The notes below the pieces were generated by a model. The model ran no database searches and had not been told where the DNA came from. It worked only from the letters and a program-made list of their open reading frames with translations. A stretch of DNA of 64,000 nucleotides from the NCBI GenBank assembly GCA_964016885.1, contig OZ024740.1, positions 335,916,001 through 335,980,000 on the forward strand. Reading direction: 5' to 3'. A program made the position numbers and the translations under genes. The stretch comes from Eledone cirrhosa. Taxonomy: Eukaryota. The stretch's first letter is position 1, and the number at the start of each line of letters is the position of its first letter. Shown piece after piece: positions 1-64,000 of this stretch.

Positions 1-3000
1 AATTGAAACTTAACTGATGCAAGTCTTTTAATTGAAAGTGTCACCCTTTCAAAGTATGAAGATAATGAATTTTTCAACCTAAAAATAATTTCCCAAATTT
101 CTCAAAAGAATCCTGCTGTTTCTTCCCGGGGAGAACTTTTTTCCACGTTAAGAAATGTGGTTCTATATAGTTATGTGTGATGTTACCTTGTTTGAGATTA
201 TTCTTAAGAATATATCTGTTGCATGCGTGAAGCAAACATTTCTTTAGTTCCGTAAATGTAATTGTTATCCTTTGGTTATTCTATTGCAGTAAGATTTTTT
301 TGTTGTTGTTGTTGTTGTTGTTTCAGCCCAGATCATCATTCTTCGTTCAGACCTGCGGTCAAAGGCATTCTAATATTAAACATCTTATCTTTTTTGTATA
401 TCCAGGACTACATTATCCTTTGTTAAGTCGATATGGTTGGATTTGGTAGAGATCTAGTTGCTATTTCTGATTCATATTAGAATATGTTTAGATATTGTGT
501 GTAATGTTTATATAACTGTTTTAAAGTTTTCGAAATTTTGTGTGCTTTTTCTATTTTGAGAATGGAAATTGTATAGAATCATTGTATAGAATACCGTTTT
601 AAATAGACATAATATAGAGGTATATGTTATAATTACCATTCTGGTAACTATAAACAGCAACTTACTAAAGATAAACTGAAACAATCGGAACAAGCCTGAG
701 GTTAAACAGAGCTAACTTGAAGTTAATCAGGGCTAAGATAAGGCATTCGAGGATAACCTCAGATTTGATAGCTGTAATATAGACGACCAGGACTAAGCTG
801 AAGAAAAAAAAACTACAAAAAAAACTACAAACTGGACTAATGCAACCAAAGAGGGATAATCTACAGGGTGAGTCAACCAGCTAAAAAATGACATCCAAAA
901 TGTCTCATACATTACCTTATCGTCCTAATAAAATGAATAAATATACTGGATGCACGGGATTTGTTAGCCGTAGAAGATCGGCAAAAAACGTTGACCCGAG
1001 AGAATTCGAACTCAGAAGTAAAAGGAAAAGTTTGTAAATATTAAGACATTTAATGTTGTCTTACACTGTTTTTCATTTCACTATCCTTTAAATGTATCTA
1101 TTCTGTTGTTCTACTATGTCTTTCATCTCATCATCCTTTGGAAATATTTAGTATGGTGCTGTAATGTTTATATCAATATATCTAGTTCTTTAAAAATTAT
1201 CTACTCTAGTGTCGTACTGTTTCTTTCATCCCATCGTCCTTTAAGTAGCCCAGAAACAATAAAGTGTTAAATTGACAAAAGAATAAAATAAAATATAATG
1301 TTCATAACCTAAGTGTTCTTCCAGGACATTTCTGCTTGACACAACAGAAAACATTAAAAGCAAAACTAGAATACGATAATTGATTTTTAGATTATGTTTC
1401 TTTTTAGGTCTGGCTAAACTAGAATTTAATGGTAAATATGTTGACATTTTGGTTTTAAAAACAGTATTTTTGGCAGATCTTTATTGTCTCTTTTACATAT
1501 GCCATGTATACAGAGACAAGCAGTGTATTTTAAACAAACGAAAACGTATTTTGTGTAATATATTAATCCTGTAAAGAAAGGCAACTCTGTTAAGAATATT
1601 TAAATATATAAATAAAAAGGTGAGTTGACTCCATTACTCTAACTGCTTTCACCTATCATTTAATCTTTCCCCTTTACTTATCGACCATTTTGAAATAACG
1701 CTACTTAACGTTACGTGTGTGGATATTGTTCACATATGAAGAAAGTGTTATGCACATATGAAGAAAGTGTTATTAAGTTGTTGTTTTAATCTTCTATATA
1801 TCTATTAAGATAACATCAAATAGTGAAATGTATAGTGTAATGTGTCTGCGATCAGATTAATGGAGTTGGTAGGTCACCAAAGAGCTGGGTATCAAGGCCT
1901 AACAGTACTTGGTTTACCATCAACACAAACGTTTGATAAATGCATTGGCACGAAACTCTAGGTCATATAGTCACTTTCTTTTCGGTTTCTAAGCTTTGTG
2001 TATCGATGGGTCGTTAGTACTCGAAGAAGTTATTTGAATGGAGACTATGGGAATATCCAGTAGTAGGGTTTTACGTTTTTAGAAAATAACATTTTGTGAT
2101 GAGGTGTCCTGTACATTTATTGGTACTAAGCTTATGATTATTACTCTGTATTTTCACCTGCGCACTCGCAAGATAATCAGACAATATATATCATCAGATA
2201 TAGATACATATTAAGTGTGTGGTGTATTTGTAGTTGATGTGTCAGTATATATAAACTAATGAGTGAATATTAATGAAAAACTAATCAAGGTGGTGTTTAA
2301 AATGTTCAACAAGTGCCATTGCCTTCTTCCTTGTTTTTTTTATTTTAAGATAGGTAATTGTTGAATGTTCGATTATCTCAATAAATGACTGATAAACAAT
2401 GTGATATTGAGCGTTGTTTTTTATAACTTTATTGTCCAAAGTTTTTCGAATTCTGTAACACAATAATTTAGTATGTTGCCAATAATATTTGTCGCAAAAT
2501 TATATCAAATGTAATTTCTTTTAAAATTTATTTCAGTTTGATGAAACTTTGAATTATGAAAACTATGTCGCCAATATAAAAGGTTTGAAAGTTTTGATAA
2601 TAAAAATAAACTTTTGTATGCTGACCAAATTCTTTGTGTAAGCTATATAAAGTATAAATGGTCTACAGAATGTAGTATAGAAACTGACATTAAATACTGA
2701 GGTAATCAAACCTAATTATGGTAACTATACAATAGATATATTTTCTGCTATTAAATTATGTTACTAGAATATACAATAACTATGTTTGCCTCAAGCATCA
2801 CCATCATACACAATGGAATGTATTACACACAGACTAATATGTTTGTGTATATCTAAGTCTCTGTATATATATGTATGTGTGTACAAACACACACACACAC
2901 ATATATATGTGTGTTTGTTAGTGTGTATGTATGTTTTGTTTGGATATATTTGTCGTGTGCTCTAGGAGAACTTCTTGACAATAAACACAATTTATCTTTG

Positions 3001-5812
3001 CTAAATTATCTCAAAGAAGCAAACCTTTAATTTCATTGTGTTCACTTGCAGCCATTCTACCAAAATTGTAAGGAAACAAAGAGTGCCTTGGGCAAGTTTA
3101 TTAGTGATTTGTTAGAATCTCATGTCAATAACTTGACTTGTATTTGATGATAGATTATTTCAAAATGGGTAATAGTATTAGAATAAAAACGCATTCATTA
3201 GTTTAAAGTATGCAGTAGTAAATTTTAATCTACCTGTGACCTTTTCCGGATCTACGAGGCATACAGCGTTATATGTTATATATATAAAATCAAGATACAA
3301 AGTTTTATTTTCTAGATATGAGAATTTATACAGGTGGGGCATCGGCCCGCAAAAACAGAATCAAACATAATCTTCTTTAGAGTATCTGATCAGAGGCTTG
3401 ATCTAGTAAGAAAATATAACATAGTTACTGCACAAGGTAATAATAAATGTAGTTAGGAGATGAAGCAAATTATGATTTTGATTACTGACCTTCGGGAACA
3501 CGAGTTGATGAATAAATAATTTTACTTCGTCAGATACCACAGAGAAACCGTAACTGCCTTTGAGTTTATTTTTAATGTGACCAATCTTTTTGATGAACGT
3601 TTAAATTCCCAGAGGTGTGCAAGCGAATAACCAACTAGAATTTTGTCACTTTGACGTGCAATTTGATTAAAAACTACAGTAATTATCCTGATGTTGATTA
3701 ACTAGAAATGTAATATAGATGTGGCATGGAGAAGCCTAGACGTAAACAATAGAAATTAACTGTAAGTTGGCATCTTCGTAACATATATATCTACAACATG
3801 GAAACCTTTTTATATAAACACCATAGCTATGGCCATGGGGATTGATGGCATCATGATTAGGGACTAGTAGGTATAATTATATTACTATACATTACAATAT
3901 GTCATAGAAGACTGATTCAGGGTATTATGAAATTGCTTTATAAAATAAGTTCAATGCACTCATTTGAGAAGGTAATGTCTGTACGCTCGACTCAGAACTT
4001 CATGTGTACCTTTTTATCGAGTTATAAATCGGATGCCTATGAGATTTGAACTCAGAACCTAAAGAGATGTAACAAAATGCCACAAAGCCTTATGTCCGCC
4101 TCTTTATCAAGTCTGATAGTCGATCGTCCTTAGTATAGAATGCAGAATGATATAATAATATGCTGTAGAGCAATCGATGTCAGATTTGCTGGAGAAAGGG
4201 TTAAAATACCTTGCTGTAATCAGTTACGTCACTCTACATCCTGAATTAATATTCGTTGCTATCGACGTTGTCTTTCATTCTTCACAAGTCGATAAAATGA
4301 AATACTTGTAAAATAATGGGGGGTTAATCGAATAAATTATACTAATCCCCAGCATTTCTGTTGTTGTGCATATATTAAATATCAATGCCATAGTGAGTTG
4401 AGACATTCTATTATGTAGTGATGTTGTAATGTTTCGTAATGATAATTTATCGTTTGAATATTTACAAACATAGCTATTCTAGTATATAGTTGTATTACAG
4501 AATGTATGCTAATACTGTAGTGTACTGTATTAGTGGTATGGTAGAATATATACTAATGTTGTAGTGTTGTACTTTACTATAGTATATAGTAGTATTGTAG
4601 AATATATAATACTGGTGTCTCGTGCAAGTAGGAGATATGCTAATACTATAACCTGGTATATTATTTAGCGTCTATTGATATTGTAGAAAATATATTAATA
4701 CTCTAATATTGTGTATTACTAAACTATTCTTGTATAGTAGTAGATATAGAAACACTGTAAGGTGGTATTCTACTATATTATGTAGTGGAATTGTAGAAAA
4801 TATACTAATATTATAGTGGGATGTACCTATATATTATGTAGTAGAATCACAGAAGATGGTTATGAAACTATATAGTGTTATGGCAGAGATATAGTGTTGT
4901 ATGGTTTACTTCTATGTTATTTAATGGTATTTTAGAAGACATACAAATGGTGTAGTGTGCTGTATTACTATACAATATATTGATATGGTTTGTTAATTCA
5001 AATGTTTATAGTATATCTATTTTTAGAAATATGAATTATTCAGAACATTGAATCACTACCTTCCTACGGACAACTGACGCTACACACCAGGTCCGAACAC
5101 AGAAGAGCCGAACTCCCACTGTCATCGCCTTCATCTCTCTCGCCATCCCCATCTGTCTGTATACTAACACTGTAATCTGTTTATTATAAAGGTAGTGGGG
5201 GCGAGGCACTGCCATGTTGTTAAGAGTTTCGTTTTTGCAATCATGTCATGGGTTCGATTCCAATAACTGTCCTCTTTAATGAGTAATATTTACTAAAACC
5301 TCAGATCGACCCAAGCGTTGTGAGTAAAATTGGATTGAAAGCTCGTCGGACAGATTGTACTTATAATTCAAAGATCCAGCGTTGCAGCATATTTTATCCT
5401 GCTGAACCTCCCTAAGAATTACATTACACGTGTCTGAGGAATGCTCGGCCATTTACCAATTAATTTCACAAGCCTGTTATTACGTTGATTGAACAAATAG
5501 AACAATCATCGTCGAAATCGACGAAGATTCATTCCATTCCACAGTAGTGGTATTGCAGTATGTAATAATTAATACTCGGTATGTACTTATATTGTTGAAG
5601 ACAGACTAACATTAATGTGTTGTACTACTATAGTATGTAGTGGCTAGTAATACTACGGTATGTCATATTGTGAAAGATATTCTATTATCGATTTCTAGCA
5701 TTAGTAATATAGCATCTAATATATATATATATTGATTTCACTCTGTCGAATATATATGTGTGTGTATATATAGGTATATTTTTGTCTATTATTTACTCAT
5801 ATTTTGTAATTT

Positions 5813-5814
<2 letters not shown>

Positions 5815-5898
<84 letters not shown>

Positions 5899-5968
5899 TA
5901 TTGTATTATATTATATTATATTATATTATATTATATTATATTATATTATATTATATTATATTATATTA
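5815..5968. repeat. (TA)n followed by (TTATA)n microsatellite
   Basis: Directly visible; abuts the Helitron 3' end. Confidence 0.95.
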
Positions 5969-6550
5969 CTAGCTGACGTACCCACCTTCGGCCGGGTAAA
6001 CAGATGATAAGAGAAGACAGATAGAAGAGAAAATTATTCTCTATTGGATGTTTGCCTGGTTTACAGTATGAGGCGAGACTGTGGTGTGTGTCTGTGTGAC
6101 AAAAAAACATAAACAGTAAACATTTTTCCAGAGACACTAGATTCTTCGTTTTACCGTTCGTGCATTTTATATGAAGATTTCTATGTGTTTCTACTCGTGT
6201 ACGAACTACATATAACTGTGCATGTGTAAAAAGAGTTTCTCTTGTATTTAATTCTAAAACGTTGAAGCTCTGAGCCTGAGCTTTATGTATGGTCATAGCA
6301 AAACTGGCTCTAAGAGGGAACTGAAGTTTTGAGAATTTGAAATGCAGCTCGCTAGAGGAAGGGAGAAGAGGGATCTTTGGAAATAAATGCACTTTCTTCT
6401 TGATGATTGTCTGCAAGACTAGTGACATCTAGGAGAAGATCCATCATCCTCCTGGCTGTAAAACGTGTGTCATTGCATAGACGTGGTTGGTCCACGTTTC
6501 TCAAAAGGATTATGGAAGTTCCAATCTTTTATATTATATGTAGATATAGA
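5969..6550 (-). mobile_element. Non-autonomous Helitron with both termini and a frameshifted PIF1-type helicase C-terminal fragment
   Basis: Minus strand starts A|TCTATATCTACATATAATATAAAAG and ends with hairpin TACCC-GGCCGAAGGT-GGGTA then CAGCTAG|T. It translates to IILLRNVDQPRLCNDTR and, after a frameshift near 6380, QFPLRASFAMTIHKAQAQS...FTHAQLYVVRTRV (Helitron helicase motifs). Confidence 0.88.
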
Positions 6551-6954
6551 TATATAAATGTGTGTAAGTGTGTGTGTGTGTGTGTGTGTGTGCGTTCGCG
6601 CGTGCGTGTGTGTGCGTGTTGGTATGTGCGTACATGTGTGTATGTGTGCGTGTGTGTGCGTATGTGTGTGTGTGTGTAAACCATCGTTCGAATCGGAGAC
6701 ACTGGTCCCGAAACACGATCATCACTAACAACGAACACGCCGAGAGAATGCCTTATGGTTGATTCCCAACATGCTAGAAATAACAGTCAGGCTGGTTACC
6801 ATACCCAGGATGTTTAGTATCAATTAGTATCAATAAAACCTTCCTGGCTTTACACTTATTCCATTGTTGTAACCCACCAACAATCATCTCCCTTATATAT
6901 TATGTATAGATATTATATCATATTATGTTATATCTATATTAATGTATATATCAT

Positions 6955-7140
6955 GTGGATTGGCAGCATCGGTAGAGGGTTGGACGTCATGCTTTGACGC
7001 ATAGAGTTACGGCCCTTTCCATTCTGAGTTCAAATCCCGCCGAGGTCAACTTTACCTCTCATCCTTACGGGGTCGATAAAATAAAGTACCAGTAATGTAC
7101 TGGGTAATTGCTGGCCTTGTGCCAAAAGTAGAAACAATTA
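6955..7140 (+). mobile_element. tRNA-derived SINE, main family of the window
   Basis: Box A-like TGGCAGCATCGG, box B GAGTTCAAATCCC, core CATCCTTACGGGGTCGATAAAATAAAGTACCAG, tail GGCCTTGTGCCAAAAGTAGAAACAATTA. About 20 copies in the window. Confidence 0.85.
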
Positions 7141-7269
7141 ATATTACCTATTATTCTTATATAGAATATGATAAATATATTTCTGTAATGTTTAGTGATA
7201 TTAATTTTGCATTGCCTTTTATACTGTACAGTACAATGTGTGAAGATATTGTAATATTACTCAAGTAAA

Positions 7270-7630
7270 TATTATCTTCGGTGAAATGGAATGGACATCC
7301 GTCAACAGCAGCGGTGAGTGTTGCAATTGTTCAATCAACGGAAGAGCTTGTTCCTTAAATGAACGTGCATGTATCTGAGCACTCAACAGACACGTGTACT
7401 TTAACGTAATTATCTGGATAATTATGTATGGGTCTACGTGGGACAAGGTTGGCCCTTTAAGCTACATGTAAAGTCAATTTGACAGACTTCCAACTAATTT
7501 CCACCTACTCAATTTCACCCAAAAGGATTGGGTCGCAGTTGTGGCAAATAACATTTGAACCAGGATGCCACACAGTGGTATTGAACCCAGATTCTTATGA
7601 TAGCGAAGTGGAATTCTCCTTTCGGCCATG
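7270..7630 (-). mobile_element. Second tRNA-derived SINE family, diverged (relatives at ~5210-5530, 11430-11545, 20190-20460, 32130-32330, 43070-43290)
   Basis: Shared blocks such as AACGGAACAGC...AACGTGCA...TGAGCA...GTAC and box B-like GGTTCRAT across copies. Confidence 0.6.
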
Positions 7631-8829
7631 ATGCATCCATTCCGTAGTCTAACATGTAATCTGTAGTCAACTTAGTAATGTTGTGTGTGTAAGAACAATA
7701 AATAATTTGAATTAGTTCATATGTAATATGTTTACTATGATAAGTAATCACGACACATCACGACCGTGTGGTTAAGAGTTTCGTTTCGCAATCATGTCAG
7801 GGGTTCACTAGCTCACAAACATTGCTTATTTTATCTTTCTTTTACAGCAACGTCGATTGCTTCTGCTAGACAGCATTAGAAAATTGCATATTCTCGTTGG
7901 CCGCAGAATTTACTAGAAATAAAATCAAGCCTTGCTCTCTCAGATATGTAAGTATGTGTAAACCTTAAAATGTGGGGGTGATCACATCGGAAGATTTGTA
8001 ATCATATGTCTGCTTGATCATGGTTGATCTAGTGTTAAACAACAGCGTCAATCCGACACCACCGACTCCCGTACCTATACAGTGCTCGATACTCTCATTC
8101 CTATTTATCTTTATCAATAAGCAGTTGCCCATTTTTTTCTTCCTAGAATAGCATCTTTCTCTAGTAGAAGCTGTACTAACACTCTAGTGTATTATACTAC
8201 TATAGTATATCTTGTCATAGCATTGCGTTGTGTCATTCTATTTCATTCTAGAAGATAGAGTGATACTGTAGTGTAGCGTATTGCTATAGCATCAAGTAGT
8301 ATTGCAGAAAGGTTACAAATACTGCAGAGTTCATTGTACAGAATTTCAAACTGAATATCAACCATATCATCATACTCATCTAATCAGTCTAGAGAGAACT
8401 GCATATGTTGTAGTCACTTACCCATTTCTATTTCTGAGTAAATGATATTTTTAAAATGCAATAATGCTAATCTCATTTCAGCCTTGATCCAGTAAACTTA
8501 TAATACGATATGTTCCAGCCGTGATTAACCGATCTTATTATTTCAGACACAGCAGCTATTACTACATTATTCAATGTCGTGCTTTTATCAGATAGTAGGA
8601 TAAATTCTGGAGCAGATGCGTCTTCTATTTTTAGCTAATTCTATTCACGCACCTTCTATGACGTTGCTACTTCCGATGCTATACGCATGATAAAGAACGC
8701 CAGACTGTATGTAACAACTGTGTTTATTTTTGACATGACAAGCTTTCCTTATCATGCTAATAAGGTGACGAATTGGCATGAGTCGTTAGAATGTTGGGGG
8801 AAACGTAAAGTCGATTAAAGCCGCCCCAT

Positions 8830-9503
8830 TGCATTACTGATACTTTATTCTATCAAACCCGTAAGGATGAAAAGCAAAGCTAACCTCGGCGAGATTTGAA
8901 CTCAAAACGTAAAAGGCCGTAACTCTATGCCACGAAGCATGCTGTCCGCCAATCCACCTGCTATTGTAGTTAATAATGACATAGTAAAATGCTATATATA
9001 ATGATATTGTAATATAATGCACTGTATAATGTTATAGCTTAGTGTAATATTGTGTAGTGCACGATGTTATTATAGTATACAGTGGCGTGTGATGATATTG
9101 TGTAATAGTATAATATAGTGTATGTTGATATTATAATATAGTGTAGAGAAAGATAATATTGGTTTCTGATTTAGGTACAAGGTCGAAAATTTTGGGGCGA
9201 GGAAAGTCGATTAAATCAACCCCAGTGCATTACTGGTACTTTGTTTTAACGACCCCCGTAAGGATGAAAGCCAAAGCTAACCTCGGTAGGATTTGAACTC
9301 AGATCGTAAAAGGCCGTAACTCTATGCAATAAAACATGTTGTCCGATGCTATAATGTATTTCCTGGTATTATGGCCCTTGCCATTTTGAGTTCAAATCCC
9401 GCCGAGGTTAACTTTGCCTTTCGTCCTTACTGGGTCAATAACATAAAATACCAGTAATTCACTGAGTAATTGCTGGCCTTGTGCCAAAAGTAGAAACAAT
9501 TAT
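8830..9503. mobile_element. SINE cluster: minus copies ~8830-8960 and ~9160-9350, plus copy ~9370-9503
   Basis: Same core as 6955-7140 in both orientations. Confidence 0.8.
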
Positions 9504-10154
9504 TATAGTATAGAATAGTAAATGATGTTATAATGTATAATATTGTCGTTGTTGCTGTTGTTTATACCAAGGTCAACTCTGATTGAGCAAACCTAAAATC
9601 AAAGACATTCAATTCCTGACTAATCTGTCTTCTTGTTAGATTATAGTGTATGCATGACTACATTTTCTAATTTCTCTTTCAGTCGTTTAAGACAGCGTAG
9701 TTTTAAGACAGGATTTGGTTTGAGGGACATTTGACAGCTATGTCTAGCAATTAATTAACCATCATGTCTTTCGGCTTTGGCTCGTATCCTAGCGCCAAGT
9801 AAATGATGTAGGATGATTTGCTGCCTGTCCTCGCAATCAGATAGTTTAAAATATTCTATCCTTTAATTTACGTCGATATATTTCATTTGCTGTCTGTCCT
9901 AGCAATCAGATATCTTAAATCCTTTATTATATACTTATTTTATGTCTATATATTTCATTTGTTGTCTGCCTTATACATCAGATACTTTAAAAAGTTATGC
10001 CTATCCTTTAATTTACTTCTATATGTTTCATATGCTGTCTGTTCTAGCAATCAGATAGTTTAAATCTTTTATTATACACTTCAATTTACGTTCTCATCTA
10101 TTACAACCCCTGAGGCGAGTGTTTACTTTTCTATCTATATTCATTACTCTAGAT

Positions 10155-10486
10155 CAGCGTTTCTCAACCTTTTTACCCTAGTGGAACCCTTTAAATAGGT
10201 TCTTGTCTCAGGGAACCCCTACATAAAAATTATTATATACCATTATTAATATCTATCTCTTATATTGACCTAGTTTTAAATAATATAAGAGGTTGAAGCC
10301 TTTCTTAAAATAAACAAGGATTTTCCGACAATATGCCCTAAATGCATAGTAAAATTACGAATATAAAATTAAACAAAAATTACTTTTAAGAAATACATTA
10401 GTTTATTTATCACTGGTTCTCGCGGAATCCCTAGCGACCTCTTGCGGAATCCTAGGGTTCCGGGGAACACCGGTTGAGAAACGCTG
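10155..10486. mobile_element. hAT (Charlie-like) MITE
   Basis: 15-bp TIR CAGCGTTTCTCAACC / GGTTGAGAAACGCTG flanked by a perfect 8-bp TSD CTCTAGAT (10147-10154 and 10487-10494). Confidence 0.92.
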
Positions 10487-13400
10487 CTCTAGATGCAGAT
10501 TTCCCTATTGCATAGAAGAGGGAAACCTTTTGAGAGTGTATGTTCATACTGGTGATAATCTACAAAGAAAATATTCCATCACGTGGAGTGGCCATTCCAT
10601 CACGTGGAGTGACCAGTCGGTATTTTGAGTTGAAGATTATCATTTTTATGACATTTGCATTTTACATATTTAATTCAGAGAAAAAAGGCTAAAAAGTATT
10701 ATTAATGAAGACTATGTAGACACTCAATGATTTCTGAATTATTTCAATGAGATAGCTTTATGAGTGGCATGTTTTGTTTATAACAATTAATTTACAAAAG
10801 ATAAAATTAATGAATACATAACAGTGATAATGGATTTTATTGAGAATTGAAATAATTGATACTTATTTATGAGTATGTTTTTGTTGTTGTTTTTACTATG
10901 AATAAAAAATAAAATAAATTGAAATACACGAAAACATTTTAGGATATATGTTTAAACAATTATTAATGCCAATGACTTCCAATGATTTCCAAGACAATAG
11001 TATTGTACTTTATAACAAGCACAAGAAATTATCAACATTAATATTTTAAACAAAACAAGAGGAAAATAGCTTATTTATCATATAATATAATTATATTTCT
11101 AATTTTGGATCAAGGCCTGTAATGTTTGTGAAAGGATAAAGCCGATTAAATAGACTGGTACTTTATTTCATCTAATTTAATCTAATATGGCAAATAAGAA
11201 GAACCAGGGCCGCCCCTAGGAGCATTGTGGATTTGGTGTACTTCATATTTGTTTCGGTTGCTGAATACAATCAGGGCTCGCTGCTTCTCCTGAAAGTCTC
11301 GAGTGGGAGTGCCTTTCCATTGTCAGTTTGCATTGATCATCTGCAAAGCCGCATTGTTCTGAGAACCACTACACCAGTCTTTCGATGCGTGCAGCTGAAA
11401 CTACTGCCACCCATTGATTTGGCAGGATTGCAACTCATTTCTACAGCTGATTAAACTGGAGCAACGTGAAATAAAGTGTCTTGCTCAAGGACACAACACA
11501 TCACCCGGCCCGAGAATCGAACTCACAACCTTTCGATTGCAACTCCAATCCTCTTCACCTACTTTATTTCAACGACTCCGGAAAGGAGATGTAATTAAAT
11601 GATGCAATGCCTTTTGCCCGAGGCTCTAAAGATTCTTCTAATCTACTGCCCTAATAAATATATTGTAATTTAATAATAAGAAACATTTATTTTAAAAAAA
11701 TCAAAAATGAGGGAAGAGAAAAGGAGCATAAACAATGAAATGTTTCTGTTGCGCCACCGACGACGAATACTTTACACCAGGATTACATTTGCTTGTTTTG
11801 AGATCTATTCATGTTTCATCAGTATGACTGTTCCTAAAAGTAAACTTGAAAAATTAAATCATCGAAAACAATGACTTATGGGAATATACTGGTAGATACA
11901 GTTAATATTACCACCATAAGATTTTTCACGCAAAAGTTTTAAGATGGCATTTCAGAGTTTGAGAACCTCTTTTTTTACACTTTTCTGTGCTATTCTTGTC
12001 ACTAATCGATCTCCATGTTTACTGCAATTCAGTTTTCAACTTTATAACTATTTACTTACAAATTCAGTTACTTTGTAAATTAATCATTTGCACCTCCGAT
12101 TACCCAAAGCAATCCACTACAACATTTACAAATTCAAGCTGTTTGAAATTACACTTTTGACAGACTTGTATCGCAGTTTCTTCAAAAGGCTTGAAATTAG
12201 AAAATCTTCAAAACAAATGTTCAGTATTTGACTCAATCGTGTTCAATAATGTTTTTAACACTGATTATCTATTTTCGCACGAATTTTTAAGATCAGGCAT
12301 TATTTCTTTCGATTGGAAAATATATAAAGGTGACATAGCCGTCATGTAAGCTTTTTTTATTTTAAAATTCTATGTTATCAACTATAAAGTCAAGTGTTTG
12401 GACAGATATTTCAGTAAATTGTTGTTCAAAGTATTTAAATGTAAAAGAATTCCGTATTAAACATTAATATATAAATTCAACTGACGCCAGAATGTTCTTA
12501 ATTTGTCAAATATCAGAGAAATTTCGTCGAAATACTCAGCAAATTGTTGAAGGACGAAAGCTCAACTAAGTCAAGGATAATTGCTGTAGCTATACAGTTA
12601 CATATATAGTCCTGTGTACACTAGCTTCATATTGCTCGGTAAATGTTTTCAAAGCATGTGCAGATAGAAAATTAACTACCTTGAATTGCTTACATTCTTA
12701 ATCAAATCTTCAGATTTCGTAATGCCAGCTTTTACACACATGTATTCATACACAACACAGTAAGCGGCCACCAGTAAATACCCAACATTTTGTAAACTAA
12801 TTTATAAATCTTGATTCCCTAATAATACCATTGTATTCATTAGCAGTTGCAACAGTCTATTTTGAAATTTGAACGTGTCGACTCTACAATTCCTTTACTT
12901 ACTGTCTTACATATTTCTTCATCCTTACAAAATCGAGCAATAGTAGATAGCTTAACTTATGGTGTAGCATCAGCGCTCTGATTTAAACAAAGGGAAAGAA
13001 TTTATATGAGCAAATAACTTTTGTTAGCTTTTTCAATATTTGTTTTCATCTTTAATATTCTATAGTAACAACAAAATTGGAACTGACTGTAACAAATTTC
13101 ATCAAAATAGTTTTGGTTCTATTTTTTTCTTTTTTGTGTGGTTTTGGGGGTGTTTTTTTGTTGCTGTTTTTTTTCTTTCTTTGCTGATTTCTCTAGAAAT
13201 ACATTATTTCTTTCGTCTTAGACACTTTTACTGCAAAGTCAACTATGAACAATTTTCTAATGCCACCACAGTATCCACCACAACGGTTTTGAGATATGAG
13301 CTGTGTAATGCTTTATCGTCCGTTCTAATTACGCAAACTATTTCATTCTATATTTCTAAAAACAACTTTTGCTGCTGCTCGCTTCATCTAAACATATTCT

Positions 13401-14281
13401 GTTTTTTGATGGTTGAGCTAACATTCTGAAGAAGTTGAAACTGTAATACCACGTGCAAATCTAAATACGGTAACGTGCTACACTAAATTCATTACATTGA
13501 GGTATTTATCAGAATTGTATATATTCATTTATGTAATTTTAAAGCAGTGATTTGCATGAGGTAATTTACGAGTTATCTAATCAGAGTTGACTTGAATCAT
13601 CAAGTGGTCATGATTTTATGGTGTATATAAAATTATGTAAATACCCGCCATATAATGGTTATAATAATGCAGAAAACAACGAGCTAGTATTTTATACGTT
13701 AATATCACCCCATAATTTTCAATGAAAAAAGGCATTACATTTTATATTGTGATAATCCATTGTCCATTAAACTGAATAAAAATAAATTATGTTACTAAAA
13801 TATGTCAAGATTTGCATGTAAAAGTTATGGTCCTGACTTCTAGCAAATGTAAATATTTATGAGGAAGAATTGTGCCGATTAATAAAGTACACAGCAAGGA
13901 AAATGTATGAGAAAGCACACCAACACAAGAGAAAGGGAAACACATTGACATAGAGAAAGAGAAAGAGGAGAGAAGTAAACAAAAGTATATGTAGAATCAA
14001 ACATAAAATAACTACACAAGAGAAAGATAGACAAACAAATAGATAAAGAGAGAGAGAAGAGAAAGGCAAGCAGATATACAGATAAAGGCAGCAAGATAGT
14101 CACAGAAAGAGAAAATGGGGGGCAATTAAAACGGCACAAACAGGTCAGTAACAAAGGCGTGTGTGTAAAAAATATTTAAATCCCTAATTTCTCGACTATG
14201 ACCAGGTGAGTGGTAATACACACGAAACTCTTTCACCCAGCTTCGTCAGGGTAGTTGTTCGTAACTGAGCTATATGCCACT

Positions 14282-14705
14282 AATAATTGTTTCTACTTTT
14301 GGCACCAGGTCAGCAATTATCCCAGTGCATTACTGGTACTTTATTTTATCGACCCGCGTAAGGATGAAAGGCAAAGTTAACCTCGGCGGGATTTGAACTC
14401 AGATCATAAAGGGAGGTAACTCTATGCTTCAAAGCATGGCACACGACCCTCTACCAATACTGCCAATCCAATGCCACTAATAATGGTTTCTGATTTAGGC
14501 ACAAGGCCAACAATTTGCAGGGAAATGGAAAGTCGATTAAATCGATACCAGTGCATTACTGGTACTTTATTACTTTATTGTATTGACCCCGAAAGGATGA
14601 AAGGCAAAGCTAACCTCGGCGGGATTTAATTCAGAACGTAAAGGGCCATACCTCTCTGCCACTAAGCATGGTTTCCGATGCTCTACCGATTCTGCCAAGC
14701 CACTG
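14282..14705 (-). mobile_element. Two tandem SINE copies, main family
   Basis: AAGGATGAAAGGCAAAG...CCTCGGCGGGATTT occurs twice. Confidence 0.85.
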
Positions 14706-14749
14706 CTATATAATTGTTCCAGATCAACTAATAATCAACGATTTTGTCA

Positions 14750-16530
14750 GTACCATCGACCACAGCTGTCCTGTGGTTACAACACTATCTCTATTGTCTC
14801 TACCATCGACCACAGCTGTCCTGTGGTTACAACACTATCTCTATTGTCTCTACCATCGACCACAGCTATCCTGTGATTACAACACTATCTCTAGTGCCTC
14901 TACCATCGACCACAGCTATCCTGTGATTACAACACTATCTCTATTGTCTCTACCATCGACCACAGCTGTCATGTGATTACAACACTATCTCTATTGTCTC
15001 TACCATCGACCACAGCTATCCTGTGATTACAACACTATCTCTAGTGCCTCTACCATCGACCACAGCTATCCTGTGATTACAACACTATCTCTATTGTCTC
15101 TACCATTGACCACAGCTGTCCTGTGGTTACAACACTATCTCTATTGTCTCTACCATCGACCACAGCTATCCTGTGATTACAACACTATCTCTAGTGCCTC
15201 TACCATCGACCACAGCTATCCTGTGATTACAACACTATCTCTATTGTCTCTACCATTGACCACAGCTGTCCTGTGGTTACAACACTATCTATATTGCCTC
15301 TACCATCGACCACAGCTGTCCTGTGATTACAACACTATCTCTATTGTCTCTACCATCGACCACAGCTATCCTGTGATTACAACACTATCTCTATTGCCTC
15401 TACCATCGACCACAGCTGTCCTGTGATTACAACACTATCTCTATTGTCTCTACCATCGACCACAGCTGTCCTGTGATTACAACACTATCTCTATTGTCTC
15501 TACCATCGACCACAGCTGTCCTGTGATTACAACACTATCTCTATTGTCTCTACCATCGACCACAGCTGTCCTGTGATTACAACACTATCTCTATTGTCTC
15601 TACCATCGACCACAGCTGTCCTGTGATTACAACACTATCTCTATTGTCTCTACCATCGACCACAGCTGTCCTGTGATTACAACACTATCTCTATTGTCTC
15701 TACCATCGACCACAGCTGTCCTAGATTACAACACTATCTCTATTGTCTCTACCATCGACCACAGCTGTCCTGTGATTACAACACTATCTCTATTGTCTCT
15801 ACCATCGACCACAGCTGTCCTGTGATTACAACACTATCTCTATTGTCTCTACCATTGACCACAGCTGTCCTAGATTACAACACTATCTCTATTGTCTCTA
15901 CCATCGACCACAGCTGTCCTGTGATTACAACACTATCTCTATTGTCTCTACCATCGACCACAGCTGTCCTGTGATTACAACACTATCTCTATTGTCTCTA
16001 CCATCGACCACAGCTGTCCTGTGATTACAACACTATCTCTATTGTCTCTACCATCGACCACAGCTGTCCTGTGATTACAACACTATCTCTATTGTCTCTA
16101 CCATCGACCACAGCTGTCCTGTGATTACAACACTATCTCTATTGTCTCTACCATCGACCACAGCTGTCCTGTGATTACAACACTATCTCTATTGTCTCTA
16201 CCATCGACCACAGCTGTCCTGTGATTACAACACTATCTCTATTGTCCCTACCATCGACCACAGCTGTCCTGTGGTTACAACACTATCTCTATTGTCTCTA
16301 CCATCGACCACAGCTGTCCTGTGGTTACAACACTATCTCTATTGTCTCTACCATCGACCGCAGCTGGCCTGTGATCTCTATTGTCTCTACCATCGACGAC
16401 AGTTATCCTGTGATTACAACACTATCTCTATTGTCTCTACCATCGACCACAGCTATCCTGTGGTTAAAACACTATCTCTATTGTCTCTACCATCGATCAC
16501 AGCTATCATGTGATTTCAGCACCATCTCTA
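14750..16530. repeat. 50-bp minisatellite, about 35 copies
   Basis: Unit TACCATCGACCACAGCTGTCCTGTGATTACAACACTATCTCTATTGTCTC with few variants. Confidence 0.97.
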
Positions 16531-17194
16531 TTTTGTCTGATAGACGACAAAATGTCCAACTACCATGTTCCATTATTCACTTAATAAATTTCTTGTAGTC
16601 AGATACTTACACATTCACTGACCTATTGTGAAACTCCCCACCCATTCATTCACTTAATACCAATGCTATTGTTTACCTACACATTTATATAACTTCGATT
16701 AAATTATGAGCTGTTTCTATGCAGATATGTATTTATAGTATAATATATATTTAGCTGCTTAGTGCACAATTTAATATTTAATTGAATTAGCTACCGGCGT
16801 TACCGCTAACAGCCCGCATCGCTGGCATTGCCATGTTTGTGGGCTTATAGTGCGATTAGTTACACATTACGTTGTGAATTATGAAGAATGTGCACAACCT
16901 CTGAGGATGGTTCCAACTAGAAGTGAAATATGTCAAACAATATATTGTTTTCAATCTACGGGAAAATACATAAATGGACATATTTACATGATTACATGAA
17001 ACAATGTATTTGTTTGTTGATTTCCATAGCTTCATAGTTATATCGTGTACTAATTCTGTACAGTTATGTTTTTATGATATATTTCGGCAGTTCAGTACAT
17101 AATTATATATATAATTGTAATAGTATTAGCAAACCTAAGATTTTGGAACAGAATGAAAACGCAGTCAGGATTGGATCTTGCCTATCACTGTAAC

Positions 17195-17272
17195 TATTAT
17201 CATCATCATCATCAGCATCATTATCCTCATTATTATCATCATCATCATCATCATTATCATATCATCATCATT

Positions 17273-17322
<50 letters not shown>

Positions 17323-17405
17323 TATCATCACCATTATTATCATCATCATTATCATCATCATCATTATCATCATTATCATCATTATCATCAGCAGCATCAT
17401 TATCA
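17195..17405. repeat. (ATC)n/(ATT) microsatellite
   Basis: Directly visible; explains the poly-Ile/Ser/His ORFs. Confidence 0.95.
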
Positions 17406-18780
17406 TTTTTATTAGTATTAATCGCAATTTAAGACAAGAAATCAGTGGGGAAATATTAAAACTCGGGAATTAATGTTAAAACAAAAGCGACAATAACGAT
17501 AATGTAGAAATAATCATAGTGTTCAATGATTTACTGTCAATATCCTTTTAGCATAAGCTCATTGCATTTTTCGCTTTTAATCTTAAGACCTTGCTTTCAG
17601 CTTATTTGGCTGCAAACAATACGAAATTACAGTAAAGGTTAACTAAATTAATCGCTTCATATTCTTTCTATCTACAAAGTTTTTCGAATGTTTACTGCTG
17701 AAATTAAAGAAATTTTCAGTTGTAAAATTATTCGAGTGGAGAGACTAAAGGTTAAGTCGAGATTTAAAAATGTTCATCATATTAGATAAATCTTTTAGAA
17801 AATAAATATGTTGTCTGCAATATTTTAGCAAGTAAGATAAGCTCTGTAGTCACTTGACTGCCCGAGATCGATGAAAACAAGAGACTGTGTGGCATGTCTT
17901 ACATAGAAATATCGACATATTAACCTGCTTTTACAGACATTCTATGATGCATACAACTCCATAAAATACATGTGTGCTTATATGAACGTTCGTATTTAAA
18001 ACGGAAGCAAGCAGTTATTTATATATGATAGATTTGAATAATATATATCTGTCAATATAAATTATACATGTATATTTTATATGCGTAAATATAATATATA
18101 TTTTGATACGTCTAAATAATGTTTAAATCCAATTTATGTAACTTAAATTATTATTGAATAGCCGTATGGAATAAATTTTTATCTTGTCGCATAATTCTGG
18201 CTTCAGTTCTTACATTTCGTGATGGATTGTGCTGATAGTAGTTACTTTATATAAGTATATTGGTTGGTATAGTTGGTATAAATATGGTGATACCTCTGAT
18301 AATAACATTAATGCTAACACATATTCTAAAACTCCATTGGCTTTTCCTCACCTAACGTGAAAACTGGTGTTCACTGTAAATTATGTTGTTGTTTTTTTAA
18401 GGAAAATAAAACAAATTCATGAATCGAAAAGTAAAGGAAGCCAAGACATTAATTTCCACAAGTTACCCGTCTTGCCTTGACATGTTTGTTGTCTTCTATT
18501 TTGCAACACACTGTATTTAGGTGTTTTACCAACAATAGCTTTAAATTCTCAAGAAAGAAGAGTCAACTCTAAAAGGGACTATATTATTAAGTGTATCTGT
18601 GTCATGTTTTCCAGCAAAGATTGTAACAATTCGTTGATATACGACACACACAAACGTCAATTTGTATAATATAGTTTTCACCGGGAGTTAAATATATAAT
18701 AAACACGACGAAGACACTAATTTAATAAGTGGCGTAAAAAATGTGTCTTTCCTAATGGGGCTCTTTATTTTGACTTTCCT

Positions 18781-18811
<31 letters not shown>

Positions 18812-19358
18812 ATCTATCTATCTATCTATATATCTATCTCTCTTTCTATCGCTCTCTCTAAAACGACACGCACATCGACACGTATACATAACTTTTAACA
18901 CCCTCATCTCTATCTATCTCTCTTTCTCTCTGTATATATGTGTGTGTGTGTGTGTGTGTGTATGTATATGTGTATGTGTGTACATACATACATACATACA
19001 TACATACATACATACATACATACATACATACATACATACATACATACATACATAAAATACGGACAGTGCAGGAAGAGTGGCAATCTTTCTCATGTACAAA
19101 ACACCGTCGCTATTAGTAATTAATGAATGATAGATATAACAAAATATCACTGTTCCTATGTATTAGATGGTAGATACAGCACATTATCACTGTTGCTAGG
19201 TGACGTATGGTAGATAGAAAAAAACCTTGTCGCTGTTGCTAGGTAACATTTCGTAAATATAACACATTTTTATTGAGGATAGGTAGTAAATATTATATAC
19301 GACACACCTTCCGTGTTGCTAGATTGCCGATGGTAGATAAAACACGTCGTCATTGGTG

Positions 19359-19533
19359 CACACCTGTCACCTTTCCTCCTCCTCCGACGGGGAGATCTCC
19401 CACCCACTTTCTATTGTGAAAATGGATATAGCTTTCATTATGTAGAATCTCCTCAATTTGCCTCATTTCCCCTTGTTTTAGAGCATTTTTTCATGGTACT
19501 CGTCGATGGGGTTTTTAGAGGTGTGTAGGTCTG
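19359..19533 (+). mobile_element. MITE of the CAGACCTGCCAAC-TIR family, diverged copy
   Basis: Aligns by eye with 52194-52388; flanks TTGGTG / TTGTTG. Confidence 0.65.
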
Positions 19534-22500
19534 TTGTTGCTATATACCAGATGATAGCTACGTCACATGTAATAGATGGAAGATGCAGGACAGCGTCACT
19601 GTTACGGTATATATAAACAACTGTTACAGTATATATTACGGTATATATAAACAACTGTTACAGTATATATAAACAACTTCAATGTACTTAGTTTAAAGAT
19701 GGTAGATACAAGAAAACCCTAGTATAGGTGTAGGTCCTAGTTGGTATCTAGAAAACGATCTCAGTGTTGTTATGTGGCTGATGGTAAGTTAGTTCAAAGC
19801 AACTTCGGTCTAACTAAGTCATTCGTAAAAGATAATCTCAATATACCTAGATAGTAAGTGATAGGTAATTATCTGTTAGATAGGAAGTACGAGCCTGTTT
19901 CAGTGTAGCTAGGGGCTTGGTGATAGATACAGGGCAGTATTAATATGCATTGAAGATAGATGATAGATATAAAACAGCCATTGTGTATCTAGTCGCTAGT
20001 TTGTAGGTTCAAGACGATTTAACGTGGCTTGTTGAAAGATGATAGATGTAAGACAGCTTCAATATATTTAGTTACCTGGTGGTAGATACAAAATAGCCTC
20101 AATGTTGATAGGTGTTATGTGGTGGGTAGTAGACAACCAGAATGTTACGAGATGGGGGGTGATAAATAGTGCGGCACTCCGTTGGTTATGATGACGAGTG
20201 TTCCAGTTGATACGATCAATGAAATTAACGTGTAAGTGGCTGAGCATTCCACAAACATTCGTAATCCTCAAGGATATTCAGCGTGACACAGAATGTGACA
20301 AAGCTGGCCCTTCGAATTACAGGTACAACTCATTTTTGCCAGCCGAGTGTACTTGAGCAACATGAAATAAAGTGTCTTGCTCAAGGGCGCAGCACGCCAC
20401 CGGGAATCGAACTCACGCTCATGAGCCGAATATCCTAACCACAAAGCCATCCGCCCTCACGATGATAGTTTCAGTATATATACAAGATAGTTTCAATATA
20501 TATATATTGCTAGTTAGTAGGTAGACGGCAGCTCCAATCTCGCTAGGTGGTGAGGGATGACAGATGCTAGACAATGTATATAGTTGCTAGTTAGTTGGTA
20601 GAAGATAGCCGTAACCTGGCGAAGTTGTAGATGAAAGACATAACCCGGCCTCTATAACGATAGATTGAAGGTAATAAATGGATAGTACAATTATTGTCAC
20701 AACCACTGCTCTTAACCCTGATTTATGATCGTTTCCCTCAGTCATGTGTTATCAGTAGAACTGTTGTCAAGCAGATTGTATTGGTCATATGTGTTCTAGT
20801 GTATGTTATCCTCTATTCGTTTATCTTTGTGTTCGTGTGTTTGTGTCTCTGTGTCTTTGTGGAGTATCCACTGCATATTTAAAACTATCACTGCTAATCT
20901 TGTTACTGATGCAATTGTGATTGTTACTGCTGTTTTTGTTGTTATTGTTGTTACTGCTACTCTTGTTGCTGCTGCTCCTGCTGCTGCTGCTGCTGTTATT
21001 GTTGTAACGTTTGCTACTGATGTTGTTGTTAACGGTTTTGCAGTTAATGTTCAAATTGTTCAATATCGTATTCTGCAGCGATGTCATATGATTATGTAAC
21101 AAACGAAAAAAAATATTTAATCATTTTAGAAAATTCTTCCACTTGGTTAAAGATTAATGTGAAGCCTGTGATTCCTAGTTTACTGAAATAGTAGGACGTC
21201 TTTTTGCCATGCGAATGAAAGTGCTCCAGAGTGACTTTTAAGAATAAAACGGTTGAATGGAGAATACTAGATATTTTAAACTGTCAGCTAAGCGAAGATT
21301 ATTGTGTAATTAACTAGATTGAAACTGAATTTTAACCTGGCTAAATAACATTAACTTTTGTTTAAAAGCTTTTATATGGAAGTGCCAACCCTTTCGTGAA
21401 AATACACTCTAATGAAATACACTCTATTTCAATTAATGAGTGAAGATTTGGGGGGATTTACTAATATTATTTATTCTTTTATTATACTAAGCTACTAACT
21501 GAACATATGATTCGTATATAAAATTTTATTGTAAGATATTCATTTATATAGGAATCCTTTAGGACTAGAGCTAGTGTGGATCGATTTCGTATCAAACGTG
21601 CTAACTTCAGTGAATTAAGTATTTTAAGAAGAGAATGGTGAGCTGGTACAGTGAATAGAAGATAGCTTTAGAGGTGGAATAACTAAACAGAGACTCTTAA
21701 ACTGAGACTGATACATGACAACGACTAAATAAAGATTGCTATATGTGAACTACTAAATGATGAATGCTACATAACAGCTGTTAAAGCATGATTGGTAAAT
21801 TGAGTTTAAATGGTAATAATTGTGTGAACATTGCTAACTCGTAACTGCTAAATAGTGACGAAATGTGTATTTAATAGAAACGGGGATTATTTAATACTAA
21901 CTGATTATTCATGAGTTTAAAATACACAGCGATGGCTCAAGGAAGTATATGATCTACTGATGTATGGAAAATATTGAGTGATCAACAGATTAGGCTTAAT
22001 ATTATAAAAGAGAGATTATCTTGGTTGTAACTTACCAGGCGCTTGGCAAACCTAACAATATCTATCTAATATAATGGTCTTTACTGCTTATTTTGTTTTC
22101 TTTTGTGGTATTTTGTATAATATGTTTTGCTGGTTTTGTTTCTATCTTTACTATATTTACTTACGTTGTGTTTACAAACAGAAATACATCGGTTTTAATA
22201 GAATGATATAACTTCAGATTTTCATCTAAAATAAATACATCGTGTAATGAATGAGTTAGCAACAGTTTCCATGATGAGATATTAATAGTTTCAGTTCATT
22301 TTATTGCTCTCGACTGCATTCCAGTAAACGTCTATATCCTACATTGAGATGTAGATATATAATTAGTTTTGTTGAATCTAATAGCTTTTTATAGATAACC
22401 TCTCATGAACAAATCAGTAAAAATATTTTCCTCTGATGAATATCGATTTTACATTGGCACAAGACTACAGATTTTCGAGGGAGAGGGGTAAATTTAATGG

Positions 22501-22619
22501 GCCATAGTATGGGACATTTCTATTACTCATTTTATCGGTCCCGAAAAGCTGAGGGGCAACATCATTTTGCTTGTTTTGTGTAACCTCGATCAACTCTGAA
22601 GTAACAGACCTATGGTACC

Positions 22620-22935
22620 CACAAACTCACTCCGTATATGTCCTACGTACGAGCAGCTGATTGTTACTTCTGCATCTTCTGTCGCTACCATAATAGTCCT
22701 TGGAGCGGGCGAGATTCTTACTATCCCCCATTCAGGTCGTGTCGACTAACTCGTCACTTCCCTGCTTATCATATCACCACCCATATTACATCCAATACTC
22801 AAGACCGCGCTCTAACCAATACGTCATTTCTTCACAAATCGTCTCTTCTTTGGAATTCTTTCCCTGAAAATATATTTCGTGCAGTTGGTGACTTGCGGCA
22901 GATTCAATGGAACGTTAATGGCATTTATCTCAGCT
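22620..22935 (+). mobile_element. Decayed CR1/Jockey-group LINE 3' fragment
   Basis: SFLHKSSLLWNSFPENIF resembles the CR1-type C-terminus; similar to 42350-42580. Confidence 0.5.
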
Positions 22936-23644
22936 GACTCGAAGGAACAGCGAAAATAAAATTATAAAAGTCAAAATATCACCTATTTTAATATGAATAA
23001 CAAAATATATATTCTAACTGTACCTCTACCCACTTCTTTTGTTCACAGCTATTGTTTTACATCACCATTTAAGTCCTTCAGTTGAACACTCCCATGTCTC
23101 TTGGACAAGGAGTCAGTCACGTGTCATTAGATTCGTTTTAACTACGTCATACAATATATCCAAACTCATGAATATTACTGTGTATTTTTAGCCAATGCAA
23201 ACCACTACCACTGTTTTTCACGGATTCTATATTTTACATAGAATGTTGTTTGTACACTAATGATATTGATTATTTCTCTTGACCAAATGTGATGTCTGTG
23301 ATTGCAGTGAGGGTGATTATATCACTTTTTTTTTTTTGCTTTCTTTACTTTGCATTTTATGTCTGCTGTTAATTCCGTGTTGCTGTACATCATACCAATT
23401 ATTGTTGTATTCTGTGTGAACATACATTAATTGCGCCTAATATTATTGCCGTGGCTAGTAAGGAAAGTAACGGTAGATTTTGTAAATGCTACTTTTAGAG
23501 CCAGATTTTCGTGTGGTTGAAACCAGTGGGTTCTACGTTCCCTCATATTGCGCGCCACCTCGATCAAGTATTTTCTAGTATAGCCTCAGGTTTACCAATG
23601 TCTAGTGAATGGAACTTGGTAGATGGAAACTGCAGAAGCTCTTC

Positions 23645-23676
<32 letters not shown>

Positions 23677-24081
23677 CGGCTCTCCAGTACTCCCCAACTC
23701 TCACTATTATGAGAAAATGGGGCCCACGCTCTGACCGCCCCGAGACCCCTGCGAACAGATTAGAGAAGGCGTTTTCCCAGAGGATGGTGAGGGAGACGCG
23801 CTGGAAGATTACGATAAGCACAATAAATAGGAAACAAATTAGATGACTGTGTATGTATTTATTAATAGAGGCGTATAAAAAAAAATAATGTGGAGTGAAT
23901 AAAAATAAGATATTTAATGGATATATGACTTTTAGTGAATGGTAGTATGTATGATGGTGGTGATGAGAAAAAGTGGAGATGATGTATACGATGATGATGA
24001 TTGGAAATCAGTTAATGAAATAACAGTCAGTGAAATAGAATTAGCAAAATGCTATTTCGTAATGGTAAGAAGCAGTGATGG

Positions 24082-24130
<49 letters not shown>

Positions 24131-24629
24131 AAAATGAACCAGTTAATGGAATAACAGTTAATAAAATAGTAGAATTAGCAAATGGGTAAAATTAGCAAAA
24201 GGATATTTGGTAATTGTAAGAAGCAATGAAATGGTAGAGATTGATCAAATAGTGCTATTCTGTATTCTATGTACTGTGATAATGTCGATGTCTTTACTCC
24301 TAGTTACAATGGAGATAACAGTGATAATAAAGATAATAATGGCAAGGTAGTTGAAATACAGACATGATGATGGTGACGGTAGTAGCAGTATAAAATAAAA
24401 TATGAATGAAAATATATAGAAAAATATGAGATATAAATGATTGTACATTAGTACTACAGCTAATGACTGGTGAAGGTGGAGTGCAATAGTCGTATGATGC
24501 AGAGCTAAATGATTTGGATTAAGAGTTGAAAAGGGTTTGGAAAATTTCCAAAAAAATATCTTCAATTACCGACTGTCTACAAAGTTCGGGTGGTGGTATT
24601 ATTTGAATTGTTAGGACGATGGTTTGACA

Positions 24630-24838
24630 CTATCAGTAGAGCGTCAGACACCATGCTTTGTAGCATAAAGGTAGGCCCCTTTACGTTCTGAGTTCAAATC
24701 CCGCCAAAATTAGCTTGGCCTTTTATCCTTCCGGGATCGATAATATAAAGCACCAGTAATGCACTAAGGTCGTCGATTTAATCGGCTTGCCCCTCCCCTA
24801 AATCTATTGACCTTGTGCCTAAAGTAGAAACAATTACT
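24630..24838 (+). mobile_element. SINE, main family
   Basis: GAGTTCAAATCCCGCC box B and family core. Confidence 0.8.
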
Positions 24839-25925
24839 TAAATTGTTCACAAGTTATAGAAACTAGGATTTCGGATCTACGGTACATACATAATCTGCAG
24901 CCTGACTTAAGGATGGTGGAATGATGCTTCATAGTCAGAACGTATGGGTGGGTGTTGGGTTGGTGTAAGTATGAGTAATGGAGAGTGTGTGGTTGAGGGT
25001 ACAAATAGGTCTTCCTCTATTTGCACATTCCGATACACATCTTTATGTAGTGTGGTTGGGTGTTCCGTGGAACAGCAACAATCCGGTGCAGATTGGTAAT
25101 ATCCTGGGCATGGTTGTGCTTAAAGCAACATAGGCTCATCTTTCTTTTTTTATACTTTCTCTATTTCTCTCCTTTCGCATACCTTCCGTAGTACTTCACA
25201 CCCCACCCACTCCACACACACTAATAATCACACTACCCACATATCCAGCCACACCATCCCCCCTCCGAGTGTTTCCCTATTTATACTGAATCTGCCATTC
25301 AGTCAACTCTGATGATCCAGTGAGAATATTGAGTACACAGGCGAAACTCCAAAGTAACACGGCTTACCACCTAGCAATAATAAATATATTAAATCTCTAC
25401 TTTGGTATTGAGTACTCATTCTCACGCCCATTAATATCACATCATTATATAAACATATATTGTGTATGTATATACACATACACAAACAAATACATATATA
25501 CATACACGCACAAACACAGATATATGTATATATATATATATGCAAATTGTATAAGTGCTCCGCTGTTATGTATATGTGTGTGTTTGCGTGTATATATAAG
25601 TTTGTGAATATGAATTAATTGATTCTATTTATTAGATAATTTATATCCGACTATATTGGGCTTATAGGTCTGGAGAGACCAACAAAGTCAGCTAAATAAT
25701 TCATGTTGTGCAATATTCTTGGGATATTAAAATCTAGTGACTAAATATATTTATATTTATATATATATATATATATATGTTTGTGTGTGTGTGTTTGTGT
25801 GTGGGGATGCCTGTGAGTGTGTGTGTGGTGACTAATTATGTACTTATGTGTGTGCATGTGTGTGTGATTTTGCGCCTGCGTCTGTGTGCAATTGCGAGCG
25901 TGTCTTCTTACCCGTGCGCACATTT

Positions 25926-25986
<61 letters not shown>

Positions 25987-25989
25987 CAT

Positions 25990-26095
25990 ATAGGAAAATG
26001 TATGACCTCGACGGCAGAGCTCGAGCCGTTTCAACGTCCAGAAATAGCCATCGAAACGGCTTGAGCTCTGCCGTCGGGGTCATACATTTTCCTAT
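25990..26095. repeat. Inverted repeat with 43-bp arms and 20-nt spacer between (TA)n tracts; each arm carries the 3' half of a hammerhead
   Basis: 25990-26032 is the reverse complement of 26053-26095 with 2 mismatches; arms read GAAA-CGGC-loop-GCCG-TC. Confidence 0.85.
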
Positions 26096-26171
26096 TACCC
26101 ACTCTACTACCCTAAGTATTGAGTACCCTGGTGCGTTATGGTCTATCTTGTTCCTTACCACAACTCCTTCG

Positions 26172-26221
<50 letters not shown>

Positions 26222-26229
<8 letters not shown>

Positions 26230-26371
26230 ATACTTTGGGAGGGTCATGTTGCCAATAAGAAACACACGCACCAGTTGCTTTCACTTCAATTTAATAAATT
26301 AAATTGAAGTGAAAGCAACTGGTGCGTGTGTTTCTTATTGGCAACATGACCCTCCCAAAGTATAACAATAT
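26222..26371. repeat. Perfect palindrome with 74-bp arms and 2-nt spacer in (TA)n; same family as 54024-54427
   Basis: 26222-26295 is the exact reverse complement of 26298-26371. CATGACCCTCCCAAAGTATAACAATAT and downstream sequence match 54340-54427. Confidence 0.92.
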
Positions 26372-26425
26372 CGGTTTCAACACACGATTTCAGATAAAGA
26401 ATCTTGCTAAACAAATTCAGAAACG

Positions 26426-26469
<44 letters not shown>

Positions 26470-26478
26470 TCATATATA

Positions 26479-26553
<75 letters not shown>

Positions 26554-26565
26554 GTATATATACAC

Positions 26566-26655
<90 letters not shown>

Positions 26656-26954
26656 CCCGGGTTCAATCTGGGCTAACCACAGTAAGTAAGGTACTCAATA
26701 CATAGTAGAGTATACATTTTTAATATGGAAATGACTTCTACAGAACTAAAAGTGTTTCATCTGAAATGAAATCATATATATTATGCTGTTGATTATGTTT
26801 ATTAAAATATTATTTTAACAGCATAATACACGAGATATTATAAACATGCATTTATAAAGACATATTCTATGAAATATGAAAATCAAAGCATATCAGGAAT
26901 ATCTATCTATCTATCTATCTATCTGCTTAACCACCTACTGTCTATTTGTCTTTC

Positions 26955-26992
<38 letters not shown>

Positions 26993-27222
26993 TTGTGTAT
27001 AATGGTAGCTATGGTGCTTCTATAGGCGGTATGCCAAAATTATCCCTCAATATTCAACAGAGTAGAGTGTGGATAGTATAAAAAAAACGAAAAATCAGTG
27101 ATGCATCTGGACTCAATTTATTGCGTGTTACAATAGTTTCGCCGACAGGTATTTCGAGACATGGTCACTGTATAGATCTGGCTGATAAAATCAGTGATAA
27201 AATTTGCTCCGATCGAACTACC

Positions 27223-27313
27223 CGTGTCTGAAGAAACCTGCAGCCGTAGAATCAGCCAGATCCATACAGTGACCATGTCTCGAACTACCTGCCAGCGAAA
27301 CAATTGTAACACG
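27223..27313 (+). ncRNA. Type I hammerhead ribozyme motif with long stem II, inside palindrome 27074-27362
   Basis: Stem I CGTGT/ACACG, core CTGAAGA (27228-27234) and GAAA (27297-27300), palindromic stem III ACAATTGT, GUA site after 27308. Base of stem II is poorly paired. Confidence 0.68.
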
Positions 27314-27462
27314 CAATAAATTGAGTCCAGATGCATCACTGATTTTTCGTTTTTTTATACTACATATATATATATATATATATATATACAAATAAAATAC
27401 AGAGTTATTAACTCATATTGATACTCTGCAATTAAACAAGCTCAAAGTATAAATACTGACTA

Positions 27463-27637
27463 TATCGGTAGAGGGTCGGACGCCATGCTTTGCAGCAAAG
27501 AGTTACGGCGCTTTATGGTCTGAGTTCAAATCCCGCCGAGGTTAACTTTGCCTTTCATCCTTACGGGGTCGATAAAATAAAGTACCAGTAATGTACTGGG
27601 TAATTGCTGGCCTTGTGCCAAAAGTAGAAACAATTAT
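27463..27637 (+). mobile_element. SINE, main family, inserted in the left arm of the nested palindrome
   Basis: Family core and tail; absent from the right arm. Confidence 0.88.
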
Positions 27638-28006
27638 ATAGTAATATATGTATAAATATACACAGTAAATTTCGTGTCTAAAATTAGGGGGGTAGAGAAT
27701 ACCACAAATGTTTTAAATATTTAATCTTAAATATAGAGTAGGATATAATTTTATACTGACCCTATCAAAAACATTTCATCTCTCGGACAGATTAAAGATT
27801 CAATGTTTCGCCCTGAAAATTGTGTTTTTGATAGGGTCAGTATAAAATTATATCCTACTGTATGTTTAAGATTAAATATTTATAACATTTGTGGTATTCT
27901 CTACCCTCGTAATTTTAGACACGAAATTTACTGATGCTCGGTATTTATACTTTGAGCTTGTTTAATTGCAGGGTATCAATATGATTTAATAACTCTGTAT
28001 TTTATT

Positions 28007-28070
<64 letters not shown>

Positions 28071-30514
28071 CGTGTGTGTGTGTGTGTGTGCGAGGGGGGG
28101 GGACAAAGGGACAAATAGACAGTAGGTGGTTAAGCAGATAGATAGATCGATAGATAGATAGATAGATAGATAGATTGATATTCCTGATATGCTTTGATTT
28201 GTATATTTCATAGAATATGTCTTTATAAATGCATGTTTATAATTCTATACAAAATATCTCGTGTATTATGCTGTTAAAATAATATTTTAATTATTTTATG
28301 CTGCTCAGTTATTTTTCTAGCTGTTTCTGTTGTTACAGTTACTGCTGTTATTTTTTGTATTTTATGAATAGATCATATTTCACCTCTTTGTTTATCGTTC
28401 ATGCTTTTGTTTCGTTATTTCGCTATATAACCTAACCCCACCCTCTATATAACATCAACTTAATTGATATTTCTAAATAGCGTCCATTTATTCTTTCTAT
28501 TTGATCATTCGGCACAATAGATGATTGAGTAGAACAAGCAACTAAAATACTAAACTGATATAAAACATACAATTAATCCTCGCATTTTATATATTTCTTA
28601 ATTACATATTAGATTGAATATAGAATCTATCTTCCATTTTGCCATATCAACTTCTATTTTTATTATCTCTAATTACAATTTATTATATTACACTTTTATG
28701 ACTTTTTCAATATGTATATTTGATTTTCTGAATAGAGTTGCCACTCACACATGATGGTTTCCATATGAAGCTTTTGGAGAAGTATTTGTCCCAAAAGGAT
28801 TCTTCATTTGTTTTATTTTTTAGAATTTATATGTAATTTTTTTTTTAACGTTTTCGTTCCCATTTTCCATTCCCAAAATATTAGTGAGAATAATTACATT
28901 TTTAAAACCACTTTTAGATTAAAATTTCTCTTGAAAAATCAATTAACTGATACACCTAATCTATATTCAAATGTAAATATTATCATTACCTTTTTCTATA
29001 TTTATTCATGTCAAACGTAAATGGAGAGCAAGGGAGAATGAAATAGAAGCGGCAGAAGCAGAAACCAGATAACTGATAAAGGGAGTGAGAAAGAAAGTGA
29101 ATGAGAACGATAAATTTAGTTGAATTTATATTACCCACACATGAGAATTTATATTTTAATATATTGATCATAATCTTCCGGTAAGCTATTGATGAAGGGG
29201 ATAACTTTATTCGGGTTCTGTTTATGACTGTTCTATTCACATTGAAATTATTCATGAGAAATGTATGAACGCCGCAATTTCATATCCACGTCTCCAAAAT
29301 TTGGAAGTTTGTTGTCTATAAATTCAGGTATGCTAATTATCAATGTTACTCATACTTTTCCCACATTAGAGCAGTGCATCCTTATTTTGTTGCGAAACTC
29401 TTATATGATTTTCCGAAAATCGCGAGACACATCCCTGTTTTAAAGATAACCATCATCACCCTAATTTTTAAAAAGACATTAATTGAAAAAAAATTGTTTT
29501 GTGGAAGAATTTCATAGAAAAATAAACAATATCCATTTATTAAATCTTATTAAACCAGATTTCTTCGCTCTGACCCCATTTAGAGAAACATTGCACTAGA
29601 GGAAAATAAAATAATTCAGTAATGTTCTATTAACTTAATACTTATTCGGCATTACGCCATCTTGGTCTTGACGATATTTTAACTCAAATTAGATAAACAA
29701 ACCTAAATACTGCTCTGCTTTTCCATTTCTGCCAAATCAAAAGTCTTTCATTAATTTCATTAAATAATTAATAGAGGTTTTCTCATATTTAACATATCAG
29801 CAAGTGATGGATGTTTACCGATTACTATTGAATTTTATGATGTTTAGAAATACTCATTTCTTATCGTTGCTATTTGTTGTGCTTCGCCTCGCTGTTCTAA
29901 ATCAGCTTCACTCTATCTACCATATTCCCCGGGGACATTTACTGACTCATATGTTAAATTATTTTCTGTTATCTCTTCCAGCATTGTGAATGGTAAGTAT
30001 ACTTTTGTTTCAATTAAATTAACATTTTCATTGTAACACTATTTCTGTACAGGCCATAATGTATATTCTATTATTATTCACACATAATTTAGAGGTGAAA
30101 GGCCAAAGTACTTTCGTAAGACTTTTTGAAGAATTTTGGACATGTATATTAGCGATTTTCGATTTATATGAATAAATCAGAAGCTGCCACTTAACAACAC
30201 AGAAGCTCTCTGAAATCTAGCAAACGGAATGTTAACATGCCAGAGAATAGAAATCAAAATTGCATAATGGAAATTCACGTTTATCAGAAAAACTGAAATG
30301 GTGTGATGGAAATTTCTATTATTATCTGAATGCAAAAGGCCAGGAACTATCCATTAATTTTCTGCCATAATAGATTCATCTGCATTTCCGTTGCCAAAGT
30401 CGAATGTTTACAGGATCTGCAGTCTTGTTTTGACATGGAAAATAGATGCATGTAACATTTAAATACTGATGTATGTTTTTATAAAGAAAAAATTATAACA
30501 ACTTACTTTTAGAA

Positions 30515-31135
30515 AGGCCGCCTGTGAGACGTGGGACCGGCTGGGACTTAGCCCAGTAGACTTCCCTCCTCCTTCTCCCCCTGTTGGACTCTTTCGGCCT
30601 CCACCCGCTTTCCTGTCGCCACAGTGCTGTCCGCATTCCACGCCATGCTGCCCTCAACGAGGTCATTAAGCATGGCTTGGACGCTGCAGGCTTCCCTTCT
30701 CAGCTCGAGCCGGTGGGCTGGATCGAGGGGTTGGCAAAAGGCCAGATGGCATGACCATCTTCCCGTTCCGCGGTGGCAAACCCCTCGTCTGGGATGCCAC
30801 TTGCACCGACACTTTCTGCAGCCGCAACCTGGTGCAGTCTGCGACTGACCCAGGTTCTGCTGCACGTCAGGCTGAGGGGGCCAAACTCCTCAAGTACCGG
30901 TCGCTCTCCGACAGTTTTGCGGTCGTACCCCTGGCAGTGGAGACTTCTGGTGTCCTCGGCCCCAGGGCTACCTCCTTACTCACCACCATAGGCGCTGAGC
31001 TGGCCAGCCGCAGGTTTGAGCCCCGCGAGTTGGACTGGCTTTTCCAGCGCATCTCCCTTGCCGTCCTCCGGGGAAATGCCTTCTCCATTCTGTCCGCCGG
31101 GGCTGTGGGTGTGCCCCATCGCGTACCGTTGTAAT
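30515..31135 (+). mobile_element. 5'-truncated CRE-like non-LTR retrotransposon: zinc-knuckle remnant plus restriction-like endonuclease, one frameshift
   Basis: GC-rich island translating LHPLSCRHSAVRIPRHAALNEVIK...LEPVG, frameshift near 30717, then DRGVGKRPDGMTIFPFRGGKPLVWDATC...KLLKY...VPLAVETSGVLG...QRISLAVLRGNA. Short minus-strand relatives at ~23680-23810 and ~44885-45035. Confidence 0.82.
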
Positions 31136-32499
31136 TGTTGTAGAAGAAACAGGAAGACAACAACTGGAAAGTTTGATTTTCTACTTTATCATTTACATCA
31201 ACATAGTTTATGTCCAGAAATCAGTGTTATGCCGTTGACATCTATTGAAGGATCTTTTCTTCATATAATATGTCGAAAGTAAAACAGCACAGCGAAGTAA
31301 TTTCCAACTACATTCCATTTTAGGGCATACAGAAAAACCTGAAGTCAGAGATGCGTATAATACAAGCGAAATGGTTGAATCGAGAATCGGTAGCATGTCT
31401 TTATTCGGCTTAAATTTATTTACATCATCTGCATAGATGACACTCGAAAATAACTTACAAAATATTAATAAAATATACTTCTTGACTCAGTTATGTTTCA
31501 CTAAAACAAAGTGATAGTGGAAAAACAAAGAGTTACAAGTTTGAACAGTAGTCAAATTCCTGTGCACTTATATTAGCCGACCTCAATCACATCATGAGTT
31601 TTTATATATCATGGTTTTTATATATCGACTGAACATTATTCGTTTGGGGATATTCAATAGATGTCAAATGTAATATAATGAAAGTATGTATAATATTCTT
31701 ATTGTAATTCGCAAATTAAATTAGAATATACTCCAGAGATTGAAGAAAAAGACAAACGACAAATCAATCATATATTGAACGAAATCAAATATAAACTTAA
31801 TGATAAAAAGGTATTTAAGTACTTTTTCGAATAATGCCTGTGTAACACGCAAAACTACAAACAGACGCACATTCGCTCATATACACTAACAGACAAGGAA
31901 GTACAAATATTTAATACATACTCACATATAGGTATATATATATATATGTGTGTGTGTGCGTGTGTGTGCGTGTCTGTGTGCGTGTGTCTGTGTGTTTACG
32001 TGTGTGTGTGCGCGTGTGTCTATGTATATTTGTACATATCAATCTTTCTTTACGTATACATCCACACATATATACGTTATATATATAAGTGTATGTGTGT
32101 GTGTTGGTGTGTGTAACTTACATCATCTGCATATGCACGTGCGTGCGTATGTTATTGGCCTGGTAGTGTCACATTAGTATTTATTGGACCTGCGACGATT
32201 CCGACGACAAGTGTTCCAGTTGTTCAAACAATGGAACAGCCGACTCTTGACCTTAACGTGTAAGTGGCTCATTGTTCCATAGATACGTACATCCTTAATG
32301 TAATTCTCATGGGAACTATGTGAGGTTCTTTGCTTTCACTTAAAACAAATTGGTGAGATGTAGCTTGTTTCGTGGGTAGTAATATATCTCTGTATAACAT
32401 TATAAACAACGTGAATATTAATACAGAAATGTTCTTGCGAGAAACTTCTTTGATGAACTTAATTTGATTGTACTTCATTGCATTTCAAACTTCGAAAGT

Positions 32500-33350
32500 C
32501 CTTTACTCGGTTGCCTGGGAATTTGGGAACAAACACATGGATTATGTTTATGAATACAGTGCATGCTTGCTTAATGTTTCGTGTGAATGACATAAAGCAA
32601 ATTTAGGGTACTCCATCTGACAGATGATAGGTTCGAAAGAGCTGTCTGTCTATTTTGCCATTCATTTGAGAATTAAACTTCTAATCCAACATATTAGATA
32701 CAGATGCAACTTATTAGGCCAAGATTAGATGAAAATGATGTCAAATGATATTACACTTTTTACACCTAAATTAATAAGAGTGCCGAAGCATTGGTCATTG
32801 ACAAAGAAAAGCAAGTATCTAACATATCTGGTTCTACAAAATGTCTAATGATGTTCATTAAAAGTAGGGCGGGACTAAAAATTACTAACGAGTGTTCCCT
32901 TCAGTTTGGTGATGCTCTAAGTGTTGAATATTTGAGGTGTACGATATTATATTTTGGGGAAATAGGAAACACACTAGCATGTTTCAAAAGAAGGATATAA
33001 ATTAATGTAGAGAAATATTCCGGCGTGGTTTTAAACAGACGCTATAGCTGTAGCACCCTGTTTGAAGGTAATAGAAGAGACACGGATGGGACTGTGATTA
33101 CCTTGATGAGCTGGAGCAATGTAAGAAACTTCACCCCTTGTGATTGTATGTGGTTCATAAACAGACTGATGAAATTTAAGAAGATTTTATTGAATGCGTG
33201 CGTTATAGATTTACAATAATGTACATTTGGATATCTGATTACTTTTGACAGTGTGAGTGCTATTTACAGATTCAAGTAAGAAGATTCCTCAAAGTTGGTG
33301 GAGACCTTCTTGGAAGGAAACCAGAAGGTCCTGATACACATTGGGAAACG
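32500..33350 (+). pseudogene. Highly decayed CR1/L2-like reverse transcriptase remnant
   Basis: Patchy translations FQKKDIN*CREIFRR and VETFLEGNQKV resemble CR1-type RT; many stops. Confidence 0.3.
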
Positions 33351-33439
33351 AGGAATTTGCAAGTTGCGAGATGAACGAAAGCTTATAAAGTAATAGTATT
33401 TTAGTAAATTAATATGAATGCATAAACATTGTCTTAAGC

Positions 33440-33523
<84 letters not shown>

Positions 33524-33599
33524 GAGGGGGGTGAGCGAGAGAGGGAGAGAGAGGGGAGAGAGAGATGCAGCTCCAGACAATTTTTATGTATTCATAACG

Positions 33600-33664
<65 letters not shown>

Positions 33665-33706
33665 TAAGGTTATTCCAAAACGACTATTTTTCACAAATAT
33701 ATATAG

Positions 33707-33894
33707 TTATGTAATATACAACATAAGATAATTATTTGATTTACCAGTGGTTTCTTGAAGACAGATATTTATGTCTGTCTTCATTCATCAGAAAACTAAT
33801 AATATTTTTCTGATGAATGAAGACAGACAAAAATATCTGTCTTCAAGAAACCACTGGTAAATGAAATAATTATCTTATGTCGTTTATTACATAA
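33707..33894. repeat. Palindrome with ~88-bp arms next to (TA)n, hammerhead core in each arm
   Basis: 33707-33795 pairs with 33806-33894 with a few mismatches. Confidence 0.88.
33806..33865 (+). ncRNA. Hammerhead-like motif (mirror copy on the minus strand at ~33736-33795)
   Basis: CTGATGA (33810-33816), 10-bp stem II TGAAGACAGA/TCTGTCTTCA, GAAA, stem III ACC/GGT, GUA site after 33859. Stem I is only 2 bp. Confidence 0.6.
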
Positions 33895-34454
33895 GATAAA
33901 AATATATATGAAAGAAAAAATACTGAGAGTGAAGAAAAGCGAATAAGTGTAAAGAAAAAAGTAAAGCAAGTTCTACGACGTAAGTCTCTAGCTATTGTTA
34001 GGCTAGATAAATAAATAAATAAAGAAAGAAAGAAATAAAGAAATAACGAAATAAGTAAATGAACTAGGTGGGACGAAATAGGCAAGGACCCTTTTAAGAG
34101 GTATAAGTACGTAAATCATACGGTGACGGGTCAACAAATGGGGCCAAAATACTAAAGAGACTACCACGAAATAAATAATAAAGGTTTCTATCCCGGGCAC
34201 AATGCCAGCAACCACCCAGTGCAGCAAAGTAAACTAGTACGAGATAATAATTCTGAGTCCCGAAAAAAATATATACTAAAGCTAACTCTAAAAGATCTTA
34301 TACAAGCTACATGAAAGTTCGTACGAAGTAAAGGTAGAATACGGAAAAATAAATTCAGAATCCACCCCGCCCAAAAGAAAAGCGAAGAAAGAAATACTGA
34401 AACGAGAAAATAAGGCATAAGTGCCACTAAGAAATATAGAAGGCACGGAAAATA

Positions 34455-35158
34455 GTGTATGTGGTGTGTTGTTCTATATATAGGGATTTAACATGTTTGT
34501 GGTGTGGTTGGGTTTTTTTTCTCCCCCTTTAATGAGTGTAGGGGTGTAGGTGTGTTGAAAAAATGTTAATAGCAGTAATGAGTTGAGACAGTGAGTAGGG
34601 TTGGGTGGGGAGAAATGTAGCAAGTGCGGCCTGCCTCGGTCATTCTCGAAAAATTCCTTTATTCAGAGGAAAAAGCTTTTAGTATTCCTTTGTGTCGAGA
34701 ATGGTCATAGGCAAACCGCACCTGCCAAGCTTGTAAACAATTCTTTTTTTCTGAAGAATTTTCTACGTCCATCCCAAAATTAGTCCTTTGTTCAACACAC
34801 ATATATGTGCGTATATACGTAAAATACACACACGGGCATATGTAGGAATATATAGGCACACACCATCAATCACACACCCATGTACATATAAATCCACATA
34901 CATACATAAAAACATATAAAGACACATATAAAAACACATATACACATACGTACACACACGAATATGTACTCATACCTCCACATGGGTATATATATATATA
35001 AATACATACATATAATACATATACACACATAAAGATACATAATGAAATATACATATATACACATACATACACACACACACGTGTACACACACACACATAT
35101 ACATATGTCCGTATATATACATCCGTTCACACATACATGCATACACACACACACATAT

Positions 35159-35211
<53 letters not shown>

Positions 35212-35512
35212 CACATATATATATATATATACACATAAACACATACAGACACATGCCTATGACCATTCTCGACACAAAGGAATACTAAAAGCTTTTTCCC
35301 CTGAATAAAGGAATTTTTCGAGAATGACCGGGGCAGCCCGCACTTGCTACATTTATCCCCACCCAACCCTACTCACTGTCTCAACTCATTACTGCTATTA
35401 ACATTTTTTCAACACACCTACACCTCTACACTCATTAAAGGGGGAGAAAAAACCCCCAACCACACCACAAACATGTTAAATCCCCATATATAGAACAACA
35501 CACCACATACAC
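34455..35512. repeat. Inverted repeat with ~260-bp arms and ~540-bp CA/TA-rich spacer
   Basis: 34455-34713 is the reverse complement of 35254-35512 with a handful of differences. Confidence 0.92.
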
Positions 35513-35909
35513 ATCAGTTTGACAAGCGCACCTCAGCGTGAAAGGTCTTTCTAAAAACGAAACAATACCTCCTACGTTAACCAAGAACTCCTAATACCTA
35601 ACCAACAACCAACAACTTAATTTATATAAAAAAATTTCTTTTAAAAAAAATTATTCTAATCCGGAAAAAAATTCTTTTTGGATTTTGTGAAGAAAATAAA
35701 TTTGTTGAAAGCACAAGTTAAGCCATTTTTTTCTTCCCCCCCTGTCTTAATATATATATATATACATATATATATTTATATATACATACATATACATATA
35801 TATGTAAATATATATATGTATGTATATATATGCATACATATATATATTTACATATATATATATGCATACATATATATATATACATATATATATGCATATA
35901 TATATATGC

Positions 35910-35944
<35 letters not shown>

Positions 35945-35954
<10 letters not shown>

Positions 35955-38797
35955 AAAACACACAGATACATGCGGACACACACATATATACATGAATGCA
36001 TCCGCACCCAACTGTGAGTTAAGGGTGCCAACTTCACCGATGTTGCTCAATGAATGACTGGGACAGACCAATTCAGTTTGAACCAGACTGAACCAGTATC
36101 AGAGTTAAAAATACATTATGAAGAGAGAAGAAACATTTAGATATAATTAGTAATAAAATGTATCATACCTAAACTGTTCCTAAATTCCTCGACTACGTAG
36201 TTTCGTGGCATAAACAAAAACAATATATCAAAGATATAGAGTCCTTGCGAGGTCTGCCAACTTATCAAGAGGATACCTCATTTTACTAGTCTCAAGAACG
36301 CGTCTACACGACGTGAGAAAGAATCCCAAAAGGCGGAGGGGGAGATAGTCACGCGATATAACGGTCGAGAAACAGAGCTAAGCCTCTTATAACCACGAAG
36401 AAAATACCACGGAGGCGGAGGGGGCATTCATATCGAGGCCGTAGAAGAGGTAGTGAAGAAGGCGAGAAGTATGAGTAATGGAAGCTTTCCAGTTGTCCCC
36501 ACACTTCAAAGATTGCTCGACCAGAGGGAGTTATTAATATATTTAAAAACACACAGATACATGCGGACACACACATATATACATGAATGCATCCGCACCC
36601 AACTGTGAGTTAAGGGTGCCAACTTCACCGATGTTGCTCAATGAATGACTGGGACAGACCAATTCAGTTTGAACCAGACTGAACCAGTATCAGAGTTAAA
36701 AATACATTATGAAGAGAGAAGAAACATTTAGATATAATTAGTAATAAAATGTATCATACCTAAACTGTTCCTAAATTCCTCGACTACGTAGTTTCGTGGC
36801 ATAAACAAAAACAATATATCAAAGATATAGAGTCCTTGCGAGGTCTGCCAACTTATCAAGAGGATACCTCGTTTTACTAGTCTCAAGAACGCGTCTACAC
36901 GACGTGAGAAAGAATCCCAAAAGGCGGAGGGGGAGATAGTTACGCGATATAACGGTCGAGAAACAGAGCTAAGCCTCTTATAACCACGAAGAAAATACCA
37001 CGGAGGCGGAGGGGGCATTCATATCGAGGCCGTAGAAGAGGTAGTGAAGAAGGCGAGAAGTATGAGTAATGGAAGCTTTCCAGTTGTCCCCACACTTCAA
37101 AGATTGCTCGACCAGAGGGAGTTATTAATATATTTAAAAACACACAGATACATGCGGACACACACATATATACATGAATGCATCCGCACCCAACTGTGAG
37201 TTAAGGGTGCCAACTTCACCGATGTTGCTCAATGAATGACTGGGACAGACCAATTCAGTTTGAACCAGACTGAACCAGTATCAGAGTTAAAAATACATTA
37301 TGAAGAGAGAAGAAACATTTAGATATAATTAGTAATAAAATGTATCATACCTAAACTGTTCCTAAATTCCTCGACTACGTAGTTTCGTGGCATAAACAAA
37401 AACAATATATCAAAGATATAGAGTCCTTGCGAGGTCTGCCAACTTATCAAGAGGATACCTCATTTTACTAGTCTCAAGAACGCGTCTACACGACGTGAGA
37501 AAGAATCCCAAAAGGCGGAGGGGGAGATAGTCACGCGATATAACGGTCGAGAAACAGAGCTAAGCCTCTTATAACCACGAAGAAAATACCACGGAGGCGG
37601 AGGGGGCATTCATATCGAGGCCGTAGAAGAGGTAGTGAAGAAGGCGAGAAGTATGAGTAATGGAAGCTTTCCAGTTGTCCCCACACTTCAAAGATTGCTC
37701 GACCAGAGGGAGTTATTAATATATTTAAAAACACACAGATACATGCGGACACACACATATATACATGAATGCATCCGCACCCAACTGTGAGTTAAGGGTG
37801 CCAACTTCACCGATGTTGCTCAATGAATGACTGGGACAGACCAATTCAGTTTGAACCAGACTGAACCAGTATCAGAGTTAAAAATACATTATGAAGAGAG
37901 AAGAAACATTTAGATATAATTAGTAATAAAATGTATCATACCTAAACTGTTCCTAAATTCCTCGACTACGTAGTTTCGTGGCATAAACAAAAACAATATA
38001 TCAAAGATATAGAGTCCTTGCGAGGTCTGCCAACTTATCAAGAGGATACCTCATTTTACTAGTCTCAAGAACGCGTCTACACGACGTGAGAAAGAATCCC
38101 AAAAGGCGGAGGGGGAGATAGTCACGCGATATAACGGTCGAGAAACAGAGCTAAGCCTCTTATAACCACGAAGAAAATACCACGGAGGCGGAGGGGGCAT
38201 TCATATCGAGGCCGTAGAAGAGGTAGTGAAGAAGGCGAGAAGTATGAGTAATGGAAGCTTTCCAGTTGTCCCCACACTTCAAAGATTGCTCGACCAGAGG
38301 GAGTTATTAATATATTTAAAAACACACAGATACATGCGGACACACACATATATACATGAATGCATCCGCACCCAACTGTGAGTTAAGGGTGCCAACTTCA
38401 CCGATGTTGCTCAATGAATGACTGGGACAGACCAATTCAGTTTGAACCAGACTGAACCAGTATCAGAGTTAAAAATACATTATGAAGAGAGAAGAAACAT
38501 TTAGATATAATTAGTAATAAAATGTATCATACCTAAACTGTTCCTAAATTCCTCGACTACGTAGTTTCGTGGCATAAACAAAAACAATATATCAAAGATA
38601 TAGAGTCCTTGCGAGGTCTGCCAACTTATCAAGAGGATACCTCATTTTACTAGTCTCAAGAACGCGTCTACACGACGTGAGAAAGAATCCCAAAAGGCGG
38701 AGGGGGAGATAGTCACGCGATATAACGGTCGAGAAACAGAGCTAAGCCTCTTATAACCACGAAGAAAATACCACGGAGGCGGAGGGGGCATTCATAT
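35945..38797 (-). mobile_element. Left tandem array (~4.8 x 591 bp) of a hammerhead-containing retrozyme/Penelope-like unit
   Basis: Exact 591-bp period (identical ORFs at 36349, 36940, 37531, 38122). Only two variant positions seen (36871, 36941). Begins at the edge of a (TA)n tract. Confidence 0.9.
36186..36273 (-). ncRNA. Type I hammerhead ribozyme, U3-A8 variant; identical copies at 36777-36864, 37368-37455, 37959-38046, 38550-38637
   Basis: Exact reverse complement of the motif at 38804-38891. Confidence 0.85.
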
Positions 38798-41321
38798 GAG
38801 GTATCCTCTTGATAAGTTGGCAGACCTCGCAAGGACTCTATATCTTTGATATATTGTTTTTGTTTATGCCACGAAACTACGTAGTCGAGGAATTTAGGAA
38901 CAGTTTAGGTATGATACATTTTATTACTAATTATATCTAAATGTTTCTTCTCTCTTCATAATGTATTTTTAACTCTGATACTGGTTCAGTCTGGTTCAAA
39001 CTGAATTGGTCTGTCCCAGTCATTCATTGAGCAACATCGGTGAAGTTGGCACCCTTAACTCACAGTTGGGTGCGGATGCATTCATGTATATATGTGTGTG
39101 TCCGCATGTATCTGTGTGTTTTTAAATATATTAATAACTCCCTCTGGTCGAGCAATCTTTGAAGTGTGGGGACAACTGGAAAGCTTCCATTACTCATACT
39201 TCTCGCCTTCTTCACTACCTCTTCTACGGCCTCGATATGAATGCCCCCTCCGCCTCCGTGGTATTTTCTTCGTGGTTATAAGAGGCTTAGCTCTGTTTCT
39301 CGACCGTTATATCGCGTGACTATCTCCCCCTCCGCCTTTTGGGATTCTTTCTCACGTCGTGTAGACGCGTTCTTGAGACTAGTAAAATGAGGTATCCTCT
39401 TGATAAGTTGGCAGACCTCGCAAGGACTCTATATCTTTGATATATTGTTTTTGTTTATGCCACGAAACTACGTAGTCGAGGAATTTAGGAACAGTTTAGG
39501 TATGATACATTTTATTACTAATTATATCTAAATGTTTCTTCTCTCTTCATAATGTATTTTTAACTCTGATACTGGTTCAGTCTGGTTCAAACTGAATTGG
39601 TCTGTCCCAGTCATTCATTGAGCAACATCGGTGAAGTTGGCACCCTTAACTCACAGTTGGGTGCGGATGCATTCATGTATATATGTGTGTGTCCGCATGT
39701 ATCTGTGTGTTTTTAAATATATTAATAACTCCCTCTGGTCGAGCAATCTTTGAAGTGTGGGGACAACTGGAAAGCTTCCATTACTCATACTTCTCGCCTT
39801 CTTCACTACCTCTTCTACGGCCTCGATATGAATGCCCCCTCCGCCTCCGTGGTATTTTCTTCGTGGTTATAAGAGGCTTAGCTCTGTTTCTCGACCGTTA
39901 TATCGCGTGACTATCTCCCCCTCCGCCTTTTGGGATTCTTTCTCACGTCGTGTAGACGCGTTCTTGAGACTAGTAAAATGAGGTATCCTCTTGATAAGTT
40001 GGCAGACCTCGCAAGGACTCTATATCTTTGATATATTGTTTTTGTTTATGCCACGAAACTACGTAGTCGAGGAATTTAGGAACAGTTTAGGTATGATACA
40101 TTTTATTACTAATTATATCTAAATGTTTCTTCTCTCTTCATAATGTATTTTTAACTCTGATACTGGTTCAGTCTGGTTCAAACTGAATTGGTCTGTCCCA
40201 GTCATTCATTGAGCAACATCGGTGAAGTTGGCACCCTTAACTCACAGTTGGGTGCGGATGCATTCATGTATATATGTGTGTGTCCGCATGTATCTGTGTG
40301 TTTTTAAATATATTAATAACTCCCTCTGGTCGAGCAATCTTTGAAGTGTGGGGACAACTGGAAAGCTTCCATTACTCATACTTCTCGCCTTCTTCACTAC
40401 CTCTTCTACGGCCTCGATATGAATGCCCCCTCCGCCTCCGTGGTATTTTCTTCGTGGTTATAAGAGGCTTAGCTCTGTTTCTCGACCGTTATATCGCGTG
40501 ACTATCTCCCCCTCCGCCTTTTGGGATTCTTTCTCACGTCGTGTAGACGCGTTCTTGAGACTAGTAAAATGAGGTATCCTCTTGATAAGTTGGCAGACCT
40601 CGCAAGGACTCTATATCTTTGATATATTGTTTTTGTTTATGCCACGAAACTACGTAGTCGAGGAATTTAGGAACAGTTTAGGTATGATACATTTTATTAC
40701 TAATTATATCTAAATGTTTCTTCTCTCTTCATAATGTATTTTTAACTCTGATACTGGTTCAGTCTGGTTCAAACTGAATTGGTCTGTCCCAGTCATTCAT
40801 TGAGCAACATCGGTGAAGTTGGCACCCTTAACTCACAGTTGGGTGCGGATGCATTCATGTATATATGTGTGTGTCCGCATGTATCTGTGTGTTTTTAAAT
40901 ATATTAATAACTCCCTCTGGTCGAGCAATCTTTGAAGTGTGGGGACAACTGGAAAGCTTCCATTACTCATACTTCTCGCCTTCTTCACTACCTCTTCTAC
41001 GGCCTCGATATGAATGCCCCCTCCGCCTCCGTGGTATTTTCTTCGTGGTTATAAGAGGCTTAGCTCTGTTTCTCGACCGTTATATCGCGTGACTATCTCC
41101 CCCTCCGCCTTTTGGGATTCTTTCTCACGTCGTGTAGACGCGTTCTTGAGACTAGTAAAATGAGGTATCCTCTTGATAAGTTGGCAGACCTCGCAAGGAC
41201 TCTATATCTTTGATATATTGTTTTTGTTTATGCCACGAAACTACGTAGTCGAGGAATTTAGGAACAGTTTAGGTATGATACATTTTATTACTAATTATAT
41301 CTAAATGTTTCTTCTCTCTTC

Positions 41322-41326
<5 letters not shown>
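38796..41326 (+). mobile_element. Right tandem array (~4.3 x 591 bp) of the same unit in the opposite orientation
   Basis: Reverse complement of 36115-38645; ends at a (TA)n tract starting at 41327. Confidence 0.9.
38804..38891 (+). ncRNA. Type I hammerhead ribozyme, U3-A8 variant; identical copies at 39395-39482, 39986-40073, 40577-40664, 41168-41255
   Basis: Stem I TCCTC/GAGGA, core TTGATAA and GAAA, stem II G(T)TGGCA/TGCCAC, palindromic stem III ACTACGTAGT, GUC cleavage predicted after 38886. Confidence 0.85.
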
Positions 41327-41360
<34 letters not shown>

Positions 41361-41694
41361 TAAATAAGACATTCTTCCATATGATACGATACTTGCCATT
41401 TTCCTATGTTCAAGTTGTCGAATGTTGGTTCTATCCCTCACGAGTTGGTTAGGTAAATCAACAATAATTTTCTTACGATTATATAACTATATCGCTTTAG
41501 TTAATCTATTTAATTCTAGTAGGAGTACCCGATGCTGCTCTGGAAAGAGATGTCACCCTCGGCGGAGAATTTCCCGGACAATAACAATTGTAACTCTGTA
41601 TAGATATACAATTTGAAACAGGACGCTGTGCTGTTGCGTTTTTTCCCGATCAAATAAATAATAACTTGAAATACGTACTGGGTTCGTTATTATC

Positions 41695-41845
41695 GCAGTA
41701 TCGGTAGAGGGTCGGACGCCATGCTTTCCAGCATAGTTACGTCCCTTTACGATCTGAGTTCAAATCCCGCCGAGGGGTCGATAAAATAAAGTACCAGTAA
41801 TGCACTGAGTAATTGCTGGCCTTGTGCCTTAAGTAGAAACAGTTA
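41695..41845 (+). mobile_element. SINE, main family, internally deleted
   Basis: Box B and tail present; GTTAACTTTGCCTTTCATCCTTAC segment missing. Confidence 0.8.
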
Positions 41846-41939
41846 TCGCCAAAATTCTTTACTACGTTGTCCCATTAATAACTGAAACCAAATTACTGAA
41901 AGATCTGAGTCATTTTAATTTTATTGTTCATTTGCTTTG

Positions 41940-42580
41940 TTGATTTTATGTGCATAGACCTACAACCTGACCGCACCTCACCACCCTTAAACAAGAATAG
42001 CACACTATTAATAATCTCGTGTTCGCAGAAAATGCTAGGCCTCACCCTCACTAAGGACTTCTCGTGGCGAATACACAGCCTAAATATGGCTACAACTATA
42101 TCTAAAACACTGGTTCTTCTCTTCAGAGCCAGAAGTCTTTTCAGCCCTTAGCAACTTCTGATTCTTTACAAAGCGCAATTAAGACTCTCAATGGAGTAAT
42201 GACCCTATAGCTATGACGTTGCTTCTGCCACATACACACACATATCCTAGACCGCATCCTAAGCAATGTCTCTCACCTGACTGGCCTAGAACCACTGACA
42301 GGCACTCTCCAGTCATTGGACCATAGATGTTCTATCAATTCACTTGGTGGGTGAGGGGGGTCTGTTTGATTTTTTGCTGCTACAACGGCCTCTGCTCGCC
42401 AAATCTGCCTGGTTCGTTTACCTTCACTCAGTCATCCTTGTCTCTCGTCCTCTCATCACCCATATTTTGTATAACCTCTTAGCTCCTGTACAATACACTA
42501 CGTCCAGTTTTACCTCTCCAGAACGTCGACACTCTGGAATTCTTCCATGCAGGAATCAGGCAACAAATTTTTAAATTGAA
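41940..42580 (+). mobile_element. Decayed CR1/Jockey-group LINE ORF2 C-terminal fragment
   Basis: LGLTLTKDFSWRIH...LVLLFRARSLFSP*QLLILYKAQLR matches the CR1-type post-RT region. Confidence 0.7.
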
Positions 42581-42603
42581 CTTAAACAACATTGTAGGTA
42601 TAT

Positions 42604-42694
42604 ATATATGAACGTATATAAAACAGCTTATTTTGTCTGAGGAAGGCATAACATATTTTTAATATGATATCCCAGAAATATATGAACGTATATA
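42604..42694 (+). ncRNA. Degenerate hammerhead-like motif in (TA)n, bounded by a 17-bp direct repeat
   Basis: CTGAGGA (42637-42643), 13-bp stem II with 2 mismatches, A-GAAA, stem ATATAT-GAAC-GTATAT. ATATATGAACGTATATA at 42604-42620 and 42678-42694. Confidence 0.45.
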
Positions 42695-45098
42695 TATATA
42701 TTTATGTGTAATATGCATAGGGAAGTCTCTCTATGATGTTTTCCTTAAGCAGTGATCATGTCACACCTATCTCAGGGGTTTGATGTAGGTGTAGAGCAAT
42801 ACATAGAGAGACAAAGGGACAAGGAAGATACAAAAGAGAAATATATCGACAGAGAATGAGTACAAATGATATCTTAAATAGAATGAGGAATAAGTAGAAA
42901 AGGAAAACAAACAAAATTTGAAAAGAGGTGGCAGGGAAGGAACAACGAATGATTACATTTTAAAAATGAGAGGATAGGAGAAACGGACATACACACAAAC
43001 AATGCTTTAGAAATATATATTAAGATACTTTCAGATTTTATTCGTGTGCATGTTAGATCTTGTCAAGCACGCCGACAACAAGTATTTCATTTGTTTGATC
43101 AACGGAACAGCCAGCTGACGAAATTAATATGCATTTGGCTAATCATTTCACAGACACGTTTACCCTTAATTTAATTCCCAAGGAATTCAGTGTGTCACAG
43201 TGTTTGATAAGGTTGGCTATTTTTCTTGCTGAGTGGACTGGAGCAATGTGAAATAAATTGTCACCGATAATCGAACTCATGGCCTTACGATTTCCCCACG
43301 TCATCACATTCATGAGTATATGTATGTTGCGAGCCTTGAGATCTCCAGTTGAGGTTATATTTATAGACAGCTAGAAAAAATTGCCTTAGCATATAAGCTA
43401 CACTGCTGATGACCACATGGTAGGGAACGAACGTTTGCAGATTAATTAAAGGAATTAAATAGATTAGTATTGTAATTATTTTCGTGTTGCGAGCTAAGTC
43501 TTGAGCTAAAACTCAAGTGTGATGATGCACTCTTCTCCTGTTTCCACCAGTCTTAGATATCCTCAACAGAGTCATGTGATCTGCGCTTTCCACAGCCTAA
43601 ACAATAAGAAAAATAAGCTTAGTTTAAACTTGTAAGATACTTAATATTATAATCCAGAGATATTTACGGCCTAAGTATTACGATATCAATTTCAAACAGA
43701 GATTGAATTTGTATCGCACACTGGCACGTTGACAATATACCAATTGGGTCGTATCCATATAATATAGTGAGCTTTAAAAAATCGATTATTTGATATTATT
43801 CAAGCATGTAGTAGACAAAAACATCATATGAGAAGGTTTAAAATCAACAAACAAGGGGGATAATTCCAAATTACTTAACCAGGGTATCACATATATAACA
43901 CAGTGGGTTTACAAAATATTCAATTAATTGAGATTATTCATGCATTTAGCAGACAAACTCTACCTTTAAAATCTACTGTTTAAAATCTGAAAGGGAGGTA
44001 AGTACAATTAATCCAACAAATTGCAATTTTTGAAGAATATATACAATGTTGATGAAAGTGAATCTTGTCTTTAAAGCCAACTGTTATTAACTGCTTGAAT
44101 AATTTCAGTTAATCGAAATTTTTCAACTTCGATTAACTCAGATTATGTGAAACCCGACGATATATCTATTTAGTATGCAGAACGGTTCCCCTAAGGTATA
44201 TTCCCTAAACAATATTGTTATTAACTTGACAAATTCAATTACTTTCACGTCTGTAATTATTCCGTTCGTACTGTTGTTGATGGTGAGGGAGGGGGAGAGG
44301 GTGCAGCCGTCGTCGTCATCGTTGTGGTGTAGGTATTGGTGGTGCTAGGGTGGTGTTGTTATTGTTATCGTTGTTGTTGTTGGTGATGGTGGTGATGGTG
44401 GTGGTGATGTATGTGATTGTGAAGGGGAGGAGTGGAGAGATGCTGGTCGTCGTCATTGTCATGGTTGTGTTAGTCCGTTGTTGTTGGTGGTGGTGGATTT
44501 TCTGCAGCTGCTGCCACTACTGTTTACAACTACTACAACGACGTTGAATACCATTACCACCAACACCACTAATATTATCGTAACCAAATAGTTACACCAA
44601 CGTTAATGTCGTGAAATAAAGCTGATAACATCTTTGAAACTTCTAATTGCTGGTATGAGGCTCGTATTTGAAAATATATATAAAGAATTAATGAAATAAT
44701 TGTTTCTACTTTAGGCACAAGGCCAGCAATTATCCAGTTCATTACTGGTACTTTATTTTATTGACCCCGTAAGGATGAAAGGCAAAGTCAACCTCGGCGG
44801 GATTTGAACTCAGATCGTAAAGGGGAAATGAATTATGGTATGAGGTTCTATCACAATACAATTGTAACCTAAGCAAACATGAAAGAACAGCCGAACCCCC
44901 ACTGTCATCGCCTCCATCTCTCTGGCCCTCCCCATCTCTCCGTACGGTGAGCAAATGAGGTCCCACATGCGGGCCTCCCCTCAGCCTCGGCGGACAGAAT
45001 GGAGAAGGCGTTTCCCCGGAGGATGGCAAGGGAGAATGTTACTATTAGGGAGAGAAGCTAATGAAGCAATTTCCACGTGGTCACTGAAGCTGCTAAGG

Positions 45099-45417
45099 CA
45101 GTGGTTCTTAACCATTTTCTATCGCGGCACCCCTTGAGATTTCGAAATTCTATCCCGCACCCCTAGGCCTAGCATATAAGATAAAAAGAATTTGAATTTT
45201 CAGATCAAATTATAAACTTCTTAGCTGCTACTAATTAATTAATTAACTAATATGATTTAATTAAATAAATGCTATGTTGAAATAAAGGTAAAGATATTAA
45301 ACACTGAATAATGCGAAGTAAAATGGAAAAAGGTTGTTTTTCTAGATCTCTGCTTGCACCCCTAAGAACTGAACCTCACACCCCTTAGGGAGCCGCACCC
45401 TAGGTTAAGAACCACTG
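45099..45417. mobile_element. hAT (Charlie-like) MITE
   Basis: 15-bp TIR CAGTGGTTCTTAACC / GGTTAAGAACCACTG; imperfect TSD (TGCTAAGG / TGCCAGGA). Confidence 0.82.
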
Positions 45418-45962
45418 TGCCAGGAGTAGCATCAAAATATTTTTGAAATTACACTCTACCTTAAGACAGGAAGGATATATTCGATAATGTTTTTCTAGAT
45501 AACCATTCTCCCTCACCGAAAATAAGACAGGGTTGTTATATGTGGAATGCCTTTAATCATACGTCTGCTCGCTCAAAGCTGACTAGCAGCAGCAGCAACA
45601 ACAACAACCTCAAGAACAACAACAGCCGCTGCTGCAGCTACTACTGCTACTACTACTACTCTAAAAGCAACGTAAAATGACGCCTGCACTATTTTTCTTA
45701 TTTATCTGAGGTTGGATAACTGTTAAAGCCCAGGAAACAATTATTCTCACTGCCAATCTACAACACCAGAGTCATCTATTTAAGAAGATTTCATCTATTT
45801 AAGAAAGTTTCGACTTGGTTGTTCGACTTGCTATAAAATGTAGCCAAATTTCATCTTGTTTTATAAAACAAAAAAAGAATATGCCTGAATTATATTAGGA
45901 ATAGCAACCTAATTTCTATCTTATCACATACTAGTATCTGAAAAAAGAGAAGGGCGCACTAG

Positions 45963-46077
45963 ATAATTGTTTCTACTTTAGGCACAAGGCCAGCAATTAC
46001 CCAGTGCATTTCTGGTACTTTATTTTATCGACCCCGTAAGGATGAAAGGCAAAGTTAACCTCGGCGGGATTTGAACG
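45963..46077 (-). mobile_element. 5'-truncated SINE, main family (another at 44697-44825)
   Basis: Family core; CGCACTAGAT on both sides as a probable TSD. Confidence 0.8.
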
Positions 46078-46209
46078 CACTAGATGATGTAACCCGAAAA
46101 TGAAGGGATGAGTCACAGCGGAATGGTCTTTGATCATAAAAGTGTTCGATCAGGGAAATAAACAACGACAATAACAAATTGTATTCAAATATAGTTTCAT
46201 TCTTTTTTC

Positions 46210-46575
46210 TTCTCTTCTTCGCCCACTTAATCCTAGTAGGGTCGTGGAAACAGAGCCATCACACACTCCTTCCAGCGGGTTCTGTTAAAAGCAACCGTCT
46301 CCAGCTGATCCCGCTGGATCCCCGAGTGAGACCAGCCAAGCTCATGGATGTTATCCAACCATCTTGCTCGGGGTCTACCCTTGGGTCTCCTGCCGGTTGG
46401 TTTTGCCCGTAAATTCTGTCCAGCAATTCTTTCTTGAAATATTCTAACCACGTGCCCATAATATCGGAGCTGTAGTCTCTCATTTTGGAGAAGTTGAGGC
46501 TATACCCGGAGTGACTCTCTGAGCTCCGAACTGCGCTCTCTTATTGAGTAACGTTACACCAAAGAACCTTCGGAA
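46210..46575 (-). mobile_element. RTE-like LINE 3' fragment (relatives at ~55760-55960 and ~62770-62950)
   Basis: GRRPKGRPRARWLDNIHELGW...AFNRTRWK is the typical RTE ORF2 C-terminus; GAA-rich tail. Confidence 0.8.
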
Positions 46576-47061
46576 TAGCACCTAATTTCTAACAAGTCAT
46601 GCTGAAAAAAAGGACGCCCTAGATAATGTAATCCGAAAATGAAGGGATGAATCACAGCAGAATGGTCTTTGATCATAAAAAGTTCGATCAGAGAAATAAA
46701 CAACAATAACAAATTTTATTCAAATATAGTTTCATTCCTTTTGTTTTGTTTTTGTTTTTTTCAACTATATTTTCTAAACATGATTAAATGTTTTTATGAC
46801 TCCACCCAGGGTTGTCGCCTAAGTAAAATGTATTAGGAAGTGGCTTCAAATTAAAAATTTGCAAGTAAATTAAGAAAACGACACCCAACTCTCATAAACG
46901 TTTTTAATTTTTTTTTTGTTTCGATTTTTCTTGTTTTGTTTTGTTTTTTACTTTTTATTTTTGTATACTTTGGAAATTAAGAAGTTGTAAAAAATAATTC
47001 ATAAATTCAAGTTTTATGTCAACCATATACATGAGGAATCTCTGTAGATCCGTTCTAAATT

Positions 47062-47258
47062 CAGGCCTGCCAACCTCTAAAACCCCAAACGGGGAGTACC
47101 ATGAAAAAAATAGTACCCCAAAACGAGGAGAAATGAGGCAAAATGGAGAGATTTTACATAATGAAAGCTATACCAACTTTTACAAGAGTACACATCTCTC
47201 ACTCGCCCCAAAGAGGGTGTGACATCTTCCCGTCGGAAGGGAAGAGTTGACATGTCTG
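47062..47258 (-). mobile_element. MITE of the CAGACCTGCCAAC-TIR family
   Basis: Ends CAGGCCTGCCAAC / GTTGACATGTCTG; flanks TAAATT / TAATTT. Confidence 0.75.
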
Positions 47259-48763
47259 TAATTTACTGAGGTGATAATTTAAGATAATATTCAATAAGAT
47301 GTTGAAATTTCAAATGTTAATACATCTTCCCTAATTTCTTCCTTATTTTTGTAGATGTCAAGGGCGGTGCCCCAGCATGGCCTCAGTCGGATGGCTGGAA
47401 CATGTAAAAGAGTAAAAGAGTTTATGTTATTCTCCGGCATGATTTCACTTTTTCTTGGGATATTTGTTTTGACGAAATTCTACAGACCAAAAGGTCAGTG
47501 AATTCCTATCCCGAGTCATTGGCTCTTTTACATGGGAGATACTGGGTTTCAATGCCTCGAATCCTTTTCAAGGTACGCATTGGGAATACAAAATTCTTAT
47601 AAGCATAGACAACGTCAAAATGCATAGTTCATCTAAGATACTACACTGATGGTCGTATCTTTTTAGAACTGCAAATTAATTCCTTCAAATTCCCTCAACA
47701 CATATCTCAAACGTTAAAGATCATTAGTTATATCTGACTATTCAGCATATAATTCCTTTGTATAATATTTGTTGCTACTAGATGTTATTTGAAAATGTAA
47801 TTTTGTTGCGTCCCACTGGCAAAGAATCCTTTTAACACAGTTACTTCTGATTAACAATCCATCTTGTTGCTAAAAGGGGAATTGCTTTCAGCAACGTGGT
47901 TTAATTTATATATTTTCTCATAAGATTGTCTTCCCAGAACGGATCTGGTGAACCAAGTAATCAAAGTTAGAAAGTAGTTCTTTAGCAGCTAAGGATCAGC
48001 TAAGGATTCTTTAGCAGCTAAATGGAGAGAGTAGCAAAGGCATTTCATGGGATTCATATTTGGATTATATAATGTTATTAACGTGTAGAGAACATCATTA
48101 ACACTACAATGGTATGAAGCCCCGTTCGTTTCAAAAACAAGCAATTTTAATATTTCTTACCTCATCACTCAAAACTGTTTTCAGGACTTGTGAATAAATC
48201 AGCAGTAGTTTTTGGAACAGGAATTAATATTTACAATGTTATTTTGTCATTTATTGTAATATGTAGCACGCTCACAAGCAATATATGTTGACTCATTCAA
48301 AATCTAGTAGAACCGACTTTCACATCAATGTGTTCTTGCAGTTAAGATGGAGCAATAATACTGTTTACAATTGCTACGCAAATCAAATGCATTTGATGAA
48401 GGAATTCTTTCAATAAGTTCTCATAAATGATCAACACTATGTATACTATGTATATGTTCTGAACGAAAAGGAAAACACTTGCTTTGATTGTTCGCTTTGT
48501 TAAATGTTTTTGTTTTGTTTTTTTTTAGCTCGAATTTGAACCCTGCACACTTTTTATAAAGCATTATTGCTTCTTTTATCCAGGATTTTTGAGATGCATT
48601 AACGTAATTTGACCATTTCTTTATTGTACAATTGAATAAAATATTGGAATAGTTGAGATATCTTTATACAGACTTAGCATTATAAAACTTCGTCGGTCTT
48701 TGAGTATAAGATGACATTTTCATTTAGTCAAACAAACAAAATTAAATTGGCACTGTGTAATCA

Positions 48764-48908
48764 AGAATCGTACACTTTTTCCACATGATTGATACCACGA
48801 TGTTTCGAAGAAGCCTCGACGTGGTCGTTAGCAGGATCAAATCCAGAATCGTACACATTTTTCACATGATTGATACCACCATGTTTCGAAGAAGCCTCGA
48901 CGTGGCCG
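48764..48908. repeat. Local tandem duplication, ~81-bp period
   Basis: AGAATCGTACAC...CACATGATTGATACCAC...GAAGAAGCCTCGACGTGG occurs twice. Confidence 0.85.
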
Positions 48909-49299
48909 TATAAATTGCAGTGTCTTGCCAAAAATATCAACATACATTTTGAAATAAAATAGTAAACTAGCAAAATAAGTCAAAGAGTTTCTAAGTAACC
49001 CAAAAAGTAAAATGTAGCCCAAATCTATAAAACATAGCATTTAGTCCTAAAAGTTTGCTTAATATTTTAGTGTAACTTAATCTGGAAATCAAAACCGTGG
49101 TTTTAAAGGTAGATAACCGAAACACATAGGACGATACAAATGTTGAGGAACAGTGGAGATTTACATAAATCAAATAAACAAAGAAAAATATAGCATGATA
49201 AGAAGAAAAATTAATGACAGAATTCCCCAAAAGGAGGAAAGCACCACTCAGAGGTGATTTAGAAACTCTACAAATAGGAAATCTCCATGTTCGCCCAGT

Positions 49300-50280
49300 A
49301 TCGGAAAGATGCACATATCAAAGGATGATCACATTTGTTCACTGTTTACGAATATTTGCAAATGACTTAGCCTCAACGTTTGTTTACGCATCAATAGACA
49401 GGACATGCCGAGCCCTTCGCGCAAAGATAGTTAGCAGCAGATTGACCGCTTCACTAGTGGAACGTATTCCTTCCACAAGAAGTGAAAGTGTGGAAACTCC
49501 CATATAGTGAGACTCGATCAGGGGCAAGGGATGACGGTCAGACAGTTATATATTGCCACGCTCCTCGTCTGTCACTCGCGTTTCAGTGCACGTACATAGC
49601 TCTGAGAATGCAATCTTCGTGTCGAACAATTGGCACAGTGCCATTCTCGCAGCTAGTACGTCGGTTGCAATGTCTAATCAAATCTTTCTCCTTTCGCTAC
49701 TTCTTTGCTATTGATTCTACTTTAGTTGCTCTCATGAAAACGCAACACCACCTTTTCTTTATGGTTTTTGTCCCAGTCAACTGTCTCTTAACTAGTGTGC
49801 TTATCCGGTCTCTGCAGAATTTACGTGCCGAGACTGACGCGTTAACCTTCCAGCAATCGGATACTCGTCTAACTGTTCTATTTAGGTTGATCATGCTGAT
49901 CGCAAATTTGTGGTCTAAATATGTGGGCCTCCTAGATTTCCTTATCTGCATACCTAAGGAAAAACTATATACGATCTAAATGGCTCTATGTGATTGCTCC
50001 ATATCCTCACTGGCGCATTCGGAGTGTTTATTCGCTACATGTCAGTCGCAACTAAAGTAATCCGACCATCCTTCCCAAGTCGGGGCATAGATTGTCACGA
50101 GTCTAAAAGTACCTGCTTCTCTACCATTTACATCCGAGAAAATCGTCCGTATTTCGAGGTGCATGTAGAACTTTCTGAAATAGTATTGACCCCTCTCCTG
50201 ATATTCTAGGTCAACTATGAAATAGGTAAGTCTTAAAACGTCAAAAATAAAGTCTAGTGCGCGCATGGGAAATCCTGGTC
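49300..50280 (-). mobile_element. Decayed Tx1/L1-like LINE ORF2 N-terminus (AP endonuclease)
   Basis: FRLVTIYAPT, TWSN and YLDHK...WKVNAS motifs in the expected order, with stops and frameshifts. Confidence 0.7.
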
Positions 50281-51339
50281 ACGCTGATAGCTGACACAGC
50301 TATAGTTAGCAACCTTGCTTCCAGGACGACTCAAGGCAAACGTGCATTTTTACTACTCTTATTATAGTCAATTTTTAGTTTGTAGGTCCTCCCATTGTGC
50401 TATGAGGGTCATCGGTTTTTAATCCGTCCTCATTATTAACACAAACTTCGATGTCTGTGTGTGTGGCTAGTTGTTCTTGTTTTTGTGTGCATGTGTGCTT
50501 GTGCTGTTTTTGTGTAAGTTTCTTTTTGTTGTGGGCAGTGATGATTGTGGTAGTAGTAGTAGTGGTGGTGGTGGCAACGGTGGTTGTGGTGGTCGGGTTG
50601 ACAGTTGCTGTAGTTGTGTTAACGGTCGTGGTGATGCAAGAGTTTGTGTTGCTGCACACGTCTCTGGTTTGTTTTCGAGTTATCAGGAGCGTATGTTAGG
50701 GTGAGACGGAATGTATTCTTTTTATTTATTCTGTGTCTTTTTTTTGTTTTGTTCTTTTTTTTTGGGGGGGGGGGGGTGTTCACAGCATGAGGAGGGGGTA
50801 GCCATGTCTGACGGGTGTTGGACTGTGTTTGTGTCAGTATCAAAATATGTGTGTATTTGAAATTTGAAAGAGGTGGGAGAAGAAGTGGAATAGCTGTGTT
50901 AGGGGACCCCAGGGTGGCTTTGTTGATTTTTGTTGTTTTTCTTTATGATGTTGATGATGAAGATTATGATGATGGTGGTAATGGTGGTGCTGCTGCTGCT
51001 TATGTGATAGCTACTGTCACTCCTGTTGGTGTTGCTGTTGTTTTTATTGTTGGTGGTGTTGGGATCATGTTGCTGGCGTTTATTTTTAACAAGATTTGGA
51101 CGCATTTTATCCATTAAAGGCTGAAGATAGTGGGAAACCCACCAGGTCTGTAGGTACGTTGTCGGTTTAGCTACAAAGCAATACAAAAATTCCCAGAGTA
51201 CAACGTTTCAGAACCTGGTGAAAAACAACTATCTTATAAAGATCTTCTGTAACACCCTGCATTGAGACACGAACAAATAGTAATATTAATACCACCACCA
51301 CGACCAACAACAACAAGAACGGCAATAATAACAATAAAA

Positions 51340-51892
51340 ATAATGGTTTCTGATTTAGGCACAAGGCCAGCAATTTTGGGGGAGGGGGAATTCGATTAAA
51401 TCGACCCCAATACATGAGTGGTACTTTATTTTATCGACCGCGTAAGGGTGAAAGGCGAAGCTAACCTCGGCAGGATTTGAACTCAGAACGTAAAGAGCTG
51501 TAACTATATGCCACAAAGCATGTTGTCCGACATTCTACCGATTCTGCTAATCCCCCCCCCCCCCAATAATAATGGTTTCTTATATAGGCAGCAATTTGGG
51601 GAGAGGGGACAGTCGATTAAATCGATCCCAGTGCGAGACTGGTATTTTATTTTATCGACCCCATAAGGATGAAAGGTAAAGTTAACCTCGGCGGGCCCCA
51701 ATAATAATTGTTTCTACTTTGGCACAAGGCCAGCAATTTATCCAGTGTATTACTGGTACTTTATTTTATCGACCCCGTAAGGATGAAAGGCAAAGTTAAC
51801 CTCGGTGGGATTTGAACGCAGATCATAAAGGGCCGTAACTCTTTGCTGCAAAGCATGTTGTCAGACCCGCTTCCGATACTGCCAATCTACCG
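51340..51892 (-). mobile_element. Three tandem SINE copies, main family
   Basis: Family core repeated three times head to tail. Confidence 0.85.
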
Positions 51893-52193
51893 GGCCCCAA
51901 TAATAATATTAATCAGCCTTGTTCGTCACTGCGCCCATTTTAAGGGAAGTATTATCTGTCTAAGGTGCTTGTTGTGAATTGACAGATGGCTAAATACTCC
52001 GGTACATTTTCCATCTACACTGCGTGGCAAAACAAATAAGATTAAGAAAATGTGTGACCAATGAGGGACATTACGAAGATAAATTAGAAAAAGAGACCAT
52101 GGTGTTAAATAAAAACGATTATGGTGTCTTTTCCGTAGGTAAACATAATCACACACATATTTAATCGGTTTCTGCATAGTTTCTCCCAAAAAA

Positions 52194-52388
52194 CAGACCT
52201 GCCAACTCTCCGCGTCCGACGGGGAGATCTCCCACCCACTTTGGGGTGGGTGAAAGATGTCTTCTCTTGTGAAAATAGATATAGTGTTATTATGTAAGAT
52301 CTCTCCATTTTTGCCTCATTTCTCCTCGTTTTCAGGCACTTTTTTTTATGGTACTCCTCGTTTGGGTTTTTAGAGGTTGGCAGGTCTG
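52194..52388 (+). mobile_element. MITE of the CAGACCTGCCAAC-TIR family
   Basis: Perfect 13-bp TIR CAGACCTGCCAAC / GTTGGCAGGTCTG; flanks AAAAAA / ATAAAA. Confidence 0.85.
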
Positions 52389-53380
52389 ATAAAAGGACTA
52401 GTCAACCTCAGGCTACAGTAAAAGACACTTACACAATGTACCGCATAGTGGAATTGAATCAGAACCGCGTGATGGTGAAACGAATTTCATAACCGCACAG
52501 CTATGTAGACTACTTACATTTTAACTCTCGTTACTAAAGTGAGTATGTTTCCCTAACTGCAGTAATTACTATAATTTGTATAGGATTTATTAACTGTTTC
52601 AATTGATATGGAAGACAGACGACATAATGGTGAACTCTAAAATGTTGCTGAATCTTAGCATTGAACTCCATCACCGTTGATAATAGCCAATATAATTATT
52701 AATGAACAAAGATATTTATTACGAGTAACATTCTAGAGAACAGAAAAAAAGCATTTCTCCTCTGTAATAACCACAGTATAAAGGTTTTATCCAATGTAAT
52801 ATAACAAATAATCACAGGAATAAAAGTAATAGCTAAAGGAAGTTTAATTATAATAATTGCAAGGAAACGACTAAAAAAAGAATTTTAATGCATTATACGG
52901 GTTTGTGATTTCAATGAGATAAAATATTAAAACGAATTATTCTTTAATTACATTAATCTGATTTCAAATTCTGTTTTCAGCTTTTATTCAAATGATGTGT
53001 ATCACGTGCTTAGAATCGAAATATATTGAAATGGTCTCTGTGGTGTCCCTTTCATCATGCATATAACACCAGACATATTATGATGGTGAGTTGTCTGTTC
53101 TATTTACACACACACATGTCATCAAGCACTTCAACAAAATACGGAAATGTTTCTATTTACTTCAACATATACACACTATCACACGTAGTGTGATGTTTCT
53201 ATTATTAACTTCGTTATATACAGACCGTCACGCTTAATAACGTGTTACCTGTTGTTTATTTATAAACTACTATGATTTCTTGGTTCGGAACCTCCTGACA
53301 AACCACTACATTGTAGCGTGTATTAATAATACTAGAGATCAACAACAGAACCGGCTCTGTGGTGCATGGTAATATGTAGA

Positions 53381-53569
53381 CAGACCTGTCAACTCTCCCC
53401 GTAGACATCTCTCACCCACTTTGAGGTGGGTGAGATATGTCTTCTTTTGTGAAAATGGATACAGCCTTCCTTATGTAAAATCTCATCATTTTGCACCATT
53501 TCTACCCGTTTTGGGACATTTTTTTTTCATGGTACTTCCCGTTTGGGTTTTTAGAGTTTGGCAGGTCTG
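53381..53569 (+). mobile_element. MITE of the CAGACCTGCCAAC-TIR family
   Basis: Ends CAGACCTGTCAAC / TTTGGCAGGTCTG; flanks TGTAGA / AGTAGA. Confidence 0.82.
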
Positions 53570-53976
53570 AGTAGAGGTTTCCAGAAAGGAATAACGGTTT
53601 TTCCTGTTACATATAGCACAACGTAGCTTAATACATATCTGATGACATTCATTTCAACATCTGGAAACACATCTCATTAGAGATGAAGACACATCACTCA
53701 AATGAAAATAAGTATAATACGTGTTCTTGAAAACTACAAAAATGACATGCAATGTAGCCAAACACTCTACACAGAATGGGTTTGTCATCAGAGAATTCAC
53801 ACTACACATTGTCAACCAGACACTGTTAGTCGTGTTTCCATAATTTACCTGCTATCTATACATTTCCCTCTATCTAGCTTCTTTCCGTCTTGCTCATTAT
53901 GCAACTTCCATCGATCAAATATGTCTTTCAGTTAACTTCTATATTTTCAAAGTACTACATTCTCCCGCAATGAATG

Positions 53977-54021
<45 letters not shown>

Positions 54022-54023
54022 CA

Positions 54024-54425
54024 TAGTTATACTTTGAGAGGTTCATGCTGCCAAGTGGGTTAGTTTAATAACCGGATGGTTGTTTAGTTGAGTATCTAAG
54101 CTCTTTCGTCACACATGCTGTGACCTATTCAGTGAAAAAACCAGATGGTGTAAGTCAGAACAAAGGAGAAACACAAAGTATTAGCAAAAGTAGTCACTGA
54201 GGAAGTCACAGAATGTGTGACGAAAGAGCTTAGACAATCAACAACTAAATAACTATCAGGTTATCAAACTAACCGACTGGGAAATTATAATAATAAATTG
54301 AAGCGAAACCCAACAGGCGTATGTGTTTTTTATGGGCAGCATGACCCTCCTAAAGTATAACAATATGTTTCAATTCAACATACGTTTTCAGATAGAAAAT
54401 CATGTAAAACAAATACAAAACCGAA

Positions 54426-54427
<2 letters not shown>
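54024..54427. mobile_element. Inverted Penelope-like terminal-repeat fragment in (TA)n with a hammerhead-like motif in each arm
   Basis: Plus 54193-54235: CTGAGGA-A-GTCACA-GAATG-TGTGAC-GAAA-GAGCTT. Mirror copy at 54094-54134 on the minus strand. (TA)n on both sides. Confidence 0.62.
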
Positions 54428-54484
<57 letters not shown>

Positions 54485-54589
54485 TGTGAATGTATGCGTA
54501 TGTATATATATAAGCATATATATTTATATACCCTTATGTATCTACATACATGTATATACGTGTGTGTGTGTGTGTGTCTGTGTGTGTGT

Positions 54590-54644
<55 letters not shown>

Positions 54645-56567
54645 AGGTAAACAGAAATAACAACACAATCGGTACAGTATATGGAAGGAATATATTAGGT
54701 TAACACTTGAAATAGCTGGAAGAGGGTCCTAACGTTTCGGCTGCTAGTCTTTCATCGGAAGAAAGAATGAGAAATTAGAAAGATAGAAGGGATGGGCAAG
54801 GCGAAATCGGAAAAAAGGTTTTAAGAGGAAAATAACAGGTCCATTCATGTTCCCATCTCTTGGAAATCTGTTGATGCTGGCGTTTTGTATATGATATTCG
54901 TTTTTATAAAAGTGGATGATGGAGCTTGTCTACCTCAAATGGAAAAGAATGTCTTGTATATAGAGATATACGTGTGCGCGTGTGTGTGTGTCATTATACG
55001 TCCGTATGAAGTTATTTACATACAGAGAGTGAATGGGAAGGCAGAGAAAGAGCGAAAGAAAGAAAAAAGAAAGGGGGTAAGGAAGAAAGAAAGAAAGAAA
55101 AGAGAAGCACAACAATATTAAGTGTAATTCTACAGAGCTATACGGCAAGTTTTCTATTGTGCAATGCATAATTGTGTCTCGTGGGATATCATAGATACAA
55201 TGTTTGTATTCCGATGAGGGTATGCTCTATTCCGGTACGAAATGAGCGCATATCATATATACAGCATCAGAATAAAATCCTTATACAGTTTGAAATTTTA
55301 ATAACTTTAGTTCTATGCGCTGGAACTAATTTGTGTCGAATATTTAGAAGTCTAATGCATTGTCAAAGCTTGACCGAAAGTCGTTCATCATATTTTAAAT
55401 TAATATCTTTCTTTTATGGGACATGTAAAGACTACACTTTATGAGACTCAATTTCGTTTTATAGATGACTAATGTGATTCAGAGTATAAAGGAGATGCAA
55501 CTGCAAAACTTATTTCGAAAACTTTAAAATCGCAGTTGTTTTGGTTTTGTTGTGATTTTCTAATCTTTTTCTTGGAAATTTTGAGTTTTTACGAGACTAG
55601 GCTGCTAACCCGACACCAAATCTACACCTGTTTTCCTTCGTGCTTGGAACTAAAATGGACAATACGGAATTTTAATCGTGAAATTATTCCTGCGGTGAGA
55701 AGAAAAATCATTTAGGTTAATGAATATTCATTTCAAAAGGAACAATTGAGATAATCTTCCTCTTCTTCTTCGTCCACTTATTTATGAGAGGGTCGTTGGG
55801 GCAGAGTCCTCATATACTCCTTCCAGTCGGTCCTCTCCAATCGTCTCCAAATGATCAGGCTGGATCCTCCACCGTGACCAGCCAAGCTAATGGATGTTAT
55901 CCAACCATCTTGCTTGGAGTCTGCCCCTGGGTCTACTGCCGGCTAGTTTTGCCCTTAATATCTGAGAGAATATTGAATATTGACGAAAACTTAGATAACG
56001 ATATATAAGAATAGGAGTGAATATGATCGTTGATAGTTAGGTGTTGGTTCAGCTTTATTCAACCTTTTCAGCGATGCAGAGTCCAACAAATAATTGGTTT
56101 TGTCGTAGGAAACTATATTTTATCATGAAGTGAATTTATTGATGATGTTGTAGCTGTTATTGCTGCAGCTGATCCTGATGTTGTTGCTATTTTTAATGAT
56201 GTTTCTTCTGTGATGTTCTTTCTGATATCGTAGTTGATGCTATTTCTGTTGTTGTTTGATTCCTAGTTTTTTTTTGGGGGGGGGGGGGGGGTAATTTTTC
56301 TCCTTGTGTAGTTATGGCCGGAGTAGTTACTCTTGCTGTTGCTTTTGTTCTTCAACCCCACATCAACATAAATTAGGAAAACCTATGATCAAAAGCATTC
56401 CTATTATGACCATCCTTCTTTTCTGTATTGTTTTATTTTAGCTATATTACTTACCAACAAACACAAGCTTCTGGGCCTCAGACGTGTTGTAGGTATAGTG
56501 GCCTTTGTAATGGTGGTGGTTCCTAGTTGTTGGGTGTCGTGGTGGCAGTGAGGGTGATGCTGGTGGA

Positions 56568-57155
56568 AATAATGGTTTCTAATTTAGGCAAAAGGTCAAA
56601 CATTTGGTGGGAGGGGATGTCGATTAAATGTACGGGGTACTTTGGCTAACCTTGGCGGGATTTGAAGTCAGAAGGTAAAGGGCCGTAACTCTGCGTCGCA
56701 TAACATGTTTTCCGACGTTCCACCGATACTGCCAATCCACCGCTCTTAATGGTTTCTGATTTTGGCACAAGGCCGGCAATTTGGGAGGAGGGGGGAAGAC
56801 GATTAAATCGGCCCTAGTGCGTGACTGGAACTATATTATATCAACCCCTGTAAAGATGAAAGGCAAAGCTAACCTCGGCGAGATTTGAACTCAGAACGTA
56901 AAGGGGTGTAACTCTACGCCGTAAAGCAGTGTGTTCGACGCCAATCCACCGCCCTTACTGGGAAAAATAATTGTTTCTCCTTTTGGCACAAGGCCAGCAA
57001 TTACTCAGTACATTACTGGTACTTTATTTTATCGACCCCGTAAGGATGAAAGGCAAAGTTAACCTCGGCGGTATTTGAACTTAGAATGGCAAGGGCCGTA
57101 ACTCTATGCGTCAAAGCATGGCATCCGACCTTCTACCGATATTGCCAATCCACCG
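56568..57155 (-). mobile_element. Three tandem SINE copies, main family
   Basis: Family core repeated three times. Confidence 0.85.
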
Positions 57156-58187
57156 ATGGTTGTAATTGTGTTGCTTGTGGTCAGAGTTGTTGATGTGGTG
57201 GTAATGGTAGTGATGAGGTGAGCATGTGGTTGTGGCGAGTCAGTAATGGTGGTGTCAGCCGTGTCGATTATAATTGTGTCGTTGGTTTTATTGGCAGGTG
57301 TTTTTTTTGTGTTAGGGGCGATGATGGTAGTGGTAGTTGTAATAGGGTGACTGCTGCTTCTTCTGATGATGGTGGTAGTACTGGTATTAATGTTGGTAAT
57401 GGTGACCATGATAATGGTAATGATGATTGAAGTGGCGTTGGTGTTGGCGGCGTTGGTGTTGGCAATATGTTCGGTGGTTATGTTATCGTTGCTGTTTGTA
57501 GTGATGATAGGAGGTCGTCTTGGTCTCGTCACCGTCGTTGTTGTATTTATGGTGCTCTACTGCTATGTCTATCAAATTCCATTACTCTCACATTATTGCT
57601 ATCAACTATACTGTTAATATTTCCATATCGATAGTTCTCTATTATAGCAGAGAGGACACATACAGATATATAAATATATTCATAGTCACCTAACTACATA
57701 CACACAAGCAAGGATACATATATCCATGCCCACACATTCAAACCAGCACAAATTCCTCTTCCATAAACATGAATGTCTTCCATAAACTCATGTATATGCT
57801 TAAACTCTCATGCATACAAACACATACTCCCACAAACACAAATACACGTTAACGTAGTGATACACACGTACATAGAAAAACACATACACTCGCTTGTAAA
57901 AGCAAAGTTATATTATTCTATAAGTCTACATCTCTCCCAATCCCCCCCTCTCTTTCTAACACGCACACATATTCCCATTACATACTCACTGATACCACGA
58001 ACACAACCAAACCTAAGGCAAACATCACCAACACAAAGGTCTCGGAGACTCTGAAAAGAATTTTTAGTATTGCTTTTTACTCCCTATCCCTCCCTAGGTA
58101 ATGCCGTTTACTTGAATAATATAATTGTTTGCACAATCACAGTTAATCGAAGTTCTTCTCACTATATTACATAACTCTGACCTTACC

Positions 58188-58266
<79 letters not shown>

Positions 58267-59662
58267 TGTGTGTGTTATATCCAGAAATTTTATAATAGCC
58301 TGACTTGAATATCTAATAATGCATGTGTAAAAGGTCAACAATAACCAACATTATCACCACTATCATTGAAATATTCCTCATTTAATTTGGAGTAGGCTGA
58401 GTTTTATAAGTATCCCTACTGTGTCTGCGGAATTGTCTTACTCATAGCATGGGTGATTAATTTTTATATTATTATTGTTGTTTTAGTTGCTGTTATTGCT
58501 GTTGTTTTATTGACAAGGAATTGATATGTTGGATACAGTTGAAAAGTGTGAGATCAGCGTTTTCCTATCAGGATAAGCTGTCAACCTAAAGAAAGTGAGG
58601 ATACAGAGGTTGAGCTTGCAACCCCCCGCTGAGGGTTCGGTAAGAATCCACTCCATTGTCTAGTTAAAATTGATTGTACCGTCCTCTTTTCGCCACATAT
58701 CCGCTGGCAGCCGCTAAAAGATGATGGTAAATATGATGCCAGAAATGAAAATCTGATGGTTGGTAAAGGCTGGCTTGAGCGACGGGGATAATAAAATACC
58801 TATCCTGGAATTATGTAGGTTACGTCAGGAAAGTTACCCTCGAAAAGACATAGAGTTACTGATCCAAACAAATCAGAAATCACTTGACAAAAACATCCGA
58901 TCTGATTGAGCTGCCAAACGGCACTCGGCTCTTGTGCTACATATGTGGTTATATCAACTGATCAGCTAAGTGCCGTAGAGAGATGATCGGCACACTTGTC
59001 AAACTGACAACCACAGAAACAAGAATATTTCTTTTAAAAACAATATCCAGTAGCAAGAGCAGCAGCAGTATCACCAGCGGTCATATTAGCCAATGAACTT
59101 TCGGATAAATACAAAGTACTCCAAATTTAATTACAGGCAATAATTGAACTCATCTCGAAAGCTATATGTACTACTTAAAACTGAACATTACTTTGAAATT
59201 AGCATTTAAAATGTTTCTCGCGAATCCCAAATCATATTTGATGATAGCTCTTTGTTGTTCAATATAATTATATTATCATACTTTTTTCCAGCTACTAACG
59301 TAATCTTCAGAGATAATACATTTTCTAATATTTACATCTACATTAAATCTTGGTCGGTTTGATCTTCAATTATCATCCGATGTCTTATTCCTGGATATAT
59401 GCGTAGTACTGGACTGTATTCAAACTAGAAACATTTATATGAGATAGTGTCATTATAGATAAGAGAGTTATTAGAATTAATTTAGAAACAATAGTTCCTA
59501 GATCGAATATATTCCGGTAGTGTGTACATATATCAATAAGACGATTGGAGATCAAGTCAATTGAAATGTAGAGTAGGCGTAAATAATTACAATATTTCAT
59601 CTGTAAAAATGGTAGTCCTATTTAAATAACTCATCTCAGATATTAGTACAGGTTAGTAAATT

Positions 59663-59855
59663 ATAATGGTTTCTGATTTAAGCACAAGGCCAGCAAATAT
59701 TTGGGGGTGGGGAGTGTATTACTGGTGTTTTGTTTTATCGACCCTATAACGATGAAAGGCAAAGCTAACCTCGGCGGGATTTGAAGTTAGAAAGTACAGG
59801 GACGTAACTCTATGCCACAAAGTATGGTGTCCGACGCTTTACCGATACTGCCAAT
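59663..59855 (-). mobile_element. SINE, main family
   Basis: Family core and tail. Confidence 0.8.
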
Positions 59856-60492
59856 TCATTAGTAATTATAATAAAGTGGATTGTTTTATGTTCTTGCATC
59901 GTCAATAAAGGATATGACAGTATACGTATATAATAGAGACGTTGCTGATCTCTCAAAATAAAATCTAATATAAAATTAATGTAGGTCTCCATAAAGTTTT
60001 GTATTATACACCTCATTGTGAAAACGTAAACAAATGTAAATGCATTTTGCTATTTTCTTTATTTACAGAAATACATTGAGATTGTTTTTACAGATTTCAC
60101 TGCTAGTTGGCTCTTCATCAAAAAGAAAGTAGTCCTATATTTTCGCCCACAAAGATAACATAGCAAACACATTAGATTCTGATTATTAGGTAGATGTTTT
60201 ACTTGGACTCATGTAGTTAACCTCAACACTGCATAGAGTCATGATAGCATAACGTAGGAAACAATGATAAAATTCAACGACAACTAAAAAAAAAACAGGT
60301 TTAAAAGATATATTGATTTAAGTGTTGTCCTGTTCTACTGCGAAATCGTTTTAAATGCTTCATCAATGTATCAATGCAGGAAACAACTTTATTTGGTAAT
60401 ACTGTAAATATGAACATATTGGAAGTGATGCTAATAGTATTAATAATAATAACGATATCAGAAATACCAACGAGCATGAGAACAACAATGTT

Positions 60493-60686
60493 AATAATGG
60501 TTTCTTATATAGGCACAAGGCCAGCAATTTTGGGAGGAGGGGAAAGTCGATTAAATCGACCCCAGTGCGTGACTGGTACTTTATTTTATCGACCCCGTAA
60601 GGATGAAAGGCAAAGCTAACCTCTGCGGGATTTGAACTCAGATCATAAATGGCCGTAACTCTATGCTACAAAGCATGGCGTCCGAC
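60493..60686 (-). mobile_element. SINE, main family, long-tail form
   Basis: Family core plus GTCGATTAAATCGAC hairpin in the tail. Confidence 0.85.
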
Positions 60687-62402
60687 TATGTACAACAATG
60701 TTAATAATATAGATAAGAAGTGGACAGCAAGTTCATGATGATTACGAGTAGACACGGAACTTACAAATTTACCTAGAAAATACTTATCCTGATCATTCCT
60801 CTTCCCATATATTCGTCCTAACGCATATATTTTCTGCACTACCTCAAACGTTCTTTTCTTTTAAAATTCATTTTCTACATCAGATGAAAGGTTAGTCCCG
60901 AAATACCAACATTCTCTTCTCCTAACGACTTATGAATTGATCCAAAACTACAAACTTTACTAAATACTCTGTGCTGTCACAGATCACTGCTAATTTTCTT
61001 AAATTCTGGTGTTGTTCTTATGTATAATTGACAGGTCTTTAAAAACGCTATTAAATGCCCACGAGTGTTTATAGATGCTATAAGCAACACACATGGGAAA
61101 CGTCCACATTATAGCATACCAATACCTGGTGATATAAGTGAGACAGACATTTTTCTCTATGCTGGTATTCATGTAGCAATAGATAGAAAATGTGGAATGA
61201 AATAAATAAATTATTATAGAGGGTATGAAGTACGAACACAGAAAAGAATATAAGTAAGCTAAATTAGTCACAATAGTAAAGAAGATATGGCTAGATAATC
61301 CTTCAAAAAAATAGAAGAAGAATATCATAAGTGATTATAACATAAAAAATAGAAACCACGAATGCAAATATGGGAATACATAAACCAAAAGAATGTGTTT
61401 AAATAATTAGTTACAATTGTAGAATATTAGGAAAAAGTGCTTCTTCCAAAATTACTTCTTTGAAAACTATCCTTCAAAAATTCTCTAGAACTATAATAAC
61501 GTAGAAGTAGATAAGACAACAATGAATTAGAAATGAAAAACATTCCAGAGCCTTTCTTGAAAACCAATGTAAACAGAACAAAAGAAATAACTATTTGGAT
61601 CATTATATGGTAACAATAGTAATTAAAAAGACATCTCCCTCAATGCATTGTAGATATCAGACTTTTCTTTTAAGAAACTTTGGAAACTGGTATTGATAAT
61701 ATCCAAAATTATTAGAGGCTGTTATTTAGCATATCAGGCAACCAAATAACTTCAAGCTTTAACATTTGCTTTATTATGCGATATCTTAACAGATAAAAAA
61801 AACCCGACATCATTCATTCATGATAAAAATGGTGTATTTTATGAATAATTGACATCCTCAACACAAAAGTGGGTTGAAAGCAAAGGAATTACATCGACTT
61901 AATAGTTGTATTAAAACATTATGGCATTAAAGGAATGTATCAATCATCGCATTTATATCTAGAACAACTGGAATGATACATTGCCACCTCTTTAAATACA
62001 TTGATTATTACCTAATCTAGAGCCTGCAAATATTGTTAGCTATACGATTAAAACATTATGGTAGTTAAGAAATGTGTCCATTATCCTATTTGTAATTGGC
62101 AAGAAAATTAATGATACAAAAGCACTTCTCTAAAGTAGAGTAAAATCTGGAATCTGGGGAAACTGGTAATAATTAGTCTAGAGGGGGATTTGTGGAATAG
62201 TTCGATGAGTTAAATTACAGTGAGAATTGAGGAATTTGCTTTACGTCTAAGGGAGGAAGAGTAACCTTTTAATGAAGACTTTGTGAGACAGTCTATAAAG
62301 ATAGATATAGCATTTGTTAATCTTCAGCATTTTTATGCATTATTTTCCAAGTGATACTTAATTCGTTTCTATGTACAGAAAATGTATTTCTGCAAGATAC
62401 GA

Positions 62403-63210
62403 ATAATTGTCTCTACTTTAGGCACAAGGCCAGCAATAACCCAGTGCATTACTGGTACTTTATTTTATCGACCCCGTAAGGATGAAAGGCAAAGTCAACC
62501 TCGGCGGGATTTGAACTCAGATCGTAAAGGGACGTAACTATGCTGGAAAGCATGGCGTCCTACCCTCTACTGATACTGCCAATAATGGTTTCTTATATAG
62601 GCACAAGGCTAGCAATTTTGGCGGAGGGGAAAATCGATTAAATCGACCCCAGTGCGTGACTGGTACTTTATTTTATCGACCCCGTAAGGATGAAAGGCAA
62701 AGTTGACCACGGCGGGATTTGAACTCAGACTGTAAAGGGGCGTAACTCTATGTTTCAAAGCATGACGTCAGAAGAAGAAGAAGAAGAAGAAGGGTCGTGG
62801 GGACAAAATCCTCAAGCACGCCTTCCAGGTCCTGTCAGAAGCAACTGTGTTTAATTGATCCGGCTGGATACTCAAGCGAGACCAACGGAGCTCATGGATG
62901 TTATCTATCCATGTTGCTCGGGGTACACCCCTCAGTCTCCTGCCGATTACTATACCTACAAATTTGAAAATAATAGATTCATTATTTTTCTCGGGCTAGG
63001 ACGGTGGATTGGCATAGAGTTAATAACGTCGGACAACATAGAGTTAAGGCCCTTTAAATTCTGAGTTCAAATCCTGCCGAGGTTAGCTTTGCCTTTCATC
63101 CTTACAGGGTCGATAAAATAAAGCACCAGTAATGCACTGGGGCCGATTCAATCGACTTTCCTCCTCCTCTAAATATTTCTGACCTTGAGCCTAAATCAGA
63201 AATCATTACT
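62403..63210. mobile_element. SINE cluster: minus copies 62403-62583 and 62582-62770, plus copy ~63000-63210, with an RTE fragment between
   Basis: Family core in both orientations. Confidence 0.82.
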
Positions 63211-63625
63211 AATGTTTTTAACATATATTAACATGAATATGTGTGATTGAGATTTGTCTCTGTTGATTAGTCTTTGGTAATATTTACCAGATATCGTAAG
63301 GTCAGAAAGTTTGTTATTATTAAAAAAAACGGCTATAAATTGCTGGCTCTAATCACTGATTTATCGGAGGTTTCTTTCATAACGGCGTCAAGTGAACAAC
63401 ATGGAGGAAGGGAGAGAGTTAACACGTGCTTCGTCTTCACCTCTCTGCTTTCATAACGACTAATTTCCAGTGTTGACAACGTCTGATATCACTGCAACTA
63501 CCACATCTGCAAGAACAACAAAATCTAGCAATAACAAAAAGGACCAAAGCGAAAACTTTTCTATTTTGAACGGAAGAGTGCCACTAAAAACAACAACATT
63601 AGCAACAGCGACTACGACAAAGGCA

Positions 63626-63659
63626 ACAACGACGACGACGACGACGACGACGACAACGA

Positions 63660-63690
<31 letters not shown>

Positions 63691-63695
63691 AACGA

Positions 63696-63726
<31 letters not shown>

Positions 63727-63742
63727 AACGATGACGGCGACG
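63626..63742. repeat. (GAC)n microsatellite with higher-order ACAACGAT interruptions
   Basis: Directly visible. Confidence 0.92.
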
Positions 63743-63930
63743 AAAAGAACATGACCAGTGAAAGAAACAACTGCACCACAAGCAAAATGTCTTTTTTAAC
63801 CATTTCTAGTGTCCAAAATAACTATACCTATGAACTCTTGCCAACGAAGATGCGAAATTGGCACAGGTCAAAGAAAATGTCACAATGGAAGGTAGAAGAG
63901 CAGTGCTGTTGACAGGAACTAATAAATAGA

Positions 63931-63965
<35 letters not shown>

Positions 63966-63972
63966 ATGATTA

Positions 63973-64000
63973 CAGGGTGTCCACAAAGTCACTAGACAAT
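63973..64000. mobile_element. Probable start of a Tc1/mariner-type TIR, cut by the window edge
   Basis: TA|CAGGGTGTCCACAAAGTC is a typical mariner-like terminus; the other end is not visible. Confidence 0.5.

What the first reader, a model, noticed from the sequence alone, without database searches (positions are those of the whole stretch)
25990..54427. Recurring rule: unrelated palindromes in (TA)n tracts have their inversion centre at or just 5' of a hammerhead
Seen: at least five sequence-unrelated inverted structures (25990-26095, 27074-27362, 33707-33894, 35945-41326, 54024-54427) lie in or beside (TA)n. In all of them the hammerhead sense points outward, and the fold-back junction lies within about 60 nt upstream of the ribozyme core or inside it. 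Inference: these are small and large products of one mechanism, multiple ribozyme-bearing retroelement families targeting TA microsatellites with RT stalling or switching at the ribozyme. Many apparent MITEs in such genomes could then be retro-derived.
Basis: inference. Interest (0 to 1): 0.72.

Follow-up and report, generated by a model that had tools for sequence, protein, structure and literature searches.

The report
Head-to-head Penelope-type retroelement stubs in microsatellites
The mirror-image repeats sitting in TA microsatellites are head-to-head insertions of several short retroelement families, some carrying hammerhead-like motifs, that are likely copied by Penelope-like element enzymes; this layout is already known, and the turn-around point is not tied to the ribozyme.

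Summary
All five inverted structures exist and lie in or beside (TA)n. Each is a repeat unit joined head-to-head to an inverted, 5'-truncated copy of itself. The 3' ends face outward and abut (TA)n, and an extra "tail" sits at one end only.

This matches the published insertion architecture of endonuclease-bearing Penelope-like elements (PLEs). The genome holds over 10,000 candidate GIY-YIG hits and RT-plus-GIY-YIG ORFs.

The hammerhead part holds only partly.
- No Rfam hammerhead reaches threshold in the window or in 400 kb around it.
- A home-made descriptor finds complete hammerhead-like motifs in the 591-nt tandem unit, in 33707-33894 and in 54024-54427.
- 25990-26095 and 27074-27362 keep only a GAAAC-helix III remnant.

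Outward orientation is real: 16 structures against 2 in a 464-kb sample.

The junction rule fails as a rule. In the 464-kb sample 9 of 16 structures fit.

Other sessions of this scan reached the same PLE reading on other DNA of this genome.

Verdict: new members of a known kind. The retro-origin reading is supported; ribozyme-set switching is not shown.

The parts
25929..25992 (.). (TA)n tract abutting the left end of palindrome A
   Evidence: TRF; sequence
25990..26095 (.). Family A fold-back. Two inverted unit copies with 3' ends outward and a 14-nt loop. Each arm keeps GAAAC + 5-bp hairpin + GUC (the 3' half of a hammerhead-like motif) but has no CUGANGA core.
   Evidence: 30 loci aligned; at least 2408 candidates, 40 scored
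26096..26172 (+). One-sided tail of family A (about 75 nt), followed by (TA)n at 26173-26225
   Evidence: the same tail follows the palindrome on one side only in the aligned copies
26225..26369 (.). Near-perfect palindrome with no hammerhead core or motif.
   Evidence: 150 nt, 98.7%
26370..26427 (+). One-sided tail of the B/E family, followed by (TA)n at 26428-26579
   Evidence: The same tail follows 54362 and L153 3170-3250
26982..27076 (-). One-sided tail of family C, preceded by (TA)n at 26957-26991
   Evidence: tail on the left in 9, on the right in 10 and on both sides in 1 of 20 loci
27077..27362 (.). Family C fold-back. The right arm is a unit with a fixed 5' end; the left arm is an inverted copy truncated at a point that varies among copies. 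Only a GGCGAAAC-AAUU-GUA remnant is present.
   Evidence: (at least 2979 candidates, 40 scored)
27388..28008 (.). The 49-nt centre holds the 3' half of a hammerhead-like motif on the - strand.
   Evidence: homologous complete motif at -122892
33707..33894 (.). Family D fold-back. CUGAUGA-stem II-GAAAC-ACC/GGU-A motif on both arms pointing outward (cores at 33791 on - and 33810 on +). The junction lies 9-10 nt 5' of the cores. This copy lacks the family's 75-nt tail.
   Evidence: (at least 1818 candidates, 40 scored)
35951..38797 (-). Left arm of the large fold-back: 4.8 copies of the 591-nt unit, hammerhead-like sense on the - strand (cores at 36268, 36859, 37450, 38041, 38632). The outer end is at unit position R245 on (TA)n.
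38798..41327 (+). Right arm: 4.3 copies of the 591-nt unit, hammerhead-like sense on the + strand (cores at 38809, 39400, 39991, 40582, 41173). The inner end is at R503, 11 nt 5' of a core. The outer end is at R80 on (TA)n at 41325-41359.
54024..54362 (.). B/E-family fold-back. The right arm holds CUGAGGA-A-GUCACA..UGUGAC-GAAAG (core at 54197, + strand, pointing outward). The left arm is truncated inside stem II and carries a 55-nt internal deletion.
54363..54425 (+). One-sided tail of the B/E family, followed by (TA)n at 54426-54481

Best explanation
These structures are head-to-head insertions of several short, non-coding retroelement families in (TA)n tracts, likely copied by the reverse transcriptase-endonuclease of Penelope-like elements (PLEs).

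Shown directly:
- Every structure is a unit, or a multimer of a unit, joined at its 5' side to an inverted, 5'-truncated copy.
- Both 3' ends face outward and abut (TA)n.
- One end carries an extra stretch of the unit (a tail of about 60-165 nt).
- Some families carry type-I hammerhead-like motifs near their 3' end, so the motifs point outward.

Inferred:
- The PLE endonuclease would cut a (TA)n tract.
- The two DNA ends would each prime reverse transcription on the element RNA at two AU-rich sites, T1 and T2. In the 591-nt unit these lie 80 and 245 nt after the predicted cleavage site.
- The two cDNAs would then be joined by microhomology wherever synthesis stopped.
- The centre therefore marks 5' truncation or the RNA's 5' end, not the ribozyme. 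It falls near the ribozyme mostly because the ribozyme sits close to the 3' end of short units.
- The 591-nt arrays would come from a multimeric or circular RNA copied in one event.
For: Architecture of the 591-nt family (23 of 23 loci, including the window):
- All are [- arm][+ arm].
- All have one outer end at R80 and the other at R245, or at 247/203 in 3 loci.
- 45 of 46 ends abut (TA)n.
- Diagnostic variants are shared by all units of both arms of a locus or are singletons, apart from one 3-of-4 site in L130, which indicates one event per array. In the window all units are identical except 2 private transitions.
- The inner ends vary over the whole unit.

Other families:
- Family C: fixed unit 5' end, inverted arm truncated at different points, tail on one side in 19 of 20 loci.
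- Families A and D: one-sided 75-nt tails.
- Canonical Rfam-level hammerhead family elsewhere in the genome: 18 hits at or above the gathering score out of 74 scored. 27 of 30 sampled copies end on (TA)n. 9 of 30 have an inverted copy upstream at -66 to -823 nt. 2 of 30 are simple 5' truncations on (TA)n.

Enzymes:
- PF01541 gives 150 of 150 scored hits above the Pfam cut-off, from 10,596 candidates.
- ORFs carry RVT_1 followed by a C-terminal GIY-YIG domain.
- L153 is a 3266-nt, 99.7% PLE palindrome with outward minimal hammerhead motifs, ending on (TA)n.

Literature (passages of PMC8557442): PLE insertions are 5'-truncated partial tandems, often with an inverted 5'-truncated copy at the 5' end and a tail at one end only. 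Hammerheads lie in the pLTRs, and (TA)n is a preferred target.

464-kb sample:
- 53 descriptor hits against 1 in the reversed sequence.
- 29 of the 53 fall in palindromic structures that cover at most 10.4% of the sequence.
- 16 structures point outward and 2 inward (p=0.0013).
Against: - No sequence link was found between any of these non-coding families and the 3' end of a coding PLE. The canonical family has no ORF within 1.5 kb upstream in 7 of 7 copies checked.
- No Rfam hammerhead reaches threshold in 464 kb. The 591-nt unit gives none even at E<=10 in a 361-nt search. Its fold z-score is only -1.55. So "ribozyme" rests on a home-made descriptor and inspection by eye.
- Families A and D have a constant centre across copies, which would also fit elements that move as whole palindromes.
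- Two-end priming is inferred. It does not by itself explain why the ends are always one T1 and one T2.
- The published tail is 30-40 bp; here the tails are about 60-165 nt.
- The genome search scores only the 40 best candidates per query, so the copies sampled are the youngest.
Confidence: 0.78

Rival explanations
1. One reading: the reverse transcriptase stalls or switches template at the hammerhead, so the ribozyme itself sets the inversion centre.
For: - In the 464-kb sample, 9 of 16 outward structures have the nearest core within -12 to +50 nt of the centre.
- In the canonical family, 5 of 9 fold-backs have a junction inside the motif or within about 60 nt upstream. Three of these (L157, L184, L175) have arms starting in stem II, at GAAAC or in helix III.
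- In the 591-nt family, 9 of 46 arm ends lie at R553-589, the first part of the motif an RT would meet, against about 2.9 expected.
- Family A and the centre of 27388-28008 keep only the 3' half of a motif.
Against: - 591-nt family: 14 of 46 ends in the zone against 11.1 expected (p=0.31). 4 of 46 lie within 60 nt 5' of the core against 4.7 expected. A window holding 9 ends is reached by chance in 15% of simulations. The best hot spot lies outside the motif.
- 7 of 16 sample structures have their centre 135-482 nt from the core.
- 4 of 9 canonical fold-backs are farther away.
- 52 of 70 palindromic structures have no complete motif.
- The motif lies 45-250 nt from the 3' end, so short 5'-truncated units must have centres near it.
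Confidence: 0.15
2. These are DNA-transposon MITEs or foldback elements that prefer TA targets (Tc1/mariner-like) and move as whole palindromes.
For: Families A, C and D have thousands of candidate copies of nearly constant length. The ends lie at TA. The family A and D centres are constant in position.
Against: - The inverted arm is truncated at different points among copies of one family.
- The elements are polar, with a tail on one side only: 19 of 20 for family C and 23 of 23 for the 591-nt family.
- Simple 5'-truncated copies abut (TA)n.
- Multimer arrays exist with variable unit numbers.
- The same layout is seen in a coding RT/GIY-YIG element.
- The family D centre loop varies in sequence and length among 15 aligned copies.
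Confidence: 0.05
3. Variant of the main reading: one cDNA snaps back on itself to make the second arm, and the endonuclease then trims one end. This replaces priming from both DNA ends.
For: - Arms within a locus are 99.8-100% alike in 21 of 23 loci; the best pairing is 100% in 14 of 23.
- Array-wide variants are shared by both arms.
- Junction overlaps of 0-7 nt and filler sequence fit template switching.
- The authors of PMC8557442 suggest that endonuclease-mediated resolution makes the tail.
Against: Snap-back predicts symmetric ends. 23 of 23 arrays are asymmetric, and always at the same two positions, so a second sequence-specific step is needed. The family is so uniform (0-3 differences per unit between loci) that identical arms do not discriminate between the two variants.
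Confidence: 0.3
4. The large palindrome with near-identical arms is an assembly artefact.
For: Arms of 2.5 kb differ at only 5 positions. Craig et al. note that such structures trouble assemblies.
Against: 22 other loci on 12 contigs show the same layout with different junctions and the same T1/T2 ends. Two private substitutions lie in one arm only.
Confidence: 0.02

Closest known systems
Insertions of endonuclease-bearing Penelope-like elements (Craig, Yushenova, Rodriguez and Arkhipova 2021, PMC8557442; passages read)
   Same: 5' truncation; partial tandems; an inverted 5'-truncated copy abutting the 5' end; a tail at one end only; hammerhead motifs near the 3' end (pLTR); a preference for (TA)n. 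The genome holds many RT-plus-C-terminal-GIY-YIG ORFs, and one of them shows the same palindrome layout.
   Different: The window's elements are non-coding and only 100-600 nt per unit. The tails are about 60-165 nt rather than 30-40 bp. Three of the families lack a complete hammerhead. No shared 3' end with a coding PLE was found. The PLE clade was not determined here.
Metazoan non-LTR retrozymes (Cervera and de la Pena 2020, PMC7229834, passages; Li, Clavereau and Pollet 2026, bioRxiv 10.64898/2026.07.22.740005, abstract and passages)
   Same: Non-coding tandem units, each with a type-I hammerhead-like motif that has a weak helix III capped by a palindromic loop. They are proposed to be non-autonomous PLE derivatives. 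The variants shared across whole arrays here fit one-event multimer formation.
   Different: The unit here is 591 nt; the search listing gives 600-1000 nt for plant retrozyme circRNAs (PMC5680766). The core is UUGAUAA rather than CUGAUGA. Every array examined is a fold-back with T1/T2 ends in (TA)n. The words 'inverted' and 'microsatellite' do not occur in the 2020 paper, and in the 2026 preprint each occurs once and not about such insertions. Circular RNA and self-cleavage were not tested here.
L1 5' inversions by twin priming (Ostertag and Kazazian 2001; recalled, not read)
   Same: Both DNA ends of the target prime reverse transcription, and the products are joined with microhomology, giving an inverted 5' part.
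   Different: Twin priming inverts a different, upstream part of the RNA without duplicating it. Here both arms hold the same 3'-terminal sequence.
MITEs and foldback DNA transposons
   Same: Short, abundant, hairpin-forming, sitting at TA.
   Different: Variable junctions, polarity, a one-sided tail, 5'-truncated solo copies and multimer arrays.

Membership tests
PLE-type insertion (EN+ Penelope-like elements) | [quoted passage not shown] | tested here: met
   591-nt family, 23 of 23 loci. Family C, 20 of 20 with variable truncation. Canonical family, 9 of 30.
PLE-type insertion (EN+ Penelope-like elements) | Partial tandem copies | tested here: met
   591-nt arrays of 1.6 to about 9.5 units. 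Arrays with periods of 485 and about 490 nt occur in the flanks. Not seen in families A, C and D.
PLE-type insertion (EN+ Penelope-like elements) | [quoted passage not shown] | tested here: met
   23 of 23 (R80 versus R245). 19 of 20 in family C. Families A and D. The length exceeds the published 30-40 bp.
PLE-type insertion (EN+ Penelope-like elements) | Insertion bias for (TA)n | tested here: met
   45 of 46 ends. 38 of 70 structures against 7.6 by chance.
PLE-type insertion (EN+ Penelope-like elements) | RT plus GIY-YIG ORF in the element, or a 3' end shared with such an element | tested here: not met
   No ORF with a domain hit in the window. No ORF upstream in 7 of 7 canonical-family copies. 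Coding PLEs exist elsewhere in the genome, but no shared 3' end was sought systematically.
Hammerhead ribozyme type I (Rfam RF00163) | Score at or above the curated gathering score | tested here: not met
   0 hits in the window and in 400 kb of flanks. None at E<=10 for the 591-nt unit. A flank motif scores 16.1 bits against a threshold of 34. A different family elsewhere in the genome does pass (18 hits).
Hammerhead ribozyme type I (descriptor level) | CUGANGA core, stem II, GAAA, helix III closed by A-U, H17, stem I | tested here: inconclusive
   - 591-nt unit: all features present, but the core is UUGAUAA and stem II is bulged.
- D: canonical core with an A.A pair at the base of stem II and a weak stem I.
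- E: core plus one extra nucleotide before stem II.
- A and C: no core.
- Descriptor hits: 53 against 1 in the reversed sequence.
- A G.U to U.G change in stem I between two flank copies, and different but paired stem II sequences between two D subfamilies.
Hammerhead ribozyme | Self-cleavage | not testable with these tools
   No arm of the 591-nt family ends exactly at the predicted cleavage site, 0 of 46.
Non-LTR retrozyme | Tandem units, each with a type-I hammerhead | tested here: inconclusive
   Tandem arrangement met. The hammerhead is met at descriptor level only.
Non-LTR retrozyme | Expressed as circular RNA | not testable with these tools
   No RNA run is listed as holding the unit.
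MITE / foldback DNA transposon | Fixed terminal inverted repeats moving as one unit, with a target-site duplication | tested here: not met
   Variable junctions and polar tails. A target-site duplication cannot be read inside (TA)n.

The most novel reading that the evidence does not exclude
Each fold-back, from 100-nt hairpins to 5-kb arrays, is the product of a single PLE-mediated event. In it the two ends of a cut (TA)n tract start copying a ribozyme-bearing, multimeric or circular RNA at two fixed sites, T1 and T2, which lie 165 nt apart in the 591-nt unit. The strict one-T1-one-T2 rule would then be a natural read-out of the unsolved PLE integration mechanism. It would also mean that thousands of MITE-like palindromes in this genome are retrotransposition products rather than DNA transposons.
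Probability: 0.35. Interest if true: 0.6.

Novelty: new member of a known kind. Interest (0 to 1): 0.4.

Why it matters
The layout is textbook for Penelope-like elements, so the finding mainly matters for annotation. In this genome a large class of hairpin repeats in TA microsatellites should be filed as retro-derived PLE stubs or retrozyme-like elements, not as MITEs.

The very young 591-nt family gives unusually clean material for the open question of how PLEs make tandem and inverted insertions and the one-sided tail. Its arrays differ by 0-3 bases per unit, are always fold-backs, and always have one end at each of two fixed sites.

Tried and rejected
- Strict descriptor requiring a contiguous stem II: 0 hits. 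It was relaxed.
- The descriptor hit at 33810 used a wrong register (a second GAAA). It was re-read by eye using the family alignment.
- Apparent arm ends exactly at the predicted cleavage site were BLAST query-edge artefacts. The arms continue 3-30 nt into the motif.
- U-type cores (TTGANAA) were dropped from the orientation test. They lie mostly outside palindromes (1 of 21 hits inside one) and include a simple-repeat artefact.
- The hits at 95044 and 237919 look like chance cores in palindrome centres, but they were left in the automatic count. Without them the count is 14 outward to 2 inward.
- 17 of 87 structures were dropped before the counts because they were simple-repeat-rich or shorter than 60 nt.
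- 54024-54427 was not recovered by the automatic palindrome finder.
- No RNA holder is listed for the unit.
- Laying contigs of four runs on the junction gave only short repeat contigs, and none bridges 38797.
- ORF and Pfam scan of the window: no meaningful domain.
- Rfam at E<=10 on two flank motifs gave no hammerhead row for the minimal inverted pair.
- A first flank BLAST without repeat filtering was swamped by microsatellite hits.

Full report
**What is there.** The window lies at C1:335916001-335980000 of a 3.0-Gb AT-rich eukaryotic genome. All five inverted structures exist and lie in or beside (TA)n. The largest, 35951-41327, is a tandem array of a 591-nt unit that runs 4.8 copies one way and then 4.3 copies the other way. 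Its arms differ at 5 positions over 2540 nt, 3 of them at the outer edge. One is 26225-26369, which shares its arms and tail with 54024-54427. The other is 27388-28008, which carries a nested SINE.

**Anatomy from family copies.** Each small palindrome belongs to a high-copy family. First-look candidates number at least 2408, 2979 and 1818 for 25990-, 27074- and 33707-type elements, with 40 scored each. Alignments with flanks show polar elements, not symmetric ones.
- Family C (20 loci): the right arm is a unit with a fixed 5' end. The left arm is an inverted copy cut off at different points in different copies. A tail lies on one side only in 19 of 20 loci, and (TA)n lies on the other side.
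- Families A (30 loci) and D (14 loci plus the window): each has a 75-nt tail on one side. In D the centre loop varies in sequence and length. In A the 14-nt loop occurs in both orientations relative to the tail.

**The 591-nt family.** I analysed 23 loci on 12 contigs, including the window.
- All 23 are [- arm][+ arm].
- Numbering the unit from the predicted cleavage site (R coordinates), one outer end is always at about R80 and the other at about R245.
- 45 of 46 ends abut (TA)n.
- The inner ends are scattered over the unit.
- Diagnostic variants are either shared by every unit of both arms of a locus or are singletons, apart from one 3-of-4 site in L130, so each array arose in one event.

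**Link to Penelope-like elements.** Passages of Craig et al. 2021 (PMC8557442) describe PLE insertions as follows:
- 5'-truncated partial tandems;
- often with an inverted 5'-truncated copy at the 5' end;
- a tail at one end only;
- hammerheads in the pLTRs;
- (TA)n as a preferred target.

The genome gives 150 of 150 scored GIY-YIG hits above the Pfam cut-off, from 10,596 candidates. It has ORFs with RVT_1 followed by a C-terminal GIY-YIG domain. One coding element forms a 3266-nt, 99.7% palindrome with outward minimal hammerhead motifs, ending on (TA)n. Retrozyme papers propose that animal hammerhead tandem repeats are non-autonomous PLE derivatives. I found no shared 3' end between a coding PLE and the window's families, and I did not determine the PLE clade.

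**The hammerhead claim.**
- Rfam finds nothing at gathering score in the window or in 400 kb of flanks. It shows no hammerhead among the 150 rows listed at E<=10.
- Elsewhere in the genome one family does pass: 18 hits of 74 scored. It shows the same architecture. 27 of 30 sampled copies end on (TA)n. 9 of 30 have an inverted copy upstream at -66 to -823 nt. 2 of 30 are solo 5' truncations on (TA)n.
- My descriptor finds complete motifs in three places. The 591-nt unit has a UUGAUAA core, a long bulged stem II, GAAAC, an ACU-ACGU-AGU helix III and a GUC site. The others are at 33791/33810 and at 54197.
- 25990-26095 and 27074-27362 have no core and keep only GAAAC plus a helix III-like hairpin.
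- The U3/A8 tolerance and the extra nucleotide after A9 are recalled from the hammerhead literature. They come from no call.
- In 464 kb the C-core descriptor gives 53 hits against 1 in the reversed sequence.
- One flank motif aligns to the full Hammerhead_1 model at 16.1 bits against a threshold of 34.
- Several motifs have the weak helix III with a palindromic loop described for animal type-I hammerheads. One G.U to U.G change in stem I is seen between two flank copies.

**The rule, tested.** I joined the window with 200 kb on each side.
- Of the 87 structures found, 70 were kept. The 17 dropped were simple-repeat-rich or shorter than 60 nt.
- 38 of the 70 have (TA)>=6 within 20 nt of a boundary. 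Random placement gives a mean of 7.6.
- 29 of 53 descriptor hits lie in these structures, which cover at most 10.4% of the sequence.
- 16 structures have only outward motifs and 2 only inward (p=0.0013). Two of the 16 look like chance cores.
- 52 of the 70 have no complete motif.
- The nearest core lies -12 to +50 nt from the centre in 9 of the 16, and 135-482 nt away in the other 7.

In the 591-nt family geometry does not force closeness, so it is the cleanest test.
- 13 of 23 loci have at least one such end against 9.8 expected (p=0.21).
- 4 of 46 ends lie within 60 nt 5' of the core against 4.7 expected.
- The strongest cluster is R336-372 (11 ends, scan P=0.011), outside the motif.
- A second cluster at R553-589 (9 ends) lies in the motif's 3' half but is not significant on its own.
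- No arm ends at the cleavage site itself.

**Reading.** The outward polarity and the (TA)n setting are real and follow from PLE-type integration. The closeness of the centre to the ribozyme is a tendency. It is largely explained by the motif lying 45-250 nt from the 3' end of short, 5'-truncated units. Some pausing at stem II remains possible. Priming from both DNA ends, a snap-back alternative, and a circular RNA template are all inferences. No RNA data could be obtained.

**Earlier notes of this scan.** Notes on other DNA of this genome reach the same PLE reading. I saw them after forming mine, and they are not independent evidence.

Noticed in passing
L121-L140, L008, L010 and window 35951-41327: In the 591-nt family the two outer ends are never alike. 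In 23 of 23 arrays one end is at about R80 (..TTCATAATGTAT) and the other at about R245 (..TTTTAAATATAT), on either side. Both sites are AU-rich and merge into the flanking (TA)n.
   Followed up: partly
L091-L120 (family A copies): The 14-nt centre loop of family A occurs in both orientations relative to the one-sided tail (for example L101, L102, L113 and L119 against L091). So either arm can be the longer one.
   Followed up: no
window 27461-27660, 62615-62754, 63035-63174 and others: A tRNA-like SINE of about 140-200 nt (..GAGTTCAAATCCCGCCGAGGT..) recurs in the window in both orientations. It accounts for most long-distance inverted pairs, and one copy is nested inside the 27388-28008 fold-back.
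   Followed up: no
flanks: L212/L213 (window-relative 131652-134903) and L202/L203 (-32577 to -29829): Two more fold-back tandem arrays, with units of 485 and about 490 nt. Each unit has a convincing type-I hammerhead-like motif pointing outward. Their centres lie 442 and about 320 nt from the nearest core.
   Followed up: partly
window 34455-34713 and 35254-35512: 259-nt inverted arms (97%) enclose a 540-nt AC/AT-rich microsatellite. No hammerhead-like motif was found. It may be two elements facing each other across a repeat rather than a fold-back.
   Followed up: no
L153 (C1:97884000-97893900) 3260-6525: A coding PLE fragment forms a 3266-nt, 99.7% palindrome. Two 402-aa GIY-YIG-ending ORFs overlap at the centre. 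A full B/E-family unit lies directly beside it at 2990-3250.
   Followed up: partly
464 kb around the window: CUGANGA-type hammerhead-like motifs occur about once per 9 kb (53 hits against 1 in the reversed sequence). None reaches the Rfam gathering score, mostly because of long stem II inserts or a minimal helix III.
   Followed up: partly
window 18932-19051: A (TG)n/(TACA)n compound microsatellite gives the best, spurious, miRNA-family scores in the Rfam E-value search.
   Followed up: no

Follow-up and report, generated by a model that had tools for sequence, protein, structure and literature searches.

A palindrome of hammerhead arrays in an octopus (TA)n tract, from a 591-base repeat with thousands of insertions

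Described systems and the architecture of the locus

Non-LTR retrozymes of animals, as presented in the available portions of two sources (PMC7229834; 10.64898/2026.07.22.740005), consist of non-coding tandem units with one type I hammerhead each; the monomer is well folded, Penelope-like elements (PLEs) are found in the same genomes, and copying of circles by reverse transcriptase (RT) has been proposed. The circles were proposed as RT templates by Cervera and de la Pena (2020, PMC7229834, in the part available), where copying into tandem DNA is put forward as a hypothesis; the available part of 10.64898/2026.07.22.740005 replaces it with local amplification. Inverted arms, fixed ends and edit-like variants are not described in these portions of either source. 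The word "inverted" does not occur in that of the former and occurs once, within a reference, in that of the latter. I found no cephalopod retrozyme in the literature.

Inverted insertions are known from the PLEs themselves, where a 5'-truncated copy lies head to head with another, with a tail on one end, microsatellites as targets and microhomology at the 5' junction (PMC3846280; PMC8557442). How their tandem and inverted insertions and the tail arise was called open by Craig (2021, PMC8557442). A purified PLE, Poseidon of Anolis, cuts and extends both strands of an AT-rich target in vitro from two internal RNA sites, which define the tail, and the enzyme is predicted to be dimeric (Frangieh et al. 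2024, PMC11167929).

The locus considered here lies in a window of 64,000 nucleotides, the whole of the stretch that was analyzed, and its features are collected in Table 1. The element spans 35946-41326 (~5.4 kb) and consists of two divergent arrays of a unit with a repeat period of 591 bp; no stop-to-stop frame of at least 120 amino acids overlaps this span, and the unit is therefore non-coding. Over 2,531 bp, the segment 36115-38645 matches the reverse complement of 38796-41326 at all but 2 positions, an arm length and identity that exclude a chance origin. The two mismatches fall inside one unit, as had been noted in the original prediction, and these substitutions likely arose after insertion. 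On either side the element passes into (TA)n, which would mask any target-site duplication or deletion.

Table 1. Coordinates of features of the locus, given as positions in the window.
Feature	Position	Strand
Left target, compound (TA)n microsatellite	35750..35945	
Left arm, 4.8 tandem 591-bp units, sense on minus; outer 3' end at E2	35946..38797	-
Tail (E1-to-E2 segment), left arm only, 169 bp	35946..36114	-
Unpaired inner portion of left arm, 150 bp	38646..38795	-
Head-to-head junction, 2-nt exact microhomology	38796..38797	
Right arm, 4.3 tandem units, sense on plus; outer 3' end at E1 (~77-80)	38796..41326	+
Right target, (TA)n	41327..41359	
Type I hammerhead motif, U3-A8 core, long stem II, 1-bp stem III with palindromic loop	38805..38890	+
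Further plus-strand hammerhead repeats (starts)	39396, 39987, 40578, 41169	+
Predicted plus-strand cuts (before)	38887, 39478, 40069, 40660, 41251	+
Minus-strand hammerhead motifs	38551..38636, 37960-38045, 37369-37454, 36778-36863, 36187-36272	-
Predicted hairpin directly 5' of E1 (one example; present in every unit)	39487..39542	+
Predicted hairpin directly 5' of E2 (one example; present in every unit)	39648..39710	+
G at unit position 357 (mostly A in the family), in each of the 9 copies across the two arms; candidate fossil A-to-I edit	39834	+
Two substitutions private to one unit	36871 and 36941	-

The ten hammerhead motifs, spaced 591 bp apart, lie five to a strand and all point outward, as predicted. 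So too the inner junction, where the arms share an exact AT followed by an imperfect GAGG match, shortly before the first plus-strand motif. The inverted arms are likewise real, but the left array extends 169 bp beyond the predicted palindrome, to about 35946, and the 150 bp that had been taken for a separate spacer belong to the left arm, whose inner end is cut off at a different position of the unit than that of the right arm.

The hammerhead is called from its core motif and its pairing. The core is invariant in 10 sequences, with 99% of stem cells paired, and the U3-A8 variant has been described before (PMC4209133). A scan of Rfam at the gathering threshold gave no matches, covariation in the motif was not above that of shuffles (266/500), and the motif folded in isolation is no more stable than shuffles (z -1.08); the whole monomer is predicted to be well folded (z -5.6). 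Two of 179 young arms (p ~0.04) and three arms of an older paralog begin exactly at the predicted cut, and I infer from these features that the unit's hammerhead may cleave itself. With its dispersed, non-coding tandem hammerhead units and PLEs in the same genome, the element is a young non-LTR retrozyme. Its unit of 591 bp compares with about 170-400 nt reported for invertebrate retrozymes in the available parts of the sources cited above.

Ends, arms and junctions across the family

This repeat has inserted thousands of times in the octopus genome, and the locus is an unusually long but otherwise ordinary member of the family. Near-identical copies of the unit are spread over many chromosomes. 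Their arms nearly always end at one of two sites: E1, about 80 nt past the predicted cut, and E2, about 245 nt past it, the 165 nt between them forming the tail. Exact patterns of these ends occur at least 2,581 (E1) and 1,086 (E2) times genome-wide, and the same patterns reversed have no matches. In two sets of loci not selected by their ends, 65/66 and 30/31 arm ends lie at E1 or E2, and a dinucleotide repeat follows 86 of 95 standard ends. The outer ends of the present locus, seen to stop at different points of the unit and to merge into (TA)n, are thus the two standard ends of the family rather than something specific to this locus, and the permuted end points anticipated at other loci were not found.

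Sampling covered 80 of the 118 regions planned. In the count of inverted insertions, L081, a local duplication with flanks, was entered once, and L076 and L121, which are joined to or are themselves insertions of the older paralog, were left out. One E1 and one E2 end were found in 75 of 79 inverted insertions (25/26, 40/42 and 10/11 in three sets), and homotypic pairs in none. Outward pairs picked from coordinates alone, a sample overlapping the second set, obey the same rule in 22 of 22 cases, and two arms that seem single carry a stub of the other end. The tail-out orientation expected at other loci is the commonest form in the family. Relatives show exceptions to the rule: one E2/E2 case in the older paralog and one E1/E1 case in PLE family D.

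The insertion type is the "inverted copy plus tail on one end" already known from Penelope, with a tail that measures 165 nt in this family: an inverted 5'-truncated copy, a tail at one end and a microsatellite target are all present. The family differs from the described PLEs in being non-autonomous, in the length of the tail (theirs is 30-40 nt), in that both arms may contain multiple units, and in that the tail is on exactly one arm in 75/79 insertions, where theirs is "optional". The first start site of Poseidon, ~85 nt past the hammerhead cut, is close to the ~80 nt found here. In vitro, however, the two strands did not differ in the start site that Poseidon used, the sites are separated by 30-40 nt, and cleavage was not needed (PMC11167929), whereas the ends of the present family are almost strictly one of each, 165 nt apart, and its template behaves as a monomer copied many times. 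Neither a quantified one-of-each end rule nor edit barcodes in retrozyme arrays turned up in the freely searchable literature (Arkhipova 2006 lies outside it, and relevant material may be present in supplementary Fig. S9 of PMC7229834 and in Fig. S2 of PMC11167929).

Arm lengths are continuous: 114 arms have a median of 542, 50 of them are longer than one unit, and only 3 exceed four units. The inner ends are scattered round the unit. In 36 of 62 pairs, each arm extends past the start site of the other, and therefore one pass on a linear monomer is not sufficient. The arms meet head to head with 1-5 nt of microhomology or with filler bases between them. Microhomology of at least 2 nt is present at 24 of 44 filler-free junctions, where 15% would be expected.

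In the twin priming of L1, the second target strand primes on the RNA, giving an inverted 5' part joined by microhomology; the second priming site is internal and variable, and the arms are two non-overlapping segments of one pass. In the present family the second site does not vary, poly(A) is absent, and the two arms are repeated copies of the same sequence, as the mutual overruns attest. The tail-out arrangement has been published for PLEs and does not represent a rare event of the L1 type.

Variants within arrays and the origin of the arms

Nearly all variants within the arrays are either common to a whole locus or confined to one unit. Where both arms cover a site, 57 variants occur in every unit and 75 in one unit alone, and none is specific to an arm. 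The locus-wide events number 330. The 179 partial variants comprise 174 in single units and 5 in several, the latter from three loci: L135, where two variants occur in one pass of each arm and not in all passes, and L094 and L133, where variants lie in adjacent passes. This pattern in the genome points to a monomer as the template, which was probably circular.

The two classes also differ in spectrum. Among 64 young loci, locus-wide variants include 26 A>G against 4 T>C on the sense strand, as compared to 5 against 18 for single-unit variants (Fisher p=2.8e-6). The variant 357G is found on 6 marker backbones and is never mixed within a locus in 20 further loci; A>G at 277, 340 and 537 recurs on 3-4 haplogroups; and L109 (7.5 units) has 7 A>G variants in all 7-8 copies. 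That 357G might be private to the present locus is ruled out, since 135 units genome-wide carry G (2,847 carry A). Judging from the variant spectrum, the template was likely edited by ADAR; the host has an ADAR2 exon 95% identical to ADAR2 of Octopus vulgaris. The A>G sites are no more often in paired context than other A's (p=0.25), and depletion of 5'-G at them is slight (2/28 as against 28/133). Edit load is not correlated with array length (rho 0.19, p=0.37, n=24); loci with 357G have 2.3 units against 1.75 (p=0.04), but with no overall correlation no effect on length is claimed.

I consider it probable that a young retrozyme inserted in (TA)n when both target strands primed a single monomeric, probably circular, ADAR-edited RNA that was copied repeatedly. 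A source array would be transcribed, its hammerheads would release monomers, and a host ligase would close these into circles, by analogy with published retrozymes. Some adenosines of the monomer would be edited to inosine. A PLE enzyme would then nick (TA)n on both strands, one of which would prime at E1 and the other at E2; both cDNAs would pass the other's start, roll round the monomer with strand displacement and stop at random, and the two ends would be joined head to head via 1-5 nt of microhomology or filler bases. At the present locus this would amount to about five rounds of copying from each end. That both target strands were primed and that one monomer was copied repeatedly had already been proposed in the original prediction, and the family-wide data support that much; free microhomology priming anywhere on the circle is rejected because the ends are fixed.

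Priming at two sites on two strands might also have used an uncleaved linear multimer from a homogeneous source array, or two identical RNAs in an asymmetric dimer, so that nothing rolled at the locus. The anole PLE favoured unprocessed RNA in vitro (PMC11167929), the pattern in L135 is what a dimeric template would give, and some A>G combinations have been inherited by several loci (242G/357G/382T/395G is common to 5 of 20), so that a source array may already have held them. Edits or errors in a multimer would be unit-specific, however, and the A>G excess is limited to locus-wide variants; very few partial variants occupy more than one unit; with two RNAs taken from a pool that holds many haplotypes, some arm-specific variants would be expected, and none is seen; and five arms begin exactly at the predicted cut. 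I regard this explanation as unlikely. Less likely by far is fold-back, in which one target-primed cDNA would fold into an inverted copy and the endonuclease would trim it at the second site, as published for palindromic PLE junctions and the tail (Arkhipova 2013, PMC3846280; Craig 2021, PMC8557442). Near-palindromic junctions, with inner ends at most 13 nt apart, are indeed found in 7/62 cases where simple arithmetic expects ~3, but the other 55 are non-palindromic, each arm has sequence missing from the other in 7/62, either arm may be the longer (38 vs 23), and E1 and E2 each also terminate solitary arms.

A short inverted insertion enlarged afterwards by unequal crossover is very improbable, marginally more so than fold-back, although such local expansion is favoured for retrozyme arrays in the available part of Li, Clavereau and Pollet (2026, 10.64898/2026.07.22.740005). 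Expansion of an inserted monomer would likewise carry template variants to all units, and the adjacent-pass variants in L094 and L133 are as local duplication would leave them. Crossover should give variants shared by subsets of units, of which there are 5 against 174 in single units, and ragged ends, where those observed are fixed; it requires a pre-existing tandem and leaves the one-of-each rule unexplained; and the arrays are small and dispersed, each with intact E1/E2 ends, continuous arm lengths and inner ends spread round the unit. Fixed ends had been named beforehand as evidence for satellite expansion and against the original prediction, yet they do not favour it, since one arm uses E1 and the other E2. 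That the locus is an assembly or long-read fold-back artefact is hardly credible. A palindrome with perfect arms of 2.5 kb has the typical shape of one, and no contig among those listed bridges the junction, the contigs being collapsed and no evidence either way. But the flanks differ in sequence (one 58-bp repeat match only), the arms are unequal by the 169-bp tail and the 150-bp inner part, both ends are the standard ones, and the same architecture with other junctions is present at 74 further loci. Its recurrence at 75 loci is the stronger argument against an artefact.

Repeated copying of one edited monomer, the reading preferred for the locus, may tentatively be generalized, though I lean slightly against the whole of what follows: PLE enzymes may integrate as an asymmetric dimer that is loaded on one RNA at two fixed sites, each serving one target strand, both subunits may roll with strand displacement on a retrozyme circle, and ADAR edits on that circle would be written into every unit, so that the octopus arrays might be records of editing in single molecules and editing the family's main source of new sequence. 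The family offers thousands of young events with internal barcodes able to separate circle-copying from local-amplification models, and for a test in vitro it supplies candidate enzymes, a target and start sites that are defined. If the A>G signal is editing, then RNA edits enter an animal germline genome via a mobile element.

Penelope-like elements and an older paralog in the same genome

The partner enzyme is presumed to be a Penelope-like RT/GIY-YIG protein. The genome contains RT and GIY-YIG frames with pLTR hammerheads, and elements with RT and GIY-YIG that have two ends and TA targets. Of 10,596 GIY-YIG candidates, 50 loci were examined, and no autonomous element with a long match to the unit was found in them. 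PLE family D and the unit have in common the U3-A8 core, the spacing of E1 (+82) and short end motifs, and nothing more. An apparent chimera of the retrozyme and family D at L085 proved to be a solitary arm next to a small D insertion of separate origin, and matches of 72-82%, considered as an autonomous partner, belong to the older paralogous retrozyme, whose unit is ~594 bp.

The element in the window and its family

The two divergent arms of the window element (see the table of features) are tandem runs with a 591-bp period, and no reading frames of 120 codons overlap them. The original prediction of a palindrome holds in that 36115-38645 and 38796-41326 pair in inverted orientation with 2 mismatches, but its coordinates miss 169 bp that belong to the left arm; what it took for a separate 150-bp unpaired spacer is that arm's inner end. 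Both arms do merge at their outer ends into (TA)n, as had been described; beyond the (TA)n, the left and right flanks are unrelated. Among the contigs listed from sequencing runs, none bridges the junction.

Features of the window
Feature	Position	Strand	Remarks
Left arm	~35946-38797	minus (hammerhead sense)	4.8 units
Right arm	38796-41326	plus (hammerhead sense)	4.3 units
SINE-like repeat	41695-41846		short, very high copy; 350 bp right of element; depth in millions in run X1
Tandem array	14744-16532		50-bp period, 36 copies, 94% matches
Frames resembling (by eye) 3' end of hammerhead-bearing PLE family B	26286-26705, 54302-54703	minus	both finish in (TA)n; family B also present in flanks
154-codon frame	30670-31134		by eye like C-terminal part of non-LTR retrotransposon protein

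Every unit contains one hammerhead motif of type I; its core is U3-A8, stem II is long, and stem III has 1 bp and a palindromic loop. According to the available text of PMC4209133, the U3-A8 core is a PLE variant already described, and weak palindromic stems III work in dimers. An Rfam scan of the motif gave no detection. An alignment of 10 copies drawn from two subfamilies shows no change in the core and pairing in 99.1% of stem cells (33-59% when slid), but their stem covariation was not above shuffles. The predicted monomer fold is strong (z -5.6). Five arms begin exactly at the predicted cut, which weakly suggests hammerhead cleavage in vivo.

A search of the Eledone cirrhosa genome with the unit gave 670 candidates, 40 of which were scored. 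Three samples of loci were considered: set A (the window and the 39 loci of best identity), set B (80 of 118 regions from contig 1, within its first 75 Mb, picked by end pattern), and set C (20 loci picked by one allele). Elsewhere, 27-71% of the words were found in 11 organisms, and a 577-nt contig from another organism, B (run X4), matches the unit at window positions 37141-37717 with 2 differences, although run X4 has scarcely any depth on the element's left flank. This may be explained by the organisms being close relatives, by a recent horizontal spread, or by contamination.

Arm ends and their pairing

The arms finish at two standard sites, E1 and E2, about 80 and 245 nt past the predicted cut, each with a predicted hairpin directly upstream. 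Exact end patterns have 2,581 (E1) and 1,086 (E2) matches genome-wide, and control patterns 0. The original prediction looked for permuted ends at other loci; instead, the arm ends of sets A and C, neither picked on ends, are fixed at E1 or E2 in 95 of 97 cases.

Inverted insertions combine one E1 with one E2 arm in 25/26 cases in set A, 40/42 in set B and 10/11 in set C (L076 and L121 being left out as older-paralog groupings and L081 counted as one), as against the 42-50% expected if ends were chosen independently. The four others (L050, L077, L094 and L231) have one non-standard end, and no inverted insertion in the three sets has two like ends. Solitary arms finish at either site, with a stub of the opposite end in 2 of 51. 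At L081:4225-8078 a whole inverted insertion and its flanks are duplicated in tandem at 2,554 bp.

Variants, junctions and the copied template

Of the variant events at 119 loci, 330 are locus-wide (present in every copy of a position at one locus) and 179 partial, and just 5 of the latter occur in more than one unit, confined to 3 loci. At sites covered by both arms (79 loci), 57 variants are in all units and 75 in one unit, and the class of variants confined to one arm is empty. The distribution points to a single template per insertion that was copied over and over. Arm lengths are distributed roughly exponentially (114 arms; median 542 bp, 50 longer than one unit, 3 longer than four) and show no correlation within insertions; both arms run beyond the opposite start site in 36/62. 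A fold-back origin of the inversion is opposed by the 7/62 insertions in which each arm holds sequence absent from its partner, and by the fact that either arm may be the longer, though the near-palindromic junctions (also 7/62) may be fold-backs. Extra bases, some of them alignment noise, lie at 18/62 junctions; the other 44 show microhomology of at least 2 nt in 24 cases (15% expected). At L135:4050-5524, two variants occur in one pass of each arm, whereas the E1 arm lacks them in its outer pass; a template switch, or copying from a dimeric template, would fit this pattern. L109 (G000:C1:50595296-50601296), an inverted insertion of 7.5 units, has a junction filler of 59 bp of repeated 11-mers, read as repeated re-priming.

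Changes were read in ribozyme sense in 64 loci belonging to five young haplogroups. Among the distinct locus-wide changes A>G outnumbers T>C by 26 to 4, with 11 changes of other kinds, whereas in single units T>C leads A>G by 18 to 5 (p=2.8e-6). With set C added and its selected site left out, A>G and T>C stand at 31 and 5 locus-wide, and at 5 and 25 in single units. The sole locus-wide change of the window locus is A>G at unit position 357, in 9/9 copies; 357G occurs genome-wide in 135 units (vs 2,847) on six marker backbones, and mixing within a locus was never seen. L109 has seven A>G, each in all 7-8 copies. The locus-wide changes most simply sat on the template RNA, since RT errors would arise separately in each pass, and DNA mutations separately in each unit and for the most part symmetrically between strands.

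From this spectrum I infer that the A>G changes would be A-to-I edits of the template RNA. Octopods edit RNA heavily, and an E. cirrhosa ADAR2 exon has 95% identity to that of Octopus vulgaris. Counting against editing are the lack of enrichment of A>G sites in paired contexts, a weak neighbour bias, and the inheritance of some A>G sets from source loci; the excess may instead come from transcription-linked mutation at a source locus.

Relation to PLEs and to other families with two ends

The element is a non-LTR retrozyme by those criteria in the available texts (PMC7229834; 10.64898/2026.07.22.740005) that could be examined, and it integrates in the manner of PLEs. L1-type twin priming and a satellite were considered and rejected. 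The E1/E2 pairing is the inverted copy known from PLEs, whose tail, in the available text of the sources, is often at one end only (PMC3846280; PMC8557442). In vitro, as far as the available text of PMC11167929 describes it, a PLE predicted to be a dimer cuts and extends both strands of AT-rich DNA; extension starts at two internal RNA sites, which define the tail, with no strand difference and no need for cleavage. The inverted architecture and the circle hypothesis are already published; in the open literature I found no paper counting the one-of-each end rule, nor one using edit-like variants as template barcodes.

Two-end architecture like that of the 591-bp family recurs in an older paralogous retrozyme (~594 bp, 1,828 candidates), whose hammerhead core is equal and whose unit aligns with 451 identities, 124 mismatches and 35 gaps. 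A sample of 28 distinct loci (within L200-L229, judged by eye and picked by a query spanning E1-E2) comprises 19 E1/E2, 1 E2/E2, 3 E2/other and 5 solitary. Two ends are also found in four further hammerhead families of the flanks and in family D, an autonomous RT+GIY-YIG family with a 938-codon frame and its own sites at about +82 and +145 (five E1/E2 pairs and one E1/E1). A near full-length family D PLE, L180:1697-7235 (contig 1, ~145.87 Mb), carries a pLTR hammerhead of the U3-A8 kind; it has TA targets, and its two ends are fixed. Ahead of GIY-YIG the family has a Zn-finger motif that I take to be Neptune-like (a clade name). Family D is a candidate source of the partner enzyme solely by its geometry and short motifs; among 50 GIY-YIG loci (of 10,596 candidates) there was no long match to the unit. 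A second retrozyme-like family, with a ~467-bp period, a different hammerhead and inverted arrays, adjoins a copy of the 591-bp family at L037:4637-6668 and L062:4736-4885.
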